In this document: piece by piece, positions 1 to 64,000 of the stretch
Layout of the letters: each line of letters starts with the position of its first letter
Position numbering within the stretch: position 1 is the stretch's first letter
Assembly: GCA_043821585.1 (NCBI GenBank)
Contig: JBDRCQ010000002.1
Span: forward strand, 133,969-197,968
Source of the DNA: an archaeon
GTDB lineage: Archaea > Nanobdellota > Nanobdellia > Pacearchaeales > GW2011-AR1
Length of the DNA stretch: 64,000 nt
Direction: 5' to 3'
The notes under the pieces: model-generated
The model's database searches: none
What the model was told of the DNA's origin: nothing
The model's input: the letters and a program-made list of their open reading frames with translations, nothing else
Program-made: the position numbers and the translations under genes

Positions 1-1
1 G

Positions 2-646
2 AGCTTTAATGATGGGGGGCATGAAATAGCGATTAAATGCGTTCCTTATTCTGGGGAGGTGGAAGTGTATGAGCTGAGCTTCTTTTCTGATAGCAAGGCT
101 CCAAAGATCTCTAGAACCGAACCGCGGAGGAATTCGTTTACTAATGGTTCTGATTTTAGTGTTAGATACACAGAGGAAAATGTAGTTTCTGTCGAGTTGA
201 ATTTTGGTTCTTCCGAGGTTTTGGGGGATTGCCCCGATGGTAAGAATCAGGAGTGTTTCTTTGACGTTGATTTAAGTGGGTACGATGGCCAGGAGGTTGC
301 TTATTCTTTTGTGATTGAGGATGTTGCAGGTCATACCGACGAATCTAGGTCTGTTGTCGTTAAAATCGATATAACTCCCCCAGTGTTGAATAACCCGGGC
401 TCTTTTTGGGAACAGGATGGAAGGCGTGTTTATTTTAATTTAAATGTGGATGAAGATAATCTTGATGGGATCAATTATATCGATTTGTCTGAATCCAGGC
501 CGCGAGAAAAGCGGCTTTGTTCGCGGTTGAGAAATGGTGTTTGTGAGGTGCGGAAAAGTTTTAGAAGCGGAGGGCATGATTTAATTATAACAATTTTAGA
601 CGAGGCAGGCAATTCTTATCAGACACAAATAGGTTTTGAAGTTTAG
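2..646 (+). CDS. C-terminal portion of a large extracellular repeat protein (5' end outside window)
   Basis: The frame is open from the window edge through the GTG at 59. It contains a DITPPVL module boundary like the Ig-like modules of the 11363-17473 protein. It ends at TAG 644-646. Confidence 0.6.
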   Translation, partial: SFNDGGHEIAIKCVPYSGEVEVYELSFFSDSKAPKISRTEPRRNSFTNGSDFSVRYTEENVVSVELNFGSSEVLGDCPDGKNQECFFDVDLSGYDGQEVAYSFVIEDVAGHTDESRSVVVKIDITPPVLNNPGSFWEQDGRRVYFNLNVDEDNLDGINYIDLSESRPREKRLCSRLRNGVCEVRKSFRSGGHDLIITILDEAGNSYQTQIGFEV

Positions 647-1189
647 TTATTCTTCTTTTTGATTGCGATCCCAGATTATCTTTTTATTGAAGTTATATAG
701 GCCCATCTTTTCCATACCTTCGAACTGATCTTCTGAGAGCTCTACGTGCTGGATCTTGAAGTGGTACTTTTCATCTATTTCCTCTATTATTTCCGCTAGT
801 TTTTCTGAGGGTACTGGATTTCCTACAATTATGACTTTCGCTCCGTCATCTGTTCTTGATTCTAGGATAACTCTTTTTATCTTGGGAACGTCCTTTATTC
901 TTTCTATAAAGTCTGTGATGTGTTCTTCCTTTTTTAGCAGACGATTTAACGCGATTGTTTTCTCGCCCTGCTTTAGCTTGTAGAATTTTGACTTGCCCAT
1001 ATAGGTTATTTCCACTATGTCTTTTTTGACGAGTCTTTCAAGTATTCTTAGGGTGGTTGCTACGTTCACTTTTGACATAGAAGATGTTTGTGTTAGAGAA
1101 AAATGTTTTTCAGGTTCTTCCAAAAAAATGTTAATTATCTTGATTATCTTCTCGTCGAATAAATCTCTTAAAACATCGGATTTTTTCAT
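647..1189 (-). CDS. winged-helix transcriptional regulator (MarR/TrmB-like N-terminal wHTH)
   Basis: 180-aa ORF. The N-terminal segment FSLTQTSSMSKVNVATTLRILERLVKKDIVEI...KFYKL has an HTH plus wing pattern. Confidence 0.5.
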   Translation of the reverse strand: MKKSDVLRDLFDEKIIKIINIFLEEPEKHFSLTQTSSMSKVNVATTLRILERLVKKDIVEITYMGKSKFYKLKQGEKTIALNRLLKKEEHITDFIERIKDVPKIKRVILESRTDDGAKVIIVGNPVPSEKLAEIIEEIDEKYHFKIQHVELSEDQFEGMEKMGLYNFNKKIIWDRNQKEE

Positions 1190-1382
1190 ATTCTCTCAGA
1201 GACTTTATAATATATAAACCTATCACTTTGTTAGGGGTTTATTAATATGAATGAACTATTTTAACAAAATTGAAAAATTATTTTATTTCTGTAAAATAGT
1301 TTTCAAATTAAATATTATTTCGTTACCGACGGCAAAATATCTTTTCATTTTTGAAGTATAATTTCATTTTTGTAAAGAATCG

Positions 1383-1395
1383 AAACATTTAAATA
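1383..1395 (+). promoter_or_regulatory. archaeal BRE/TATA-like promoter element (AAACATTTAAATA)
   Basis: The 14-mer GAAACATTTAAATA is identical to the one at 17502-17515. It lies about 40 nt upstream of ATG 1434 in an AT-rich spacer. Confidence 0.45.
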
Positions 1396-1433
1396 CTATT
1401 TATTCCAAGATTAATCATAAAAAGAGATAAAAG

Positions 1434-1886
1434 ATGGTGACAAAAAAAGACTTCGTTGGGATGATCTTGGTTGGATTGATCTTAGTTGCTTCGGTTTGGT
1501 TCTTCCAGCCGGTTTTGGCTCTTGATCCTACAGGTGCTTCTGTTACTGACGTTAGGACTGAAACTGCTCCTGCGGACACAGCGGGGAATGATTCTGCCTT
1601 GGCGGGGAATATATCTGAGTTGACGATTACAGCGTACACTACTACGCAGACCTGGCAGGGTTATATAGGTAACATTTCCGGCGTTATCCAGTTGGCTGAT
1701 GGGGATGATGATGTTTTATACAACTGGTCTTTGGCAGATCCGGAAGGGGAAATTTATGCTACTACTAATGCAAGTGTGAATTGGAGTTTGATGAACCTGC
1801 TCATTCCATCATTACTTCCGACTGGATTTTGGGCGATTTTATTGGGACTGAAATTGGAGTCATGTGTGAACAATATGAGATTGTAG
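1434..1886 (+). CDS. signal/TM-bearing N-terminal fragment, probably the true N-terminus of the 1781-4120 Hint-domain protein (frame-disrupted)
   Basis: KK followed by the hydrophobic helix GMILVGLILVASVWFF. The ORF overlaps the next ORF by about 105 nt in the -1 frame. Adding one G at TGG 1782-1784 joins ...NASVNW to EFDEPAH... Confidence 0.5.
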   Translation: MVTKKDFVGMILVGLILVASVWFFQPVLALDPTGASVTDVRTETAPADTAGNDSALAGNISELTITAYTTTQTWQGYIGNISGVIQLADGDDDVLYNWSLADPEGEIYATTNASVNWSLMNLLIPSLLPTGFWAILLGLKLESCVNNMRL

Positions 1887-4120
1887 ATGCTTATGTAATA
1901 AGGGATCATGGATCTGTTCATTTTGAGATGTTTTCAGATACGGGTAGAAGTGCTCTTCTGTTTGAAGGAGAAGAGATCCCTTATATGCTTGGAAATGAAG
2001 TATTATATACCGTTTCGTTAGGTTCTGTTAGTTATGAGGGGGCGGAATTTTATGTAAATGGGGAACACTTCTTTTTGGGTGAGCGTGATAGTTTTAGACT
2101 GAGTGATGGGAACTGGATGGCTGTTTTAGATATAGGTTATGTTGAGGGACATAGTTCTGTCGAATTTATCATTGGGGGGCATGCGATTGTGTTGGAGGAG
2201 GGTTCAGATATAGATGTTGATAGGGCATATATTGATGGTCTTAGGGCTGATTTTGAATACACCATTGATGAAAGTGCGAACAGGTTTTATCTTGAAGAAA
2301 TCAGTTTTGACTGGCGTGCGGATGAAGAACGATTTATTGCTTCCGATGTTGATTATTTGAAAATGCCATTTTTTGAGACGTTTGAGTTTGTGTGGGGTGG
2401 CTGGCGAGGGGTAGGGGTAGGGGACGAAAGTTTTGATATTGAGACTATTAATAATATTGTTGATTTGGATTCTGTTACTGTTAAAAATGGTCCCGCGGAT
2501 TTAGAAGTTTTATATTCTGATGAAGGCTCTGATGTGTGGAGTGGAATTGGAGAACGTCCGACAGAAAGATTGGCCACTTCTAATACTAATGAGCTGACTT
2601 TTTATGAAAAGAAAGACGGGTTTGATTATGATAAATGGTTTGTTGCTTCTTGGAGGGATGAGCAAAATGCAGAGTCTTATTTGGTAAAAGCGGAAATTTA
2701 TCGCGATTCTGTGAGCGAGAGAGATGTGGCTGGTTTTTTCCTTTGGGGTGATGATGGCTGGGAACAGGCGGTTTGTTCCGGGATGGTTGAAGGAGAGGTT
2801 TGTGCGGTTGGTGATTTGACTTTGACTATTGAAGAAATCTATTATGAAGCCGGGGGAGATGAGTGGGTTGCGTTATCAATCAATGAAGGGGGAAATTTTC
2901 AGAGACTCTATACTGGGGAGGGGTTGACTATTCACTTACCTGTTGAATGTTGTGGCACGCCAGAGTATAGCTGTCCGGAGATTGGTAGTGTATGCTTGGG
3001 AAGGGATGACGAGTTTAGTTTATGGTTTACAGAGGAGAATATTGAAGGGGCTGTTGGAACCGGTGAGGATTTTTATGCAATGTTTAGGGCGATGGAAGAT
3101 GATGTGGGACTTAGTTACTTTGGACCTCCTGGAGAAATTCAGTTTTATGAGGCTGGAGATAGTGGAATTTATGAAGCGTATGTGTATTCTCCTTTGGCGA
3201 CAAAAATATTTTGGCGTTCAAATAATTCTTTGAGTCCTGCACAGATTATTTACCCTGGTGAAGAGTCTCTTGCTTCAGTTTATCTTAGAGGGGTGTGCGA
3301 GTGTGAAGGCGGTGTCGTTTCTATGAAAATGTCTAGCGAATCGATGCATCCAGTAGGATTAGTAGAATTTGGTTGTGGTGATGGCTCTGTCGATGATGCC
3401 GTGGAGGAATGCGATGATGGTGACGATAGTGATACTTATTATTTGGAAGATTCGAGTGATGCGGATGGGCCTTGTGTTCTTGATGATTCGTATCCAGCTA
3501 GGTCTTGCAAGCTGAATGTTTGTGGCGATGGTTACAAATATCCAAAGGGTCTCGATGGCGTAAGGGGGACGGAAGATGATGAAGAGTGCGATGATGGAAA
3601 TCTTGTTGATTGTGATGGTTGTAGTGATTCCTGCAAGGCAGAGGATTGCGGGGACGGAAAGTGTTGTCCTCATGAGAGGGGCGCTTGTGCGTTAGATTGT
3701 GAAACTTGTTTTGTTGCGGGAACAAAAGTTTTAGTTAACGGAATAGAAAAGAATATCGAAGATATTCTAGTTGGCGAGAGTGTTGTTTCGTTTGGAAATG
3801 GATTGGAGAGTTCTGGTGTGTTGCAGACGTTTGTTCATGATGTTTCTGGTTATCTTTTGATAAACGGGAAACTGAAGGTTACTGCTGAGCATCCGATGAT
3901 GATTAACGGGGCGTGGAGGAAGATTGGCGAGGCAGAGGTTGGAGATGTTTTGCAGACTCTGACTGGGGATGAGAAGATTTGGAATATTCGGAAAGTTGAT
4001 GAACGAGTGAAGGTTTATAATTTGGAAGTTGCAGAGAATCATAATTATTTTGCTGAAGGGTATTTAGTTCATAATAAGCCGCCCTTGGTAGAAGATGAAC
4101 CAAAAGGTCCTGAGAATTAG
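1781..4120 (+). CDS. secreted cysteine-rich-repeat protein with C-terminal Hint (intein/hedgehog-like) domain
   Basis: CGDG...EECDDGN...CDGCSDSC repeats lie at about 3360-3700. The Hint blocks span 3707-4075: CFVAGTKVLV, TAEHP and VYNLEVAENHNYFAEGYLVHN, followed by KPP... and TAG. Confidence 0.8.
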   Translation: MEFDEPAHSIITSDWILGDFIGTEIGVMCEQYEIVDAYVIRDHGSVHFEMFSDTGRSALLFEGEEIPYMLGNEVLYTVSLGSVSYEGAEFYVNGEHFFLGERDSFRLSDGNWMAVLDIGYVEGHSSVEFIIGGHAIVLEEGSDIDVDRAYIDGLRADFEYTIDESANRFYLEEISFDWRADEERFIASDVDYLKMPFFETFEFVWGGWRGVGVGDESFDIETINNIVDLDSVTVKNGPADLEVLYSDEGSDVWSGIGERPTERLATSNTNELTFYEKKDGFDYDKWFVASWRDEQNAESYLVKAEIYRDSVSERDVAGFFLWGDDGWEQAVCSGMVEGEVCAVGDLTLTIEEIYYEAGGDEWVALSINEGGNFQRLYTGEGLTIHLPVECCGTPEYSCPEIGSVCLGRDDEFSLWFTEENIEGAVGTGEDFYAMFRAMEDDVGLSYFGPPGEIQFYEAGDSGIYEAYVYSPLATKIFWRSNNSLSPAQIIYPGEESLASVYLRGVCECEGGVVSMKMSSESMHPVGLVEFGCGDGSVDDAVEECDDGDDSDTYYLEDSSDADGPCVLDDSYPARSCKLNVCGDGYKYPKGLDGVRGTEDDEECDDGNLVDCDGCSDSCKAEDCGDGKCCPHERGACALDCETCFVAGTKVLVNGIEKNIEDILVGESVVSFGNGLESSGVLQTFVHDVSGYLLINGKLKVTAEHPMMINGAWRKIGEAEVGDVLQTLTGDEKIWNIRKVDERVKVYNLEVAENHNYFAEGYLVHNKPPLVEDEPKGPEN

Positions 4121-4141
4121 TTTTTTGTTTTAGATAGTTTT
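4121..4141 (+). terminator. T-rich 3' flank (TTTTTTGTTTTAGATAGTTTT), duplicated after the paralog at 5249-5270
   Basis: Oligo-T tracts sit directly after the stop codon. A near-identical string follows the second Hint gene. Archaeal terminators are oligo-T. Confidence 0.35.
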
Positions 4142-4167
4142 AAAAAAGAGTATTTTGTTGTTTTTTC

Positions 4168-4272
4168 ATGGTAGTAAGAGAATTAGCGCTTGGCGGATTA
4201 GGATGGTTACTTGGGGCAGGGGTTTTGGGGGGATGTCCTGTTGTTGAGGATTTGAAGAAGGGAATAGTTTGA
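4168..4272 (+). CDS. lipobox-like signal peptide fragment (MVVRELALGGLGWLLGAGVLGGC...) of the second Hint protein
   Basis: Short ATG ORF ending at TGA 4270-4272. One extra G in GGG 4260-4262 fuses it in frame to the 4269 ORF (…KKGNSLTEVK…). Confidence 0.4.
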   Translation: MVVRELALGGLGWLLGAGVLGGCPVVEDLKKGIV

Positions 4273-5266
4273 CAGAAGTTAAAGCAGAGTTGTGGGTTTA
4301 TGACACTATTGATCGCGAATATTATTTGGATGTTATAAATCTTGGTGATTTGAATGCTCAAGAAGTTGAGAGTGTTCAATTTTATTATGATCAATTTACA
4401 GATGATAGAGTCTATGATTTGACCTTGCATGTAGAAGGTGTTGATTCTGTAAGAGGTGATGACCCTAGACGTTCAATAATGTTTTCAGTTAGTGTGGGAG
4501 ATGTTCCGGAGTGTTCTGATAAAATAGATAATCCTTATTTTGGGAGGCCGAATGGAAATGAGCGATGTGACGAGAGGGATTCTAATTGTTTAATTGGAGA
4601 AGATGGAGATCCATATTGCGATGGAAGTGATGATTTGCTTGAGGGTTTGACCTGTTCTAATGAGGAGAAGGTAGAAGGTTGTAGAATTTATAAGATGCGT
4701 TACGATTGTGAAGCCGACCTTTGTAATGTTAAGAACTATCTAAGTTTGCGAGATGCTTGTGTGTGGAAGGGTATGGATGGGTGTGGTCTGCCAGAGATAC
4801 AATGTTTTGATGAGGGAACGAAGATAAAGATGTTTGATGGAACAGAGAAATATATTGAAGATGTTGAGGAAGGTGATTCTGTTTTAAGTTATGATTTGGA
4901 AAGCGGAATGAATGTCGAAGGAGTTGTTGAGAAAGTGTTTGTGCATGATTATGCCGGAGAGTTGTTGGAGATTGCCGGGATGGGAGTAACGCCTGAGCAT
5001 CCTGTTTTTGTGAATGGGGATTGGGTTGAGGCTGGGGAGATAGTTGTGGGAGATAGGTTGTCTGACGTGGAAGTCAAGAGTGTAGAGGAGAATCATTTCG
5101 AGGGGAATGTCTATAATTTACATGTTGGGAAGTTCAGAATTATTATGCCGAAGGAAATCTTGTGCATAACAAGCCACCTATGGGGTTTGAGCAGAAAGGG
5201 ATGTTTAGTCCTCCTGTAGAAAAAGGTTTTTGGGAAAGGGTGTTGGAGTTTTTTGGTTTTAGATAG
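4269..5266 (+). CDS. second cysteine-rich / C-terminal Hint-domain protein (shorter paralog; frame disrupted near 5127)
   Basis: Hint blocks CFDEGTKIKM, TPEHP and VYNLHVG are present. After a -1 shift at GGG 5127-5129 the sequence reads EVQNYYAEGNLVHNKPP..., ending at TAG 5264-5266. The uninterrupted track ORF is 4269-5219. Confidence 0.7.
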
Positions 5267-5353
5267 TTTTGTAATTTAGGGTAAAAGCCGACGGTGAATT
5301 TCTATCCAAAAGGTTTATAAATAAAATGTTCTTACTGGATGTAGACAAATACA

Positions 5354-5917
5354 ATGGGTCTATTTAAGAGAAAAGAGGTGCCAGCAGAATTGCCGAGTCT
5401 TGCGGTTGACGAGGTTAAGAGAGTTGATCCTTCGCCTAGTCTTGTTCCGCAGCCCCAACCACAAGTTCATATCAGGGAGCAACCGGTTTCTTATAAGCCC
5501 TTGCCTGTTGCTGAGACACCTAAATCTGATAACGCGAGTGGAACTGTTTCCGGCAAAGATGAAAGCGGATACTTTAAGAATCTAGTTAAGAGTATTACCG
5601 AGGAGACGGAGGATTTGGACAAGCTGAGTTCTTGGTATAAGAATAAGTTTATGCCCGGAGATATGGTTTTTCAGATGAGGGAATATTGGCAGAAGCAGCA
5701 GCCTGAGTTGATGTTGAAGAATATCAGTGGGGAGTTGAAGCAGAAGTTGGCTGGGAAGACTGAAAAGTTGCATGCGCTTGAGAAAGAATGGCAGGAAGTT
5801 TACTTTAATTTGTTGAGCAAGGAGGAGGAGATTAGGAAGGAGGAGAAGGAGCTGAAAGATTCTTTGGCGGAGTTTATTGGTATGTTGAAGGGACCTCTTG
5901 GGAAAGAGGATAAGTAG
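5354..5917 (+). CDS. hypothetical protein with charged, coiled-coil-like C-terminal half
   Basis: 187-aa ATG ORF. It has a P/Q-rich N-terminus and an E/K-rich heptad-like C-terminus. No family was recognised. Confidence 0.45.
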   Translation: MGLFKRKEVPAELPSLAVDEVKRVDPSPSLVPQPQPQVHIREQPVSYKPLPVAETPKSDNASGTVSGKDESGYFKNLVKSITEETEDLDKLSSWYKNKFMPGDMVFQMREYWQKQQPELMLKNISGELKQKLAGKTEKLHALEKEWQEVYFNLLSKEEEIRKEEKELKDSLAEFIGMLKGPLGKEDK

Positions 5918-5918
5918 T

Positions 5919-6443
5919 TTAGTTAAGACCCCATGCCGAGTTGGAGTACTTTTGTTCTTTAAGGAGCCTTTTTATTTCGCTTTTTATGTCTTTGATGTCT
6001 TTTTCGTTTAATGGTTTCATTTTATTGTAGTGTTCGGGGTTTTTCTCTCTGTGTCCGGCAAATATGGCGTCTCCGTACTTGTTTATTTTTGCGCTTTTGG
6101 CCCTTCCGTAAACATGGATGTGAAAGTAAGGGCCTTCTGGTTTGAAAACGCCCCAGTTTCCGTTATCTTGGTAGTTGATTCTTCCTATGTCAACTCCGCG
6201 TTCATTCATGACCTTGTTCATAGATTGGCCCACTACGATTGTTAGTCTCATTAGCTCTATTGCTTGTTTAGGGGGGAGTTGTTGTCGGTTGATCAACCTA
6301 ATTTTTGGGTAAATTTTAATGTGGCCTCCCTCGTCTCTGTCGACATGGGGTTTTTCAACAGCGTCTATTTTGAAATTTTCTGTTTCATAGATTAATGTCA
6401 TAGAATTAGATGAATTTGCATGTATAAAAATCTTAAGATACAT
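5919..6443 (-). CDS. HIT-like (histidine-triad-related) protein
   Basis: The motif PYFHIHVYGR resembles the HxHxHxx triad with the third His replaced. The true start is probably MTLIYETENF at 6401. Confidence 0.4.
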   Translation of the reverse strand: MYLKIFIHANSSNSMTLIYETENFKIDAVEKPHVDRDEGGHIKIYPKIRLINRQQLPPKQAIELMRLTIVVGQSMNKVMNERGVDIGRINYQDNGNWGVFKPEGPYFHIHVYGRAKSAKINKYGDAIFAGHREKNPEHYNKMKPLNEKDIKDIKSEIKRLLKEQKYSNSAWGLN

Positions 6444-6471
6444 TTTTATATTCCCCCTGGTTAGATTTTTT

Positions 6472-6834
6472 ATGCCTAGGAGTAAGAAGCATAAGCCTGA
6501 TAAAAAAGGTGGGAAGCGGAAGAAAAGGTCGTTGTTAATAGGGATTGTTCTGATTGTGCTTTTGGCGGTTTTGGTGCTGTTGGTTCCTGTTTTGCTTTAC
6601 CAGCTTGGTTTGGTTAATAATCCTTTTACTAATCTGCATTTTCAGCCGAAGGAGTTTATTGTTAAGGATGAGTGTGCGATGATTGTTGGAAATTTGATTC
6701 ATCCTATTCAGGATGAGGGAATTTGTGAGCAAAGGTGCAAAATGGATTGTGATGTTAGAGGGTTATTTTTCTACGATTTTGAATTTACAGAAAGTGTGGG
6801 TGATTGCCACACATGTAAATGCCGTTGCAGATAA
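6472..6834 (+). CDS. small membrane-anchored cysteine-rich protein
   Basis: It has a basic N-terminus and one TM helix (LLIGIVLIVLLAVLVLLVPVLL). The C-terminal domain contains 8 Cys. Confidence 0.5.
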   Translation: MPRSKKHKPDKKGGKRKKRSLLIGIVLIVLLAVLVLLVPVLLYQLGLVNNPFTNLHFQPKEFIVKDECAMIVGNLIHPIQDEGICEQRCKMDCDVRGLFFYDFEFTESVGDCHTCKCRCR

Positions 6835-6837
6835 GGG

Positions 6838-7440
6838 GTGAACATGGATCTTGAGGAAATAGAAGACGTTTACAGAAGAGAGTTAGAGGAGATAGAGAAG
6901 AATTTTTTGAAAGCGGTAGCTGATAAAGAAAAGTCTAAGGGCGCTGAGAAGGCATATAAGGGAAAGATTAAGGCGGCGAGGGATAGATATTACACCTCAG
7001 TTAACACTTATTTGGAGAGAGAAAAGAAGAATCTTGGGAAGAAAGATAATAAGAAAAAGGAAAAGGAGACAAAACAGTTTAAGGTTGTGCCCGGGAATTT
7101 TGAGTTGAGCTGGTGGCAGAGGCAGAAGCTGCGTTGGGGTTTATTTTTCTTTAAGAAACGTTTTAGCGCAAGGAATAAGATTCGGAAGAATACTCCCGAG
7201 TTTGTTTCTTACCAGTACTACAAAAAAAGGCTTTTGTTTGGGAGATTTTTTGGTGTTGTGGGCGACTCTGTGAGGGGGGCTGCTTCTGAGGTTGCTTCTG
7301 TCTTGCAGGGCAATTATGAGATGTTTAAGAAAGGGGCTCAGAAGGCTTTGAAGTATCTTAGCGAATTACCTGGCAAGATCTTTGCCAAATTCTTTAAGAA
7401 GAAGGGGAAGGAAGGGGAGAAGAAAGAGGAAAAGACTTAA
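6838..7440 (+). CDS. lysine-rich hypothetical protein
   Basis: 200-aa ORF (likely ATG at 6844) with K/E-rich low-complexity ends. No family was recognised. Confidence 0.45.
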   Translation: MNMDLEEIEDVYRRELEEIEKNFLKAVADKEKSKGAEKAYKGKIKAARDRYYTSVNTYLEREKKNLGKKDNKKKEKETKQFKVVPGNFELSWWQRQKLRWGLFFFKKRFSARNKIRKNTPEFVSYQYYKKRLLFGRFFGVVGDSVRGAASEVASVLQGNYEMFKKGAQKALKYLSELPGKIFAKFFKKKGKEGEKKEEKT

Positions 7441-8189
7441 ATGTTCTCTAGGAAATCTAGAGTTTTACTAATCTCTTTCTTGTTTATGTGTTTTCGGAAA
7501 TACTCTTTTGACAAGTCCTTGGGGTAATGGTTTGAGGAAGTTTTTACTACGAGGAGTTTTGGTACTTTTTCAAACAGATCGATTATTTTTTTGGAGCGTA
7601 TCAGGCGGTCGTTTTCGTTTACTGCAAGGATGTACGGCTTTCTGTGCAACTCTATTTCTTGTTTATCACTGAGTATTATCCCAGCAGTTTTAAAGAGGGT
7701 TCGCGCGTCAACTGTTTCTAAAATTTTCCCTATGCTGTTTTTTGGGATTTTTAGTTTGGTTAGTGCCCATTTGAAAATTGAGGTTCTGTATGCGAAGTTG
7801 TATAGCTTTGTTTTGTAAATTATTTTTGTGACTGTTGCTAGGAATGTTCGGACTAGAGGGTTTAGCCTTAGGTAATCTATATTTATGAATGGCTCTAAGG
7901 CAAGGATGCTTTTGCATTCTCTTTCCATCTTGCATTGGTTTGCAATGAGAAAACCGAAACTCACTCCGCCTAAAATATAATTTTTTAGTTTTAGTTCGGT
8001 TATCTTTTTGTCTACATATCTTGCGTAATTTTTTACGCTTATCTTTTCTAATGGGGGCACGCCTGTGTTGAATCCGGGCAAGTCTATAGGGTAAATATTA
8101 AAGTATTCTTCGAGATATTTAATCAATCCCGCCAGTATGGTTTTGTTTGTTGGGAATGAATGTATCAGGACGAGGTTTTCTTTTTTCAT
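7437..8189 (-). CDS. alpha/beta-fold hydrolase
   Basis: It carries the nucleophile elbow GGVSFGF (GxSxG). The 250-aa length and the N-terminal beta-strand/HSFP pattern fit the fold. Confidence 0.55.
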   Translation of the reverse strand: MKKENLVLIHSFPTNKTILAGLIKYLEEYFNIYPIDLPGFNTGVPPLEKISVKNYARYVDKKITELKLKNYILGGVSFGFLIANQCKMERECKSILALEPFINIDYLRLNPLVRTFLATVTKIIYKTKLYNFAYRTSIFKWALTKLKIPKNSIGKILETVDARTLFKTAGIILSDKQEIELHRKPYILAVNENDRLIRSKKIIDLFEKVPKLLVVKTSSNHYPKDLSKEYFRKHINKKEISKTLDFLENI

Positions 8190-8190
8190 T

Positions 8191-11064
8191 TTAGTTCAGC
8201 TCAAAGTAAAAGTAAACATTAGACGTTTCTGTTTTGTCGTACTCTCTGAGTTTGACTGGCAGCTGTATTTCATAGTCGTATGTGCCGTGGTCTCCGGGCT
8301 TGCCTTTGTTGAATGGGCTCATGAAAACAAGGTCTTCTTCATCAACTGTGCCGTATTCTGAATCTGTGTCATCGTCGCTGTCCCAGAGTATTCCTGTTTT
8401 GAAGTTGCCGTTTTCTGAGGAGTCTATGATGGGGATGTTGGTTACTGTTTGTTTTCTTATGATGGTGGAGGTGTAGCCTAATGGTGGCCAGCCGCCTGTG
8501 GTGAATGTGTTTGCTACTGAGTCAGTGAAGTTTGTTGTGTTAAGGAGAATATCTATTTCCGTAAAGTCATCTGTTGCGTTGTTTCCAGAGAGATCTTGGC
8601 CTATTGCTTTTAGAGATGCCCAGTTGATGTTACTCTCTGTGTCTGCTACGAAGATGCTTCCTGTCAAAGAGGTCTCGTTCTCCCAGACAGTGACGTTTTC
8701 TATTGAGGAAGAAGCGAGTATTTTAGTTATCGTTGCGTTTCCATAGAAATCCTGCCAGGAGTTTATGTCAATTGAGCGATTCGCTCTGTTGTTTGTTTCG
8801 TTGAGTTCGTTTACTGTGCCGTTTGTTGCTAGAGGAGGGTCTAGGATTACATGAATTGTGTGTGGGCCGATTGTTGTGGTGAAGTTTATCGAGGCAACCG
8901 CTGTTCCTCCAAGCTCTGAAATTAGGAGGGACTGATTTGATCCAATTTGTATACCGTTCGTGTCTGGGTCTCCGTCGAAGAATTGCACCTTAACAGTTCC
9001 CTCTTGGCCGCCGATATTGTAAATTGTTGCGTTTATTGTCATGTTTGTTCCTTCGATAGTTGTTGCGTTATCGAAATCTATGTCTGTGGAGTTTAGAGTG
9101 AAATCTGGGGGGACTATCATATAGAACCATTCGTCTTCTGCTGTAAAGCCCACGTTGTTGATTGTGTCGTTACAGCGGACATTCCATTTTATCCAAGTGT
9201 TTTCTGTGAAACCAGATATTGTAAATGTGTTTTCTCCGCTTGGGTTGTATGCTTTTGTTTCTTCTAACGTGAAGAGGCCTGACTGGTCGTGGAAGATTGA
9301 ACACGAGTCAACTCCAGAGGGGTCTGTCGCCGTGTAATTTACTGTTATTGAGACTCCGAAGTTGGTTGTTCCGTTTTCAGGGAAACCAAGGATCACATCA
9401 GGTGGACGGAAGTCTATTTCAAATTCATAATAACCTGAAAGATTGTTCCCTAAGCCGTCTTGCATGATTGTTCCATTTGGTGATATGAACGCGGCGAATG
9501 CTCTGTAGATTCCTCCCGGATTGGAGTCTGTGTTAAATCCAGAGCCTTCTCCAGGGCCATTCCAGATGTTTGTTAGGTTGAGGGTTTCTCCAGCATTGAT
9601 CTCTCTTCTTTTTCCGGTTGTTGTGTCATTGACGATTGTCTCAAAGTTTTCCCAGTATCCTGATGAATTTGATAAGACCGATAAAAGAAGGTGGCCGCTT
9701 ATCGGTGTTGAGCCAGTATTGTTTATGATTGAAGGATTGTATGCGGTGGATGTGGCGTTTGGCCATTGAACGACTTCACAGTGGAATGTGTGGGAGGGGT
9801 CGCCGTTTCCTTCCTGGCCTCTTTCACAGTAGAAGGTGTCTTCGTCTAAGAGGTAACACGGATATTCTCCTTTAGCGTGGTTGTTTCCTTCCCCATTGTT
9901 GTAGAGTGAATAGGCGCAGAATCCAAGGGTTTTGTTTAAGTCGTCAACAGGATTTGAAAAAGAGGTATCAAACTGTAGGATGTTGCTGATTTCGGCTCCA
10001 GGGACGTGGTGCTCTACTTCTTCATTTCTGCCGCCTGGAAATTCTATAACGTATGCGACACATTCCTGGTTGGATGCTTCTGTAGTTCCTAATCCAGAGG
10101 TTAAGCAAGTTACGCTGCTGGTTCCATCCAAGTAACATTCTATATTTGCATGTTCTATTCCATCTCCGTCTGATTGGCAGCTGTAAATAAGCCAGGACTT
10201 GTCTCTGTTTACTGAGTGGCCGATACCTACTGTTGTTCCGGAATCGAAATGTGTTGATCCCAAATGAACTGGGGTGACGTTGGTTTCGTCGTTGAAACAG
10301 ACGACCTGTGCCTCTACAACTGAAACTCCGCAAGCAGTGTTGTCTCTTTGTAGATTGAGGTTTGTGGTGCTTGTTATATTGGCCATAACTTTTTGTTCTT
10401 CTGAACAAGTGTTAGTGCCAGAGCTTGCTTCTACGTTGTGGCGGGTTGAGACGAAACATTTTTCTTGGTAGTTTGAGGGGAGAGGTACATCACAGGACGC
10501 TAGAGAAACGTCTTCATTGCCGTCTGCGTTGGGCATCGTGTGGGAAATATGGCAGACGTCTATGTTATCTGATTGTAGGACGCTGTATGAATTGATCATT
10601 ATTCCTGTTGTGGATCCACGCTCTGCTGTTAGTTCTGATGAGTAGCCGTTTGAGATTGAGGAGAAGTATACGCGTCCGAGCCTGACATTAGGATCTTCTG
10701 TTGATGCTGCTCTAACTTGCGAGTCTGCTACGATGAATGTTTTGTTTATTTGGTACGTGTTACTTAGAGAATCTGTGCTGCTTGTAACTCCAGAGGTTAC
10801 CATGAATCCCTGTTCTGCTTGGACGTTGAAACTCACTATTGTGTAAGTTGTGTCGGTAATGTTTACTATTTCGTTAGGTATATATGCATTTTTATTTGTT
10901 TTTAGTGCTGTTGTGAGATTTGATTCTGCGAAGAAGTTTCCCATTGTGAGAGTTTGATTTGAGAAACCCGCGGTGTTGTTTGCCCAAATTGTGTAGTTGT
11001 AAGTTCCTTGGTACCAAGTTTGGGTAAAGTTATACTCGAATTGGCTGCCCCCTATTGGAGTCAT
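8191..11064 (-). CDS. giant NxS/T-rich surface (adhesin-like) protein with CARDB-like domain and conserved C-terminal module; N-terminus missing
   Basis: 957-aa ORF from the first ATG. It has a CARDB-like segment (…IYNIGGQEGTVKVQFFDGDP…NELNETNNRANRSIDI). Its C-terminal roughly 190 aa is paralogous to the end of the 11363-17473 protein. No signal peptide is present. Confidence 0.8.
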   Translation of the reverse strand: MTPIGGSQFEYNFTQTWYQGTYNYTIWANNTAGFSNQTLTMGNFFAESNLTTALKTNKNAYIPNEIVNITDTTYTIVSFNVQAEQGFMVTSGVTSSTDSLSNTYQINKTFIVADSQVRAASTEDPNVRLGRVYFSSISNGYSSELTAERGSTTGIMINSYSVLQSDNIDVCHISHTMPNADGNEDVSLASCDVPLPSNYQEKCFVSTRHNVEASSGTNTCSEEQKVMANITSTTNLNLQRDNTACGVSVVEAQVVCFNDETNVTPVHLGSTHFDSGTTVGIGHSVNRDKSWLIYSCQSDGDGIEHANIECYLDGTSSVTCLTSGLGTTEASNQECVAYVIEFPGGRNEEVEHHVPGAEISNILQFDTSFSNPVDDLNKTLGFCAYSLYNNGEGNNHAKGEYPCYLLDEDTFYCERGQEGNGDPSHTFHCEVVQWPNATSTAYNPSIINNTGSTPISGHLLLSVLSNSSGYWENFETIVNDTTTGKRREINAGETLNLTNIWNGPGEGSGFNTDSNPGGIYRAFAAFISPNGTIMQDGLGNNLSGYYEFEIDFRPPDVILGFPENGTTNFGVSITVNYTATDPSGVDSCSIFHDQSGLFTLEETKAYNPSGENTFTISGFTENTWIKWNVRCNDTINNVGFTAEDEWFYMIVPPDFTLNSTDIDFDNATTIEGTNMTINATIYNIGGQEGTVKVQFFDGDPDTNGIQIGSNQSLLISELGGTAVASINFTTTIGPHTIHVILDPPLATNGTVNELNETNNRANRSIDINSWQDFYGNATITKILASSSIENVTVWENETSLTGSIFVADTESNINWASLKAIGQDLSGNNATDDFTEIDILLNTTNFTDSVANTFTTGGWPPLGYTSTIIRKQTVTNIPIIDSSENGNFKTGILWDSDDDTDSEYGTVDEEDLVFMSPFNKGKPGDHGTYDYEIQLPVKLREYDKTETSNVYFYFELN

Positions 11065-11490
11065 TGTTTCTAGGAAGTTTTCGCCTAGCGGGGTGGTTAT
11101 ATTGGCTATTGCTGTGTCTATTGCACTTGTGGATGTTATTGTCGCATTTATAGATATGTTGTAACCATAACCGGTTGAAGAAGGGTAGTTATCTTGGAAG
11201 ATTGTTAGGACGTCTGTAACCGTTATGTTTGTGATATTTGAGCTTTGAAGTACGTAATCTGCGTTGTTGCCATTGAATGTTACATTTGTGGGGAAGGAGT
11301 TTATTCCTACTGGAGCATCTGTTGGAATTGTATAATTTATGGTTGCATAACCGGTTGCGTTTGTGATTGCTGAGAGGTTTTCTTGGAAGGTTATGTTTTG
11401 GTTAGGTATAGCTGAACTGTTGTCATATTCTAGCCTTGCCGTGATTGTTATGGGTTCGTTTCTTAAAGGATTTGATTGGTTGAACCAGAC
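11065..11490 (-). other. start-less upstream continuation of the 8191-11064 reading frame (142 codons of Ig-like-domain coding sequence)
   Basis: The same frame stays open up to the stop at 11491-11493. It translates to domain-like sequence (…ITARLEYDNSSAIPNQNITFQENLSAITNATGYATINYTIPTDAPVG…). It contains no in-frame ATG, GTG or TTG. Confidence 0.7.
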
Positions 11491-14400
11491 TTATCAGGTT
11501 ATGGCAAATCAGGGAAGCTTTGTTGCTTTTGGAAACGAGGAGAAAGGTAAGGCTGGAGCTATTCCAATGATTGTCGGTGAAGAACCGTTTTATACAATTT
11601 CTCAGAACCCTCGGGATCATATCAACTCGACTTGTTTGTCTGATTTGAAACCAGGGATGAGTTGTGATGTTAGTTGGAGTGTGAATGCCACTGGAGAAAT
11701 TAATTCAGTGTGGGAATTCTATGTGATAGCAAATACTACAAACTACACTAATTGGTTTTCTTCAGACAGCGAGTCTAGGAGAATTAATATTACAATTGTT
11801 AATCAACTTGCTCCGAGCGTTCCTCAACTTAATGCTCCTCAGAACGGTTCTGCTTCGGCTACGGTTCTTGAATTTAACTGGACTAATTCTACTGATGTGA
11901 ATAGTGATCCAATTTATTATGTTCTTCAGGTTAGCAATGTGTCAAACTTTTCTAGTTTGGTTTATTTCAATGGATCTATCCCTGAGACGGGGAGCCCAAC
12001 TGGAGATACGCCTGTCTTGCCTTCTTTTGGAACCTACTATTGGAGGGTTTTGGCAACAGATTTAATGGCCAATTCTTCATGGAGCCAGACTTGGACATTT
12101 TATTACGATGTTTCTGCACCTAATTTGACTTTTATTAATCAATCAGGGGAGGACAATGAAATAGTTGATGAATCTCATCCGCTTGATGAGGGAGAGAACA
12201 TGACGGTTTATGTGGAGGTTGATGATATTAACGTGGACAGCGTTTGGATTGTGGTTTGGGAGACCGTGAAAGGCGGGGCTGAGAAGGCAAAGATATTCTT
12301 TACATATGTGGGAGGGTTGTTGTGGAAGGCAGTCATTCCAACAGATTACTCTTGGGAGGGATTGGTTTATGATTATACTATTTATGCTAACGACACCCTG
12401 AATGAAACTGTTGAGTATGATGGGAACTTCACTATGCTACATGGCGATATAACTCTTGATTTAAGTCCAAATCCAGTTACGGAAACAACTGGGGTTATGG
12501 CTTTTGGACATCTTAATTTGACTAACGGGTCTGTTCTAGGGAGTTACCCTATAAACTTGTGGCTAAATGGAACGCTGTTGTTGTTTTCTAATTTGACAGC
12601 TAATGGGGCCTATGACAATTATCTTAATTTCAGCGATACTTCGAACTCTGAATTTGATGAAGGGGCTTACTTCCAGACTGAAAGCGATTGGCAGAATTTG
12701 ACGCTTGCTTCGGGTAATACTTCTGGCAACTTCACAAGAATCTTTGATGCTGGAGCGCGTGTTGAATGGGATAACATTTGGTGGTCTTCTGCGGGACATG
12801 CTTGTTCTGCAGTAGTATCATTTCAAGAAGGAGATTCTAATGGTTATTCGGGTACAGAAGATACTTATGTAGACAGCGGGGTTTCCTCGAGTAATTTTGG
12901 CTCGGCAGATGCAATTGTTGTTGATGGTTCTCCCGACAATGAAAATGGTCTTGTAATGTTCAGTAGAATCTTAGGAACAGGGTTTAATCAGATTCCTAGG
13001 AACTCAACGATAAGCGCGGCTAATGTAACGTTTGAAGTTTATGATCCGGGAAACCTTGTCGCGGTTTATGAGATTCTAGAAAACTGGACTGAAAGCCAGG
13101 CCACTCATGACAATAGGCTTACTGGAATTGCTTGGAGTTCTGACGGCTGCGAAGACGCTCCTTCAAGATCAACGACTTATGAAGATACATTCACAGCGGG
13201 AGTGGTTGGCGCGTATACAGCTGATATAACCAATGCCGCAAGGCGCTGGGTCAACGGAACCTCTAACAATTATGGTATTGTTCTTGATTTAACTACTAGT
13301 AACGGTATTAATATTCGTAGTAGCGAGTATTCTACTCAAGATGAAAGGCCTATTTTGACAGTTGGATACAGTTCGGATGACTGTACTGGTGTAGATGTCT
13401 ATGTTCGAACATCTAATGATAGGGTCTCCTGGAGCGCGTGGAAGAAGGTTTCTAATGGTGAAGGTATTAACGATACCAATTTGGCCAGTCGGTATCTTGA
13501 GTATAAAGTTGAGCTGACATCAACAGATCCTTCATTTACACCTTACTTACAAGAGTTTAGCGTTAATTATACTGCTGTTGTAACAGATACAAGCGGAGAT
13601 TATAGTTACAACTTTACTAACCCTTCGGCATACGCTGATTACGAATTTGTTGTTTCATCAGGATTAAGGACTATTGTGATAAATAATACGAAAACTTTGT
13701 CAGTTCAAACAGGCGTTGCTCCAGAAGTGGCTTTATTGTATCCTTCTGACGGACAGTGGTTTGCTTATGGAAACTTAACTTTCATTTACAATGCTACAGA
13801 CATAAACGATGACATGATTAATTCTACTCTGATTATAAATGGGTTGATTAATGCGACTAATTCCAGCGAAATCTTAAATGGGCTGAATAATAGTTTCTTT
13901 GCTAATTTTACTGGTGGTCAGTATAACTGGACGGTGAATGTCACTGATAGTTCGGGATTTGTATCTACTGATGCCTTGCGGAGTTTTTACGTTGATTTGG
14001 AAAATCCCGTTATTGAGCTAGTCTTCCCGCCAAATGGGACTTCTTATGTTCTTAATGAATTGAACCTCACGTTTAAGGCTACAGATAATCTTGATGATGT
14101 TTTGATGTGTGATGTCTTTCTTGGGGAAGATGCTATACATGATGATGTTCCTGTCGTTAATGGCGTGGAGACCAATTTCTCTTCCGGAGCGCTTACATCT
14201 GGTTGGTATTCTTGGTATGTCACTTGCGTAGACGAGGTGGGGAGAAGCAATATTAGTTCTATTGATTGGTTTTTGATAAATGACACCTTCCCAGAGGTTA
14301 CGCTTGTTTGGCCAGAAGAGAACTATTTTGATGGCGATGGAAATATTTCTTTTGTCTTTAACGCAACAGATAATTCTGGATTTTTAAACTGCAGTCTGAT

Positions 14401-17400
14401 AATTAATGATAGTTTTTATTCGCTTAATCAAACTTCTATAAACAATGGGCAGAATAGCACAATCAATGCTACGGGTCTTGGGGAGGGGAATCACAATTGG
14501 ACAGTAGAATGTTTTGATTTAAGTGCAGGTTCCGATAAAGCATCGGCTAGGAACTTTAGTGTGGATCTTTACTTTCCTACAATTTCACTTAACAGTCCTG
14601 AGAACTATGGGAATGTTAGCTCCGCTGACGTTAAGTTTAACTTTACTGCTAATGATACATTTGACTCTTTGTTAGACTGTAATTTAACAGTCGATAACGT
14701 GGTTAGAGATACATTCACAGCTAGCTCTGGCGTTGAAACAAGCAAGCAGGTGGATGACTTCACCGATGGTGAAAAGGTTTGGTATGTGACTTGTTGGGAT
14801 GGTGCGGGGCATACTAATTTGAGCTCTCTTTGGAGAGTAAACGTTCTTGAGCCTCCGACGGTTATTTTGAACACTGATAACGAAACCTCTTTTGATACTT
14901 CCGACTTCAATTTGAGTTATACGCCAAGTGATAATACAAACCTTAGTTCTTGTGATTTGTACATTGATGGCGCGTTCAATCAGACAAATGACACTGAAAT
15001 TATAAATGGCGTTCAACGGAATTTCACGGTTTTGGGAATGTCTGCTGGCCAGCATATGTGGTTTGTTAATTGTACTGACATGATGAATCTGACTAATATT
15101 TCTGAGACGCGCGTATTTGCTGTGGATACTTTTGGACCAAATATCACTCTTCATTATCCAGATGGTCATGAAATCGGAACCGACAATGTAACGTTTAACT
15201 TTACAGCAGTGGATGATACAGACAGCTCTTTTGTTTGTAATCTCACCGTCGATACTAGCATTGTGCGGGGAAGTTTTGTGGTAGACAATGGCACTGTTAC
15301 GAACGTAACAGTGGCCGACATAACTGATGGCTACCATGTGTGGTTTGTTAATTGTACAGATAGTGCTAGTAATACTGAGGGAAGTGCTATATTTAATTTC
15401 ACCAAGTCTACCCCTCCACAAGTCTCTTTAATTGCCCCTCCTGATGGATATTGGTTTAACGCTTTGCCGTTTAATCTGACTTATTTGCCTTCGGATGATG
15501 AGGGCTTCTTTGGGGCTGTGCTTTATATAAACGAGGAGTTCAATATGACAAACTCTACTGAAATTTTGGAGTTTGAGAATAATACGTTTGAAATATCCAG
15601 TTTTATGGAAGGGGCCTATAATTGGACAGTTAAGGTAACAGACGTTAGGGGACTTAATGATACTGCTTCCCCTAATTGGACATTTTATTTAGACACTACG
15701 CCTCCGCAACTTGTCTTGAACTATCCTAATGCCTCTGCTAATCTGTCTAATAACAATGTGACTTTTAATTTCACAGTTTCTGATAACTTAGACTTGAGCC
15801 TTGAGTGCAATCTGTATCTTGATGGGGAAGTGGATTATTCGGACAACTTTACGAGCGATTCTGATGTGGTCCATTATGCTCTTGTTGGTGACGGGTTGCA
15901 CTTCTGGAATGTTACTTGCGTGGATGAGGCTTCTAATTTCAATGTTAGCGAGATCATTAATTTTACTATTGAAGCGCCTCCGAACGTTACATTGGTTTCA
16001 CCAAATAACGGAGCTTACATAAATTATACAGATACGGTTTTTGTTTATCTACCAGAAGATCCTATTGGAATAACTAATTGTTCGATTTATATAGATGGTG
16101 TCTTTAATGATACGGACACTTCTGTGACTGCAAATGAAAACAATAATTTTACTGTTTCCAATATCCTTGAGGGTTATCACAATTGGACCGTCGAGTGTGT
16201 TGACGCAATTCCAGATTATAACTTATATAGGGCGCCTGTTTGGAATCTTACAATGGACAGAACCTCTCCAAACATCACCTTGAGTTCTCCAGGTGATGGG
16301 GAAAATGTTTTGGGGGCCCCAACGTTTAACTTTAGTGTCGAGGATAATTATGACGATCAAATGGATTGTGGAATCTACATAGACGGTGTCTTTAATGTTT
16401 CTACTAGCGTGAATAATGGTTCTTCTACTTCACAAACTATTTCAGGTCTTGATCTGGGGGACCATAGTTGGAATGTTTCGTGCGTTGATAATGCAAGTAA
16501 TTTAGGTTGGTCTGCGACTTGGAGCTTTAACGTTACCTTCTCTGATTTGTATGTAAATGAAAGTAGCCTCGTGTTTAATGATTCATCCCCTACAGAAAAT
16601 CAGACAATTCAAATAAATGCCACGGTTTATAATCTTGCTTCGGTGGGAATTTATAATGTTACAGTTAGTTTTTATGATGGTCACCCTTCGAGCGGAGGTG
16701 CTCAAATCGGAACCAATCAGACAATTAATTATATCGGAAGTCTGAGTCAGGAAGTTGCGACTGTTGAATGGAATGCAGATCTGGGCACTTCAGTAATTTT
16801 TGTGTTTGTTGATCCTCCTACGGAATCTAATGGGAGCATCGAGGAATGGGACGAGACCAACAATGAGGCAAATAAGTCAATTTCTGTTGGGGGTTGGCAT
16901 TTTGTTGTTGGCGATATTTCTGCACTTAGCGAATTTGATTTGGCAGAGGGAATTACTAACAAGAGTGTTAAAAGATGGACTGCAGTAAATTATGAAAGTG
17001 GGAATCTTTACGTTGCGGATGAGGATTCTTCGGTTTCCTGGACTACATTGCAAGCGCTGGGTAAGGATTCTAGCGATGCTGACGCTTCAAACGACTTTGA
17101 TGATATTGATAATTTATTGAGCATGACTGGTTTTGCAGATTCTGTCTCGAATCTTTATTTGAATAGCACGGGAGATATATCCCAATTAGATACTTATGTG
17201 ATCTTCAAAGGAAGTGTTGACGAAGTTCCTATTACAAATTCTACCAACAATACTAACTTCTTTACAGGGATCTTGTGGGACTTTAGTGATGATGTTGGCG
17301 ACGGGGAATATAGCATTGACGACGTGGAGGACCTAGTTTTCGTAACAGAGATACAAAAAGATCTAACCGGGGCTTATGGGGTTTATGATTATGAACTGAG

Positions 17401-17473
17401 GATTCCTGCAACCTTGAGAGAATACAAGGTTGCGGGGTCGCGTGAAGTTGTTCTTTACGCAGAATTGAGGTGA
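11363..17473 (+). CDS. giant NxS/T-rich surface (adhesin-like) protein: N-terminal NP..C..L..G.SC..W.VNATG domain, DNRLRE-like domain, 10 Ig-like modules, CARDB-like domain, conserved C-terminal module
   Basis: 2036-aa uninterrupted ORF. Candidate starts are GTG 11363, ATG 11393 (hydrophobic MFWLGIAELLSYSSLAVIVMGSFL) and ATG 11501. The motif ATHDNRLTG lies at about 13100. The CARDB-like segment (…EEWDETNNEANKSISV) lies at about 16540-16895. Confidence 0.85.
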   Translation: MIAERFSWKVMFWLGIAELLSYSSLAVIVMGSFLKGFDWLNQTYQVMANQGSFVAFGNEEKGKAGAIPMIVGEEPFYTISQNPRDHINSTCLSDLKPGMSCDVSWSVNATGEINSVWEFYVIANTTNYTNWFSSDSESRRINITIVNQLAPSVPQLNAPQNGSASATVLEFNWTNSTDVNSDPIYYVLQVSNVSNFSSLVYFNGSIPETGSPTGDTPVLPSFGTYYWRVLATDLMANSSWSQTWTFYYDVSAPNLTFINQSGEDNEIVDESHPLDEGENMTVYVEVDDINVDSVWIVVWETVKGGAEKAKIFFTYVGGLLWKAVIPTDYSWEGLVYDYTIYANDTLNETVEYDGNFTMLHGDITLDLSPNPVTETTGVMAFGHLNLTNGSVLGSYPINLWLNGTLLLFSNLTANGAYDNYLNFSDTSNSEFDEGAYFQTESDWQNLTLASGNTSGNFTRIFDAGARVEWDNIWWSSAGHACSAVVSFQEGDSNGYSGTEDTYVDSGVSSSNFGSADAIVVDGSPDNENGLVMFSRILGTGFNQIPRNSTISAANVTFEVYDPGNLVAVYEILENWTESQATHDNRLTGIAWSSDGCEDAPSRSTTYEDTFTAGVVGAYTADITNAARRWVNGTSNNYGIVLDLTTSNGINIRSSEYSTQDERPILTVGYSSDDCTGVDVYVRTSNDRVSWSAWKKVSNGEGINDTNLASRYLEYKVELTSTDPSFTPYLQEFSVNYTAVVTDTSGDYSYNFTNPSAYADYEFVVSSGLRTIVINNTKTLSVQTGVAPEVALLYPSDGQWFAYGNLTFIYNATDINDDMINSTLIINGLINATNSSEILNGLNNSFFANFTGGQYNWTVNVTDSSGFVSTDALRSFYVDLENPVIELVFPPNGTSYVLNELNLTFKATDNLDDVLMCDVFLGEDAIHDDVPVVNGVETNFSSGALTSGWYSWYVTCVDEVGRSNISSIDWFLINDTFPEVTLVWPEENYFDGDGNISFVFNATDNSGFLNCSLIINDSFYSLNQTSINNGQNSTINATGLGEGNHNWTVECFDLSAGSDKASARNFSVDLYFPTISLNSPENYGNVSSADVKFNFTANDTFDSLLDCNLTVDNVVRDTFTASSGVETSKQVDDFTDGEKVWYVTCWDGAGHTNLSSLWRVNVLEPPTVILNTDNETSFDTSDFNLSYTPSDNTNLSSCDLYIDGAFNQTNDTEIINGVQRNFTVLGMSAGQHMWFVNCTDMMNLTNISETRVFAVDTFGPNITLHYPDGHEIGTDNVTFNFTAVDDTDSSFVCNLTVDTSIVRGSFVVDNGTVTNVTVADITDGYHVWFVNCTDSASNTEGSAIFNFTKSTPPQVSLIAPPDGYWFNALPFNLTYLPSDDEGFFGAVLYINEEFNMTNSTEILEFENNTFEISSFMEGAYNWTVKVTDVRGLNDTASPNWTFYLDTTPPQLVLNYPNASANLSNNNVTFNFTVSDNLDLSLECNLYLDGEVDYSDNFTSDSDVVHYALVGDGLHFWNVTCVDEASNFNVSEIINFTIEAPPNVTLVSPNNGAYINYTDTVFVYLPEDPIGITNCSIYIDGVFNDTDTSVTANENNNFTVSNILEGYHNWTVECVDAIPDYNLYRAPVWNLTMDRTSPNITLSSPGDGENVLGAPTFNFSVEDNYDDQMDCGIYIDGVFNVSTSVNNGSSTSQTISGLDLGDHSWNVSCVDNASNLGWSATWSFNVTFSDLYVNESSLVFNDSSPTENQTIQINATVYNLASVGIYNVTVSFYDGHPSSGGAQIGTNQTINYIGSLSQEVATVEWNADLGTSVIFVFVDPPTESNGSIEEWDETNNEANKSISVGGWHFVVGDISALSEFDLAEGITNKSVKRWTAVNYESGNLYVADEDSSVSWTTLQALGKDSSDADASNDFDDIDNLLSMTGFADSVSNLYLNSTGDISQLDTYVIFKGSVDEVPITNSTNNTNFFTGILWDFSDDVGDGEYSIDDVEDLVFVTEIQKDLTGAYGVYDYELRIPATLREYKVAGSREVVLYAELR
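13715..16540 (+). repeat. tandem array of ~10 coding repeats (~283 nt / ~94 aa Ig-like modules, two alternating subtypes)
   Basis: Module boundaries with a P-rich linker recur at about 13720, 13995, 14283, 14565, 14845, 15125, 15410, 15695, 15970 and 16258 (e.g. APEVALLYP, ENPVIELVFP, FPEVTLVWP). Conserved internal motifs are W.V.C.D and NF(T/S)A.D. Confidence 0.75.
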
Positions 17474-17493
17474 TTTTGTCTTCGGTAATTTTT

Positions 17494-17538
17494 GTTTCTT
17501 AGAAACATTTAAATAGTGTATATACATCTGTATATACA
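17494..17538 (+). promoter_or_regulatory. promoter (GAAACATTTAAATA) flanked by palindromes: GTTTCTTAGAAAC and two copies of the 10-bp palindrome TGTATATACA
   Basis: TGTATATACA occurs at 17517-17526 and 17529-17538, 2 bp apart, ending 1 nt before ATG 17540. The TATA/BRE 14-mer is identical to the one at 1382-1395. Confidence 0.45.
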
Positions 17539-17539
17539 G

Positions 17540-17746
17540 ATGGAACAAAAAGAAATCAAGAAAGACTTCGAAAAAATTGCAAGGCAGATACAAGGGCTGA
17601 GCAAAGAAATTGAAAGGGTTGTTCCTTATGCGATCATCAAAGATACAACTGTCTTTGGGAATTCATCTCATGTTGTTCTTTCTAGGAACTTTTTGGATAA
17701 AAGAGTTGGCGTAATCATTCTTGGGGATAGGGGGGCAGACAAATGA
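17540..17746 (+). CDS. small AbrB/SpoVT-like (DUF2080-like) protein
   Basis: 68 aa counted from ATG 17540. The C-terminal segment TVFGNSSHVVLSRNFLDKRVGVIIL resembles the swapped-hairpin K.V..FGnS..V.lP...vGk.V.V pattern. Confidence 0.4.
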   Translation: MEQKEIKKDFEKIARQIQGLSKEIERVVPYAIIKDTTVFGNSSHVVLSRNFLDKRVGVIILGDRGADK

Positions 17747-17783
17747 TTTATTTTAATGAAATAACTGCAAGGAGGTGTTTGAA

Positions 17784-17921
17784 ATGATATTTTCAGTTAG
17801 CGAATATCTGGGTTTTACGCCTGAGGAAGTCTTGGAGATTTTGTCTGAGGACGGAATAGAGATAACAGCAATACGAGAACCACAAGAATTCCAAAAAGCA
17901 GTCTTCCTTCAGAGAGGATAA
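17784..17921 (+). CDS. small hypothetical ORF (45 aa)
   Basis: The ATG is preceded by AGGAGGTG at 17770-17777. The product is MIFSVSEYLGFTPEEVLEILSEDGIEITAIREPQEFQKAVFLQRG. It is absent from the track, which only lists ORFs of 60 aa or more. Confidence 0.35.
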   Translation: MIFSVSEYLGFTPEEVLEILSEDGIEITAIREPQEFQKAVFLQRG

Positions 17922-17946
17922 AAACTTATTTTATTTTTTAATTTTC

Positions 17947-18162
17947 TTAATTTGATTTTTCTGCAAACTCTGTATAGTGGCATTTTCCGCAGAACACTCT
18001 TGTTTTGTGGTCTGCTAAAAAGTTTCCAGGGCCGCATCTTGGGCAAGTCTTTTTAGTTTTCTTACCCTCTTGATAATGCGAGTATTTTTTGCTGGTCAAT
18101 TTATTTTTGTGCGGTTTCTTACCTTTCTTGTCCTTGTTTGATCCGCCTTTTGATTTTGCCAT
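17947..18162 (-). CDS. rps27ae: 30S ribosomal protein S27ae (eS31)
   Basis: It has a basic N-terminus and the zinc ribbon [27 protein letters not shown]. It is the last gene of the canonical archaeal cluster. Confidence 0.9.
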
Positions 18163-18431
18163 TATGCTCCTGCTTTTTTCTTAGGTTTAATTTTTGGTTC
18201 GATCCTTTCTTTGTCTTTTATTGATTCATAGATAAACGCTTCAACTAGAAACTCATTTGTTCCGAAATTGTTTTTTATATATTTTACTGTAATGTTATCT
18301 AGTTCTGCTTTGAATTTTTCGGCGATTGATTTCCTTGAACCCTCAAATCCAGGGTTTGATTCTGATGCTAGTGAGACTAGGAGCTCTTTTCTTTTCAATA
18401 ATTCGTTTTTTGTTTCGTTTAGGATTTCCAC
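18162..18431 (-). CDS. rps24e: 30S ribosomal protein S24e (eS24)
   Basis: The sequence [13 protein letters not shown]…[15 protein letters not shown] is typical of S24e. The gene is start/stop-coupled to its neighbours. Confidence 0.85.
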
Positions 18432-18616
18432 TATGCTCTTATTGCGTATTCTCCTTTTTCTTTGATTTTAAGCTTTTTGGCTATTTCAGAATCTTCTGGA
18501 TTTAAAATAAATACTCTGCCTTTAAAGGCGTCGGAAAACTCTTCAGATCCACATTTTGGGCATTTTGCTCCGGAGAAAATTGTCTTACATTTTTTGCATG
18601 CTTTTTGTTTTGCCAT
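18431..18616 (-). CDS. spt4: transcription elongation factor Spt4 (RpoE'')
   Basis: 61-aa protein with the zinc ribbon ACKKCKTIFSGAKCPKCGS followed by KGRVFILNPE. It sits between rpoE' and rps24e. Confidence 0.9.
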   Translation of the reverse strand: MAKQKACKKCKTIFSGAKCPKCGSEEFSDAFKGRVFILNPEDSEIAKKLKIKEKGEYAIRA

Positions 18617-19218
18617 TATTTCTTAGCTCCTTTTTTGGTTGGAGATTCTGACTTTTTTGCAGCCTTTTTTGCGGCAGATTCTTTCTTTTTCTTGTCTTCG
18701 TCTAACCATTGTAATTTTCCTAAACCTGCTTGTCGCATTGTCATGCCAATTTTTGGCATTCCTGCTTTGTAGCTTATTGCAACAACTCTTGCTAAGCAGT
18801 CGTCTCCTTTTGCAAGGGATCTCTTTGAGGATTTTCCAGAAAGTGTTCCAGTTTTATTTAGAGAAACGTAGTCTTCCATTGTCTGGGAGATGTGTATCAT
18901 CCCTCTTGCTGGACCGACTTGCATGAATGCGCCGAAGTTTGTTATCTCGGAGACTGTTCCGTAAACTAGCTCGTGCAATTCTGGTTTCCAGGTTAGGATT
19001 TTGAACCTCGAGTTATAGTACGCGGCGCCGTCTCCAGGGATTATCACGCCTTCGTCTATATCCCCGATTTCTAAAACTGCCATTACATAACCAAGTTCTT
19101 TTGTTACAGAATCAACGAAATTCTCGTTTAGCTGCTTTTCTACTGCTTCGTGAGTAGGCAGGCCGAAGTGTTTCGGTTCAACTCTTACATGATCTTCAAC
19201 ATCCAGGATATAGAACAT
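18616..19218 (-). CDS. rpoE1: DNA-directed RNA polymerase subunit E' (Rpo7) with S1 domain
   Basis: The N-terminus MFYILDVEDHVRVEPKHFG and the S1-like segment GTVSEITNFGAFMQVGPARGMIHISQ match Rpo7. It is the first gene of the cluster. Confidence 0.9.
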   Translation of the reverse strand: MFYILDVEDHVRVEPKHFGLPTHEAVEKQLNENFVDSVTKELGYVMAVLEIGDIDEGVIIPGDGAAYYNSRFKILTWKPELHELVYGTVSEITNFGAFMQVGPARGMIHISQTMEDYVSLNKTGTLSGKSSKRSLAKGDDCLARVVAISYKAGMPKIGMTMRQAGLGKLQWLDEDKKKKESAAKKAAKKSESPTKKGAKK

Positions 19219-19314
19219 TTTTAACTCCTAAGTTATAAACCTGAGATAAAATCGGTTTTTAAAGTTTGCCATTGAGGGTTAGAATTAAAAATGATGGAAA
19301 ATTGATAGGGTTAC

Positions 19315-19396
19315 GCCCGGATGGCACAATGGTACTGCGCTGGTCTCGAGAACCAGTTTCCCTTGGGATATCCCGGTTCGATTCCGGGTCCGGGCG
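19315..19396 (+). tRNA. tRNA-Ser (anticodon CGA), class II with long variable arm
   Basis: The cloverleaf was folded by hand. The acceptor GCCCGGA pairs with TCCGGGC. The anticodon stem is CTGGT/ACCAG with loop CTCGAGA. The variable arm is TCCC-TT-GGGA and the T arm is CCCGG-TTCGATT-CCGGG. The discriminator is G, and an AT-rich TATA-like box lies about 25 nt upstream. Confidence 0.9.
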
Positions 19397-19402
19397 TTTA
19401 GA

Positions 19403-20323
19403 TTAACTTCCTAGTTCTTTTTGGACTTTTTTCACGCTCTTGACTATCTCCTTAACCCCAAGGTCTTCTTTTAAACTTTCTAAGAATTCTTTGAATGGAT
19501 GCTCGCTTGCGTTTCTTATTTCTTTTAGGTAGCGTCTTGTGGAGTACCTTCCTTTTTGTATTAATATCTTGGTTTTTGAGAAATCGAAGCCGTCGATTTT
19601 TTCTAGGTTAATATTTATTACTACGTCTGCCTTGTCCCCGAATAGGTCTGCTTCGCTTAGTTCGCATTCACGAATGTGGAGAGATCTCATTGCGCTTTGG
19701 TAAATACTGGGCAGGCCTTTTTGTGATTGTTTTGGGATAGCTTCTGCGTTCATTATGGGTTTTTTTGTCTTAAGGTGGTTCACATTAACTGCTATTACTA
19801 TGTCTGCTCCTCTCTCTCTTAAGATCTCTGTGGGGATTGGGTCTGCTACAGCGCCGTCTACAAGGATTCGGCCCTTGTTTATGATAGGGATAAAAATGCC
19901 TGGGATTGATATACTTGCTCTTACAGCCTTTGTTACATCTCCCCTATGGAAGATTATCTCTCGGTTGTTTTTGAGATCGAATGCAGTGATGTAGAGGGGG
20001 ATTTTTAGATCTTTAAACTCGATGTCTCCAATTAGGTTTTTTAGGATTTCTTCTATTTTCTTTCCCTTGATAAGGCCGTGCCTTGGGAATGTGTAATCAA
20101 AGAAACTTTGGTCTTTTAGGCCTATTGCTTTTTTTTCAATCTTTTTGGCGTTTGGTTCGATTGCATAGAGTGCGCCTATTAACGCGCCCATGCTCGTGCC
20201 TGCGATCATGTCGATTGGAATCTTGTTTTTTTCTAAAATTTCTAGAACGCCGATGTGCGCTAATCCTCGTGAACCGCCACTGCTTAGGGCTACACCAATC
20301 TTTTTTCTTTGGAACATGGCCAT
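19403..20323 (-). CDS. patatin-like phospholipase
   Basis: It has the oxyanion motif SSGGSRG, the nucleophile GTSMG (GxSxG) and the catalytic DGA motif (VDGAVAD). Confidence 0.9.
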   Translation of the reverse strand: MAMFQRKKIGVALSSGGSRGLAHIGVLEILEKNKIPIDMIAGTSMGALIGALYAIEPNAKKIEKKAIGLKDQSFFDYTFPRHGLIKGKKIEEILKNLIGDIEFKDLKIPLYITAFDLKNNREIIFHRGDVTKAVRASISIPGIFIPIINKGRILVDGAVADPIPTEILRERGADIVIAVNVNHLKTKKPIMNAEAIPKQSQKGLPSIYQSAMRSLHIRECELSEADLFGDKADVVININLEKIDGFDFSKTKILIQKGRYSTRRYLKEIRNASEHPFKEFLESLKEDLGVKEIVKSVKKVQKELGS

Positions 20324-20398
20324 AGGTAATTTAGTTATTTGGGGGATTTAAAGGTTTAGACGCGAAAAGATTATAACCTCTTTCTACTTTTGATTTGG

Positions 20399-21208
20399 AT
20401 GGAAGGTGAGAAAGCAGTTGTATACATGGTTGCGGGAATGTCGAGTCGGTTTGGCGGGAAGGTTAAGCAGTTCGCGGAGGTTGGTGAGAATGGTGAGACT
20501 TTAATGGAGGTTTCTATGCAGCAGGCTTTGGCTGGAGGAGCGAGCAAGATAATTTTTGTTGTGGGTAATAAGACTGAGATTTTGTTTAAGGAGAAATTTG
20601 GAGATTCTTATCAAGGCGTGCCTGTGTCGTATGCTTATCAAAAATTTGATGAGGCTGAAAGGGACAAGCCCTGGGGAACGACGGATGCTTTGTGTGCTGC
20701 GCGAGAGGTTGTGGATTGTCCATTTGTTGTTTGTAATGGAGATGATCTCTATGGGGAGAATTCAATTAAGGATCTGTTTGATTGTCTTGATGGCGAGGAT
20801 GAGGGGACGGTCGGTTTTCAGCTGGGGAAGGTGGTCCCTGAGGAAGGGGGCGTGAATAGGGCGATTTTTACTGAAGAGGGAGGTTATGTTATGTCTCTTG
20901 TTGAAGAGTTTGGTATTGAGATGTCTAAACTTTCTGGGCGTGGATTGAGTGGGGAAAGCTTGTGTAGTATGAATATTTTTGGTTTGCATCCTGGCGTGTT
21001 GGATATGTTACAACAAAAGCTTATGGCGTTTAAGAAAGCTCATGCGGGCGATCGGAAAGCCGAAAGCATTTTGCCAGGAGATCTTTCTGAGTTGATTAAC
21101 GAGGGCAAAATAAAGATGAAACTGTTTCCGGCGAGGGATAAATGGATTGGGATTACGAATCCTGGAGACGAGGCTGCTGTTAGAGAGTTTTTGAAAGAAA
21201 ATAAGTGA
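20399..21208 (+). CDS. sugar-phosphate nucleotidyltransferase family protein
   Basis: The N-terminal VAGMSSRFGG is an NTP-transferase G-rich loop, and an NGDDLYG motif is present. ATG 20399 lies inside track ORF 20390-21208. Confidence 0.65.
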   Translation: MEGEKAVVYMVAGMSSRFGGKVKQFAEVGENGETLMEVSMQQALAGGASKIIFVVGNKTEILFKEKFGDSYQGVPVSYAYQKFDEAERDKPWGTTDALCAAREVVDCPFVVCNGDDLYGENSIKDLFDCLDGEDEGTVGFQLGKVVPEEGGVNRAIFTEEGGYVMSLVEEFGIEMSKLSGRGLSGESLCSMNIFGLHPGVLDMLQQKLMAFKKAHAGDRKAESILPGDLSELINEGKIKMKLFPARDKWIGITNPGDEAAVREFLKENK

Positions 21209-21216
21209 TTTTATTT

Positions 21217-21573
21217 TTATGGATCGTCGTGTCGTACGCTGAGGACTTTAGAGCCGTTGCCTCTAATACCCACTAAATACCACGAACCGCTCTCGTCTCG
21301 AACTTCAAAATATCTTCTTCCTGCTTTGGCTTCTCCATCAAGGTCTTCAGGGCCTAGTTCAGACATTCTAGAAACAGGATGGCCTATACTTCTTGCGATT
21401 TTGCCCCTAATGCCCGCATCTGAGTGTTGGTAGGGTTTTCTTCCTTTTGTAGAAATGATTCTTGCCGCTGTTTCCATGGTCACTCCAAGGGATGTTGCTA
21501 TTTGTAATTGGCTAAAAGATAGGGCTGCTCTCTCTTGTTGTGCTCTTGCGTTGTAGGTCTTGTCATCTCTCAT
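21217..21573 (-). CDS. hypothetical protein with possible N-terminal HTH
   Basis: 118-aa ORF, visibly more GC-rich than its surroundings. LSFSQLQIATSLGVTMETAARIIS is HTH-like. No family was recognised. Confidence 0.4.
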   Translation of the reverse strand: MRDDKTYNARAQQERAALSFSQLQIATSLGVTMETAARIISTKGRKPYQHSDAGIRGKIARSIGHPVSRMSELGPEDLDGEAKAGRRYFEVRDESGSWYLVGIRGNGSKVLSVRHDDP

Positions 21574-21612
21574 TTTTAGTTTAATTTATTTGATTTTATA
21601 AGCATTGTTGTT

Positions 21613-22179
21613 TTAGGAATACCAAAGAAGAGAAATACCTAGTTTTATTAGGGCGTAGAGTATTACATAACTTATTGCTCGGGGGATTAGGCCGAAGAAG
21701 GTTATGTTTTTTGGAGACATGCCGATGGCGCCGAAGACAATTGTGAGGTAAGGGAGAGGCGTTAGGGCGGCGAGGGCGACGAACCACCTTCCGTGGGTGT
21801 TGAACAATTTGGCTACTTTGTTTATCTTATCTTTCCCGAACATTTTTCTTGCGAATTTTATTCCATATTTTCTTCCAACAATGTAACCTATTCCTGCTCC
21901 TAGTGTTGAGCCGATGATTATGTAAATTGTTGTTGTTAGAAGGGGGAGATCTAAGATTGCAGCGTTGATCATTATCCAAGTTGGGGCGATTAGTTGTGGG
22001 ATGAATTCCAGTACGGCTGAAGCAATTACGATGAAAAAGTAACCTGAGGTTCTTGCTTCACCTCCGATAAAATTGCTTAACTCATCCTGATACATTATGC
22101 TTAAGGTGAATATTTCTATGAAAACTAGGGTTATTACAGTCACGATAACCTCTATGGCTCCGCGGGTTTGGTTGTTCAT
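21613..22179 (-). CDS. DedA/VTT (SNARE-associated) family membrane protein
   Basis: 188 aa, multi-TM, with the motif IGSTLGAGIGYIVGRKYG. It is coupled to the upstream paralog. Confidence 0.6.
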   Translation of the reverse strand: MNNQTRGAIEVIVTVITLVFIEIFTLSIMYQDELSNFIGGEARTSGYFFIVIASAVLEFIPQLIAPTWIMINAAILDLPLLTTTIYIIIGSTLGAGIGYIVGRKYGIKFARKMFGKDKINKVAKLFNTHGRWFVALAALTPLPYLTIVFGAIGMSPKNITFFGLIPRAISYVILYALIKLGISLLWYS

Positions 22180-22856
22180 TTTCTTTTCAGTATTGAATAG
22201 AATAGTATGTAAATGAAAGCTGCGATGTATGCTAAACTTAACATGATAAATATTATGAGGAGGGTTGGGTTTGATCTGATTAAGTCTGATCCGAAATATG
22301 TTTGAATGAAAACTAATGGGGCCAAGCCGAGGGCAGTGCTTAGGAGGAATTTTGATATCTTCATTTTGCTAAGGCCTGCAATGTAGCTGAATATGTCTGA
22401 AGAGGTGAGGGGATTGATCCTAAGAAGGAATATTGCGAAGAAACCATATTTTTCAGTTAGGCTGTTAAAACACTCTTTCCTTTCCTTACTTATCTTTCCA
22501 GATACAAATCTTTCTCCAAAGGTTCTCGCTATGATAAATGCGATTGCGGCGCCGATTAGGTTGCCTAGAAGGACGAGAAACCCTCCAAATAAAGTGCCAA
22601 AGATTATTCCTGCGGCGAGGTACAGGAGCAAAGGAGGGATTGGTGCTAGGACGACTTCTAATACAACTAGCAGGAGGAGTATTAGTGACGCAAGGGCGCC
22701 AAATGAGTCGATATAGTTTACGACTGAATCAATGTCGCTGTTAACTATCGAGTAGATGACCCCTTCAGAGAGGTATGAATAATACGATCCGAATATTAGC
22801 GCTATGAGCGCTGTGAGGAGAAGGGCTGCGGCAAGGGTACTTTTTTTCTTTGCCAT
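22176..22856 (-). CDS. TVP38/TMEM64-DedA family membrane protein
   Basis: 226 aa, multi-TM, with the motif GNLIGAAIAFIIARTFGERF. It overlaps the next gene by 4 nt. Confidence 0.6.
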   Translation of the reverse strand: MAKKKSTLAAALLLTALIALIFGSYYSYLSEGVIYSIVNSDIDSVVNYIDSFGALASLILLLLVVLEVVLAPIPPLLLYLAAGIIFGTLFGGFLVLLGNLIGAAIAFIIARTFGERFVSGKISKERKECFNSLTEKYGFFAIFLLRINPLTSSDIFSYIAGLSKMKISKFLLSTALGLAPLVFIQTYFGSDLIRSNPTLLIIFIMLSLAYIAAFIYILFYSILKRK

Positions 22857-22880
22857 GGAATGTGCAGGGATTTGTGATAT

Positions 22881-23822
22881 TTAATTGCGGATAATATTAA
22901 TTTTACTTTTTCTTAATTCTTTTGACATTCCCTTCCAATCTAGAAGGCCGTTTTTGGCTCCGGGAATTCGTATTACCGATTCCGCGTTTAGCGAACCTGC
23001 TATTATTGCTGCTTCAAGGCTGTCTGATCTTGTTAATGATGCTACGAATGCTGAAGCGAACGCGTCTCCCGCACCCGTTCTTTCTACAACTTTTACTTTT
23101 CTTGGTAGGGCTGTAAGAATTTCCTCACCATTGGAGACAGAGTTGCCTTTTTTTCCGAATGTGATTGCGACTATTTTTGGACCTAGTTTGTGGAGGCCTT
23201 TAAAGAGGTCTCCTTTTGGAATTAAGTCTTTGGCTTCGTCATTGTTGAGGATTAACGCATCGGTGTTTTTTAGGATTTCCTTGATGTAAGAAGGGCCTTT
23301 CTTCGTTAGGTAGCTGGAGGGATTGTAAGCAATTTTGATTTTGTTTTTTTTGGCATATGCGGTGAGTTTCTTTTGTGTTGCTAATGACTTACCGTCAAGA
23401 GATGCGAAGTAGAACCATTTTGTTTTTAGCTTGCTTATCTGGAGATCTTTGTATTCAATTGAGTTTGATTTTTCTTTGTGGGTGAGGATTGTTCTGTTGT
23501 GCTCTTTGCTGTCAAGAATTACTGAGAAGTCTGTGTTGCCTGGTTCTTGCTTGCCTAGGAAGGCGACTTTGCGGGATTTTAGGTCTTTAAGGATTAGTTG
23601 AGCATTTGTGTCGTTGCCGATTTTTATTATTGCGCCTGTTTTGAGGCCAAGGTTTGCGAATGTTGCTGCAGTGTTTGTTGCTCCGCCGCCTGTTTCAAAA
23701 GAGAGATTCTTTATTGCTATTTTGGAGCCTGCGAGGTAACAGATGTCTTTGCCTTTTTGTGGAACGTCGGTGTCTAGGAACGCGTCAACAACTGCTCCGC
23801 CGAAGGTTATTATGTCGAACAT
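22881..23822 (-). CDS. PfkB-family carbohydrate/nucleoside kinase (ribokinase-like)
   Basis: It has the GGGATNTA motif and the C-terminal TGAGDAFASAFVA signature. Confidence 0.8.
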   Translation of the reverse strand: MFDIITFGGAVVDAFLDTDVPQKGKDICYLAGSKIAIKNLSFETGGGATNTAATFANLGLKTGAIIKIGNDTNAQLILKDLKSRKVAFLGKQEPGNTDFSVILDSKEHNRTILTHKEKSNSIEYKDLQISKLKTKWFYFASLDGKSLATQKKLTAYAKKNKIKIAYNPSSYLTKKGPSYIKEILKNTDALILNNDEAKDLIPKGDLFKGLHKLGPKIVAITFGKKGNSVSNGEEILTALPRKVKVVERTGAGDAFASAFVASLTRSDSLEAAIIAGSLNAESVIRIPGAKNGLLDWKGMSKELRKSKINIIRN

Positions 23823-23823
23823 T

Positions 23824-24234
23824 TTATTTTTCTTCGAGTTTGTTTTTAATTATTTCTTCTAGTTGCGTAATTGTTTTGTCAACTGTTTTTTTATGGTTTA
23901 GGAAGAATTCTTCGCCTGCTTTTTTTCCGTAGTAGAGTGTGCCGTGTCTTATTTTTCTTAGGGTGTCGATGACGTCAATTTCTTCTTTAGGTATCTCCCT
24001 ATAATTGATTGAGATGTATCTTATTAGGGTAATATGGCCGAGAGTTTTGTATCCGTCCGCATACATAACGGCAGTCATGAGTTGGACTATTGCTTCATAA
24101 TACTCTTCGATTATTTTGAACTGTTTATTTTTTGGGAATATTGGTATTATCTCTTTGATTCTTTCATTTGCAAGTTTTAGTAAATCCTTTGCTCTTGTCT
24201 TGTCCTTTTCTATCTTGAAGATTTCTTTATCCAT
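23824..24234 (-). CDS. HEPN domain protein (toxin-type partner of adjacent nucleotidyltransferase)
   Basis: 136-aa helical protein with a C-terminal LRKIRHGTLYYG (R..(R)H/Y) motif. It overlaps the MNT gene by 8 nt. Confidence 0.65.
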   Translation of the reverse strand: MDKEIFKIEKDKTRAKDLLKLANERIKEIIPIFPKNKQFKIIEEYYEAIVQLMTAVMYADGYKTLGHITLIRYISINYREIPKEEIDVIDTLRKIRHGTLYYGKKAGEEFFLNHKKTVDKTITQLEEIIKNKLEEK

Positions 24235-24733
24235 ACATCACCAATCCTTTTTTTAGGTTTTCCTGTACACTTTCGCTTAATTCGCTTGTTTTCTCTACGA
24301 AAATAAGGTTTATTTCTCTTTTAAGTCTTTTCTCGAGGTCTTTGAGCTCTATTGTTTTTTTAACTTTTGAGATTATCACGATGTCGATGTCGCTGCTTTC
24401 TATGTCTTCTCCTCTTAGATATGAGCCGAATAGGATTATCTGTTGAGGGTAAACTTTTTCGATGATCCTTTGTTTTAAGTCGAGTAGGGAATAGAAGTTG
24501 TAAGCTTGTTTGAAGTGTTTGAATTTGTCGTTGTCTCTGTTTGCGATGAATCCGTCGAATGGCTTGGATTCTTTTTTCACTATCAAGTTCTCTTTGAAAA
24601 GCGTTTCTATGTGGTTTCGTGTCGAGGTTTGGGCGAGGTTTATTTTTCGGGATATCTCTCTAATGAAATGGACTGTGGTTGGTTCTTGGAAGAAAATTTC
24701 GAGGACCTTGATTAAGCTACATTTTTGTATCAT
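24227..24733 (-). CDS. minimal nucleotidyltransferase (MNT) with N-terminal wHTH
   Basis: It carries the motif GSYLRGEDIESSDIDIVII (GS…SDxD). Confidence 0.75.
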   Translation of the reverse strand: MIQKCSLIKVLEIFFQEPTTVHFIREISRKINLAQTSTRNHIETLFKENLIVKKESKPFDGFIANRDNDKFKHFKQAYNFYSLLDLKQRIIEKVYPQQIILFGSYLRGEDIESSDIDIVIISKVKKTIELKDLEKRLKREINLIFVEKTSELSESVQENLKKGLVMYG

Positions 24734-24808
24734 GTGATATATTTATGTTGATTGTGATATATAAATGTTGCTATGCGGATTCTTTTTCTTTTGAAGGGCA
24801 GTTTATCT

Positions 24809-24880
24809 TTAAGAAAATAGCCTTAATGAATTGGACGGCGCGAAGGCGCCGGACGCGCTCGGCAGATTAACGAAGATTTT
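24809..24880 (+). ncRNA. conserved GC-rich hairpin element, copy 1 (candidate small RNA or cis-regulatory element)
   Basis: TTAAGAAAATAGCCTTAAT…GGCGCGAAGGCGCCGGACGCGCTCGGCAGATT aligns with 52862-52930. The hairpin GCCGG-ACGCGC-TCGGC is followed by T-runs. Confidence 0.35.
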
Positions 24881-24925
24881 AAATTCTGGAGAATTAATTG
24901 AAGAATAGGCAAAATAACTTTCATA

Positions 24926-25213
24926 ATGGTGCTGACTAAAGAAGAATTTATCAAACACGCTTGCGAACAAGTTCTGCGTTTCACGCGGGTAAAGAAGTGG
25001 GACGATCTTTCGGAAGAGTTGAAAGTACAGATCGGTTTCAATATGGGGGTAATGGCGTTAGGCCTTGGTCTGAGCAAAGAGGATGGGTTTCTAACACTTT
25101 CAAATGTTCGCAATGGAAATATTTCTATGGAAGAATTTCATAAGCATGTACGGGCTCTAACTGTTTCTTATAAGATTGTTGTGGATGAGGAGAAGGTGGC
25201 GAGGGGTTTTTGA
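24926..25213 (+). CDS. hypothetical protein (95 aa)
   Basis: ATG ORF with no recognisable motifs. It lies downstream of the hairpin element. Confidence 0.4.
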   Translation: MVLTKEEFIKHACEQVLRFTRVKKWDDLSEELKVQIGFNMGVMALGLGLSKEDGFLTLSNVRNGNISMEEFHKHVRALTVSYKIVVDEEKVARGF

Positions 25214-25295
25214 TGGCAGGGCGGGGGGAATGAAGGAGTGAGGGTGTAGAAAGTTATAATAAGCTGGTTTTATTTATTCAATAGAGGGGTGAAAA

Positions 25296-25826
25296 ATGGA
25301 TAGCCAAGAATTTGTTGAGAGAAATATCATTCTTTTACTTGGGCAAGATGAGATGGGAGCAACCTTAACTCATTTGCAAAAAGAAATGTTTGCCCTGTCT
25401 GAAATTAAGGGTGATCTGAAAGAAGATTTGAATTTTGAGAAACATTATCTTGGGCCGTATTCAAGAGTCATTAGCGAGACCGTTCAATCTCCGTCTTACT
25501 TCTCGGATATGTTTGGGTTTGAAGGCGGGAGAATCTTCTTGTCTGATTCGGGTAAAAGAATTTATGAAGAAATGTTAAAGGATAATCTTGGGAATGAAGA
25601 ATTTCTGATTTTTATTTCTTCTTTGAAGGTTCTAAGGAAAATTTATGAAAGTTTATCTGAAAGAGAGTTGCTCTTTCTTGTTTATGAGACTTATCCAGAA
25701 TATAAAAAGAATTCCGCGATTTCAGATAGTCTCTTGAGAGAACCTCGTAGAAGCAGAATTTTATCTTCCCTCCTAAGAAAGGAAATTATTACCGAAGAGA
25801 GGTTTAAGGAACTTGAAAATGGATAA
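25296..25826 (+). CDS. hypothetical protein, weakly Panacea/DUF4065(SocA)-like
   Basis: THLQKEMFALSE…FEKHYLGPYSRVI resembles the KLlY…f.aw.yGPv pattern. It is the first gene of a translationally coupled trio. Confidence 0.3.
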   Translation: MDSQEFVERNIILLLGQDEMGATLTHLQKEMFALSEIKGDLKEDLNFEKHYLGPYSRVISETVQSPSYFSDMFGFEGGRIFLSDSGKRIYEEMLKDNLGNEEFLIFISSLKVLRKIYESLSERELLFLVYETYPEYKKNSAISDSLLREPRRSRILSSLLRKEIITEERFKELENG

Positions 25827-26352
25827 ACAAAAATTAATACCCGATAGTACATTTCTAAGCTTGTTCCTGAAATGCAATAAGATAAATGAATTGGAAAAGA
25901 TAATTGACTATTTTGATACTCGTATCTGTTCTGTTGTTGATAGGGAGATATCTAAAATCTTCCCAAAAGTGTCTAACTCGCTGAAGAAAAAAATGATGGT
26001 GGTAAATTCTAAGCTGGACTATTTTTTACTAATGAAACCTTTCATTTCCAAGGAGCAATATGAGAAGGGAGAATTTGATGTAATTATCTTGGCGCAATTT
26101 TGTGAGGATATGAAATTGAAATATATTGTCATTATAGATGATGGTCCAGCGCTGAAACTTTTGAAGAGATATTTTCCTGAAATTGCAATTAATCACAGGA
26201 GGACTGGGAGATTCCTAATTGAGTGTTTTAGGAACTACAAAATACTTAATAAGTCTGAAACGCTAGATTTAATAGAGACAATGGACTTGTCAGATTTTCG
26301 TATAGGCAAGGAGCATATTACCTCTCTCAAAAAGGAGCTAGAAGATGAGTGA
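25813..26352 (+). CDS. hypothetical protein, possible PIN-like nuclease
   Basis: The acidic positions are spaced as in PIN domains: IPDSTF, VVDREI, GEFDVIILA and IVIIDDGPA. It overlaps both neighbours. Confidence 0.3.
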   Translation: MKMDKQKLIPDSTFLSLFLKCNKINELEKIIDYFDTRICSVVDREISKIFPKVSNSLKKKMMVVNSKLDYFLLMKPFISKEQYEKGEFDVIILAQFCEDMKLKYIVIIDDGPALKLLKRYFPEIAINHRRTGRFLIECFRNYKILNKSETLDLIETMDLSDFRIGKEHITSLKKELEDE

Positions 26353-27508
26353 TATCAATGTAAAAGAAACGATAATAGATAAAACTTCACCATTTAACAT
26401 AAAGAGGTTTAACTTAAGGGGATTGGGTTCGGATTTTTTTACAAAGACGGCAGATATAACAAATGTAAACAAAAAATACACAGAAGAAGTTTTGGGTTCT
26501 AAGGCCGATAGGTTTATTTTTGAAAAAGGCAAGGAAATACCCTCGTTTGATAAAATAATGGAGATTATTAAGGAAACAGATGAAAGAAAGCTGAATTCTT
26601 TTTTTGACAAGAAAGCATGGTTAAATAATAAATTTACAGTCCTACATTCTATCCTTAAGTTCAATCCGTATAAACATATTAAAAGACTGAATCAAATTGA
26701 TGGGTTTTGGTACTATTACTATTCTTATTCGAAGGACATGGTTCTTATCCCCAATGTCCTAAAAGAAAGAACGCCCTATGATGAAGAAGGGAAAGCCCTT
26801 AGCAAGGAGACCATAATTAATCTCCTAGATTATAAAAAGTATGTTGACGAAACGTATGAGATCTTTAACGCAATGAATAATAAGCCCCTCTTTGTTCCGC
26901 TATCTATTAGGTTCGACATAGGTGAAATCGGGGACTTATTAGAGCATTATTTGAAAAAAGAGTATTTTTATATTTGGATTGATTTTGAAGGCAAACCTGC
27001 AGATCCTGCGAATAGCGCTGTCTACGCTAAGGTTTTGAAAATAAATACTGTGCTGAGAAATTCTAAATCTTTTGATAAGTGCATCCTGTATGTCACGAAT
27101 ATTAAAAGGGAAATAACTTCAAATCCGAAAGAGTCCTTCAGCCCGGCGTCTAATGTTTTAACTTCTTTGTGTGGAGCAAACATTGTTGGGAAGAACAAGG
27201 AACCAAAGAGAAAGTTTCCTCCAAGCGAGGAGAATAAAAAGAAAGTAATTCAACATAAAGCAAGGGTTTTTCAGGAAGATACATACTACTATCATATTAT
27301 AGAAAACTCTCCAATTTCTATGATAAAGAATATAACAGAAAATACAGATAAATTGGCTAGTGAATTTGATAATCAAAAACAGAATTTCCTGAAAGATTTT
27401 GATATAAAAAACTATTTAGGTAGTAAGAAGATGATACAGGAATATGCTGGCGGAAAAATATTACGTTCCCTTAATCTTAAGGATAGGGTGAAGAGGAATG
27501 TTGTGTAA
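26345..27508 (+). CDS. hypothetical protein (387 aa), no recognisable family
   Basis: Long ATG ORF overlapping the previous gene by 8 nt. The region is very AT-rich. Confidence 0.5.
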   Translation: MSDINVKETIIDKTSPFNIKRFNLRGLGSDFFTKTADITNVNKKYTEEVLGSKADRFIFEKGKEIPSFDKIMEIIKETDERKLNSFFDKKAWLNNKFTVLHSILKFNPYKHIKRLNQIDGFWYYYYSYSKDMVLIPNVLKERTPYDEEGKALSKETIINLLDYKKYVDETYEIFNAMNNKPLFVPLSIRFDIGEIGDLLEHYLKKEYFYIWIDFEGKPADPANSAVYAKVLKINTVLRNSKSFDKCILYVTNIKREITSNPKESFSPASNVLTSLCGANIVGKNKEPKRKFPPSEENKKKVIQHKARVFQEDTYYYHIIENSPISMIKNITENTDKLASEFDNQKQNFLKDFDIKNYLGSKKMIQEYAGGKILRSLNLKDRVKRNVV

Positions 27509-27515
27509 TTTTTGC

Positions 27516-28793
27516 TTATCTCTTATTCTTCTTCAGCACTTCCAATCCCTGTAACTTCTTCCCCGCAATATATTCATCCAACGCGCCACCTGATAATGAA
27601 ATATAGCCAAACTTCTTTTTGTTGATTTTTAGTTTGCTGATGGCATCGGTTGTGTGGCCGCCGCCGACTACAGAGAAGGCTTTGCTGTTTGCGATGGCTT
27701 TCATTATGGCGTTTGTGCCTTGGCAGAACTGCATGTCTTCGCAGTAACCTGCAACGCCTTTCATGAAGATTGATTTGGCTTGCTTGATTTTTTTGACGTA
27801 GAGTTTTTGGGTTTGTGGGCCGATGTCGAAGATTTCGTATTCGCTTGGGAAATCTTTTAATGAGATGTCTTTGCGTTTGCCGTTGACGTTGACAGCGAAG
27901 TCAATCGGTGTGAAGATGTTTTTGACTAATGGTGCGAGAGCGGGGACGAATTCTTTGATTTTGTTGTCTAGGAATTCGTTTTGGGCTCCGAGATTTGTGC
28001 CTTTGGCGATTGTGCAGAGCTGGCCGAAGATGCCGCAGGTTAGGACGTTTTGCGAGATATTTTTGCTCCCACCCACCCGCCCAGATAGTGCAATCGTCGC
28101 ACTATCCCTCTTGCTGTGCAACGATTGCTTATTTGTTGCAAAAGTATCTCTCTTTGGATTTTCTGCTTCAGAAAAATCTCGTGAACTTTGGACAGAGCTT
28201 TTTACAATATCAATGTTTTCTTTGGGTTTTGCGCCGCCGAAGATGTAAAGTGTGTCTTTGAGGTTGATTTTTTCGAGGCTTTTGACTTCGGCTTCCATGA
28301 CTCTGCCTATTCCGCAGGGGAGGACCTTTGGGAAACCTGTAACAGAGGTTTGCGCTCTATGGGAAACTGAGAAGGCGTCGTTTATGTAGATGTCGAATAA
28401 TGGCGCGAGGATTGTTATTAATGAGTTGTTTTTTATTGAGGTGTTGAATTCGTCTTTTTCTGAGCGGATGTTTTCTAGGAGGAGGACTTCGCCTGGTTTT
28501 AGGGTAGTGATTGCTTTGATTGCTTGTTTTCCGAGAATGTCGGGGACGAATTTGGCTTTGATTAATTTGGCGTGCTGTTTCAAAGAAGTAAAGTCTTTTT
28601 CTCCCGGCCTAGATTGGTGAGCGAGGATTACTGTTTTGGCCTTTTTCTTTTTTAGTTCATTGAGGGTTTGCATGTGGGCTTTCATTCTTTCACTGAATTG
28701 AGCTTTTCCTTTGATGATTTCTGTGTTTAAATCTAAACGTAGGAGGACGCGTTTGTTGCGGACGTTTAGGGTTGAGAGTGTGCGGAGTTTCAT
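27516..28793 (-). CDS. pgk: phosphoglycerate kinase carrying a ~43-codon in-frame insertion
   Basis: Recognisable motifs include VLLRLDLN, AHQSRPG, NDAFSVSHR, FGGAKP, GVAGYCE and GGGHT. The start is ATG 28793, overlapping the cdd stop as ATGA; the track ORF is extended to 28898. Confidence 0.9.
   Translation of the reverse strand: MKLRTLSTLNVRNKRVLLRLDLNTEIIKGKAQFSERMKAHMQTLNELKKKKAKTVILAHQSRPGEKDFTSLKQHAKLIKAKFVPDILGKQAIKAITTLKPGEVLLLENIRSEKDEFNTSIKNNSLITILAPLFDIYINDAFSVSHRAQTSVTGFPKVLPCGIGRVMEAEVKSLEKINLKDTLYIFGGAKPKENIDIVKSSVQSSRDFSEAENPKRDTFATNKQSLHSKRDSATIALSGRVGGSKNISQNVLTCGIFGQLCTIAKGTNLGAQNEFLDNKIKEFVPALAPLVKNIFTPIDFAVNVNGKRKDISLKDFPSEYEIFDIGPQTQKLYVKKIKQAKSIFMKGVAGYCEDMQFCQGTNAIMKAIANSKAFSVVGGGHTTDAISKLKINKKKFGYISLSGGALDEYIAGKKLQGLEVLKKNKR
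28053..28181 (-). repeat. GC-rich, inverted-repeat-bounded structured element inserted in frame in pgk
   Basis: In mRNA sense it is bounded by CGAGATTTTT … AAAAATATCTCG. It contains a 13-bp hairpin (28090-28102 / 28116-28128) and GGGCGGGTGGGTGGG (28068-28082). It shares motifs with the elements at 47284-47433 and 60474-60570. Confidence 0.6.
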
Positions 28794-29191
28794 TTGATTG
28801 GTAGGGGGTATAAGGCATTTAGTTTCACTTTTTTGTCTTTTGAGATTATTACAAATGGATCGCCGAATTGACTGATAACGTGTCTGCATGAGCCGCAAGG
28901 TTGCATTACGTTTGTTTTGCCTTTGTTTTCATATACACAGGCGATTGTGTTGATTGATTTTTCTCCGTTCGAGATCATGGAAGCGATTGCTGCAGTTTCG
29001 CTACAAATCGACGTAGGACCAGAAAGTTTACTTTCGATATTTATCCCTTTGTAGATATTTCCTTTTTTAGTTATTAATGCACAGCCCACATCACATGCTA
29101 CTTGGCGAGTGTCTATCTTGTGGTTTTTCGACATGTCTCTTGCTAGTTTGATTAATTCCCTATCTTGGCTTGTTAGTTTGTAGGTTTTCAT
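28790..29191 (-). CDS. cdd: cytidine deaminase
   Basis: The zinc-binding motifs CSETAAI (C[AS]E) and PCGSCRH are present. The length is 133 aa. Confidence 0.8.
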   Translation of the reverse strand: MKTYKLTSQDRELIKLARDMSKNHKIDTRQVACDVGCALITKKGNIYKGINIESKLSGPTSICSETAAIASMISNGEKSINTIACVYENKGKTNVMQPCGSCRHVISQFGDPFVIISKDKKVKLNALYPLPIK

Positions 29192-29970
29192 TTTAACTTT
29201 GTTTTTATTGCAAGGACTAGTGGGTATTTGGTGTACTTTTCATATTCCTCTGGGAAGTACCTTTTGGATTTGGTGGAGGGTTTGCAATCTTTGTATTGCA
29301 TTATTTCAAAGCCGTTTTTAATCAATGTGTTGAGTAAGGTTTCGTAGGTAATATGGTGTGAACGAATTTTTACAGTTTTTATTTTACCATCGGCACATTT
29401 AACATTTTCCCAGTTTGCTGAAATTGTTCTTTCCTTGAAATAGTCGCCAACCACTTTGTATTTCTTATCTTTAACTTTCATCGTGTCTGCAATTTCTGTT
29501 ACTGGATTTCCTGTTGAAAGGATAAAGAGCCCTCCCCTTTTAAGAACTCTTTTTATTTCTTTCAACATTTTGTTCCAATCATTTAGATAATGAACAACTA
29601 GTGATGAAATAACGATATCAAATTTCTCTTTGAAAGGGATTTTATATCCTGAACCGTGTCTCAAATCCAGTTCTGGATTTTTTTGTTTTGCTATTGCCAA
29701 CATTTGTTTTGAGATGTCAAAACCTTTTACTTTGGCGCCCTTTTTTGTCAGAATTTCTGCGTAGATGCCAGAACCGCAACCGAAATCAAGGATCTTTTTA
29801 CCCTTTATTCTTCCAAGAAGCTCGAGCATTGTGGGCATCTCTAAAAATTCATTATAAAACCAACCATGTGGACAGTCTTTTGTTCTTAGGTCGTGGTATG
29901 ACTGTGCTAAGTTGTCGTAAATTCCAACTGCGATTTTTTCGTCGGTGTTCATTTTGACTTTGTCCTCCAA
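29188..29970 (-). CDS. class I SAM-dependent methyltransferase
   Basis: Motif I is ILDFGCGSGIYA, followed by the post-I acidic segment KGFDIS. Confidence 0.8.
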   Translation of the reverse strand: MEDKVKMNTDEKIAVGIYDNLAQSYHDLRTKDCPHGWFYNEFLEMPTMLELLGRIKGKKILDFGCGSGIYAEILTKKGAKVKGFDISKQMLAIAKQKNPELDLRHGSGYKIPFKEKFDIVISSLVVHYLNDWNKMLKEIKRVLKRGGLFILSTGNPVTEIADTMKVKDKKYKVVGDYFKERTISANWENVKCADGKIKTVKIRSHHITYETLLNTLIKNGFEIMQYKDCKPSTKSKRYFPEEYEKYTKYPLVLAIKTKLK

Positions 29971-30338
29971 TATTCGTTAAGATGGGAAATCTTGTTGCCT
30001 TTCATTTTGATTATCATGATGCCGGCCATGTGATCTTGTCTCCACTTCATGTCTTTTTTCCATTTGTGGGCATTTTTACATTCCCACTCTGCGAAGCCTA
30101 CTTTTTTATCTGAGGAGATGTAACATTTCCCGAGTTTAAATCTTATGTTTTTTGTTTCTTCGCCTACGACTTGGTTCCAGAAGTTTGCTATTTTTTTGTG
30201 GCCTTTGATTGTTTTGGCAAGCGGACTTTCTTGGTAGACTCCGTCTTTTGCGAAGATAGATAGCAAGAGATCTGAGTCTTGGTTTTCCCAGGCTCTGCCG
30301 TAGGTTTTCATAGTTGATTTTAGTTGTTGGAGGTTCAT
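29949..30338 (-). CDS. SnoaL/NTF2-like fold protein
   Basis: 129 aa. The pattern YGRAWENQDSDLLLSIFAKDGVY…GFAEWE is typical of SnoaL-like proteins. Confidence 0.55.
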   Translation of the reverse strand: MNLQQLKSTMKTYGRAWENQDSDLLLSIFAKDGVYQESPLAKTIKGHKKIANFWNQVVGEETKNIRFKLGKCYISSDKKVGFAEWECKNAHKWKKDMKWRQDHMAGIMIIKMKGNKISHLNEYWRTKSK

Positions 30339-30814
30339 TATTTGTTATCAACCACCTTTTGTCTTATTTCTTTAATATGGGTTTCGTTTAGTTTGCTTAA
30401 AATTTCTTTGGATTTGGCTACAAAGTCTGGTGCCCCCTTTATTATGAAATCAACATCTTCTTTATCAATTATTCTGTCCACATAATATTGAGCGATGTTT
30501 CTAAGTTTGAATGCTTTTTTTATTATGTCTTCATCGCTTTTTGTGTATAAGCTTGACAGGAATGTTTCCATGAACTTTATTGAGCAGGAATGAATCTCGC
30601 ATTTTATTCCGATTTGTCCCATGATTGCGTAGAGGGAGTAGTACGTTGAATAATAGCAAGCAGAGATTGAGAAAACTAAATTGTGCTTTGCTTCGCGGTT
30701 CATTGTTCCGAGTGCGTTTTCAGCCATCTTAATGTAACTTTCTGCAAGATTTTCATTTGGTTCTATTGCTTTGATTCCCTCTTTTTGTTTAAAGCACCAG
30801 TTTAGGCTCACCAT
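30338..30814 (-). CDS. HEPN domain protein
   Basis: It has a KLRNIAQYY motif and overlaps the upstream MNT gene by 7 nt. Confidence 0.65.
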   Translation of the reverse strand: MVSLNWCFKQKEGIKAIEPNENLAESYIKMAENALGTMNREAKHNLVFSISACYYSTYYSLYAIMGQIGIKCEIHSCSIKFMETFLSSLYTKSDEDIIKKAFKLRNIAQYYVDRIIDKEDVDFIIKGAPDFVAKSKEILSKLNETHIKEIRQKVVDNK

Positions 30815-31365
30815 ATCAAATTGACAAATTCATCTACTCCTTTCAAGACAATGTGGTTTTTTATAACTTCCTCAATGAATTGTTCTTTTTTATTGAACTT
30901 CTTTTTTGATGATTTAATTAGGTTGATTTCAATGTTGAACGTTTTTTCTAGATTCTCTACGCTTGGGGATTTTCCCAGAACAAATATGTCTAAATCTGAT
31001 TTTGAAGTTTTTGTGTTCGAGGCATAGCTGCCAAAGATAACTAAGATTCCTTCAACTGATTGCTCTAGTTGGTCGAATAGATTAAGTAGTTTTTTGTTCT
31101 GATTTAGAAAGGTTAGTTTTCTATGTATCTCTATGATTTTTATTATTTCTTTGATGTGTGGATTAAGTTTGTTTAGAGAATATGTTTTGTTTTTGCCTTC
31201 GAATTTATATCTCACTATGCCATTTTTTTCTAATTTGTTGAGGACGTTTGCCACTGTTTTTTGGTTCATGCCTGTTTTTTTGGCTAAAGCTCTGCCGTAG
31301 ATTCTTTTATGGAAATCGTCTGCGAATTCTTCTAAGACCTTGGACTCTTTTGTATTGAGTAACAT
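30808..31365 (-). CDS. nucleotidyltransferase (MNT) with N-terminal wHTH
   Basis: The NTase motif is FGSYASNTKTSKSDLDIFVLG. The N-terminal HTH is MNQKTVANVLNKLEKNGIV. Confidence 0.75.
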   Translation of the reverse strand: MLLNTKESKVLEEFADDFHKRIYGRALAKKTGMNQKTVANVLNKLEKNGIVRYKFEGKNKTYSLNKLNPHIKEIIKIIEIHRKLTFLNQNKKLLNLFDQLEQSVEGILVIFGSYASNTKTSKSDLDIFVLGKSPSVENLEKTFNIEINLIKSSKKKFNKKEQFIEEVIKNHIVLKGVDEFVNLIW

Positions 31366-31420
31366 GTTACTTATATGAGTAAATAGTTATTTAAGGGTTT
31401 TGGTTGGGGAGGAGAATGAG

Positions 31421-31942
31421 TTATTTCCTGAACTTAAGGAACTTAGTTTTTATTTTGTATTTGTCGTAGATCATTTTTGGATAGTAATCTTTTTCTGTGT
31501 AACCTAAGAGGTTTGCGACTTTTTTGATGTTTGGTTTTGAACCCTCGATTTCAATCAATTCAGGCATTTTAGGGAATTTCATTATTGAAACTAAGCAGTT
31601 ATAGAGTTTCCAGTCTTCGCGCATGACTTCGACCGCGCCGATTTGTTTTAGCCCTATTGTTTTGAGGCCAGATTTTGCTTCTTTGATGTTTTCGATTCTT
31701 GTTTCGTGTTCTTCCATAGTTTTAACGCCCTTAACGAATTTGACTTTTGACTTGAAGGCAATTGTGTTCCCGAGAATGTTCTTTCTTAATCTGATGACTC
31801 CTTTTTTATCGATTTCTTTATTGGCATAGAAGTAGTTGCCTTGAAGGTTTTTTGGCATGACGAGTTTTGCCTTGTGTTTCTTAAGGATGTTTCTAATTTT
31901 TGTAGGATTGACTTCGAGGATTTTTACTTCGGTTTCTTTCAT
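31421..31942 (-). CDS. CYTH-domain protein (CyaB-like adenylyl cyclase / triphosphatase)
   Basis: It has an N-terminal ExExK motif (TEVKILEV), followed by IRLR, HETRIEN and LIEIEG. Confidence 0.7.
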   Translation of the reverse strand: MKETEVKILEVNPTKIRNILKKHKAKLVMPKNLQGNYFYANKEIDKKGVIRLRKNILGNTIAFKSKVKFVKGVKTMEEHETRIENIKEAKSGLKTIGLKQIGAVEVMREDWKLYNCLVSIMKFPKMPELIEIEGSKPNIKKVANLLGYTEKDYYPKMIYDKYKIKTKFLKFRK

Positions 31943-32712
31943 TTTTCAATCTCCGAATTAATCTTCCAACCATCAATATTAAATCCACCCATTCGTTTGA
32001 AGACGTGATCTTTTAGCTTGTTGATTTTTTTCATCATTGTGTTTTTATTGCTTATTTGCATGGTATCTATAAATAATGAAGTGAACTTTTGGTCCTTGAA
32101 TTTTTTGAGGAGGTACTTCTTTCTGGTTTTTTCTTTGTTTAATACATCGAATGTTTTGGAAGTTCCGCTGATTGGTTCGCCTAGGAACCGGGCATATGTT
32201 TCGTACATTCTTTTCAGAGCTTCAAAGTAGATGTAGTAAAAGTCTGGGGAATTCTTCTTGAAACTATCTTCTATATTGTCTATTCTGTCCCAGGTAGCAT
32301 ACTTCTCTAATTCTTTATTGATATTGCCCATTTTTGTGAACTTTTTTCTTTTGAATTCTTTGGCTGTTTTTACCAATTTTTTGACTTCTCCCTTTTTGTC
32401 AAACAGGACTTTTCCGGTAAGGAACATGTTGGGAGCCATATGGGTGTTGTCTCTTAAGTCCTCTTCAAAATATTTGATTATCTGTTTTGGAGGATTTGCA
32501 AAATATTCTATTAGGAAGCCGTCTACAATCCTATTTCCTCTTTCTCTCCACTTTACTTTTTTGTCGAGCACTATTTGGATGTCTATATCAGAGTTTGCAC
32601 TAGCGTCTCCAAATAGGTAACTTCCGCAGACTACTGCTCCGATTACCTCTTTCTTTTCCTTCCAATATTTTAGAAACTTTTCTGTTGCGATTTCCCACTT
32701 CTCTTTTTTCAT
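31939..32712 (-). CDS. nucleotidyltransferase-domain protein (KNTase/ANT-like)
   Basis: It carries the motif CGSYLFGDASANSDIDIQIVL. Confidence 0.65.
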   Translation of the reverse strand: MKKEKWEIATEKFLKYWKEKKEVIGAVVCGSYLFGDASANSDIDIQIVLDKKVKWRERGNRIVDGFLIEYFANPPKQIIKYFEEDLRDNTHMAPNMFLTGKVLFDKKGEVKKLVKTAKEFKRKKFTKMGNINKELEKYATWDRIDNIEDSFKKNSPDFYYIYFEALKRMYETYARFLGEPISGTSKTFDVLNKEKTRKKYLLKKFKDQKFTSLFIDTMQISNKNTMMKKINKLKDHVFKRMGGFNIDGWKINSEIEK

Positions 32713-32713
32713 C

Positions 32714-34036
32714 TTAGTCTTTCCCCTCCGAGAAAACAGGCATGTCGTCTTCGGAGATTTCTTTTTGGATGGCTTTGGTTTCTTCTTTGTGGATGTTGAG
32801 GAATGGGAGGAGGCCCTTGAAGTGGCCGGTTTCTGCGAAGAAGGCGAATATTGCTACCAGAACGATGCTTACTAATATTATTGCCAGTACTAACGAGAGA
32901 ACTGTGTCTGCTCCAGGGATCGCTTCTTGAACTGCGATTTGGGCAAGCACTGCTGCTGCGAGACCCTTAGGGATTAGGGATTCCATTATTGCTTTGCTTT
33001 TTACGTCTACGTCTTCTCCCCAGAATGAGAGTGTGACAACGAATGGGCGGATTATCAACATGCCTGCTGTGAAGATTAGGGCGTAGCCGAAAATCATTGG
33101 TTGGGAAAGGTCGATGAGTATGCCCAAGTAAACGAAGAAGAATACTTTCACGAAGAAGGAGATTTCGCGGTAGAAACCGCGGGCGCTATGGGATAGGGCG
33201 CTCCTTACGGCCGGTTCTTTGTCTGTGTGGTTCTTAACGCGGAGGAATGTTGATCTTATTCCCTTTGAGTTTCCGAGGACTAGGCCGAATGTTAGAGCAG
33301 CGATTGCACCGCTTGCGCCGACGAAGGGGCTTTCTACGAAGGCGTATAGGCCCATGACAACGGCTACTGTGACCATATAAGAGTCCATTAGCAGTCTTGA
33401 TTTTGAGAGAAGCATCATCCAGATGAAACCTGCGACTAGCCCGATGACTAGTGCTAGGGAGAATGAAGAGAGGATTGAACGGAAGACTGATGAGCCTGAG
33501 ATTTCGCCGGTTTTGATTATTGCTATTATTGTTATGGTGCCAACAATGCAGAGAACGTCAGAGATTGCTGATTCGAGAGTTAGAATTAATCCGTATCTTT
33601 TCTTGATTGTTAAGTTTTGGACTAATGGAATGACAACCGCAGAGGACGTGCCTCCGAGAATTGTGCCGAGAAGCATCGATGTCATGAACGGGAGTTTTAA
33701 GGAGAAGAGGGCTATTGCGCTGACTACGAAAAAGGTTAGGGCGAAACTTAAAACGGTGAGGAGGGTTGCTCTTGAGAGGGATTCAAATAGTTTTTTGAAT
33801 TGGATATTTAATGAGCCTTGAAATAGGATGAAGACTAAGGCGAATGTTGTGAATAGCCGGGCGCCGAAACCGAGGTCCTCTGCATTTACCCATCCGAATA
33901 CGTGGTTTATTAGGATGCCAGCACCGATTAGGAGGAGGACGTCGGGAATGCGGGTTTTTCTGAAGATCAGTTCGCTGATGAAGCCGAGGAAAACTAGACC
34001 TGCAATAACTGCGAAAACTGTGATCACCTCTGCCAT
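32714..34036 (-). CDS. cation:proton (Na+/H+) antiporter, CPA family
   Basis: 440-aa protein with about 11-12 TM segments. The N-terminus IAGLVFLGFISELIFRKTRIPDVLLLIGAGILI is typical of this family. Confidence 0.7.
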   Translation of the reverse strand: MAEVITVFAVIAGLVFLGFISELIFRKTRIPDVLLLIGAGILINHVFGWVNAEDLGFGARLFTTFALVFILFQGSLNIQFKKLFESLSRATLLTVLSFALTFFVVSAIALFSLKLPFMTSMLLGTILGGTSSAVVIPLVQNLTIKKRYGLILTLESAISDVLCIVGTITIIAIIKTGEISGSSVFRSILSSFSLALVIGLVAGFIWMMLLSKSRLLMDSYMVTVAVVMGLYAFVESPFVGASGAIAALTFGLVLGNSKGIRSTFLRVKNHTDKEPAVRSALSHSARGFYREISFFVKVFFFVYLGILIDLSQPMIFGYALIFTAGMLIIRPFVVTLSFWGEDVDVKSKAIMESLIPKGLAAAVLAQIAVQEAIPGADTVLSLVLAIILVSIVLVAIFAFFAETGHFKGLLPFLNIHKEETKAIQKEISEDDMPVFSEGKD

Positions 34037-34037
34037 G

Positions 34038-34550
34038 TTAATGGGATGTTTCTTTGGTTTTTAAGGGTTTTGAGGATTGTTTTACTTCCCTTTCTAATTC
34101 CTTACATATCTCGAAATAATTCTCTTTTTTCCCGCCGGTTTTCTTGGCTCGCTTGTATACTCTTTCTTTATCTTCCCAGAGCTTTAAAATTTTTGGATTT
34201 TTCTTGAAGTACTCTTTGACATCTCGTAGATATTTTTTAAGTATGCCTTTTGGATCGTACATTATTTTGTGAGGTAGTGAAGCGTATTGTGCGTAGATCT
34301 TCTTGGAAAAATCTTCTTTGAATTGTTTGAGGGCGTACATGCTAAAATCTACTCCGATGCCATCGACTTTTTTGTGATATAATTCGTAAGGTTTGTTTCT
34401 CTTTTTGAAGATGAATTCAATATCTAAATCTGATTTTTTCCTTGCTTTTCTTTTCGCGAGACTTCCGAAAATATAGATTCCAACTACGTTTTTGTCCTTG
34501 GAATATTCTTTAGTTAATTCGGCAGCCAGTTTTTTGTGTTTCTTGGTCAT
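34038..34550 (-). CDS. nucleotidyltransferase-domain protein
   Basis: It carries the motif IYIFGSLAKRKARKKSDLDIEFIF. Confidence 0.65.
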   Translation of the reverse strand: MTKKHKKLAAELTKEYSKDKNVVGIYIFGSLAKRKARKKSDLDIEFIFKKRNKPYELYHKKVDGIGVDFSMYALKQFKEDFSKKIYAQYASLPHKIMYDPKGILKKYLRDVKEYFKKNPKILKLWEDKERVYKRAKKTGGKKENYFEICKELEREVKQSSKPLKTKETSH

Positions 34551-35494
34551 TTCATCCTCTTTTTCAACAGAGCTTCTAACTCCATATATTTATTATACTT
34601 TTTGACCATGAACTTTAACATTTCTAGTCTTTTTTTCTCGTTTTTCATTCTTCCCCTGTAGGCCCACCTGAATCCGTGGCAGTTTCCAAGAAGTTTGTTG
34701 TTGACAAGGTTTTGTATTTCCGATTTTTGGATTTTGTTGTATTTTTGATATTCTTTTATGAAAAGTATGCTCTGGTTGAGATCAAAGATATTCAGGAAGA
34801 AGTCGTTTATGCGTGGACCGTAGCCGACATTTTCGAAGTCGAGGATTCCTGTTAATCTGCTTTTGTTGAATAGAATATTTGATGGATGAAAGTCTTGATG
34901 GCAAACTATTGGGTTTTTTGTTTGTTTGTGTTTTAGTCCTCTTTCAAGGGCTTTTATGAATGTGTCTACATGACTCAGCATGTATTTGTCTACTTCTGTG
35001 CGAGGTTCGAGTTTCTTCATGTCTTGTAACTCTTTCGCGAGCCATTTGTGACTTTCATTTTTTAGGAACTCTTTGTGTTTTTGCATTTTTGCAATTGTTT
35101 TGTGGAGGAATGCTAGGGCTTTCGCCATTTCTCTCACGTGTTTGACTTGTGGTCTTTTGATTGTTCGTCCTTTCAATCTAGGGTAAACTTCTATGAGGTT
35201 CCCAGAAATTTTTGTTATACATTCTCCTTTTTTGTCTTTGATGAAGTGAGCTACTTCGTAAGGGAATTTGTTTTTGATTAGAAACTCAATTACAAGATAC
35301 TGCAGTTTTTTTTGCCTTGTCCAATAAGGGTTTTTTAGGTTGTATCCTAAGACTCTTACAATAAATTCGCCCTTGCTCGTCTTGAAAACGTAGTTGTGGC
35401 TTATGTTTCCTCCTTCTACTAACTTGGTTTGTTTGACTTTGCCGAGACCGTAAGCTTCTGAGATCTTTGTGACTAGGGTTTTGGAGAGTTTCAT
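34547..35494 (-). CDS. APH/choline-kinase-family phosphotransferase
   Basis: The catalytic loop is VCHQDFHPSNILF (HxDxxxxN) and the metal-binding segment is ILDFENVGYG. Confidence 0.75.
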   Translation of the reverse strand: MKLSKTLVTKISEAYGLGKVKQTKLVEGGNISHNYVFKTSKGEFIVRVLGYNLKNPYWTRQKKLQYLVIEFLIKNKFPYEVAHFIKDKKGECITKISGNLIEVYPRLKGRTIKRPQVKHVREMAKALAFLHKTIAKMQKHKEFLKNESHKWLAKELQDMKKLEPRTEVDKYMLSHVDTFIKALERGLKHKQTKNPIVCHQDFHPSNILFNKSRLTGILDFENVGYGPRINDFFLNIFDLNQSILFIKEYQKYNKIQKSEIQNLVNNKLLGNCHGFRWAYRGRMKNEKKRLEMLKFMVKKYNKYMELEALLKKRMK

Positions 35495-35495
35495 T

Positions 35496-37292
35496 TTACT
35501 TTTTCTTTTGATTTTCTTTGAGCTTCTTGTCTAGGAGTTTTTCTTTATGGTAACGCCTCCACATCTTGGCGAAAACAGGATTTTCTTTTAGTTCATCTAA
35601 CGTTCCTTTTCCTATAATTTTGCCTTCGGAGAAGAGGTAGATATAATCGAATTTGTCTAAGAGGTGAAGTCTGTGGATTGAGGATATTATCGTTTTGTTT
35701 TTGTATTCTTCGAAGACTTGTTCGTGGATTTTTATTTCGTTTAGACTGTCTACGCTGCTTGTTGGTTCATCCATCAAAACTATGTTACTTTTTTTTGCGG
35801 CGAGTAGTCCTCTGGCGAGGGCAAGTCTTTGTTTTTCTCCACCGCTTAAAGAAACACCTTTTTCCATAACGCTTGTGTCTAAGCCATTTGGCAGCTTGGT
35901 TATAACTGGTTTCAGTTGGGAAATCTTAATGACCTTGTTTATATCTTCATCTGTTGCTGGAAGGTTCATGGTGATATTGTACTTGAATGTGTTGTTGAAT
36001 ATCTCAGGTTCTTGGGGAATCAGTGTAACGTGGTCTTTGATTTTGTCTACTCCTTCTTCCAGGAGTTCATTGTCACAGTATATTTTCCCTTTTTCTATTT
36101 TGTAGAGGCCGCGAATGAGTGAAAGAATGGTGCTTTTGCCAGAGCCGCTTTCTCCAACTAGAGCGATCTTTTGTTTCCTTTTAATCGAGAATGAGATGTT
36201 GTTTAGGTGGGCTTTTTTGCCTTCTCGATCGTAGGTGAATGAAACATCTTTGAAGGAGACTTCTTTCCAGCCTCTTGGAAGCCTGGACGCTTCAGGGTTT
36301 TTTAGTTTTTTATATTCTTCTTCTAAGGGATACGCTCCGACGATTCTGGCGTTTGCTCTGATGATGCTCCCATATATCTCTGCAAATCTGTAAAACGTTT
36401 CTCCGACGTTATTAAGATAACCGTAGACCATGTATAGCGTTCCGATTAGGATTGCTCCGGTTAGGGTGAATTCGGTGTAGGCCTTGTAGATTAATGCTGC
36501 TACGATCATTATTTGTATCGCAACGCTTGCGAAACCCCATTTTAATTCGTTTATGACTGTGCTGCTTTTGAATGTGTTATAGCTGACAACTTGCTTGGCG
36601 TTGATTTCTTCCGAAACGGTTCTTCTGAGCCTTAGGGTGATTACTGTAATGACATTGCTTAGGTAATCAAAAATTGTGGCCGATAATTTGTTGTTGTATT
36701 CGTTCATTTCTCTGTACTTTTTATCGAGTCTTTTGTCCACCCGAGATATTATCAGGAGGGTTAGGCTTGAGAATATGAACGCAAAAAGGCCTATTTTCCA
36801 GTCTATGAAGAACAAGATGGCTAGTGAACCAAAGAAACTGATTATTCCATAAACTATCTGATAGGTCATTTGTCCAGAAAATTCTTCGAGTGCATTTGAG
36901 GCTCTGTTGACCTTGTCTATCGTGTCTCCAGAGTGGTTGTCTTTGTGCCATTTTATGGGAAGCTTTAGTACAACTCTTATCTTATCGTTGATGTAATTCT
37001 TTTTTACATGAAACGAAGTTGTGGTCTCTAGGACTCTTCCTACTCCGTGGAAAATCCAAAAGACTACTACGATTACCAGCAGAAGGAAGATTTTGAATAT
37101 TAGGCTTGAGAGTTCAGCTTGAGTTTGGATTGATTGTTGGATTGAGTTGAATATTAATCCAATGACGTATGGCGTCAGAAGGGAAACTGCTCCAGCTATG
37201 GCAAATAAAAATATGTAGAGCAAGAACAACTTTCTTCTTTTGCCTAAGTAGCCCCATTCAGTTTTTAGCGCGTTGATTATCGGGTGTGTCAT
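35496..37292 (-). CDS. ABC exporter, fused permease/ATPase (MdlB/MsbA-type half transporter)
   Basis: Six TM segments are followed by Walker A GESGSGKST, signature LSGGEKQR and Walker B IVLMDEPTS. Confidence 0.9.
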   Translation of the reverse strand: MTHPIINALKTEWGYLGKRRKLFLLYIFLFAIAGAVSLLTPYVIGLIFNSIQQSIQTQAELSSLIFKIFLLLVIVVVFWIFHGVGRVLETTTSFHVKKNYINDKIRVVLKLPIKWHKDNHSGDTIDKVNRASNALEEFSGQMTYQIVYGIISFFGSLAILFFIDWKIGLFAFIFSSLTLLIISRVDKRLDKKYREMNEYNNKLSATIFDYLSNVITVITLRLRRTVSEEINAKQVVSYNTFKSSTVINELKWGFASVAIQIMIVAALIYKAYTEFTLTGAILIGTLYMVYGYLNNVGETFYRFAEIYGSIIRANARIVGAYPLEEEYKKLKNPEASRLPRGWKEVSFKDVSFTYDREGKKAHLNNISFSIKRKQKIALVGESGSGKSTILSLIRGLYKIEKGKIYCDNELLEEGVDKIKDHVTLIPQEPEIFNNTFKYNITMNLPATDEDINKVIKISQLKPVITKLPNGLDTSVMEKGVSLSGGEKQRLALARGLLAAKKSNIVLMDEPTSSVDSLNEIKIHEQVFEEYKNKTIISSIHRLHLLDKFDYIYLFSEGKIIGKGTLDELKENPVFAKMWRRYHKEKLLDKKLKENQKKK

Positions 37293-38248
37293 TTTGCCTC
37301 TTTTTGCAGTGCTGCAATTTCTTCTTTGATTACTTTGAGATATACATTTTTTGTTTTACGCTCTAAATCTTTTTTTTCTAAGATTTCTCTAATGAAATAA
37401 ACCATATCTGAGAATCTACGTTTTGTTTGGTAGTACTCTAATGCAATAGGGTCTGGTTTGTGTTTAGTTAACTTCATGTATTCTTTCATGAATACTTTGT
37501 TCTTTATGAAGAATATTAGGTCTTTTTCTGGTAAGGCTTTTTCTAGAGACTCCCAGTCTAGGATGAAGACTTTGTTTTTTGAGATATAAAGATTGCCTTC
37601 GTGTAGGTCTGTGTGTACTAGAACGTATTTATTCTTATTTTTACTTATGTACTTTTTTAGTTTTTTGATATTATTCAGATGTTTTTCAAATAGTTTGGTT
37701 TTTCCGTTAAGTATTTTTTTGAGTTCTCCGTGGCGGGATTTTTTGACTTTTGGGACTAGTTTTAGGATCTTGTTTTCCCAATTTAAAATTAATTCCTCTT
37801 CTTTGATGCCTGGGAAACTTTTTGCTTTGAAATTGTGGAGCCTTGCTATTGATTTGGCGAGAGTTCTTGGACTGGGGATTGTTCCTTCTTTTGGATTTTT
37901 ACCTTCGATAAAGTTTGTAATCGATATGGGGAAGTTTTTACGGAGTATTACATATTTGCCGTCTTTTGACTTAATTGGACTTGGAATGTTTTCCATTTTT
38001 AATAACTTACGCAGATTTATAAGGCAGTTTATCGCATTTTTTTGTCTATAAATGGATATCCACTTTGGTTTTCTCACACTTACGAAAATTTTATTTCCTG
38101 AATTTAGGATTGCGATGTAAGATGCTCCGTTTTCTCCGACTGGAATGTATTTCATCTTTTTTATTTTGAAGTCATATCTTCTTTCTAGGGTTTCTTTCAA
38201 TTCTTTTTCGTGGAGGCCTGTGAGTTTCATTTTACCAAAACTCCACAA
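37289..38248 (-). CDS. APH-family phosphotransferase (second copy)
   Basis: It has LVHTDLHEGNLY and ILDWESL. The start may be ATG 38230 (MKLTGL…). Confidence 0.7.
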   Translation of the reverse strand: MWSFGKMKLTGLHEKELKETLERRYDFKIKKMKYIPVGENGASYIAILNSGNKIFVSVRKPKWISIYRQKNAINCLINLRKLLKMENIPSPIKSKDGKYVILRKNFPISITNFIEGKNPKEGTIPSPRTLAKSIARLHNFKAKSFPGIKEEELILNWENKILKLVPKVKKSRHGELKKILNGKTKLFEKHLNNIKKLKKYISKNKNKYVLVHTDLHEGNLYISKNKVFILDWESLEKALPEKDLIFFIKNKVFMKEYMKLTKHKPDPIALEYYQTKRRFSDMVYFIREILEKKDLERKTKNVYLKVIKEEIAALQKEAK

Positions 38249-39326
38249 ATATGTGTGCAGGCGATTTAGTTTTTAACATTTTGCTAATAAGTTTGTCTTT
38301 TCCTTCGTAATAAATCCCGTCACCATCGGGGTCGTAAACTTTTTCTCCGTTTGGTTTGAGCCAGACAAATCTTCTTATAAAATTCTTTTTAGTTCCAAGA
38401 CCGACTTTAGCAAAGAATTTTGTTTTCCCTGTAAAACCAAGAATTGTTTTCCCTGTTTTTTCTGAAAAATCTTTCATGACATTAACCATTATTTTTCCGT
38501 ACCCTTTTTTCTTGATAACTGAAATCGTGCTACAAACTCCCCCAATATGATAAATTCTGTCTTTGTATTTTACCTTAATAGGTCTAATGCCTCCGAAAGA
38601 AACAACCTTGCCTTTCTTCTTAATCATGACCCACAATGTATCTGGTTCGTAATCTTTTTTAAAATCTTTTCTATTCTTTTCTCCAAATTCTTTAACCCTC
38701 AGTTCTTCTAAGGTTCTTTTGTCTTTTTTGTTTAAGTCTTTGCTTTTAATTCTCTCAACTTTCAAATCTCCTTTTAGTTTTCTTCCTAAAAATTTCTCAA
38801 GAAGGTCTACTTTATGAACTACGTTCAGTTTAGTCTTGTCTGATTCGATTAATGCTCGCCCATACATTTCTTCTATTTGGTTTAGTTTAAGCAACCCTAT
38901 TGTAAGGCCATAAAAATCAATCCTCTCGTGATTGGATTTAAACAAAGTATTCTCTTTCATTGTTTTATAACCCCTTCCGACGCTATCAACCTCCACTTTC
39001 AAATTACCTTTTTTAATAATCAGAGTTTCCCATTTAGGATAATAATTATGCTTTATTTTAGCTTTCTTTAAAGCACGAACAACTTTTGGAAAATTCTTTT
39101 TATGGTCCGGAATCATAATATCAATGTCATTAACTTTCATACTTTTGTCTTTCGTATGATAAAAATGTGCAAAGCTACCATAAACAACGGTCGGAATTCC
39201 AACATTTTCAATAATCTGAATTATTTTTTGAGCAAAAGGGATTAGTTTTTTGAAGTGTTCGGCGTTTTTTGGGCAGAGTTTTAAGGGTTTCATTCTTTCA
39301 AATACCCTCCTTTCTGAAGATTCCAA
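38232..39326 (-). CDS. nucleotidyltransferase-like N-domain fused to GNAT acetyltransferase C-domain
   Basis: The N-domain motif is VVYGSFAHFYH…VNDIDIMIPD. The C-domain has GGVCSTISVIKKKGYGKIMV (GNAT motif A-like). The likely start is MKPLKL at 39293. Confidence 0.55.
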   Translation of the reverse strand: MESSERRVFERMKPLKLCPKNAEHFKKLIPFAQKIIQIIENVGIPTVVYGSFAHFYHTKDKSMKVNDIDIMIPDHKKNFPKVVRALKKAKIKHNYYPKWETLIIKKGNLKVEVDSVGRGYKTMKENTLFKSNHERIDFYGLTIGLLKLNQIEEMYGRALIESDKTKLNVVHKVDLLEKFLGRKLKGDLKVERIKSKDLNKKDKRTLEELRVKEFGEKNRKDFKKDYEPDTLWVMIKKKGKVVSFGGIRPIKVKYKDRIYHIGGVCSTISVIKKKGYGKIMVNVMKDFSEKTGKTILGFTGKTKFFAKVGLGTKKNFIRRFVWLKPNGEKVYDPDGDGIYYEGKDKLISKMLKTKSPAHIFVEFW

Positions 39327-41080
39327 AGATGCTTGTAGATGCCTGGCTTTTTGATTAGGTCATTGTGTTTGCCGGTCTGTGCGATGCGGCCTTTGTTCAT
39401 GACTATGATCTTGTCGACTTTCATGATTGTGGAAAGGCGGTGAGCTATGATTATTGATGTTCGGCCTTTCATCAGCTTTTCTAAGTCTTTCTGTATTTCG
39501 AATTCTGTTTGGGAATCTAGGGAGGATGTGGCTTCGTCAAGAACGAGGACCTTTTTGTTTGCAAGGATTGCTCTTGCTATGGAAACTCTTTGCCTTTCTC
39601 CGCCGGAAAGTTTGACTCCGCGTTCGCCTACGATAGTGTTTTCTTTTTCTGGAAGGTTATTTACGAAGACGTCTAGTTGTGCAAACTTTATGGCTTTGAA
39701 TACTTCTTCTCTGGTTGCTTTAGGGTTTGAGAATAAGATGTTGTTGTAGATGCTGTCGTCAAATAGGACGCATTCTTGTGGGACGATTGAGAGTTCTCCC
39801 CTTAGAGATTCCTGTTTGAATGTTTTGATGTTCTTTCCGTCGATTAGGATCTGTCCATTTTGAACGTCGTATAACCGATAGAGTAATTTTATGAGTGTGG
39901 TTTTGCCGCTACCTGAATGGCCAACTAGGGCTATTTTTTCACCTGGTTTTACTTTTAGGGAAATGTTGTCCAAGATGTTTCTGTCGTGATATTTGAATGA
40001 AATGTCTTTTAGTTCGATTTCTCCTTTGGTGATTTTCAGTTTCTTTGAGTTTGGTTCGTCAACTATGTCGTTTGTTATTTCAGAGTAGCTGAAGAGTGTG
40101 TCGAAGTCTCCGACCGCTTTGTAATATCTTCTTATGCCGTAAACGAAGCCCATGAGGGGACCCATTAGGCCTAGGTAGGTCGTGTAGATGAATGTGAGCG
40201 TACCTATCGTGACGTTGCCATCAAGGAATCCTTTGACTGGGAAGTAGATAAGGAAGAATGTTCCGAGTCCGATTAGGAAGCTGTTCCCTAAGTTGAAGAG
40301 TATTCCGTAGTTCCAGAAGCTTTTCATTTTTTCTTGGGAGGTTGTTGCGAGGTTCGCGTATTTTTGTTTGATCAGATTTTCTTTGCCGTAATATTTGACT
40401 GATTCGATGTTTGTTAAGATGTCTGCAAGACTGCCTTTTTCGCGGTCTTCTGTTTGGTTAAGTGCGACATGGGACTTTTTTCTTGCGTTTGCCATCGCGA
40501 TTCCCCAGAGTATCGCCATCGTCGAAGTAACGAGGATTACCACTGCGGAGACCCAGTCGAGAAATAACAGAGAAACAGATACAATTGCAATTTGGAATAT
40601 TAACGGCGTGATGTTATCAATAATGAAGTCAGTTAGGGACTCTGCTGCGCCAGTTCCTCTGTTCATCCTGGAGATTAATGAGCCTGTTTTGTGGGTTGTG
40701 TGAAATCTGTGTGATAAATGGAGTATGTGATTGAAAAACTTTGTTTTTATGTCGAGAACCATTCCAGTCATTAGGTCTCTTTCTTTTCTTGCCTTGTATC
40801 CGTGGTTAAGTGCTAATTTTATGAATAGTGCGCCGAAGTAGATTCCCGTTAAGGCGAGTAATATGCTGACGAATGAGCTTCTTAGGAGAGTTCCGGCGGT
40901 GTATTCTGCCCCCTTGTCGAGTACGACTTTGAAAAGATATCTGTCGAAAACTCTTAGGCCTTCTATGACGCCTGTGACTATCAGAATTGAGATGTAAGTC
41001 CACTTGTACTTGCTGACTATGTCTAAGTAATGTTTCAGGTTTTTCTTGAAGTCTATGTCTTTGTATAGTTCTCGATTCAT
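39290..41080 (-). CDS. ABC exporter, fused permease/ATPase (partner half transporter)
   Basis: Walker A is GHSGSGKTT, the signature is LSGGERQR and Walker B is VLVLDEATS. Confidence 0.9.
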   Translation of the reverse strand: MNRELYKDIDFKKNLKHYLDIVSKYKWTYISILIVTGVIEGLRVFDRYLFKVVLDKGAEYTAGTLLRSSFVSILLALTGIYFGALFIKLALNHGYKARKERDLMTGMVLDIKTKFFNHILHLSHRFHTTHKTGSLISRMNRGTGAAESLTDFIIDNITPLIFQIAIVSVSLLFLDWVSAVVILVTSTMAILWGIAMANARKKSHVALNQTEDREKGSLADILTNIESVKYYGKENLIKQKYANLATTSQEKMKSFWNYGILFNLGNSFLIGLGTFFLIYFPVKGFLDGNVTIGTLTFIYTTYLGLMGPLMGFVYGIRRYYKAVGDFDTLFSYSEITNDIVDEPNSKKLKITKGEIELKDISFKYHDRNILDNISLKVKPGEKIALVGHSGSGKTTLIKLLYRLYDVQNGQILIDGKNIKTFKQESLRGELSIVPQECVLFDDSIYNNILFSNPKATREEVFKAIKFAQLDVFVNNLPEKENTIVGERGVKLSGGERQRVSIARAILANKKVLVLDEATSSLDSQTEFEIQKDLEKLMKGRTSIIIAHRLSTIMKVDKIIVMNKGRIAQTGKHNDLIKKPGIYKHLWNLQKGGYLKE

Positions 41081-41132
41081 GTCACTTTTTTGTGTTACAC
41101 ACGTTTATATATTTCGAATAGGTCTATAAATT

Positions 41133-41258
41133 ATGCCGCAAGACAGTTTTATTGATGGATTTCATGAAGGTCCTCTGAAGGGTGAGCGAGAGAAGGATGA
41201 GGAGGAGGATATTGTTGAGTCTGAAAAGTGTAAGGTTCTGGCGGACGATAATGATTGA
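41133..41258 (+). CDS. small acidic hypothetical ORF (41 aa)
   Basis: The ATG lies about 25 nt after TTTATATATTT. The product is MPQDSFIDGFHEGPLKGEREKDEEEDIVESEKCKVLADDND. Support is weak. Confidence 0.25.
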   Translation: MPQDSFIDGFHEGPLKGEREKDEEEDIVESEKCKVLADDND

Positions 41259-41401
41259 CTATCTTTTCATTATTGTAAACTTTAGTTAACAAGGTTTTTA
41301 GAGTTTTCGGGTGTTATTTTATTGAGGGGTAAAATTATTAAAGTTTGATTGTTATGTGTTGAGTGGAAATAAGGAAAACTAAAAAATTATTTTTGTTGAC
41401 C

Positions 41402-41904
41402 TTAATACTCGATGAAGGCTCTTTTGACCACATGTTCGACACCTGCCTTTCTTGCTTTTTCAGTGATTTTTTCTAAATTGCCTAGGATGTTTGCGACGTG
41501 TGCTCTTACAACAGTGTAGGGATTTTGAGACCTTGTGTATGTTTGTGTTAAAACTCCTATTTCATCTCTTGGGGGAGAGTCGCACCAGTCACAAAGGGCC
41601 TGAAATTCAAATCCTTCGGGATTAGATCCATAACCTGGAGGGGTTGGAGCTGAAAGCCCTTCGAAAAATTCCTCTTCGAATATCGTAAATGCTACTGAAT
41701 GAGCCCCTTCATTGTGATCGGGGTTTCTTCCTTCTACAGTCATAGGCAATACTAGCCTTCCTGCTGGTCTGTAAATCCCATTTCTTTTTTGAAGATGTCC
41801 TCTTCCCATTTGAAAATTCCATAGACGTCATAGTTGTCTGGGACTTCTAGGATCTTTTGAACCTTCGACAAGTGATCAAAGTGGGTTCCTTGTTTGAATG
41901 TCAT
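41402..41904 (-). CDS. hypothetical protein, frame-disrupted at a 6-nt homopolymer
   Basis: ATG 41904 gives MTFKQGTHFDHLSKVQ…IFKK. That frame breaks at T6 41785-41790, and the sequence continues in track ORF 41402-41809 (…NGIYRPAGRLVLPMTVEG…). Confidence 0.45.
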
Positions 41905-41905
41905 C

Positions 41906-42067
41906 TTAACTCTGCCCTCCTTTCACTTCAATTACTCTGAAAGTTGTTTCTACGACCGTGCCCGGCGAGAGTTCTTGCTCTAGCAGTTTTGGTATGACTA
42001 CTATCGCTTGGCGACCGTGTTTTGCTATTCTCTTAGTTATTGTGAACTGTTTTTGTTCTGTTTCCAT
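41906..42067 (-). CDS. small AbrB/SpoVT-like protein (53 aa)
   Basis: The product is METEQKQFTITKRIAKHGRQAIVVIPKLLEQELSPGTVVETTFRVIEVKGGQS. The SD-like AAGGAGGG for the next gene lies within its 3' end. Confidence 0.45.
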   Translation of the reverse strand: METEQKQFTITKRIAKHGRQAIVVIPKLLEQELSPGTVVETTFRVIEVKGGQS

Positions 42068-42068
42068 T

Positions 42069-42602
42069 TTATCCCCCACATTCAGTTGTCAAATCATAAA
42101 AATCAGTTGTTACCCAGAGCTCATATAATCCCGGTTTTTTTCCGAAACCTGAACCCAGGTCGAGCTGTACAGCTCCGCCTAGTTTATGATCTCCGAAATT
42201 TAATATTTCCTCATAACCTTTTATCTCCCTACCAGACTTACCAGAGAATCTTAACCCTCTAGCGTTGTAGAAGTCCATTGTTGCTTGTACTATGTCTTTT
42301 GGAGTGTAGAGGGTCATATTGCTGGGAAGAGCTTCAATAATAAAATCCTCGGAATTTGCTCCTAATTCTTCTTGCATTTTTTGTTGTTCTCCATCTATCG
42401 CTCTTGCTTGAGCTAATGCGCGCGTGTAGGCAGAGATATTAATTCTTTCTATAGCTTGGGATCTTAGAAATGCATAAGTAGGAATATCTGATCTATCTAG
42501 CGCTTGAGCGACTAGTCTTCCAGCTACCTTGGGTTCGTCTGCGGGTGCTTGAAGCAGATTTTCTAAATATGCCCTAAATGTTTGTTTTTCTGTCATTTTC
42601 AT
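42069..42602 (-). CDS. hypothetical protein (177 aa)
   Basis: ATG ORF, first gene of a three-gene minus-strand unit. No family was recognised. Confidence 0.45.
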   Translation of the reverse strand: MKMTEKQTFRAYLENLLQAPADEPKVAGRLVAQALDRSDIPTYAFLRSQAIERINISAYTRALAQARAIDGEQQKMQEELGANSEDFIIEALPSNMTLYTPKDIVQATMDFYNARGLRFSGKSGREIKGYEEILNFGDHKLGGAVQLDLGSGFGKKPGLYELWVTTDFYDLTTECGG

Positions 42603-42711
42603 GTAAGTTTTGTTTACTTAATTGTAGTAACTCTTGTTGGATAATTAAAACTTCTTTCTTAATATCTTAACTAAGCGCAATATTTATATAGATAAATGCG
42701 GATAGTTAACT

Positions 42712-43665
42712 ATGGAGCTTGATGTGAAAGATCGGAAGATTCTGGCGGAGTTGGAGATGAATGCCCGGATTGCTCAGAGTGTGCTTGCAAAAAAGGTAGG
42801 TGTGTCTAAGCAGGTTGTGAAGTATAGAACTGAAAGGTTGGAGAAAGAGGGTTTGATTCAGGGATATAATGCGATTGTTGATGTGGGTAGGTTGGGGCAG
42901 ACGATTTACGTGGTTTATTTGAGGTTGGTGCGGATTTCTTCATTGGCTGAAAATAATTGGGTGAAGGCGATTGATAAGGACGGGAGTGTTCTTGGGGTGG
43001 GGAGGAATGCGGGGCGTTGGGACTTGACTATTGCGATGAGCGCGAGGAACAATCAAGAGTTTGATGAGGCGTTTAAGAGAATTAGTGAGGGAAAGCAGGA
43101 TAAAATAAAAGAGAAGTTGGTGACTAGCGAAATAGAGAGCACGTATTTTTCTATGCGTTTGGTTTTTGATTCAAATGCGAAGGAGTTTTCTACTTCTGCC
43201 AGTGAGGATGCCGGGCTTGATGAGAACGACTTGGAGATAGCTAAAATTTTGTCGAGCGATTGCAGGACTAACCTGTTGAATTTATCTGATAAGGTGGGCA
43301 TGTCGCCGAATGGTGTTAAGGAAAGAATTAAGCGGTTGGAAGGGAAGAACGTGATTATGGGGTATAAGATGAAGGTGAATTATGAAAAGTTGGGTTACCT
43401 GCATTTTAGGGTGTTTTTGCATTTGGCTAAGTTTAACGAGGGCGTTTATGGGGCAGTAAAGGAGTTTCTGAAGAAGTCTGGGAGGGTGGAGAGTGTTTCT
43501 CGTTATGTTGGCTATGCGGATGTTGATTTTAGATGTTATGCTAAGAATCTTGAAGAGTTTTATGGTTTTGTATCTGAGTTGAAGGATAAGTTTCTGCAAG
43601 AGATTATTGAAGTCGACTCTATGCCAATCTTTAGGTGGGAAAGAATTGGGTATTTTAGCGGGTGA
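42712..43665 (+). CDS. Lrp/AsnC-family regulator with two tandem HTH_AsnC units
   Basis: The first unit is VKDRKILAELEMNARIAQSVLAKKVGVSKQVVKYRTERLEKEGLIQGY. The second is LEIAKILSSDCRTNLLNLSDKVGMSPNGVKERIKRLEGKNVIMGY. Confidence 0.8.
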   Translation: MELDVKDRKILAELEMNARIAQSVLAKKVGVSKQVVKYRTERLEKEGLIQGYNAIVDVGRLGQTIYVVYLRLVRISSLAENNWVKAIDKDGSVLGVGRNAGRWDLTIAMSARNNQEFDEAFKRISEGKQDKIKEKLVTSEIESTYFSMRLVFDSNAKEFSTSASEDAGLDENDLEIAKILSSDCRTNLLNLSDKVGMSPNGVKERIKRLEGKNVIMGYKMKVNYEKLGYLHFRVFLHLAKFNEGVYGAVKEFLKKSGRVESVSRYVGYADVDFRCYAKNLEEFYGFVSELKDKFLQEIIEVDSMPIFRWERIGYFSG

Positions 43666-43694
43666 GTTAAATTTAGTAATTAGCCTGGATTGAA

Positions 43695-43907
43695 ATGATA
43701 ATGAGAAAAAAAGGTCTGATCTTCCTGGGTGTTTTGTTGGTGGTTTTGGGAGCTGTTTTATTGTTGAGTTCCTTTTCTGGGATGACTGGGTTTGCTGTTT
43801 TTGAGGGGGTTTCTTCGAAGGTTGGTGGGGTTGTGGGTGTTGTGTTTGTTTTGGGAGGTTTGGGGGTGTTGATGGCGCGGGCGCACCATACTCGGGCGTA
43901 TGGTTAA
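43695..43907 (+). CDS. small two-TM membrane protein with SGMTGFAV motif
   Basis: 70 aa, with two hydrophobic helices separated by FSGMTGFAVFEG. Confidence 0.45.
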   Translation: MIMRKKGLIFLGVLLVVLGAVLLLSSFSGMTGFAVFEGVSSKVGGVVGVVFVLGGLGVLMARAHHTRAYG

Positions 43908-43931
43908 ATAGCTGCAAGAATTTATGATATT

Positions 43932-44219
43932 ATGGGCACGAGGAACGCTTATGGGCATAAGACGGAGCAGATTTCTGTTACAGAATCAAGGATTGCAGCT
44001 CATACGCCCTTTAGTAAAGGGGAAGTGCGTCATGTGATTGAAGGGGAAATTAATGGCGGGCGGTTGTTGCTTGATAAATCGGGACATGCTATTTCTATAA
44101 CGACTAAACCCGGCAAGGTTCAAGAGATAGAGCAGAGGTATGGGAGAAAGATGAAATATACTGTTGTTGACAGATTGCATGATTTAGAAGAAAGACATTT
44201 ACCTATGGGTGTTAGGTAA
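43932..44219 (+). CDS. hypothetical protein (95 aa)
   Basis: ATG ORF with no recognisable motifs. Confidence 0.4.
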   Translation: MGTRNAYGHKTEQISVTESRIAAHTPFSKGEVRHVIEGEINGGRLLLDKSGHAISITTKPGKVQEIEQRYGRKMKYTVVDRLHDLEERHLPMGVR

Positions 44220-45212
44220 TTATCTTGCCCACTTGCTAATCATTTGTAGGACGTCAATAACTCTGTTGGAGTAGCCCCACTCATTGTCATACCAAGCAAG
44301 GACTTTTATGAGGTTGCCATCAACCTGGGTGCATTTTGCGTCTACGACGGAGGAATGGGTATTGCCGATTATGTCTGATGAAACTAGTTCTTCTTCGCTG
44401 TATTCTATGATGCCTTTCATTTCTTTTTGGGAGGCTTTTTTTAGGGCAGAGTTGATCTGTTCTACAGAATATTCTTTTTCTAGTTCGGCTACGAGGTCGA
44501 CAAGTGAGCCGCATGCGACTGGAACTCTTACAGCGAGGCCGTTGATTTTGCCGAGAAGTTCTGGCATGATTTCGACGACTGATTCAGCTGCGCCTGTTGT
44601 TGTTGGGATTATGTTCTGTGAGGCTGCTCGGCCTCTGCGGAGTTTTTTGTGGAATTCGTCATGTGTTGCTTGGTCGTTTGTGAATGCGTGGACGGTGGTC
44701 ATTAGCGCTCTTTTGATTTTGAAGTTATCGTGGATGATTTTTACAATAGGCGTTAGGCAGTTTGTTGTGCAGGAAGCTACTGAAATGATCTTGTGGTCTT
44801 TGTTTAGCTTCTGGTGGTTGACGCCCGGAACGATAGTTATGTCCGGTTTTTTTGCGGGTGAAGTGATTATTACTTTTTTTGCTCCGTTTTTTAAGTGGAT
44901 TGATGCGGATTCGCGGTCGCGGAAGACTCCAGTGCTTTCGATTACAACGTCAACGCCGAGTTTTTTCCAGGGCAATTTGTTTATGTCTCTTTCTGAGAGA
45001 AGTTTGATCTTTTTGTTGTTGATTATTATGTTGTCTTTGTCTTTTGAGACTTTGCCCTTGAATGGGCCGTAGACTGTGTCGTGTTTGATTAGGTATTCTG
45101 CGGCTTCGATTCCGTGTGGGTCGTTGATTGCTACGACGTTTAGCTTTTTTTCTAGCGCTATTCTGAGAATTACTCTGCCGATTCGGCCGAAGCCGTTGAT
45201 TGCTATTTTCAT
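44220..45212 (-). CDS. gap: glyceraldehyde-3-phosphate dehydrogenase, class I (bacterial/eukaryotic type)
   Basis: It has MKIAINGFGRIGR, the active site SCTTNCL, and WYDNEWGYS. The true start is ATG 45212. The track N-terminal extension runs through the GC-rich leader. Confidence 0.95.
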   Translation of the reverse strand: MKIAINGFGRIGRVILRIALEKKLNVVAINDPHGIEAAEYLIKHDTVYGPFKGKVSKDKDNIIINNKKIKLLSERDINKLPWKKLGVDVVIESTGVFRDRESASIHLKNGAKKVIITSPAKKPDITIVPGVNHQKLNKDHKIISVASCTTNCLTPIVKIIHDNFKIKRALMTTVHAFTNDQATHDEFHKKLRRGRAASQNIIPTTTGAAESVVEIMPELLGKINGLAVRVPVACGSLVDLVAELEKEYSVEQINSALKKASQKEMKGIIEYSEEELVSSDIIGNTHSSVVDAKCTQVDGNLIKVLAWYDNEWGYSNRVIDVLQMISKWAR

Positions 45213-45420
45213 TTTTTGTTTTGGAGGTGGTTGTGACGCGATGCGTTCCCAACTCGCGGTCACGCACGTTGCCAATGTTAGACAATACTCGGTACGTGAC
45301 GCGCTCGCCCACCCTGCCCTGTTTGTGCCGACGCTTTTCGTTTAGCGAGTTTGCGTCGGCCGATTAATAGCGCATCGCTATCTTGTGAGGGTCGGGATTA
45401 CGCGTTATTAGGACCTCTTT
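45213..45420 (-). repeat. GC-rich structured leader element upstream of gap (family member E1)
   Basis: TCCCAACTCG lies at 45247-45256. There is an 8-bp perfect stem GCCGACGC/GCGTCGGC (45327-45334 / 45353-45360), plus the stem GTGACGCG…CGCGGTCAC and CCCACCCTG at 45308-45316. Confidence 0.5.
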
Positions 45421-45463
45421 GTTTATGTTAAGAAGTGGGAAGAGAGATTTATTAAGGTTGCGG

Positions 45464-46660
45464 TTAGTTTTCTTTGATTCTAGAGAATACAATTATCGCG
45501 GGAATTAAGATTATGCTTGAGATTAATATTGTATGTCTGCTTCCGATGGTGTCTACGAGGAGCCCCCCTATCGGTGCCGCGATGATGCTTATTACTGATA
45601 AGAACATTGATTCTACGGAGCCTATGCTCGCCCTTAGTTTGCTTGGAATAAATTTTTGGAAATATATCCTTTCTGCCGGTTTTCTCGCGAAGTCAAAGAA
45701 TGCATTTAAGAAGATTAATAGAAGGGCGAACGCTAGCACTTGTGCTAGTGAGATAATTAAAAGTGAAATTGCTGCGAATAGGATTGTCGTTATTATGAAT
45801 GTTCTTTCTCGGTTTTTGGCGTAGAACCTTTGAGTTATGAGTGGGGCGATTACACCCATAAGAGCAACGCCAGACCAAACGTACCCGAACGCGTAGTCCG
45901 GTAAGCCAAGGTCTTGTAGGAATGGAACCGATGCGATGTTTTCTGTCATTTCTGTTGCGAGAAGAACGAATGCAGAAGCGATTAAGAAATAGAAGATAAC
46001 TTTGTTTTTGTAGCTGTATTTTATGGCTTTAGAAGATTGTTGTTTAATCTCCTTGAGCGCATCCTTTGTTTCTATGCGTCTTTTTTTGTAGTTTTCTTTT
46101 GCAAAAATCATAAGAACTGTGGCAATGAAGAATGATGCGGCCGTTATGGGGAAGATTACTTTCGTGCCGAATATTCCAACTAATACCACGCCAATGAGTC
46201 CTGAAAAGATTAGTGCTGCGCTGTCGAAAACTCTTGTTTTCACAAAGAAACTTTGTAAAAGGTTTTTTTTGTTTTTCCTTATCAAATCGGTTGCCCACGC
46301 TTCATACGCTCCGGAGTTGAATGTTAGGGAAAACCCGATTAGGGCCGAAAGCGATAGCAAGGCATAATAGTTTGTTGTAAAAAACATTAAGAGGAAGAAA
46401 ACTCCTGTCAGGACATTCCCTAGAATGACTGAGAACTTTCTGCCGTATAAATCAGCTATCGCGCCAGTCGGAATCTCCGAAACGAGCATTATTGTGGCAG
46501 GGGCAGAATATGCAAGGATGCCAATTTGAAATAAACTGAATCCTAAGTCTTTTAGGTAGATAATTAGAAAGAGGGGATAAAAATAAAGTAAGGGAGAAAT
46601 TATGGAATCTAGGTAGAAGGGCCAGAGAAGTTTGAGTTCACCTTTTTGGAATAGTTTCAT
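45464..46660 (-). CDS. MFS transporter
   Basis: 398 aa with about 12 TM segments and the loop motif GAIADLYGRK (MFS motif A-like). Confidence 0.8.
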   Translation of the reverse strand: MKLFQKGELKLLWPFYLDSIISPLLYFYPLFLIIYLKDLGFSLFQIGILAYSAPATIMLVSEIPTGAIADLYGRKFSVILGNVLTGVFFLLMFFTTNYYALLSLSALIGFSLTFNSGAYEAWATDLIRKNKKNLLQSFFVKTRVFDSAALIFSGLIGVVLVGIFGTKVIFPITAASFFIATVLMIFAKENYKKRRIETKDALKEIKQQSSKAIKYSYKNKVIFYFLIASAFVLLATEMTENIASVPFLQDLGLPDYAFGYVWSGVALMGVIAPLITQRFYAKNRERTFIITTILFAAISLLIISLAQVLAFALLLIFLNAFFDFARKPAERIYFQKFIPSKLRASIGSVESMFLSVISIIAAPIGGLLVDTIGSRHTILISSIILIPAIIVFSRIKEN

Positions 46661-46759
46661 TTTATTTTAGGGCGAGGATCTCTGATAAATGTTTTGGTTA
46701 ATGATCAGTTTTTTCAAGGGTAGTTTAGATATTTCCTTGGAAAATACCTACTTTTTTGT

Positions 46760-46984
46760 TCAAGTACGACTGATTGGTCCGCCTAAAGCTCTAACTTCTT
46801 CATCTCCAAGGACTCCTTCTAGGAGTCTAATATTTTCCTTTAATTCTCTCCCGTGGAGTGTAAGTGAGTTTTCTTCTAATCTATCTGTGCATTTGTAATT
46901 GGTTGTTCTATAACTGGCAGCTTCGCTAAGAAGTTCTTTGTATCTGTCTCTTGCTCTTTCGGCTATTTGTGTTTCGTTTGTCAT
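46760..46984 (-). CDS. hypothetical protein (74 aa)
   Basis: ATG ORF with charged, helical composition. Confidence 0.35.
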   Translation of the reverse strand: MTNETQIAERARDRYKELLSEAASYRTTNYKCTDRLEENSLTLHGRELKENIRLLEGVLGDEEVRALGGPISRT

Positions 46985-47058
46985 GTTTTTTTAAGGCCAA
47001 ATAAGAATTTAAATCTTTCTATTGTTACTACTTTTAGATTACTGCTAATCTTCTTTTG

Positions 47059-47283
47059 TTAGGCTTCTACAGAAACGCATTCGCCTTTAAGGCAGAGGCA
47101 GTCGAGACTTCTGTCGCCTCGGTGTGAGCAGTCGCAGTCTTCGTTTGAGAAAGTTCTTAGTGCTACGATTAGTAGCATAAGGACGATTGCAATTGTTAGG
47201 ATTATTTTTGTTGGTTTTTTCATGCTAATCATTTGATCGGCTTCGTTAAAAATCTTTTCTTTTGCAGTTTTGAATTCCCTCAT
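47059..47283 (-). CDS. small single-TM protein with Cys-rich C-terminus
   Basis: The product starts MREFKTAKEKIF, has the TM helix ILTIAIVLMLLIVAL, and ends CDCSHRGDRSLDCLCLKGECV. The TTG extension in the track is rejected. Confidence 0.45.
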   Translation of the reverse strand: MREFKTAKEKIFNEADQMISMKKPTKIILTIAIVLMLLIVALRTFSNEDCDCSHRGDRSLDCLCLKGECVSVEA

Positions 47284-47433
47284 GAGTTTCACTTTCAGTG
47301 AAAATCCCAACTCGTAGCCACGCGCCCAGATTAGTGGCGCTTTGTGACGTATAACTTGCTCGCCCTACCTACGCCTCCTTCCCGCACCAATCAAACGAGT
47401 AAACCTGCAATCTTGGGCTTTTTCCAACAAATC
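47284..47433 (-). repeat. GC-rich structured element (family member E2) between the P-type ATPase stop and the small membrane protein gene
   Basis: TCCCAACTCG lies at 47305-47314 and GCCCAGATTAGTG at 47323-47335. There is a stem GCCAC…GTGGC, and GCTCGCCCTACC aligns with E1. Confidence 0.5.
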
Positions 47434-50076
47434 TTATATTTCCATCAAGTTTAGGAACTTCTTTTTGTTGTTTATCTTTTTCGCAATGTCAAATATTGCC
47501 AGGAGAGCGAGTGAAAAGGCTATCGCAATGCCCCAGTCAGCTAGGGTGATTGGTACGGTTTCGAAAACTTTGTTAAGTGGCGTGTAAACTATTGCGAGTG
47601 TGGCTATGAGTGAGATTATTGAAGCATAGACTAGATATTTGTTGACGAGTGGTGAGCGGTTTAGTACTCCTTTTCTGAATGATCTAAAGTTGAATGCGGA
47701 GGCGATTTCCAGCGTTATGAGGGATACCAAGGCGGTTGTTCTGGCGTATTCAATGTTTCGATCTAGGATATTGAACGTGAAGAAGAACACCGTTAGGACA
47801 AATAGAGCTAGCAGACTTCCTGTTAAGATTAACAAGATAATGAAGTTTTTGTTTAGGAGTTCTGATTTTTTTCTAGGTGTTGCGTCCATTACATCTGTTG
47901 AGGAGGGGTTGAAGCCAAGGGTGATGGCTGGTAGATTATCCGTGACAAGGTTCATGAAGAGAATTTGTAGGGCGAATAGTAGAGGGATTTGCCAGCCAAG
48001 AAGCGGAGTGAGTAGGACGCCGACAAAGATGATAGTTAGCTCGGCAAAATTGCAGGAAAGTTGATAGGTCACAAATTTTCTTACGTTTCTGAAGATTGTT
48101 CGGCCTTCTTTGATCGCCGAGACTATTGTTGTGAAGTCGTCGTCTTTTAATGTCAGGTCGGCGACTTCTCTTGAGACGTCTGTTCCGTTTTTTCCCATTG
48201 CAACGCCGATGTGTGCTTCTTTGAGTGCAGGTGCGTCGTTGACTCCATCGCCAGTCATTGTAACTATCTCGCCATTTGCTTTCAGAGCTTTGACTATCCT
48301 TAATTTATGTTCCGGTTTTACTCTGGCCAGAATGACAATCGAACCGATTACTTTTGAAAGTTCTTCATCTGTAATACGATCTAGTTCGTGCCCCTCCATT
48401 ACTTTTCCGCGAAGTCCGATTTGGTTTGCTATTGACAATGCAGTTTCTTTGTTGTCGCCTGTGATCATTTTAACTTTGATACCTGCTTTGAGGCAGATTT
48501 TGATAGATTCTTTGACGCCTTCTCGAGGCGGATCTTCCATGCCAACTAAGCCTAGGAAAATTAGGTCTTGTTCAAGTGTTCTCTTTTCAAATACTGAAAC
48601 TTTTTTGTAGGTAATTGCGAGAGTTCTCAATGTTTGAGATGTCATCCTAATGTTTTCTTTTAGGATTTTCTTTTTGTCCTTGGTTGTCAGTTTGAAAACG
48701 CCGTTGTGTCTTTGAATGTATGCGCATTTTTCCAGAATAAACTCAAGAGCGCCCTTTGAGAAGACGAAATTTTCTTTTTCGCGTTTGCAGACAACAGTCA
48801 TTCTTTTTCGTTCTGAACTGAAGGGTATTTCTTCGATTCTTTTTAGTTTTAGGTCCTCTTTGTAAAGGCCTTGTTTAGCAGCCATTATTAATAATGCTGC
48901 TTCTGTTGGCGTTCCGGAGATTTTGAATGTGTTTTCCTCGCCGGCTCTTTCTATTCGAGAGTCATTGCATGATATTGCAGCTCTTAACAACAGGTCCAGA
49001 ACAGGTTCCTTTCCGATTGAAATCTTTTTACCCGAGGAGGTGAAGTCTCCTGACGCTTCGTAACCTGTTCCAGAAATTTCTATTATTTTGTTGTCAGAGA
49101 ATATTCGGTTGACAGTCATTTCTCCTTTTGTGATTGTTCCGGTTTTGTCAGAGCAGATGACGGTTGTTTCGCCGAGCGTTTCGATGGTGGACATTCTGTT
49201 GACGATCGCATTTTCTTTGGCCATCTTTCTGGCGCCGCTGGCCAGGGTTGTTATTAATACAACTGGAAAACCTTCTGGAAAGGCAGAGACTGAAAGAGCA
49301 ATTACCAGGATTAGCGCTTCGATGACAAAGGTTTGCGAGAGCTCGGGGGCTCTCCAGAGCATTAGTAAGCCTGTTAAAATAGAGACTGTGATCGCAAGAG
49401 TGGCCATATATTTAGCAATTTTGTTGATTTTCTTTTGGAGAGGGAGTTCTTTTTCTGCGGTTGAGATCATGTGAGCAATTTTTCCAAATTTTGTGTTCAT
49501 GCCTGTGTGGAGAACATTGGCCAGGCATTTTCCGTTTACCACGAATGAACCCATGAATATGAGGTTTTTGTCAGAATATTTTTTAAGGTTTTTCGCAGTT
49601 TCTTTTTTTATCTCTTTGGATTCTCCGGTGAGGATTGATTCGTTTATGTAAAGCTCTTTTTCTTCCAGGATGATGCAGTCTGCAGGAATCTTCTCGCCGC
49701 TTCTGAGAACTAAGATGTCGCCGGGAACTATCTGGGTGGAAAGAATCTCTTGTTCTTTGTTGTCGCGGATCACTATAGAAACTGGTAGGATAATTTTTTT
49801 CAAGGCTTTGATTGCTTTGTCTGCTCTGTACTCTTGTATGAAACCAAGAGATACAACCATCACGATTACTGCGATTATTGTATACGCGGTGATTGACTTA
49901 CCTACAAAGAAAGAGATAAGCATTGCAGCGAGTAAGAGGTAAATTATGAAGTTGTTTTTTATTTGTCTTGTGAGAATTCTTAGAGGGGTATTTAGTGAGA
50001 CCTCTTGGATCTCGTTTGTGCCGAACCTCTCTAAAATGGCTTCAGCTTCTTCTTTTGTAAGACCTCTTTTTTCCAT
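47434..50076 (-). CDS. P-type cation-transporting ATPase (type II, Ca2+/cation-like)
   Basis: Motifs present are TGES, the phosphorylation site CSDKTGTIT, MITGDN and TGDGVNDAPALKEA. The protein is 880 aa with about 10 TM segments. Confidence 0.95.
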   Translation of the reverse strand: MEKRGLTKEEAEAILERFGTNEIQEVSLNTPLRILTRQIKNNFIIYLLLAAMLISFFVGKSITAYTIIAVIVMVVSLGFIQEYRADKAIKALKKIILPVSIVIRDNKEQEILSTQIVPGDILVLRSGEKIPADCIILEEKELYINESILTGESKEIKKETAKNLKKYSDKNLIFMGSFVVNGKCLANVLHTGMNTKFGKIAHMISTAEKELPLQKKINKIAKYMATLAITVSILTGLLMLWRAPELSQTFVIEALILVIALSVSAFPEGFPVVLITTLASGARKMAKENAIVNRMSTIETLGETTVICSDKTGTITKGEMTVNRIFSDNKIIEISGTGYEASGDFTSSGKKISIGKEPVLDLLLRAAISCNDSRIERAGEENTFKISGTPTEAALLIMAAKQGLYKEDLKLKRIEEIPFSSERKRMTVVCKREKENFVFSKGALEFILEKCAYIQRHNGVFKLTTKDKKKILKENIRMTSQTLRTLAITYKKVSVFEKRTLEQDLIFLGLVGMEDPPREGVKESIKICLKAGIKVKMITGDNKETALSIANQIGLRGKVMEGHELDRITDEELSKVIGSIVILARVKPEHKLRIVKALKANGEIVTMTGDGVNDAPALKEAHIGVAMGKNGTDVSREVADLTLKDDDFTTIVSAIKEGRTIFRNVRKFVTYQLSCNFAELTIIFVGVLLTPLLGWQIPLLFALQILFMNLVTDNLPAITLGFNPSSTDVMDATPRKKSELLNKNFIILLILTGSLLALFVLTVFFFTFNILDRNIEYARTTALVSLITLEIASAFNFRSFRKGVLNRSPLVNKYLVYASIISLIATLAIVYTPLNKVFETVPITLADWGIAIAFSLALLAIFDIAKKINNKKKFLNLMEI

Positions 50077-50153
50077 AAGCTAAATCTCTTTAGTTGGTGG
50101 GAAACAACCTTTTTATACTCTTTTCTCGTTGTTAAACCATAAAAGAGGTAAAA

Positions 50154-50990
50154 ATGAAAATACTTGCGTTAGATATCGGTGGGACGAATGTTCGTTCGGC
50201 GATTGTTAAGGGAATGAAGCTTTGTGATTATCGCAAGATTAAGACGCCGGCGAAACAGAAGGAAGAGGTTAAGTGCCTTTTTGATGTTGTCTCGGGTTAT
50301 GGTAAGGTTGATGCGATTTGTATATCGACTGCAGGTTTTTTGAGGGATGGGAAGATTGTTCTTTCTTTGAATAACGATATGGATGGCGTGCCCTTGCCGG
50401 GTGTTTTGAAGAAGAAATTTAGGACTAATGTATATGTGGGGAATGATGCGAATTGTGCGGCATTGGCGGAGTTTTATTATGGTGCTGGTCGGGGGCGGCG
50501 TAATTTTATTTTGATTACTCTTGGTTCGGGAATTGGTGGGGGTGCGATTTTGAATGGGAAATTGTATTGTGGTGGCGGTGGAGCGATTGAGCCCGGGAGT
50601 ATGAGGATTGATGGCGAGAAATATATCTGGGAGGAGTTGGCTTCGGGGAATGCTTCGATTAGGGTTGCTCGAGAAATGGGTTTTAAGGGGATCACGAGTC
50701 TGGAGTTAGAGCATAAGGCAGATGCAGGGAATGCGAAGGCTAAGAATGTTTATGACATTGTTGGAAAGAATATTGGTCTTGGGCTTGCTAATTTAGCTTA
50801 TATCTTTGATCCGGAGTTGTTGGTTGTTGGAGGGGGTTTTAGTAGAGTAAAGTACATTTACCCTGAAATGAATAAGACGTTCAAGAGATTGTACAAGTTG
50901 AATCCGAAGCCGAAGATTGTTAAGGCTAAATTTGGGGATGATGCTGGTTTGATTGGTGCTTCTTTACTTGTGAAGGAAAAAAATGGATAG
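50154..50990 (+). CDS. ROK-family sugar kinase (glucokinase-like)
   Basis: Motifs present are LALDIGGTNVR, GNDANCAALAE and GSGIGGG. Confidence 0.8.
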   Translation: MKILALDIGGTNVRSAIVKGMKLCDYRKIKTPAKQKEEVKCLFDVVSGYGKVDAICISTAGFLRDGKIVLSLNNDMDGVPLPGVLKKKFRTNVYVGNDANCAALAEFYYGAGRGRRNFILITLGSGIGGGAILNGKLYCGGGGAIEPGSMRIDGEKYIWEELASGNASIRVAREMGFKGITSLELEHKADAGNAKAKNVYDIVGKNIGLGLANLAYIFDPELLVVGGGFSRVKYIYPEMNKTFKRLYKLNPKPKIVKAKFGDDAGLIGASLLVKEKNG

Positions 50991-51768
50991 TGCGATGGCA
51001 GTTGCAGGTCAGCAGGAACAAGCTCCTCCGGTGCAGCAGCCGAGGTCTAAGATCTGGATTTATGTAATGGTTGCGGTTTTTATTGTGATAGTTGTGATTG
51101 CTAGTGTTGCAGTGGTTTATCTTACCAATAAGCAAAGCAGTAAGGAGGAAGTTGTTGAAGCCCATATGACTTGGTTTAGGTGTTTGAGTTTGTGTCCTCT
51201 TATTCCGTATGAATCTCTCGTGAATGATGAGGTGGTTCGTACAGTTGACCCCAGTTGCATGTATGGATGTAATGATGAAGGGCATAGGGTCGAGTGGGAA
51301 TATGGCTATGTTTTATATCCCGGACCTATCGAGGAGGCTATTTCCCAGGGATATCTGGACTGTTTTAATCTGGCTAGGGCAGATTTAGATTTTGATCATG
51401 AAACTTGTTATAGTGAGTTGTTTGATAGGTATAAAGAGTATTACGATTTCAGCGATTATGAGCTGCCACATTATCAGGTTTATAGTTTGACGCTTGACGG
51501 TTTTACTTGTTATGAGGATCGTCTTGAGGTTAGTGTCACGTATAGCGAGGGAGATGATGTGGGGGGCAATGTTACAGTGGTGCTTGAGGGAGGAGATTAT
51601 ACTACTAAGGCTGTTCAGTTTGATGCCATTAATGTGGGGGATAGCGAGACTTATGTGGTTGTTTATGATGAACAGGGATTAGACTTTGATTATCTTAATG
51701 GCACTTTTTCTACGTCATTACTTATTCAAGGAAAAGGCACTACCTTGCAAGAGTGGTCTCAATGTTAA
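50983..51768 (+). CDS. membrane-anchored extracytoplasmic protein, unknown function
   Basis: The N-terminal TM helix is IWIYVMVAVFIVIVVIASVAVVYL. The C-terminal domain is acidic and Cys-containing. The start overlaps the ROK stop. Confidence 0.5.
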   Translation: MDSAMAVAGQQEQAPPVQQPRSKIWIYVMVAVFIVIVVIASVAVVYLTNKQSSKEEVVEAHMTWFRCLSLCPLIPYESLVNDEVVRTVDPSCMYGCNDEGHRVEWEYGYVLYPGPIEEAISQGYLDCFNLARADLDFDHETCYSELFDRYKEYYDFSDYELPHYQVYSLTLDGFTCYEDRLEVSVTYSEGDDVGGNVTVVLEGGDYTTKAVQFDAINVGDSETYVVVYDEQGLDFDYLNGTFSTSLLIQGKGTTLQEWSQC

Positions 51769-51802
51769 TCTAGCAAGGACCTAAATATTTTTATAGGGTT
51801 TT

Positions 51803-52357
51803 TTGGCTGGGCTTGTCATGAGAATTAGAGATAAATTGCCTTCTGCTTTCGTATTGTGGCATAAGGGGCTTGTAATGGTTGGCGTTAGGGGAATGTTTTC
51901 TGGGGAGCTTGGTGAGATTGGGGCATTGTTTGGCCAGGAGGGTTTTGGAGTTTCTCAGGTCGTTAAACAGCCTGAAAGGGATTTCTTGGCGGTTTTTGCT
52001 ACAGAGCAACCAATTGTTGATTTTACTGTTGATTTGTATGGGTCTGGGGCTTCGGCGATTGTTGCTTGGAGTTTGGATGTTGATAGAGTTGTGCCATTGA
52101 TTGAGCGAGTTGTGGATAGTCCTTCTTTTTCGTTGGATTCTGTTTTAGATCCTGGATTTGCTCGAACGCTTCAGAGCGAGTTTGTGATGGAATGCGCTGC
52201 TTATGAAATGTGTGAGGTGGCTTCTCGACAGAGTGGAATTGGGTTTGACGATTTATTTGCTACGATACGTTATGGCAATTTTTTGTATCAGTATAGGGGA
52301 GTTCCGGAGGAAGGGGCGTTGCAGTTGGCGGGCGAGAAGTATGGTTGTTCTTTGTGA
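51803..52357 (+). CDS. hypothetical protein (likely start ATG 51818)
   Basis: 184-aa ORF in a more GC-rich block. It shows faint resemblance to nucleotide-sugar dehydrogenase segments only. Confidence 0.4.
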   Translation: MAGLVMRIRDKLPSAFVLWHKGLVMVGVRGMFSGELGEIGALFGQEGFGVSQVVKQPERDFLAVFATEQPIVDFTVDLYGSGASAIVAWSLDVDRVVPLIERVVDSPSFSLDSVLDPGFARTLQSEFVMECAAYEMCEVASRQSGIGFDDLFATIRYGNFLYQYRGVPEEGALQLAGEKYGCSL

Positions 52358-52509
52358 GGGGCTACCACAACAATCTTTTTATAGCGTTTATTGGTGGGAT
52401 TTTTATGAAGGTTATATTAGAAACGCCAGGAAGGGGAGAAACTGTTAGTTTGGATCAGCCTGGATTGTATAAGATTGGTGCGCCTTAGGGTTTTAGCGGC
52501 GAGTTAGAC

Positions 52510-52857
52510 GTGAGGGTGGATGTTATGAAGATTGATATGCATCCCTCTTCGCCATATGAGTCTCATAGGGGAAGGCTTTTTGAGGGAAAGGTCGGAGGTC
52601 TTGCTGATGATGAGAAATTTAAACCCTTATCCGAGAAGCCTGTGTTGTTGCATTTGACTAAGGATTCTGCAGTGTTTTATGATTCTGCTGGGGAGCAAGG
52701 AGTTCGGCCTGATTGGAGTGGGTGGGGTCAAGAGAAAGCAGATGATATTGTTGATGTTTCGTCTCGTGTGGGGTGTGGTCATAGCGAGCTTTATATGAGG
52801 GGCGTGAGGTTTCATCTTTTTGTTGAGAAAGATGAAAAATCTTGTGGTGCTGTTTGA
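52510..52857 (+). CDS. hypothetical protein; same frame as an upstream 27-codon ATG ORF (52405-52485) separated only by TAG 52486-52488
   Basis: Track ORF with a GTG start. ATG 52525 has the upstream GAGGGTGG. The upstream in-frame piece is MKVILETPGRGETVSLDQPGLYKIGAP. Confidence 0.45.
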   Translation: MRVDVMKIDMHPSSPYESHRGRLFEGKVGGLADDEKFKPLSEKPVLLHLTKDSAVFYDSAGEQGVRPDWSGWGQEKADDIVDVSSRVGCGHSELYMRGVRFHLFVEKDEKSCGAV

Positions 52858-52861
52858 TTAA

Positions 52862-52930
52862 TTTAAAGAAAATAGCTTTAATTATAGGTGAGGCCGAAGG
52901 CCGAACGCGCTCGGCATGATTTGGATTTTT
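52862..52930 (+). ncRNA. conserved GC-rich hairpin element, copy 2
   Basis: TTAAAGAAAATAGCTTTAAT…GAGGCCGAAGGCCGAACGCGCTCGGCATGATTTGGATTTTT aligns with 24809-24880. The hairpin is GCCGA-ACGCGC-TCGGC. Confidence 0.35.
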
Positions 52931-52998
52931 GCAGGGGTTCGGGCAAGGAAATTATGGGAGATCAAAGAGTTTTTATAGCTCAACACTGGTAATTTTTC

Positions 52999-53202
52999 AT
53001 GGAAAGAGCGTATTGTCAAAATTGTGGAAGGGAAACAAATCACGTTGTGGTGGATGATCCCGGAACAACGGGCGGCAGGAAAGATTAGTACTCTTGTTAT
53101 GAGTGTGGCGAAGATAGAAAGAGATTATTCGAAGAGGGGGTTCGAATTGATTCTCAGGAAAGAACTTCTGTGCTTCCTGAAAACTCTTCAATGGCCGTGT
53201 AA
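52999..53202 (+). CDS. zinc-ribbon small protein interrupted by an in-frame TAG (53086-53088)
   Basis: The sequence is MERAYCQNCGRETNHVVVDDPGTTGGRKD-TAG-YSCYECGEDRKRLFEEG…MAV-TAA. The two CxxC pairs lie on either side of the TAG, and the second half has no start codon of its own. Confidence 0.45.
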
Positions 53203-53256
53203 GGTGCGATTGTGACTGAATAATTTTTTAAACCCTTGATCTTCTCTTTGTGGGAG

Positions 53257-54381
53257 ATGCATTACCACATAATTTTGACGGAGCTGTGCAATTCGAAGTG
53301 CAGGTATTGTTATGGGAAGAGCATGTGCGAGGAGAATGATCTGAACAAGAGGTTTAAGTTTGACTTTGATGCGCCGCAGGTTTCTGAGGTTACTACGGAA
53401 AAGATTAGGGAGTTTCTATTGAAGGATAAGGGGCCGACGTTGGTGTTTTACGGCGGGGAGCCGTTGTTGCAGATGGATCGTATTAAGGAATTGATCGATT
53501 CTTTGTCTGACGTGCCCAATATTCAGTTTAGGGTGCAGACGAATGGGAAACTGCTTGATGGGTTTGATATAAACTATTTGAAAAAAATTGGGAAGATTCT
53601 TGTTTCGATTGATGGGACGAAGGAGCGGACCGATTTTAATAAAGGGAAGGGGACTTATGACAGGGTTGTGGGGAATTTGCGCCGGGTTCGGGAATTAGGT
53701 TACGATGGGGAGATTGTTGCACGGATGTGTGTTTCTGAGTTTGGGGATGTTTATGAGCAAGTGATGCATCTTAAGAGTTTAATTGATGAAGGACTTTTTG
53801 ATTCGATACATTGGCAGTTGGATGTTGGGTTTTATTCTTGTGATTATGATTTTGATAGGGTTAGCAAGTTCGTTGAGGAGTATAATGCCTCGATAGATAA
53901 GCTGGTTGAGTGGTGGGTTGGGGAGATGGAAAAAGGCAAGGTTTGGAAGTTGTATCCGTTTGTGGGGCTGGTTGAGAATTTGCTTTCTGGGAAGAAGACG
54001 AAGTTGATGTGTGGAGCAGGGCATTCGGGATATACGATAACGACTGATGGCAATTTGGTGGCGTGTCCGATAATGGGTTGTATGCCTGATTTTTATTGCG
54101 GGACACTTGATTCTGCTCCGAGTGGGTTGCGGGAGATTGGACCAGCTTCGCGGTGCGAGGGGTGTGCTTATTTGAAGGATTGCGGAGGGCGGTGTTTGTA
54201 TGTGAATAGCGTGAATTTGTGGCCGGCGGAGGGGTTGGATATGGTTTGTTCTTCGGTTAAACATTTGATTGATTTATTGAAAGGGAAGTTGGAGGAGATC
54301 AAGGGTTTTATTGACTCGGGCAAGGTTAGCGAGAAGGACTTTGGGTATGAAAAGTATTTTGGGCCGGAGATTATTCCTTAG
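53257..54381 (+). CDS. radical SAM enzyme with C-terminal SPASM-type auxiliary cluster domain (peptide/protein-modifying maturase-like)
   Basis: CNSKCRYC (CxxxCxxC) lies at about 53287-53310. The C-terminal Cys motifs are CGAG…ACP and CEGCAYLKDCGGRC. ATG 53257 lies within the track ORF. Confidence 0.8.
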   Translation: MHYHIILTELCNSKCRYCYGKSMCEENDLNKRFKFDFDAPQVSEVTTEKIREFLLKDKGPTLVFYGGEPLLQMDRIKELIDSLSDVPNIQFRVQTNGKLLDGFDINYLKKIGKILVSIDGTKERTDFNKGKGTYDRVVGNLRRVRELGYDGEIVARMCVSEFGDVYEQVMHLKSLIDEGLFDSIHWQLDVGFYSCDYDFDRVSKFVEEYNASIDKLVEWWVGEMEKGKVWKLYPFVGLVENLLSGKKTKLMCGAGHSGYTITTDGNLVACPIMGCMPDFYCGTLDSAPSGLREIGPASRCEGCAYLKDCGGRCLYVNSVNLWPAEGLDMVCSSVKHLIDLLKGKLEEIKGFIDSGKVSEKDFGYEKYFGPEIIP

Positions 54382-55900
54382 CCTCGTTAAATGCTTTGAC
54401 GTTTTTCTTGAGTTTTTTAAACTCTCTAACAAATTCTTCTTCTGTTGGGGCGTTTCTTCCATCTCTTGAAATAACTCTGTTGTATATATCATGAATGTTT
54501 GAGCAGTAAATTAACGAAGTTCCGGCGTACCTGCTGTTTGCGATTATTTCTTTTCTCTTTTCCGTGTAGGCTCTTGCGATTAGGTACCTTACTTTACGCG
54601 CGAATTCTTTGGCTCGCTTTAGACCATCTCTTTCTTCTATCTTGCCCAATATTGCTTTGTACTTTTCGTATTCTTTGTGTGTCCTGAAATCTCCATTTGA
54701 TCCCTTTTTACTGCAGTATGGTTTTGGAGGGTGGTATTCTATAAACTCTCCATTAATCATAAAGTCAATACCTCCACAATTTAATCCACCATCTCTTATT
54801 TGCCAGGTCTTTCCTTGTTCTAATCCCCATTCTGGGATGTATCGCTCGAATAATGTTGCTATTGCTGCCTCTTCTTGGGAATGGAATTTGTTTCCTAGCC
54901 AGCATATCCTTTGGCTTTCTCTTGCAAGTTTGTTTCCACTTCTTTTTCCAACTGCAGACATCTTTTTTCTATGCGTTGGATCTTGCCACAACTTTCTTGC
55001 CCAATCACTTGTCTGCTTTTTTCTCCTTTCTCGGTATTCCTGATTGGCCCAAAGTCGTTTACTTTTTTCACTCATTAGTTTAACCATTTTATCCCGGTTT
55101 TTCCCTTTTGCCCACATTTCTCTTGATCTTTTGGACAGTATCTTTGCATGTTTTTCTCTAGCACCTTCGTCTTGCCATCTTTTTCTTACGCCTTGATCTT
55201 GTACGGCAGTGTATTCGGGGTCTTGCCATAATCTTTTGGATAGTTGGCTTTGGAGAATTTTTATGCGATACGTCCTTTCGTCCTCCGGCAGATTTTTTGT
55301 TAGAACTCTCCTAACCTTTAGGGCAGCAGTGTTTAATTCATCTGCTAGTTCTTTGGTTGTTCTTAATTGGTTAATTTTGCCAGTTTGATGGGCCCTGATT
55401 TCATTCAATGCGGCTGCAACAATCTCTTCTTTGATCTCTCGGGCTAGAAGATCCTTTGTTGTTTGGATCTTTGATTTTTTTGGTTGATTAGGTCTTACCT
55501 TTGTTTGACCAAGCACTGTTTTTCGCCCACCTTTTTTTGCTTTTTCCTTACATCTTAAAGTTCGGAGTGCTTCAGTTCTTTCTCTGGCGGAGATTCCCAC
55601 TTTTTTCATTAATTTATTTACTGCCGATCTGGATATGCCGAAATCCTTTGCTAAATCTCTTTGACTTCTCCCTTGAGAATGATACTGGAGCTGGATGTAA
55701 TTCGTCAAGCCTCCGAATTCTTCCTTGTAACCTTGTTTTTCTTCCAGGTCTAACCAAAAAGTATACCAAGAAGGCCGGGATGATTCTAGCTGTAGTTGTT
55801 CAAGAGGTTTTATTTGTGGCGTGTTTTGATCTTTTGAGACTATTTCCACTAAGTTTTCAGTTTCTTTATCTGTTCTTATTAGCGGGGGAATCTTTTCCAT
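54371..55900 (-). CDS. HTH- and repeat-containing protein with C-terminal PD-(D/E)xK/DUF559-like segment (possible selfish-element nuclease)
   Basis: The HTH is RSQRDLAKDFGISRSAVNKLMKKVG. There are about 4 repeats of the S(K/E)(R/K)..(R/K)(L/M)W(Q/A).(P/Q)EY(R/T) type. GIDFMINGEFIEYHP resembles the DUF559 core. Confidence 0.4.
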   Translation of the reverse strand: MEKIPPLIRTDKETENLVEIVSKDQNTPQIKPLEQLQLESSRPSWYTFWLDLEEKQGYKEEFGGLTNYIQLQYHSQGRSQRDLAKDFGISRSAVNKLMKKVGISARERTEALRTLRCKEKAKKGGRKTVLGQTKVRPNQPKKSKIQTTKDLLAREIKEEIVAAALNEIRAHQTGKINQLRTTKELADELNTAALKVRRVLTKNLPEDERTYRIKILQSQLSKRLWQDPEYTAVQDQGVRKRWQDEGAREKHAKILSKRSREMWAKGKNRDKMVKLMSEKSKRLWANQEYRERRKKQTSDWARKLWQDPTHRKKMSAVGKRSGNKLARESQRICWLGNKFHSQEEAAIATLFERYIPEWGLEQGKTWQIRDGGLNCGGIDFMINGEFIEYHPPKPYCSKKGSNGDFRTHKEYEKYKAILGKIEERDGLKRAKEFARKVRYLIARAYTEKRKEIIANSRYAGTSLIYCSNIHDIYNRVISRDGRNAPTEEEFVREFKKLKKNVKAFNEAKE

Positions 55901-55994
55901 AATGCCCCCTAAAAAAGAGACTATATCAAACTATTTCGAAAAAATGTGAAGAATAGTTAATTTTAAATAGATCTTATACTATTTGTTAAGTAAT

Positions 55995-56943
55995 ATGAGA
56001 TTTTTAATTAAAGAATCTGAAGCAAGGAAGAAAGAAGTTAAATTGAATGTTAAAGATAGGAAGTTGATTCAACTACTTGTTCAGAATTCCCGTATGGGGG
56101 TATCTGAATTGGCAAAAAGACTTCAAATTTCTAAATCTGCAATTACGCAGAAGATCCGGGCGTTGCAGGAGAAGGGGGTATTGATGGCGCCAGTTACTTA
56201 TGTTTCTGTCAAGGTTGAAGAAAAACCCTTCTATTTTCTTCAGATTGCGACTGGCTTAGGCCAAGATACGGAATTAACTTCTCAGGACTTGCTCTCGATC
56301 GAAGGTGTTTCTGCAATACTCTGGTATAACGGATCTTATAATCTTCTTCTGGGAGTTTTTCACGAAGACATTCACCAAGCAATCCAGGAAGTTGGAAATT
56401 ATTTAACAATCAAGAAGCTGCGCATCATGCGCGTTACAGATAATTGGTTTCATTCTCCGCATTTGTTTGAAGAGGTAGCTGATAAGGGGGCAACTTTTTT
56501 GCGGACTAACCCAAAGATTCTTAGTTCAGATAGAAAAATTCTTAACACTTTATTTGAAAATCCTCGTGCAACCTTGCTTGAGATCGCAGAAAAAACACGT
56601 AGTGCACCGATAACTATAAAGAAACGGATGGAAGAAATGAAAAAATCAGGAGCTATAATTCAATTTAGCAATTATGTAAATCCATGGTTATGTGGGAAAG
56701 ATATTGTATCAGTTCATTTTTCCGTTCTTGGCAGAGAGAACATTGATAAGGTAATAAAAAAAACTTCTATCCTTGCCTCAAACAGGGAATGTATGGGAGC
56801 TTGATCATGAGTGGAATCTGAATGTTGTTTTTTGGGTTGACAATCAGATTGAGGTTGGCAAGATTCTTGAAGACTTAAGCAAGAATTATACAGGAATTTT
56901 AGATATGGACGTTATGGTTATGGTAAAAATGGTCGGACGTTAG
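55995..56943 (+). CDS. Lrp/AsnC-family regulator with two HTH units (paralog of 42712-43665), frame-disrupted at an A8 run
   Basis: It begins VKDRKLIQLLVQNSRMGVSELAKRLQISKSAITQKIRALQEKGVLM. The frame breaks at A8 56756-56763. The +1 frame continues LLSLPQTGNVWELDHEWNLNVVFWVDN… to TAG 56941-56943, matching the paralog's C-terminal pattern. Confidence 0.7.
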
Positions 56944-56959
56944 TATTTTGGGCAGGAGA

Positions 56960-57706
56960 TTATTCCTTAGCGATTTTCCAGAAGAATTCGAATTGTTTTA
57001 TGAAGCTTTTTGCAACCTCTTCATTTTCTATTGTGATGAACACGAGTTCTGCTGAAAATATGCCGATGATTGTGAGGTTTCCGATTATGTTTATTGAAAC
57101 TGGTGAAATGTAGGGTATGTATCGTACTTTTGCGTTTTTTTCAGCAGGGACTTTATCTTTCTTTGATTCTTCAGAGTGCAGCTTTAAAACTTTGTATCTT
57201 CTCTTTTCCCTCTTCTGTTGGTGGCTTGTGGTAAAGAAATTCCAAATTGTTTTATCGTAGTATTGTGGTGACGCAATGCCGAATACGTAGAGGGTTTCAT
57301 TTTTGCCGAATTCAAGTTCTTTTGCAAATGCTGTTTTCATGCCCTTTAGCCCGGTAAATATTTCAATTGCTAATTTGCTTTTCTTTAGGTTTACTTTTTC
57401 AAGTAACTGGGGGAGTATCTTTTGGTAGTTCGTTTCTTGGTTGGTTATTATAGACTTTTTTTCTTCTAGGTAACTTATGACTCTTTTTGGATTTGCTGGT
57501 GAAAAGCATAGGACTCCCGCTTTCTTTATTTCTGAGACGAGTCCTTTCTTTTTTAGAGAATCGAGTATTTCATAGATTTTCCCTGAATTGATCCCTGAGT
57601 GTCTTAGGATTTCTCCTGTTTTTGTTTCTCCTAGTTCGAGTAGCGAGAGGTAGACTCTTATTTCATTTTTTGTCAGGCCGATTTCTTCTAACACGCTTTC
57701 TATCAT
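56960..57706 (-). CDS. TrmB-family transcriptional regulator
   Basis: The N-terminus LEEIGLTKNEIRVYLSLLELGETKTGEILRHSGINSGKIYEILDSLKKKGLV is typical of TrmB. Confidence 0.75.
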   Translation of the reverse strand: MIESVLEEIGLTKNEIRVYLSLLELGETKTGEILRHSGINSGKIYEILDSLKKKGLVSEIKKAGVLCFSPANPKRVISYLEEKKSIITNQETNYQKILPQLLEKVNLKKSKLAIEIFTGLKGMKTAFAKELEFGKNETLYVFGIASPQYYDKTIWNFFTTSHQQKREKRRYKVLKLHSEESKKDKVPAEKNAKVRYIPYISPVSINIIGNLTIIGIFSAELVFITIENEEVAKSFIKQFEFFWKIAKE

Positions 57707-57794
57707 ACTTGTTGTAAGTCTTGGTGCTTTATAAGTTTTACTCTACACCAGGTGGGGGATTATCTTTATGTATGCCTTTTTGAGTTTTTCTTAG

Positions 57795-58910
57795 ATGGAT
57801 AATGTAGTTTCAAGACAGAGAAAGAAAACAGGCTTCGTTCTTTTGATAGCGTTAGCCCTGTTGGTTTTGGCGCTGTCTCTTGTTAATTTTACAGGGTTTG
57901 CTATTCTTGGTAATGCTCAGGCTGATACGATAACTATTGGTGCGACGTTTCCTTTAACGGGAGAGTTGTCAGTATATGGCGAGGCGTATAAGAATGGTGC
58001 GATTCTGGCTCAGGAAGAGATCAATCGTAATGGTGGAATTGATGGGAAGAAATTAAAGATTAGTTTTCAGGATAACAAAGGGGACGCAAAGACTGCTGTT
58101 GGCGACGTTATGTACCTAATTAATGTCGAACGAGTTCCGATCATTCTTAATTCTATGGAGTACCTCACTCTTGCTTCGAAGGATATTGCTGAGAAGAACA
58201 AGGTGATCATGTTGACGTTTACGACTTACTTGCTCTCTGAGAAAGATGACCCTCGTTATTTGTATAAAGATTCTTGGGATTTTGGGATTATTGGAAGAGG
58301 CTTTGGTGAAGCAGCTAATGGGATTGGATCTAAGAGATTAGCAGTCGTTAGGCTTAAAGACTCATCTTATTCTGATCTTCAGTCCAGCTTTTTTGGAGTG
58401 TATAACGGAATAGTTGTTATTGATGAAACTTATAATTTTGGTGAGAAAGACTTTCGAACTATTCTCGCGAAAATTAAAAATGAAGATGTTGACACAATTT
58501 TGGTTTACTCTTATCCGGTTGATGTTGGCTTGATTTTGAAACAGATGGCTGAATTGGATATGAGGAGTTACAATTTGATTACAGCCGAGGGAACTGAGCA
58601 GTATGCTATGTCGAGAAATCTTGACTTGCTTCAGTCAACTCATGCTATATCTTATATGGGCTCTGAGTTGCAAGGTCCTGATTGGTTTGTTCGTGAATAT
58701 AAAGAACGATTTGGGGCGGATCCGCGGCCAGACAGTTATTATGCGTACGATTCTGTCACAATGTTTGGTAGGGCCATGGGTGCTTGTGGGGATGACGTTG
58801 ATTGTATAAGAAAAGAAATTTCAGTTAATTTTGACGAGTTTCATAACCGAGAAAGGGTATTGCCTATTGTTCGGTATGATGGGGGGTGGTACGAGATAGA
58901 TGTTTCATAA
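57795..58910 (+). CDS. ABC-transporter substrate-binding protein (LivK/branched-chain amino-acid type)
   Basis: A signal anchor is followed by ITIGATFPLTGELSVYGEAYKNGAILAQEEINRNGGIDGKKLKISFQDNKGDA. Confidence 0.8.
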   Translation: MDNVVSRQRKKTGFVLLIALALLVLALSLVNFTGFAILGNAQADTITIGATFPLTGELSVYGEAYKNGAILAQEEINRNGGIDGKKLKISFQDNKGDAKTAVGDVMYLINVERVPIILNSMEYLTLASKDIAEKNKVIMLTFTTYLLSEKDDPRYLYKDSWDFGIIGRGFGEAANGIGSKRLAVVRLKDSSYSDLQSSFFGVYNGIVVIDETYNFGEKDFRTILAKIKNEDVDTILVYSYPVDVGLILKQMAELDMRSYNLITAEGTEQYAMSRNLDLLQSTHAISYMGSELQGPDWFVREYKERFGADPRPDSYYAYDSVTMFGRAMGACGDDVDCIRKEISVNFDEFHNRERVLPIVRYDGGWYEIDVS

Positions 58911-58911
58911 C

Positions 58912-59547
58912 TTAATATTTCAATACAAAATCTTTTTCTTCTCTGGAGCCGTATTTATCATGGGCTGCGTCTATTATCTGGAGGACTTCTTTCAACGAGT
59001 TGGCATGAAAGAGTAGTTTGAAGTCGCGTTTGTCGAAGTAGCCTCTGCTTAGGGGCTGGTCTTTGAGCCATTCAAGGAGACCCTCCCATTGCTTGCCCAT
59101 TAAGATTATGGGGATGCGGTTGATGTGCTTGACTTGAAGGACTTGCCAGGTGTAGAATAGTTCTAGGAGGGTGCCGACGCCGCCGTGAGCGACTACGACT
59201 GCGTTGCTTAAGAGCATGAAGTTGTCTAAGCGGTTAGAGAATCTTTTGAATAGTTTTTCAACTTGGACACCCTTGTTTGTTTTTTGTTCGTGTGGGAGTA
59301 CAATGTTTAGGCCGAATGAAACTGCTTTGGTTTCTTTTGAACCTTCATTGTGGCCGAGGTTTGCAGCAGCCATTATTCCCGGGCCGCCTCCGGTGACTAC
59401 GTCGATGCCGCGTTCGCCGAGCCTTTTTGCCAGTTCGTGAACTTGTTTGTATGTCTGGCCGTTTCTTTTTATTCTAGACGAGCCGAATATGCTAACTCTG
59501 AAACGTTTCCTTTTGAGTTCTTCTTCGAAATTGCCTCTTTTTTTCAT
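58912..59547 (-). CDS. LOG-family protein (TIGR00730 / cytokinin riboside 5'-monophosphate phosphoribohydrolase-like)
   Basis: It has GGGPGIMAAAN and HGGVGTLLELF (the PGGxGTxxE type). Confidence 0.85.
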   Translation of the reverse strand: MKKRGNFEEELKRKRFRVSIFGSSRIKRNGQTYKQVHELAKRLGERGIDVVTGGGPGIMAAANLGHNEGSKETKAVSFGLNIVLPHEQKTNKGVQVEKLFKRFSNRLDNFMLLSNAVVVAHGGVGTLLELFYTWQVLQVKHINRIPIILMGKQWEGLLEWLKDQPLSRGYFDKRDFKLLFHANSLKEVLQIIDAAHDKYGSREEKDFVLKY

Positions 59548-59631
59548 GAACGAATAAAGCGAGGGGGGTTTTTAATTGTTGTTGGCTGCCCCCATAAAAT
59601 TATCATGCTCCCAACTCGCCGGACCGAAGGG
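59548..59631 (-). repeat. GC-rich element (family member E3) in the leader of the LOG gene
   Basis: TCCCAACTCG lies at 59609-59618. In the minus sense it reads CCCTTCGGTCCGGCGAGTTGGGAGC, with a stem GGGGG…CCCCC. Confidence 0.45.
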
Positions 59632-59838
59632 TTATTGGTTTTTCATTTTTTTGAATAATTTGTAGAAAATTGCGGAGAGCCCTGTTAGTCCGATTAAGAA
59701 GGTTAGGAAGTTGCTTCCTCTTGGTTCACCATCGATCCACCGATACATTGCATTAACAAACAGGTTTCCGAAGACACCTCCTGCTAAGCCGAATGCGGCT
59801 CCTGTGTAAAACTGTTTTTCTAACCTTTTGCTTTTCAT
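59632..59838 (-). CDS. small two-TM membrane protein (68 aa)
   Basis: ATG ORF with hydrophobic helices. Confidence 0.45.
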   Translation of the reverse strand: MKSKRLEKQFYTGAAFGLAGGVFGNLFVNAMYRWIDGEPRGSNFLTFLIGLTGLSAIFYKLFKKMKNQ

Positions 59839-59840
59839 AT

Positions 59841-60473
59841 CTAAACTTTGGCAATCTCTTTTAGCAATTTTTCAGCGGTTCGTGGATGGGCTCTTGCGAT
59901 TGCGCTGGCTATGAGAACTCCGTGGCAGCCAAGGTTCTTCGCTGTGGCCACATCTTTCGCCGAGGAGATTCCTGCTCCGCAGAGTGGCGCGATTGATGAG
60001 CCGTTGAATAGTTGGGCGAATTTTTTAACTTCATCTTGTCTGTATTCTGTGATTGATTTTCCTGTGCCGATTAGCTTTTTGTCTTCGAAGGCGATTGCTT
60101 CTGGTTTTAATTGGGCTAGTTTTTTTGCTTCCTTTATTGATGGGGCGCAAAGGACGACTCGGAGGCCGGCTTTGTGGGCTCTTGGGACTGCTTGCTTTAG
60201 GATTTTGAATGACAATGGATGCTCTGAATGGTTTAGTAATGTGCCAAGTGCTCCGACCGCACGAGTTGTTTCAGGTAATAAAAATCCTGTTGCGCGGCCG
60301 CCTTCTGCATCAATGTGTTGGGCGAAAACGTGGAGTTTTGTTTTTTCATGGACTTCTTCGATGTCCACTGCAGGGACTGCTACAATCGCCTGCGGGAGGT
60401 ATTTTTCTATCAATTTAGCTAGCTTTAGAGTTTTGGGCCCAGATGTGTAGTTCTTGAAGTTTATGATTATCAT
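59841..60473 (-). CDS. tpiA: triosephosphate isomerase (archaeal type)
   Basis: It has MIIINFKNY, LLNHSEH and GAGISS. The true start is ATG 60473. The track extension to 60560 reads through the GC-rich leader. Confidence 0.9.
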   Translation of the reverse strand: MIIINFKNYTSGPKTLKLAKLIEKYLPQAIVAVPAVDIEEVHEKTKLHVFAQHIDAEGGRATGFLLPETTRAVGALGTLLNHSEHPLSFKILKQAVPRAHKAGLRVVLCAPSIKEAKKLAQLKPEAIAFEDKKLIGTGKSITEYRQDEVKKFAQLFNGSSIAPLCGAGISSAKDVATAKNLGCHGVLIASAIARAHPRTAEKLLKEIAKV

Positions 60474-60570
60474 CTTTTGGATTTTAGCAGGTTTACGATT
60501 CCCTCTTGCTGCGACTGTCATCGCGACCCACCCTGGCCGCCCAAATCCATTCCGCCCCAAATTATTGGTA
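60474..60570 (-). repeat. GC-rich leader element upstream of tpiA (family member E4)
   Basis: TCCCTCTTGCTG at 60500-60511 is identical to 28105-28116 in the pgk insertion. CCCACCCTG at 60527-60535 is shared with E1. Four G-tracts occur in the minus sense (60527-60558). Confidence 0.5.
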
Positions 60571-60625
60571 AACCTACAATGCCTCTTTTGGATAAATATT
60601 TAAACGAGGTTAAATTATTAAAGTT

Positions 60626-61312
60626 ATGCCTAGCGCACAGAGAAAACCGGGGGATGAGGAGCAGAGACCTAATTTGAGGATTGTTCGACAAGGCGATTCT
60701 AGAGAGGTTGCTCCGAAAGAGGTTAAAGGAAGGAAAGAAGTTGTAAAATTGGATAAAGACTATGCTGCTGTGGCAGGAAGGGTTTTGAACTCTGTGGAGG
60801 GTGATGAATCGCGGCAGTATGTTGGAAATGTTTTGGGTACAGAAGACGCGCAAACAATGTACCATGATATGCGCAAGGCAGGGATGTCAAATGGGCAGGC
60901 GACTATTTACCTTAAGCATGCATTGGGAGATCTTGGACAGGGACACGGTATCTCGTTTAAGGCCTATGCGCGGGCGGTTGCGGAGGATATAGCTAAAACT
61001 GGCGATTATGTGGAGGCGCTTGATGCTATGCGGGATGATGGGTTGATCTCAGAGGCAGATCATCGAAAGTATGTGGTTAAACTCAAGGATCGGGCGGTGG
61101 ATCGGCAGGCGGGCGTTTCAGGGATGTTGGAGAAGGTTGTTGAAAAGGATGCTGCTGTGTGGTTATTTATGGCAATCGGCGCGGTGTTAATTTTGGTTTC
61201 AGGGTTTACGATGACAGGGGCAGTTGTTGGTTCCACATTTGACATTAGCTCTTTGTTTGTGGTAGGTCTTGTGCTTTTTGTTGGTGGGATTATTTTGAAG
61301 TTTAGAAAGTGA
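60626..61312 (+). CDS. hypothetical protein with C-terminal TM helices (SGFTMTGAVVG motif)
   Basis: 228-aa ATG ORF with TATTTAAAC about 30 nt upstream. It is more GC-rich than its neighbours. Confidence 0.5.
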   Translation: MPSAQRKPGDEEQRPNLRIVRQGDSREVAPKEVKGRKEVVKLDKDYAAVAGRVLNSVEGDESRQYVGNVLGTEDAQTMYHDMRKAGMSNGQATIYLKHALGDLGQGHGISFKAYARAVAEDIAKTGDYVEALDAMRDDGLISEADHRKYVVKLKDRAVDRQAGVSGMLEKVVEKDAAVWLFMAIGAVLILVSGFTMTGAVVGSTFDISSLFVVGLVLFVGGIILKFRK

Positions 61313-61366
61313 GTAACGTTGTTATTGGTAATTCATAATGTTTAAAATGCTTCTTTGATACATTGC

Positions 61367-62170
61367 ATGATGGGGAAGGATATTATTGTTGTTAAGAATC
61401 TTGTGAAGAAATTCAAAGATCTTGTAGCGGTGGATGGGGTGTCTTTTGATGTAGGGGGAGGTGAGATGTTTGCTTTTTTGGGGCCGAACGGAGCTGGAAA
61501 GACGACTACGATAAAGATGTTGACAACTTTGTTGAGACCTACTTCTGGTGAGCTTGAGGTAAATGGGTTTAATCCATTGAAAGATAAGCACAATGTAAGG
61601 AATTCTTTTGGAATTGTTTTTCAGGATTTCAGTCTTGACAATGAGCTAACTGCTTGGGAAAATCTTGATTTTCATGGTACCTTGTATAGGGTTCCTAAGA
61701 AATTAAAGTTGGAACGGATAGAATATTTACTTAAGTTTGTGGGACTTTGGGATCGGAAGGATGATTACGTTAAGAATTTTTCTGGTGGTATGAAAAGAAG
61801 GTTGGAGATTGCTCGTGGGCTGATACATCATCCGAAGATTTTGTTTTTGGATGAGCCAACTTTAGGGTTGGATCCTCAGACTCGGAAGTATATGTGGGAT
61901 TATATTCGGAAGTTGAATAAGAAAGAAGGGATGACTGTTTTCTTTACGACCCATTATATGGAGGAGGCGGAGAAGTATGCGGATAGAATTGCGATTATTG
62001 ATCATGGGAAGATTGTCAAGCAGGGGACTTTGAAAGAGTTGAAGGCTGCGACTAAGACTAAAACTTTGGAGGCGGCGTTTTTGAAACTGACTGGAAAGCA
62101 GATAAGGGAAGAAAAGGGCGGGGCGAAGGATAGAATGAGGATTACGCAGAAAGCGTGGGGGAGGGGATAA
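61367..62170 (+). CDS. ABC transporter ATP-binding protein (ABC-2/DrrA type)
   Basis: Walker A is GPNGAGKTT, the signature is FSGGMKRR and Walker B is ILFLDEPTLGLD. Confidence 0.9.
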   Translation: MMGKDIIVVKNLVKKFKDLVAVDGVSFDVGGGEMFAFLGPNGAGKTTTIKMLTTLLRPTSGELEVNGFNPLKDKHNVRNSFGIVFQDFSLDNELTAWENLDFHGTLYRVPKKLKLERIEYLLKFVGLWDRKDDYVKNFSGGMKRRLEIARGLIHHPKILFLDEPTLGLDPQTRKYMWDYIRKLNKKEGMTVFFTTHYMEEAEKYADRIAIIDHGKIVKQGTLKELKAATKTKTLEAAFLKLTGKQIREEKGGAKDRMRITQKAWGRG

Positions 62171-62913
62171 TGGGTGCGATACAGGTTATGTGGCTAAGGC
62201 AAATAAAGAGATATTGGAGGTCTCGGGCGAGGATGATTGGTATGCTCGGGCAGCCGATCCTATTTTTGTTGGCTTTGGGTTTTGGACTTGGGCCTATATT
62301 TCAGGCTGCTGGTCAGGGCGATTTTATTCAGTTTCTTTCTCCAGGGATTATAGCGATGACTGTTTTGTTCTCTGCGATGTTTTCAGGGATTGAAGTTATC
62401 TGGGATAAACAGTTTGGGTTTTTGAAGGAAACGTTGGTTGCGCCGGTTTCGCGAGGGCAGATCATGCTTGGGCGAGCTCTTGGTGGTGCGACTGTTGCGA
62501 TGGTACAGGGAATCGTTGTTTTGTTGATAACCTTGTTGATAGGTTTTAGGCCTTCTTTGAGTCTTATTCCCCTTGCATTATTGTTTATGTTTGCTATTGC
62601 GTTTTTGTTTACTTCTTTGGGAATTGCGATTGCTTCTAAACTTGAGGATATGCAGGCGTTTCCTTTGATCATGAATTTCCTAATTATGCCAATTTTCTTT
62701 TTGTCTGGGGCATTGTTTCCGCTAGATAACATCCCTAACGTTTTGGAAATAATAACTCGGTTTAATCCTTTAACTTATGGGGTTGATGGGCTTAGGGGAG
62801 CGTTTGGGGGTGTAGCGCATTTAGGGTTTGCTATTGACGGAGGAGTTATAATTGTTATTGGGGCAATAGTGTTTGCTGTTGGGAGTTACTTCTTTTCGAA
62901 GATTGAGATTTAA
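62170..62913 (+). CDS. ABC-2 type transporter permease
   Basis: Six TM segments. ATG 62170 overlaps the ATPase stop (TAATG). Confidence 0.8.
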   Translation: MGAIQVMWLRQIKRYWRSRARMIGMLGQPILFLLALGFGLGPIFQAAGQGDFIQFLSPGIIAMTVLFSAMFSGIEVIWDKQFGFLKETLVAPVSRGQIMLGRALGGATVAMVQGIVVLLITLLIGFRPSLSLIPLALLFMFAIAFLFTSLGIAIASKLEDMQAFPLIMNFLIMPIFFLSGALFPLDNIPNVLEIITRFNPLTYGVDGLRGAFGGVAHLGFAIDGGVIIVIGAIVFAVGSYFFSKIEI

Positions 62914-64000
62914 TCCTTCACGTTCTTATTTACAATGTTTGTTATCCCAATAGCCAAGAAATAACCAATAACTGTTCCTGCTATCAAAATTCCCCAAGAG
63001 TAGAATCCGAGTGGCACGATGTGGAAGAAGGTATTTAGAGGTGTGTACATGATTACTAATTGCATAATCAGTGAAAGTACCAACGCGCCAACGAGCCATT
63101 TGTTTGAGAACCAGGTGAGTTTTTCTTGGCTTCTTATTACACCGATTCGTACGAATTCGTAGAGAATGAAACCTGTGAAGAGGGTGGTGCGTGCTTTGTC
63201 TAGGCCTGCAGGCAGGACAAGGAAGAAAGTTATGAAGAGGATTATTGTCTTTTTTGCTCCGATTGTGCCTATGAGCCAGGACATTTTTCTGTCTATGATT
63301 CCCTGGTTTTTCTTTCTTGGAGGGCGGGACATTACGTCTGCTTTCTCTGGATCTACGCCAAGGGCTAGGGCTGGGAGGCCATCTGTTAGAAGATTCACCC
63401 AAAGTATTTGGATTGGCAGGAGAATTGGTTCTTTCAGAGTGAGGAAGAGCGTCGCGATGAAAAGCACTGCGACTTCTGCGATATTGCTGACGAAAAGATA
63501 ATTGATGAATTTTTGGATGTTGTCGAAGATTCTTCTGCCTTCTTTCACGGCAAGGGGAATTGAGGCGAAGTTGTCGTCAAGCAAGATTATATCGCTGGCT
63601 TGTTTTGCTACGTCGGTCCCGCGGAGTTCCATTGAGATACCTACATCTGCTTTCTTTAAAGCAAGGGCATCGTTTACGCCGTCGCCAGTCATTGCAACTC
63701 TGTTGTGCTGCATTAGTATTTCTAGAATTCTTAGTTTATGGAATGGAGAGACGCGGGCGAAGATGTTAAAGCCGGAGTTGAGCTTTTCTTCAAGTTGTTT
63801 GTTGCTTAGTTTTTCTATTTCGTGTCCTTCTAGTACGCCGCCGGTTTTTAGACTTATCTCGTCCGCTATTGCTTTTGCGGTAAGCGCGTTGTCTCCTGTT
63901 AGCATTATTACTCTGATGCCTGCGTTTGTGCAGGATCTTATGGCTCCCTTTACCTCTTTTCTTGGAGGATCTTTCATTGCTTGTAAGCCGAGCCAGATTA
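62910..64000 (-). CDS. P-type ATPase, C-terminal part (gene continues beyond the window end)
   Basis: It has LTGDN, MTGDGVNDALALKKA and C-terminal TM helices. The frame stays open upstream of the listed Met (…IWLGLQAMKDPPRKEV) to nt 64000. Confidence 0.9.
   Translation of the reverse strand, partial: IWLGLQAMKDPPRKEVKGAIRSCTNAGIRVIMLTGDNALTAKAIADEISLKTGGVLEGHEIEKLSNKQLEEKLNSGFNIFARVSPFHKLRILEILMQHNRVAMTGDGVNDALALKKADVGISMELRGTDVAKQASDIILLDDNFASIPLAVKEGRRIFDNIQKFINYLFVSNIAEVAVLFIATLFLTLKEPILLPIQILWVNLLTDGLPALALGVDPEKADVMSRPPRKKNQGIIDRKMSWLIGTIGAKKTIILFITFFLVLPAGLDKARTTLFTGFILYEFVRIGVIRSQEKLTWFSNKWLVGALVLSLIMQLVIMYTPLNTFFHIVPLGFYSWGILIAGTVIGYFLAIGITNIVNKNVKD

Follow-up and report, generated by a model that had tools for sequence, protein, structure and literature searches.

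Elements in the window and their shared strings

The stretch of DNA analysed here (64 kb, referred to as the window) belongs to a Pacearchaeota-like DPANN archaeon and was compared with about ten related contigs. Among its genes are gap, pgk and tpiA, and it holds two core-type copies, two diverged copies and one fragment of a short, hairpin-rich element (Table 1). One of these (E1) lies in the gap leader, one (E2) overlaps the annotated start of the ORF at 47283, one (E4) lies in the tpiA leader, one is inserted within pgk, and the fragment (E3) precedes a LOG gene. The earlier note had described such segments as conspicuously GC-rich and C-rich on the plus strand. Their GC content (0.49–0.53) is indeed above the window mean of 0.40 (SD 0.06, 95th percentile 0.50), but many coding stretches are equally GC-rich; on the plus strand E2, E4 and the pgk insert are C-rich, but E1 (58 G, 53 C) and E3 (23 G, 19 C) are not.

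Table 1 Coordinates of the elements and associated features in the window
Feature	Position	Strand	Description
pgk insert	28052..28197	-	In-frame, stop-free element copy; conserved 5' end (CTCTGTCCAAAGTTCACGAGAT...)
E1	45223..45413	-	Inserted into the gap leader, with a displaced SD-like AAAGAGG on one side and the gap ATG on the other
hp1 module in E1	45247..45310	-	R1 64.6 bits, E=4.5e-15; the 10-mer is 45247-45256
gap promoter	45446..45465	-	BRE/TATA box, AACCGCAACCTTAATAAATC; conserved whether or not a relative carries the element
E2	47239..47430	-	Long-form element; core profile matches
hp1 in E2	47305..47365	-	GGGCG AGC - stem - ACGAG TT GGGA; R1 57 bits, E=6e-13; the 10-mer is 47305-47314
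E3	59584..59631	-	10-mer CGAGTTGGGA with a short hairpin; the LOG-gene TATA box lies downstream
Downstream direct repeat of E4	60473..60482	-	ATCCAAAAGA; its final A begins the tpiA ATG
E4	60483..60583	-	Short-form element in the tpiA leader; core profile E=2.7e-17
Upstream direct repeat of E4	60584..60593	-	ATCCAAAAGA; exact 10/10, null frequency 0.0025

The strings previously reported as shared were all recovered. The exact 10-mer TCCCAACTCG occurs on the plus strand at 45247, 47305 and 59609, i.e. three times in the window against 0.08 expected, a count reached in 0 of 100 shuffles; with one mismatch allowed, five occurrences against 3.1 by chance are no longer an excess. E1 and E2 have GCTCGCCC(A/T)ACC in common (45303 and 47358), E1 and E4 CCCACCCTG (45308 and 60527), and E4 and the pgk insert TCCCTCTTGCTG (60500 and 28105). 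The perfect stem GCCGACGC/GCGTCGGC of E1 is present at 45327/45353, and in the ORF list the frames of gap, tpiA and the 47283 gene do extend into the elements. A third copy of TCCCTCTTGCTG, at 18900 within the S1-domain coding sequence of rpoE', looks like a chance occurrence.

Could these be unrelated GC-rich leaders in which short strings recur by chance or through composition? A repeat finder run on the window reports no family; the copies have only modules in common and are only about 60% alike. The one-mismatch count of the 10-mer points the same way, and E3 matches neither the core profile nor the covariance model of the hairpin module hp1. Set against this are the frequency of the exact 10-mer, the constant spacing GGGCGAGC-N43-46-CGAGNNGGGA in E1, E2 and the copy at the related locus L001, and profile and covariance-model matches of E=1e-7 to 1e-17, which include copies outside the training set. 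Chance resemblance is thus a most improbable account; it is refuted for E1, E2, E4 and the pgk insert and may hold for E3, which has no excess of structure over shuffled sequence (z=+1.5) and is at most a fragment, a doubtful remnant.

Copies are few in the sequence examined. The core profile finds no further core copies in 452 kb of related sequence, and one metagenome scan returned only 2 loci. The hp1 covariance model (R1) identifies nine copies in 487 kb, counting the first of two tandem units in L126, and recovers copies in L209 (E=5e-13) and L207 (E=1e-7) on which it had not been trained.

Architecture and covarying hairpins

A well-preserved copy is bounded by an outer inverted repeat (CTCTGTYSA...TSRACAGAG), inside which lie an inner inverted repeat, P1, and a G-rich tract ending in GGGCG. 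This tract is optionally followed by hp1, a hairpin of about 55 nt closed by tandem G-A pairs (GAGC...GCGAG), the 3' junction of which is the 10-mer of the earlier note; then come GGGA with a short hairpin, hp2, followed by AAGNGGGAATC (GGGAATC) and the two closing arms. The outer arms are perfect in L207 (GCTCTGTTGA/TCAACAGAGC), and read CTGTCCAGAG/CCGGACAA in L205 and CTGTTC/GAACAG in L001, while E1 is without a clear terminal repeat. The elements measure 101–237 bp, within the limit of about 500 bp usual for MITEs, and contain no ORF, stop codons being present in most of the six frames.

The copies in the window differ in how much of this plan they retain. E2, the long form, has outer arms TTGTTGGAAAAAG ... 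TTTTTAACGAAGCC and a P1 of GCAGGTTTAC / AAAACTGC, after which come the G-rich tract, hp1 with visible covariation, hp2 (TTTCACT GAA AGTGAAA) and GAGGGAATTC; its close counterparts are found in L126 (7720–7956) and L207 (2270–2476). The ATG at 47283 falls inside E2, and the gene itself probably starts at an ATG near 47232 (MISMKKPTK). E1 consists of two 5' hairpins (AGCGATGCGCT; GCCGACGC...GCGTCGGC), a G tract CAGGGCAGGGTGGGCG, hp1, and GGGA with the hairpin ACGCATCGCGT. In E4, located between the TATA box (about 60597–60604) and the ATG (60471–60473) of tpiA, P1 (GTAGGTTTAC / GTAAACCTGC) is followed by the G-rich tract, hp2 (GCGA TGACAG TCGC) and AAGAGGGAATC. In the pgk insert of the window the modules stand in a different order and the 3' arm is cut short.

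P1 is paired in seven of eight copies, with two to four different Watson-Crick pair types at five of its ten positions. Compensatory changes affect 6 of the 15 pairs of hp1, and hp2 occurs with three different stem sequences, each of them paired. A structure supported by covariation is what would be seen in a riboswitch, and a mobile element is equally compatible with it. Conserved U-G pairs in the internal hairpins (hp1, hp2) are confined to the G-rich strand, which folds 10–25 kcal/mol better than its complement. A transposase would need neither covarying internal hairpins with one-strand U-G pairs nor strand-biased folding, and to this extent these features count against a MITE-type reading.

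Searches of Rfam 15 gave nothing at gathering thresholds and only chance-level matches at E up to 10, and a tRNA search of the elements gave no match. G-quadruplex formation, raised previously, finds no support as a family feature: in the window only 28068–28082 has four G3 tracts with short loops, and a G4Hunter score of 1.5 is reached by no window element, compared with 28 coding or other plus-strand regions, although relatives have copies that score above it (L205, 2.44; L001, 2.16).

Presence and absence at orthologous sites

Nine regions upstream of gap were aligned by eye. In five of them (L127, L128, L207, L208 and L210) there is no insert, and TATA box, SD and ATG are accommodated in about 50 nt; those of the window (gap ATG at 45210–45212), L002, L126 and L209 carry 140–190 extra nt between TATA box and ATG. 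The inserts of L002 and L209 are related to E1 and that of L126 is more diverged; the L002 leader, otherwise orthologous, is without hp1, GGGCG being joined directly to GGAACGC. Because E1 lies downstream of the gap promoter, it should be transcribed within the leader. At tpiA, the sole close relative sampled (L126) has no element. Further copies are found upstream of the rpoE TATA box in L002, where the corresponding site of the window is empty, 3' of gap in L207, and beside unrelated small ORFs.

The pgk insertion of the earlier note proves to be an in-frame insert of about 45 aa. It is present in 2 of 15 aligned PGKs and absent from 13, the second carrier being P0005/L001, with an insert at the same site. 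The two inserts (146 and 185 nt) differ in internal sequence, and both are in-frame and stop-free; they are the only open copies, all others having 1–6 stop codons in most frames. Alignment of the PGK with PDB entries leaves a gap between residues 202 and 248, and in an AlphaFold2 model residues 203–246 have pLDDT <50 between confident flanks, such that the insert, if translated, would form a disordered loop. Empty sites are therefore known at gap, tpiA, pgk and upstream of rpoE, as expected of MITEs.

Two lineages have the insert at one and the same pgk codon, and closing helices bring the flanks together; both observations would also suit intervening sequences removed at the RNA level from the leaders and the pgk mRNA, i.e. 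bulge-helix-bulge or other introns. The diagnostic geometry, a pair of 3-nt bulges at the junctions with a 4-bp helix between them, is absent, however, P1 being a continuous helix of 9–11 bp with unpaired flanks. Both pgk inserts are open and in frame, a state that splicing would not require, and the flanking direct repeats described below point to insertion as DNA. We give splicing next to no credence.

A different possibility is that the elements have been exapted as cis-acting RNAs, their transcribed G-rich tract and hairpins being kept for an action on the gap, tpiA and pgk mRNAs that might work through a shared protein or ligand that binds them, through their stability or through control of their translation. 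All three glycolytic genes of the window carry an element (about 3e-4 by chance, a post hoc figure from 57 crude gene calls and 5 element positions), as do 4 of 9 gap leaders between TATA box and ATG. The local hairpins covary with U-G pairs on the sense strand only, the sense strand outfolds the antisense, the G-richness of the elements opposes the local strand skew, and the cores of E1 and the L002 insert are about 85% identical (counted by eye) compared with 66% for the gap coding sequence. At the same time, any enrichment at gap and pgk among relatives is biased, since their loci were all fetched around pgk. Elements that only part of the relatives possess, as at gap and tpiA, do not constitute a conserved regulatory leader; the window pgk copy is rearranged relative to that of L001 and lies within coding sequence, not in a leader; copies in L002 and L207 lie outside these transcripts; and there is no corresponding Rfam family. 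We therefore regard exaptation as unlikely, and the shared 5'-UTR regulatory RNA of gap, pgk and tpiA proposed in the earlier note is not supported.

Flanking repeats and target sites

The note's other reading, a structured repeat that is mobile and favours a certain insertion context, is supported by the presence/absence pattern and the covarying inverted-repeat ends, and by what flanks the copies. With ends defined independently by the inverted repeats, four of seven copies are flanked by direct repeats of 8–10 bp: E4 (10/10, p=0.0025), L205 (10/10, p=0.005), the L001 pgk copy (8 exact, p=0.016) and L207 (8 exact, p=0.018). Fisher's combined p for all seven copies, including the three without a repeat, is 1.1e-4. 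The pair around E4 is read as a target-site duplication of the kind seen in MITEs; its two repeats are separated from P1 by 6 and 4 nt, and the outer arms are missing from E4, which counts against a MITE-type reading. Targets are A-rich, and the motif AAAA[GC]A is found in 17.5% of -30..+1 regions compared with 6.8% of background.

All copies have the same orientation, another point against a MITE-type family. Further such points are the small number and divergence of the copies, the three copies without a flanking repeat, the negative search for a transposase or autonomous element with matching ends, the presence of an element at all three glycolytic genes, and the high identity of the E1 and L002 cores relative to the gap coding sequence. 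Uniform orientation related to replication, as well as strand-specific folding, would be accounted for by single-strand hairpin elements of the REP/PATE type, moved by an HUH enzyme (IS200/IS605-like or RAYT) that recognises hairpins on one strand. Hairpin G-T wobbles are indeed limited to one strand, the window copies all lie on the strand that opposes the GC skew of replication type, and those of relatives are all co-oriented with pgk. Such elements, however, insert without target duplication, which is difficult to reconcile with the 8–10 bp flanking repeats; the ends seen here are long two-armed inverted repeats and not subterminal hairpins, and no HUH gene was found among the ORFs tested. 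Mobilisation of this kind appears quite improbable.

We suggest instead that MITE-like copies arose by insertion at the DNA level, through a transposase provided in trans whose cuts in the target would be staggered by about 10 bp. No transposase was detected in the window among the 26 ORFs scanned with Pfam (of 35 of 230 aa or more), nor is there a longer element with the same ends, i.e. an autonomous IS, in the relatives' loci examined. Preferred targets would be the A-rich sites, and because these are enriched just upstream of start codons in these genomes, copies would come to lie between TATA box and ATG and be transcribed as leaders, with whatever effect this may have on expression. One copy would have landed in the loop-coding part of pgk, where it may survive because it is in-frame and without stop codons. 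The MITE reading does not account for the grouping of copies at gap, pgk and tpiA or for their single orientation.

Comparison with known elements

GC clusters, or double-hairpin elements, of AT-rich fungal mitochondrial genomes are scattered GC-rich palindromic modules that occasionally lie in-frame within protein genes and are polymorphic between strains. The present elements are likewise GC-rich palindromes in an AT-rich genome, but in another domain of life, by another mechanism and without a known sequence relation. Correia, ERIC and BOX elements have known effects as promoters, RNase III sites and IHF sites, and exist in tens to hundreds of near-identical copies, whereas the copies here are few and diverged. 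They too are inverted-repeat elements in 5' or 3' untranslated regions, forming long hairpins in the transcript (in part PMC10969869).

MITE-like insertions that keep the host gene in frame have precedents in Rickettsia (PMC10969869). The Rickettsia palindromic elements (RPEs; Ogata et al. 2000, summarised in PMC10969869) resemble the pgk insert as palindromes of about 150 bp that are inserted in-frame into housekeeping enzyme genes and add a peptide at a position tolerated by the fold. RPE families, however, have an open frame that is conserved, and close to half of their copies lie within genes (PMC10969869), whereas here only the pgk copy is intragenic and most copies have stops in most frames. 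A protein-coding palindromic element of the Rickettsia type was rejected, as only the pgk copies are open.

The closest likeness is to MITEs, which have been reported at high density in some DPANN genomes, including a Woesearchaeal and an Altiarchaeal one (PMC11602168; review PMC10969869). As in MITEs, the copies are small and non-coding, have terminal inverted repeats and flanking target duplications, vary in presence between relatives, lie mostly between genes and would often share a transcript with the adjacent gene. Unlike typical MITEs, the family is without a known cognate transposase, is very low-copy and highly divergent in the sequence examined, has internal hairpins that covary with G-U pairs on one strand, contains a G-rich core and, at one set internal position, a hairpin module that some copies lack, and has all its copies in one orientation.

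We conclude that E1, E2, E4 and the pgk insert are likely to be diverged copies of a single MITE-type family of small, hairpin-rich, non-coding insertion elements, best read as transposable elements that are old and non-autonomous and whose targets are A-rich sites close to start codons. The GC-rich segments at gap, tpiA and pgk are a real finding, yet of a known kind, and a riboswitch or leader dedicated to glycolysis is not supported; what they probably represent is an element family carried by a clade of Pacearchaeota-like DPANN archaea.

Element architecture

We suggest that the GC-rich segments in the leaders of gap and tpiA and inside pgk are copies of a MITE-type non-autonomous transposon, on the strength of the features that define this type: small size, the lack of an ORF, ends formed by inverted repeats, duplications of 8-10 bp, and orthologous sites without the element. 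The earlier note had offered two readings, a structured repeat that is mobile and prefers a certain insertion context or a shared 5'-UTR regulatory RNA, and it is the former that is better supported.

The better-preserved copies, in the window and at loci on related contigs (L-numbers), share one order of parts when read on the minus strand. An outer arm (CTCTGTYSA...) is followed by the inner inverted repeat P1 (GCAGGTTTAC, TGGATTTTAC or CGAGATTTTC), a G-rich tract running from TTGGGG... to GGGCG, an optional hairpin of ~55 nt (hp1), GGGA(T), a second hairpin (hp2: TTCGAC GACA GTCGAA, TTTCACT GAA AGTGAAA or GCGA TGACAG TCGC), the string A-AWGNGGGAATC, P1' and the other outer arm. In P1 the type of pair varies between copies at five of ten positions, with pairing kept. 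E1, in the gap leader, is more diverged and lacks the terminal repeat, and the copy in pgk is also more diverged, with its modules in permuted order; the core profile matches neither. E2 is closer to its L126 counterpart than to E4, the tpiA-leader copy. Copy number is low overall, and copies within the genome of the window are less alike than counterparts across genomes.

The hp1 unit has the form GGGCG-AGC-[stem-loop]-GCGAG-NN-GGGA. RNAalifold gives it 15 pairs, of which six show compensatory changes; two neighbouring U-G pairs are exclusive to the G-rich strand, and a 2x2 GA/GA loop closes the base. The 10-mer CGAGTTGGGA forms its 3' junction and GCTCGCCC, in the other-strand reading, its 5' junction. 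A covariance model trained on seven units and run over 487 kb found nine copies (counting the first of two tandem L126 units), all on the strand of pgk, including two from outside the training set (L209, E=5e-13; L207, E=1e-7); in the window it matched only E1 and E2. This hairpin is present in the gap leaders of the window and L209 but not in that of L002 (GGGCG|GGAACGC), which is orthologous in other respects; it is doubled in L126, and is therefore an optional module. To judge from the aligned leaders, a nested insertion elsewhere and a deletion in L002 would fit equally well.

Coordinates of the elements, the glycolytic genes and neighbouring features (window positions unless a related contig is named)
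Feature	Position	Strand	Description
gap	44220-45212	minus	bacterial-type
pgk	27516-28790	minus	archaeal-type
tpiA	59841-60473	minus	short archaeal
E1	45223-45413	minus	gap leader
E2	47239-47430	minus	better-preserved copy
E3	59584-59631	minus	upstream of LOG-gene TATA box
E4	60483-60583	minus	tpiA leader, better-preserved copy
pgk insert	28052-28197	minus	
L126 copy	7720-7956	minus reading	better-preserved copy
L207 copy	2270-2476	minus reading	better-preserved copy
L002 copy	18643-18776	minus reading	better-preserved copy
L205 copy	1462-1592	minus reading	better-preserved copy
L001 pgk copy		minus reading	better-preserved copy
Small-protein ORF	47059-47283		first 15 codons 47239-47283; ATG ~47232
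12-mer, third copy	18900		in rpoE'
tRNA-Ser	19314		
G-quadruplex motif	28068-28082		GGGCGGGTGGGTGGG
G-rich patches	42966-43048, 2374-2428, 4198-4243	plus (genes)	G4Hunter 2.1-2.2
Lrp/AsnC-type regulator	42712-43665	plus	contains a G-rich patch
G-rich tract	25178-25247	plus	GGCAGGGCGGGGGGAATGAAGGAGTGAGGG, just upstream of ORF 25296-25826
Conserved GC hairpin	24816-24877; L002 11758-11857 (rc); L125 2594-2670 (rc)		GGCGCGAAG(G)CGCC
Hint/intein-like ORF	4269-5219		Vint, PT-HINT
ROK-family kinase	50154-50990		
TrmB-family regulator	56960-57706		sugar-specific
30-nt direct repeat	54353-54382, 56942-56971		97% identical
509-aa ORF	54371-55900	minus	no Pfam match
Double winged-helix protein	55983-56804	plus	
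cas gene cluster	L001 11418-14868		identical in L124
PGK-like 70-aa ORF	L209 12128-12340		

Shared strings and searches for known families

All the strings that the earlier note had described as shared were found at the positions it named, and CGAGTTGGGA occurs exactly three times in the window against 0.08 expected; with one mismatch allowed the count (5 against 3.1 expected) is unremarkable. The 12-mer proposed to link E4 and the pgk insert is common to both, but has a third copy in the S1-domain codon run of rpoE' that is best taken as chance. The four intergenic segments singled out as GC-rich do lie at 0.49-0.53 against a mean of 0.40, which is high for intergenic DNA though not unique, and the description of every copy as C-rich on the plus strand fails for E1 and E3. 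E3, which lies upstream of the LOG promoter, has the exact 10-mer and a short hairpin, yet it fails both the core profile and the hp1 covariance model and is at most a decayed fragment.

A generic repeat finder saw no family in the window, arguing against a simple repeat family. ARAGORN and Rfam found a single tRNA-Ser there, leaving no tRNA, split-tRNA or other known RNA to account for the elements, and Rfam in E-value mode gave only chance-level matches for E1/E2, E4 and the full-length relative L205. A bulge-helix-bulge intron was rejected on inspection, and so was an RPE-like open-frame design, the copies outside pgk having stop codons in most frames. G-quadruplex formation, which the earlier note proposed to test, does not unify the copies: the window holds one canonical motif, and none of its elements reaches a G4Hunter score of 1.5. 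Three strongly G-rich patches of the window fall within plus-strand genes or at their ends. Outside the window, the pattern GGGCGAGC-N38-52-CGAGNNGGGA had at least 120 matches in the sequence collection, probably by chance, and we place no weight on these; a specific hp2 pattern matched only L204 (the L002 locus) and L205 in metagenomes, and in viral contigs gave one chance match, then none.

Several other features were noted. The intergenic tract GGCAGGGCGGGGGGAATGAAGGAGTGAGGG is reminiscent of the elements' G-rich core, though it has no hairpins or inverted repeats. The GC hairpin GGCGCGAAG(G)CGCC, which has conserved flanks and lies in a divergent intergenic region, recurs near a PfkB kinase gene in L002 and L125; it is a conserved non-coding element distinct from the family and is not matched by Rfam. 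One ORF carries a Hint/intein-like domain in its C-terminal half. A 2.6-kb segment bracketed by a 30-nt direct repeat, encoding the 509-aa and double winged-helix proteins, could represent an integrated element whose ends are att-like.

Occupied and empty sites

The gap promoter AACCGCAACCTTAATAAATC is kept in nine relatives. Five gap leaders are empty (L127, L128, L207, L208 and L210), with the promoter followed by ATAAAAGAGG and the ATG within ~50 nt; in the occupied leaders of the window, L002, L126 and L209, 140-190 nt separate the SD-like AAAGAGG from the ATG. L210 has the MFS-gap gene order of the window with an intergenic distance of only 58 nt. Upstream of the window tpiA the arrangement is TATA - ATCCAAAAGA - [101-nt element] - ATCCAAAAGA-TG, and taking away the element together with one repeat brings TATA and ATG back to the spacing typical of a leaderless gene; no element is present at the L126 tpiA. 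Conversely, a full element lies upstream of the TATA box of rpoE in L002, a site at which the window has none. These absences in relatives, together with copies at unrelated sites, leave a dedicated riboswitch unsupported. A "split Shine-Dalgarno" bridged by P1 was rejected, the E4 spacing of ~17 nt plus helix being too long.

Flanking direct repeats were sought within 25 nt outside the ends defined by the inverted repeats, with random 25-mer pairs, drawn from the same sequence and matched in spacing, as the null. Exact 10-mers flank E4 (p = 0.0025) and the L205 copy (TAAAAGACAA, p = 0.005), and repeats were also found at the L001 pgk copy (TCAAAACA(G/A)C, p = 0.016) and the L207 copy (TCTACACC, p = 0.018); L002-rpoE, E2 and L126-E2 had no significant repeat in their 25-nt flanks. 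Fisher's combination over all seven copies gave 1.1e-4. Similar repeats, with less clean bounds, can be read around the gap-leader copies of L002 (ATAAAACAAAAGA / ATAAAAAAAGAGG), L209 (GCAATAAA / GCAATAAA) and the window (AAACAAAGA / AAACAAAAA). The motif AAAA[G/C]A is present in five of six targets and shows a 2.6-fold enrichment over the 30 nt preceding start codons (17.5% vs 6.8%), which offers a simple explanation for the placement 21-61 nt before the ATG described earlier.

Extension of gap, tpiA and the 47283 ORF through the elements is artefactual, as the earlier note had said, and gene calls are affected. In the last of these the first 15 codons (MREFKTAKEKIFNEA) are the 3' arm of E2, and the downstream ATG (MISMKKPTK..., a small membrane protein) is the probable true start.

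Insertion within pgk

Relative to Pyrococcus PGK (2cun), the window PGK has ~45 extra residues between 202 and 248. Two of 15 aligned homologues have an insert at this position, the window PGK and P0005 (69% identical, Pacearchaeota UBA73, from L001); it is absent from the closest relatives (74-76% identical) and from P0006, the sister of P0005. Both inserts are in frame and stop-free, and at the DNA level they have a common 5' end (CTCTGTCCAAAGTTCACGAGATTTT / CCTGTTCAAAATTCGCGAGATTTT) and closing helix with differing interiors. The "long" form of PGK represents an insertion allele. In the AlphaFold2 model, pLDDT is below 50 for residues 203-246, with the helix before them (190-202) and the strand after them (250-252) confidently modelled, which fits a tolerated surface excursion; we infer that the insert is translated.

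Directly downstream of the insert-bearing pgk of L001, and identically in L124 (Pacearchaeota UBA73), lie cas1-cas2-cas4 and a Cas12f/TnpB-like gene. In L209, the 70-aa ORF with a PGK Pfam match sits past a Fic gene, 1 kb from the intact pgk on its downstream side, and might be a piece of pgk that a rearrangement left behind.

Strand bias, orientation and possible exaptation

The window PGK shares 100% identity with a "MAG: archaeon" protein from a 201-kb contig, and relatives of this PGK carry the labels Pacearchaeota, Nanoarchaeota or Woesearchaeota; the window (40% GC) therefore comes from a DPANN archaeon. Its plus strand has G>C in genes of both strands (+0.33 and +0.10), and T>A likewise, a replication-type skew. 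Cumulative GC skew climbs monotonically across the window, which therefore lies on a single replichore. The elements are G-rich on the minus strand, which is otherwise C>G, and thus run against the local skew, so that local mutation bias does not explain their G-richness or G-U pairs. Glycolysis in Thermococcales is under the control of TrmB-type regulators; a TrmB-family regulator and a ROK-family kinase are encoded near the glycolytic genes here.

Lying downstream of conserved TATA boxes, the elements should be transcribed as leaders. They could have been exapted, the G-rich tract and tandem-GA hairpin in the gap and tpiA leaders and the pgk message being bound by one trans-acting factor that would couple three consecutive triose-phosphate steps, although we consider this improbable. 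All three glycolytic genes of the window have a copy (~3e-4 by simple arithmetic, post hoc), the orientation is the same in every copy, the local hairpins covary with G-U pairs on one strand, and the core shared by E1 and L002 is ~85% identical vs 66% for the gap coding sequence. The apparent enrichment at gap and pgk in relatives is biased, all loci having been fetched around pgk, and the uniform orientation could be relative to genes or to replication, as the sampled loci are all syntenic. Folding of the G-rich strand is 10-25 kcal/mol more favourable than that of the complement, but z-scores against shuffles are similar for both strands. Exaptation of this kind would give a reduced DPANN genome a post-transcriptional regulon derived from a mobile element, which is just as doubtful; if real, the regulon would be an instance, rare among archaea, of metabolic genes being wired together by a mobile element.

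Relation to known MITEs

No transposase was found among 26 large ORFs of the window scanned against Pfam (of 35 of at least 230 aa), and no longer element with matching ends in the related loci examined. Both results, along with the low copy number and the strand- and locus-specific features above, sit awkwardly with a plain MITE and leave some room for exaptation. MITEs are known in archaea, at a high density in some DPANN genomes (PMC11602168), and the in-frame copy in the window pgk resembles the in-frame intragenic elements known from Rickettsia (PMC10969869). As MITE-type insertions, the copies described here exemplify both the entry of a mobile element between promoter and start codon in an uncultivated, small-genome DPANN archaeon and in-frame insertion into a core enzyme, and they indicate how a preference for A-rich targets can be mistaken for a shared 5'-UTR motif.

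Follow-up and report, generated by a model that had tools for sequence, protein, structure and literature searches.

We find that a small zinc-ribbon gene of an uncultured archaeon is cut by an in-frame TAG, and we attribute this stop, with a probability of roughly 0.85, to a non-programmed one-base nonsense substitution, which may be genuine (a recent mutation or a variant) or an error of the consensus. Judged by its homologues, the frame at 52999–53202 is one gene, encoding a zinc-ribbon protein of 67 aa and one domain in which two CxxCG knuckles occur. Its break does not differ in kind from an ordinary broken gene or base error. Unless a contig is named, positions refer to the window, that is, the whole 64,000-nt stretch of DNA analyzed (C2:133969–197968), which belongs to a 1.22-Mb genome assembly of 22 contigs (41% GC, 86.6% complete).

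An interrupted zinc-ribbon gene

The frame that opens at ATG 52999–53001 comprises 67 codons with a single TAG at 53086–53088 and ends at TAA 53200–53202, which confirms the coordinates reported in a first-pass annotation made from the sequence alone. It starts with MERAYCQNCGRETNHVVVDDPGTTGGRKD and, beyond the TAG, continues in the same frame as YSCYECGEDRKRLFEEGVRIDSQERTSVLPENSSMAV. The annotation had also placed the CxxC pairs of a zinc ribbon on opposite sides of the stop, and we likewise find one CxxCG knuckle before it (CQNCG) and one after (CYECG). Its remark that the downstream half lacks a start codon holds to the extent that start-type codons recur in frame only as a GTG near codon 57 and an ATG at codon 65, both so late that the second half has no usable start of its own. 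The features of the region are as follows.

52376..52383, + strand: TATA box TTTTTATA of the second case, starting 29 nt 5′ of ATG 52405 (promoter score 7.4)
52405..52488, + strand: leaderless 27-codon ORF ending in TAG, coding score 0.39 per codon
52525..52860, + strand: 110-aa ORFan in the same frame as the 27-codon ORF; the public gene call starts at 52525
52970..52977, + strand: zinc-ribbon promoter, TATA box TTTTTATA beginning 29 nt 5′ of ATG 52999; leaderless
52999..53085, + strand: first half of the zinc ribbon, 29 codons, with knuckle C6, C9 and strands beta1–beta2
53086..53088, + strand: in-frame TAG, aligned with a conserved Tyr/Phe after an invariant Asp
53089..53202, + strand: second half of the zinc ribbon, with beta3, knuckle C33, C36, the conserved GEDRKRLF motif, a tail and TAA
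53257..54381, + strand: TIGR04084 (AF0577-type) radical-SAM/SPASM gene with its own T/A-rich box upstream; stop codon TAG

Coding scores derived from codon usage were 0.345 per codon for the first half of the zinc ribbon and 0.205 for the second, and codon usage was coding-like on either side of both this TAG and the one at 52486. The 37 codons 3′ of the zinc-ribbon TAG are intact and keep the motifs of the family.

We then turned to homologues of the protein. A profile (HMMER) scan of 1.84 billion proteins or representatives returned only eight matches, five of them small proteins of 57–117 aa, and one homologue, a 78-aa uninterrupted ORF from a Woesearchaeota MAG (P0003), was present among the 60 relatives searched. 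In a scan of genome contigs, the copy in genome G029 was the sole match, while a word-index protein search and a metagenome scan for relatives of the zinc ribbon returned none; an IMG/VR scan gave one weak, motif-level match to a 135-aa phage protein, which is uninformative. With about six members among 1.8 billion proteins, the family thus defined, found in Woesearchaeota-type archaea, is very rare.

The five full-length homologues (P0003, P0005, P0006, P0008 and P0011; 57–117 aa) bear directly on the stop. Both CxxCG motifs are invariant across the family alignment, and the position of the TAG, right after an invariant Asp, is occupied by Tyr or Phe in 5/5 homologues (motif D[YF][YF]xC) and by a stop in 0/5. 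The annotation had asked which sense codon aligns with the TAG; the homologues have TAC or TTT there, so that the TAG is one base off a Tyr codon. The continuity of the frame across the stop is far beyond chance. A genuine 29-aa protein was ruled out, since the homologues are full length and none is of about 29 aa.

An AlphaFold model built with the family alignment (pLDDT about 80 in the core, mean 68) shows a zinc ribbon of three strands with two knuckles, the third strand beginning at residue 30, the position of the TAG. The 67-aa product is accordingly predicted to adopt a zinc-ribbon fold, with the knuckle cysteines as predicted zinc ligands. Foldseek matches to the model were all zinc ribbons, none of them significant (every E >0.6).

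Leaderless promoters at both interrupted frames

Across the whole genome, the motif TTT[AT]TA lies exactly 29 nt before the ATG in 179 ORFs of at least 60 aa, with 2–48 at other spacings, and this fixed TATA-to-ATG distance is the signature of leaderless transcripts. The organism thus initiates many genes without a leader, from a TATA box exactly 29 nt from the ATG, a rule that can aid in calling the true starts of small genes. An A-rich, BRE-like stretch at −36 to −32 accompanies the arrangement.

ATG 52999 and ATG 52405 both carry TTTTTATA at −29. With a position weight matrix (PWM) built from long genes, on which real promoters have a median of 6.7 and the majority of short-ORF matches fall below 0, the two starts scored 6.5 and 7.4, respectively. 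Because of the 29-nt spacing, PWM scores around the median and coding-like codon usage, both ATGs are real leaderless translation starts.

In their surroundings, + strand GC skew is very strong, ranging from +0.35 to +0.53 across the five + strand genes (window 50000–54400), and drops to about zero at the start of a minus-strand 509-aa HTH gene. Three successive genes (51803–53202), namely a 184-aa ORF, the 150-codon frame of the second case and the zinc ribbon, separate the radical-SAM gene from the ROK kinase region. None of the three has a counterpart in the same-genus genomes, and the patch looks like a strain-specific accessory segment.

The second interrupted frame

About 500 nt upstream of the zinc-ribbon gene, ATG 52405 opens 27 codons that end at TAG 52486–52488, and the frame then stays open to TGA 52858–52860; the second case described in the first-pass annotation, with a downstream ORF in the same frame, is therefore present as described. 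The 27 codons may thus encode the N-terminus of a 150-codon gene, or they may form a short upstream ORF in its own right. Homologues of the protein were found neither in the 60 relatives nor among 5.8 billion proteins, and a single-sequence AlphaFold model was useless (pLDDT 41).

The annotation had allowed that this case might be a chance coincidence of frames, at odds of about one in three. Because ATG 52405 has a canonical leaderless promoter, we regard the case as more than a frame coincidence, yet a short upstream ORF followed by a gene led by a Shine–Dalgarno (SD) motif fits equally well. According to the latter reading, to which we assign just under even odds, the leaderless 27-codon ORF would end at TAG 52486 and an independent 110-aa gene would start at 52525, the two sharing a frame by chance. 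It is favored by an SD-like GAGGGTGG at −13 to −6 of ATG 52525, whose GAGG at −13 falls in a window where SD motifs are enriched 4–5 fold genome-wide, by the agreement of the 110-aa product with the public gene call, and by a chance of about 0.24 that the two frames are common and stay open. A hairpin at 52512–52548 (GAGGGUGGAUG...CAUCCCUC; z = −2.2), downstream of the 27-codon ORF, encloses both the SD-like motif and ATG 52525 and may act as an element of translational coupling or masking. Against two cistrons, the 12-codon stretch that links the TAG to ATG 52525 is coding-like (0.58 per codon, a score to which the SD itself adds), and the zinc-ribbon gene 500 nt away, of like layout, is proven to be a single gene. 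One interrupted 150-codon gene, which would make this a second hit of like kind, and two cistrons are hence near even.

Interrupted genes elsewhere in the assembly

The annotation had also raised the question of other in-frame TAGs in the genome. We scanned the genome for stops flanked on both sides by coding-like sequence and ran a tblastn census of interruptions against 383 kb of same-genus DNA, a first, crude frameshift census having proved too noisy. Coding-flanked stops amounted to 22/1537 sites for TAG, 45/3371 for TAA and 24/2551 for TGA, that is, without enrichment by stop type. Over the roughly 110 kb in which synteny is conserved, the tblastn census yielded a single solid stop and a single solid frameshift. 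Two surface-protein genes, on contigs C8 and C1, proved to carry a TAG at a position of Gln and Glu, respectively. The interrupted genes are listed below.

C9:62449-64329, − strand: single-copy aCPSF1/FttA gene (TIGR03675, 811 bits), stop near C9:64137
C8:6270-7094, − strand: surface-protein gene, TAG where two orthologues have Gln CAA
C1:4282-4899, − strand: gene of a surface protein with a C-terminal anchor, TAG where the closest orthologue has Glu GAG
C7:48480-48482: TAG in the gene of a Cys-rich giant protein, between 654 and 3424 open codons
C9:42431-43158, − strand: frameshift-split gene, continuous in three same-genus genomes (G015, G004 and G006)

The stop in aCPSF1/FttA is a TAA that follows, in frame, the first KH domain. 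It is missing from 25 of 25 relatives searched, those of the same genus having Glu (GAA/GAG) at its position. This TAA probably reflects an error of the consensus and would be remarkable if real. It is difficult to see how a cell could live with a stop in its sole aCPSF1 gene, so at least some stops of the assembly are probably consensus errors or minority variants. In the case of the giant protein on C7, relatives match only the repeat domain before the TAG. Separately, in-frame TGA and TAG codons also occur in paralogous genes for surface proteins from other MAGs of the genus.

TAG accounts for three of the four verified interruptions, compared with 35% expected from codon usage, a difference that is not significant (p = 0.13). 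When two unverified cases are added, the share becomes 5/6 interrupted genes (p = 0.02), which is suggestive only and leaves small room for a TAG-specific effect. The residues aligned with the verified stops differ (Y/F, Q, E and E), which is the pattern expected of random one-base hits and not one that single-residue recoding would give.

Alternative explanations of the zinc-ribbon stop

The gene directly downstream invites the reading that the small ORFs are RiPP-type substrate peptides of a radical-SAM/SPASM enzyme, with the stop defining a 29-aa precursor, a link at which the first-pass annotation had hinted. The ORFs do lie directly 5′ of the enzyme gene and on the same strand. The enzyme matches TIGR04084 with 279.5 bits (cut-off 225), contains a CNSKCRYC (CxxxCxxC) motif and a Cys-rich SPASM region, and has peptide maturases such as PapB as its next-best matches. 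The comparative evidence does not sustain the link. The full-length zinc-ribbon homologues, at 57–117 aa, are not of precursor size. On four contigs and in G029, their neighbors include genes for small membrane proteins and for PIN-domain proteins, among others, and in no case a radical-SAM/SPASM gene. TIGR04084 genes, in turn, have no conserved upstream partner, the upstream genes being unrelated in nine relatives, and here each gene has a separate TATA box. We therefore consider a precursor–enzyme pair very unlikely. Exact-sequence look-ups of the radical-SAM protein and of the 110-aa ORF returned no record. The TIGR04084 gene is split in two same-genus MAGs: in G009 (L029/L033), where a different 287-aa gene precedes it, it is spread over two contigs, and in G019 (L031/L032) two matched stretches, separated by an insert, share a single open frame.

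Decoding of the TAG, either by reassignment or by leaky termination, was weighed against the translation machinery of the genome. Reassignment to pyrrolysine or another residue could draw on the presence of in-frame TAGs in otherwise intact genes, but searches for PylS and tRNA-CUA, among the checks that the first-pass annotation had proposed, came back empty. In the 86.6%-complete genome, the best match to PylS (TIGR02367) reached 21.9 bits against a cut-off of 178 and is an ordinary class II synthetase. None of the 38 ordinary tRNAs is a tRNA-CUA (ARAGORN with and without introns; Infernal RF00005); a relaxed-threshold ARAGORN run, with about 2900 noise matches, was dropped in favor of Infernal. 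Nor is TAG depleted: of the 420 ORFs with at least 300 codons, 105 (about 25%) terminate in it, a count on which genome-wide reassignment was rejected, and it stands at the natural C-termini of the adjacent radical-SAM and ROK genes. The residues aligned with the stops (Y/F, Q, E) never mark a conserved Lys/Pyl site, and one of the interrupted genes has TAA instead. We give reassignment almost no credence.

A programmed or habitual leakiness of termination, in which UAG and perhaps UAA would be read by near-cognate tRNAs or an undetected suppressor, is improbable. Several observations speak for it. The in-frame TAA in the single-copy, normally essential aCPSF1 would be hard to live with if real, TAG makes up five of the six candidate interruptions, and both cases in the window combine intact downstream halves with strong leaderless promoters. 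If termination were leaky in this way, the zinc ribbon, its 150-aa neighbor, the two surface proteins and aCPSF1 would, improbable as this is, all be made full length. Against it stand the lack of a suppressor tRNA in the assembly, an aRF1 that is canonical in its TASNIKS and YxCxxxF motifs, and the use of TAG or TAA at the end of about 75% of the long ORFs. None of the stops is conserved in any relative, and neither a downstream structure (the 90 nt 3′ of the zinc-ribbon TAG fold like shuffled sequences, z = 0.11) nor a common sequence context or motif around the stops of the interrupted genes was detected. In archaea, moreover, readthrough has been demonstrated only for Sec and Pyl (PMC8211752). 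That at least four to six genes, the only aCPSF1/FttA among them, have real premature UAG or UAA codons, survived through leaky termination by near-cognate readthrough or through an unassembled suppressor, seems to us similarly improbable. As the genome is 86.6% complete, the unassembled remainder could encode a suppressor tRNA. If leaky termination were true, it would be the first archaeal stop-codon readthrough outside Sec and Pyl, and reads proving the stops real, together with full-length products in proteomics, would make this an important archaeal readthrough case.

Origin of the stop

As to the options listed in the first-pass annotation, full-length homologues with Tyr or Phe at the TAG support one gene cut by the stop. 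Recoding is not supported, as PylS and tRNA-CUA are lacking in the assembled 87% of the genome, and so are depletion of TAG, conservation of the stop and a downstream structure. In the reading we prefer, a nonsense substitution, codon 30 of the zinc ribbon would have changed from a Tyr codon (TAY) to TAG by a single base. The TAG would not be decoded and, if the base is real, the product would be no more than a fragment of 29 aa that has half of the zinc ligands, and the gene would be dead.

The change could be real, in the form of a recent mutation or of a variant that segregates within the population, or it could be a wrong base in the metagenome-assembled consensus. We infer a roughly even split between these two origins. 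The intact second half is in keeping with an error or with a hit of very recent date, though readthrough would account for it too. The surface-protein and zinc-ribbon stops could equally be recent, real pseudogenizations. As a counterpoint to a nonsense substitution, two neighboring leaderless genes both carry a TAG at codon 28–30.

The zinc-ribbon stop itself is one more point-broken gene or wrong base in the draft genome of an uncultured archaeon. The several one-base nonsense codons, one of them in an essential single-copy gene, call for caution with gene breaks in this assembly. The analysis also delimits a family of small zinc-ribbon proteins that is very rare.

Comparison with known systems

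Pyrrolysine decoding in Methanosarcinales and other Pyl archaea (PMC8211752, PMC9630628) likewise involves an in-frame UAG inside an otherwise intact gene. Unlike in those organisms, PylS and tRNA-CUA are absent from the assembled genome here, TAG is not depleted, the position is one of Tyr/Phe, and there is no methylamine methyltransferase context. TIGR04084 is a known family to which the match here is the neighboring gene, and its relatives show no conserved partner peptide. A further likeness is to ordinary nonsense pseudogenes and MAG consensus errors. These show the same single-base change from a sense codon that is kept in all relatives, likewise without a recoding signal, and other genes are hit alike, at different residues.

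The protein itself resembles the archaeal one-domain C(P)XCG zinc-finger micro-proteins (PMC6562870, PMC10716476, PMC11241148, PMC2253796). Haloferax volcanii HVO_0758, HVO_2753 and about 40 others, as well as Halobacterium Brz, are likewise smaller than about 80 aa and carry two CxxCG knuckles about 25 residues apart. The zinc ribbon described here differs from the haloarchaeal proteins in that it has no detectable sequence homology to them and in that its copy is interrupted by a stop. What the two have in common is a single zinc-ribbon-like domain, predicted in the present case, encoded by a stand-alone gene, with an unknown or regulatory role.
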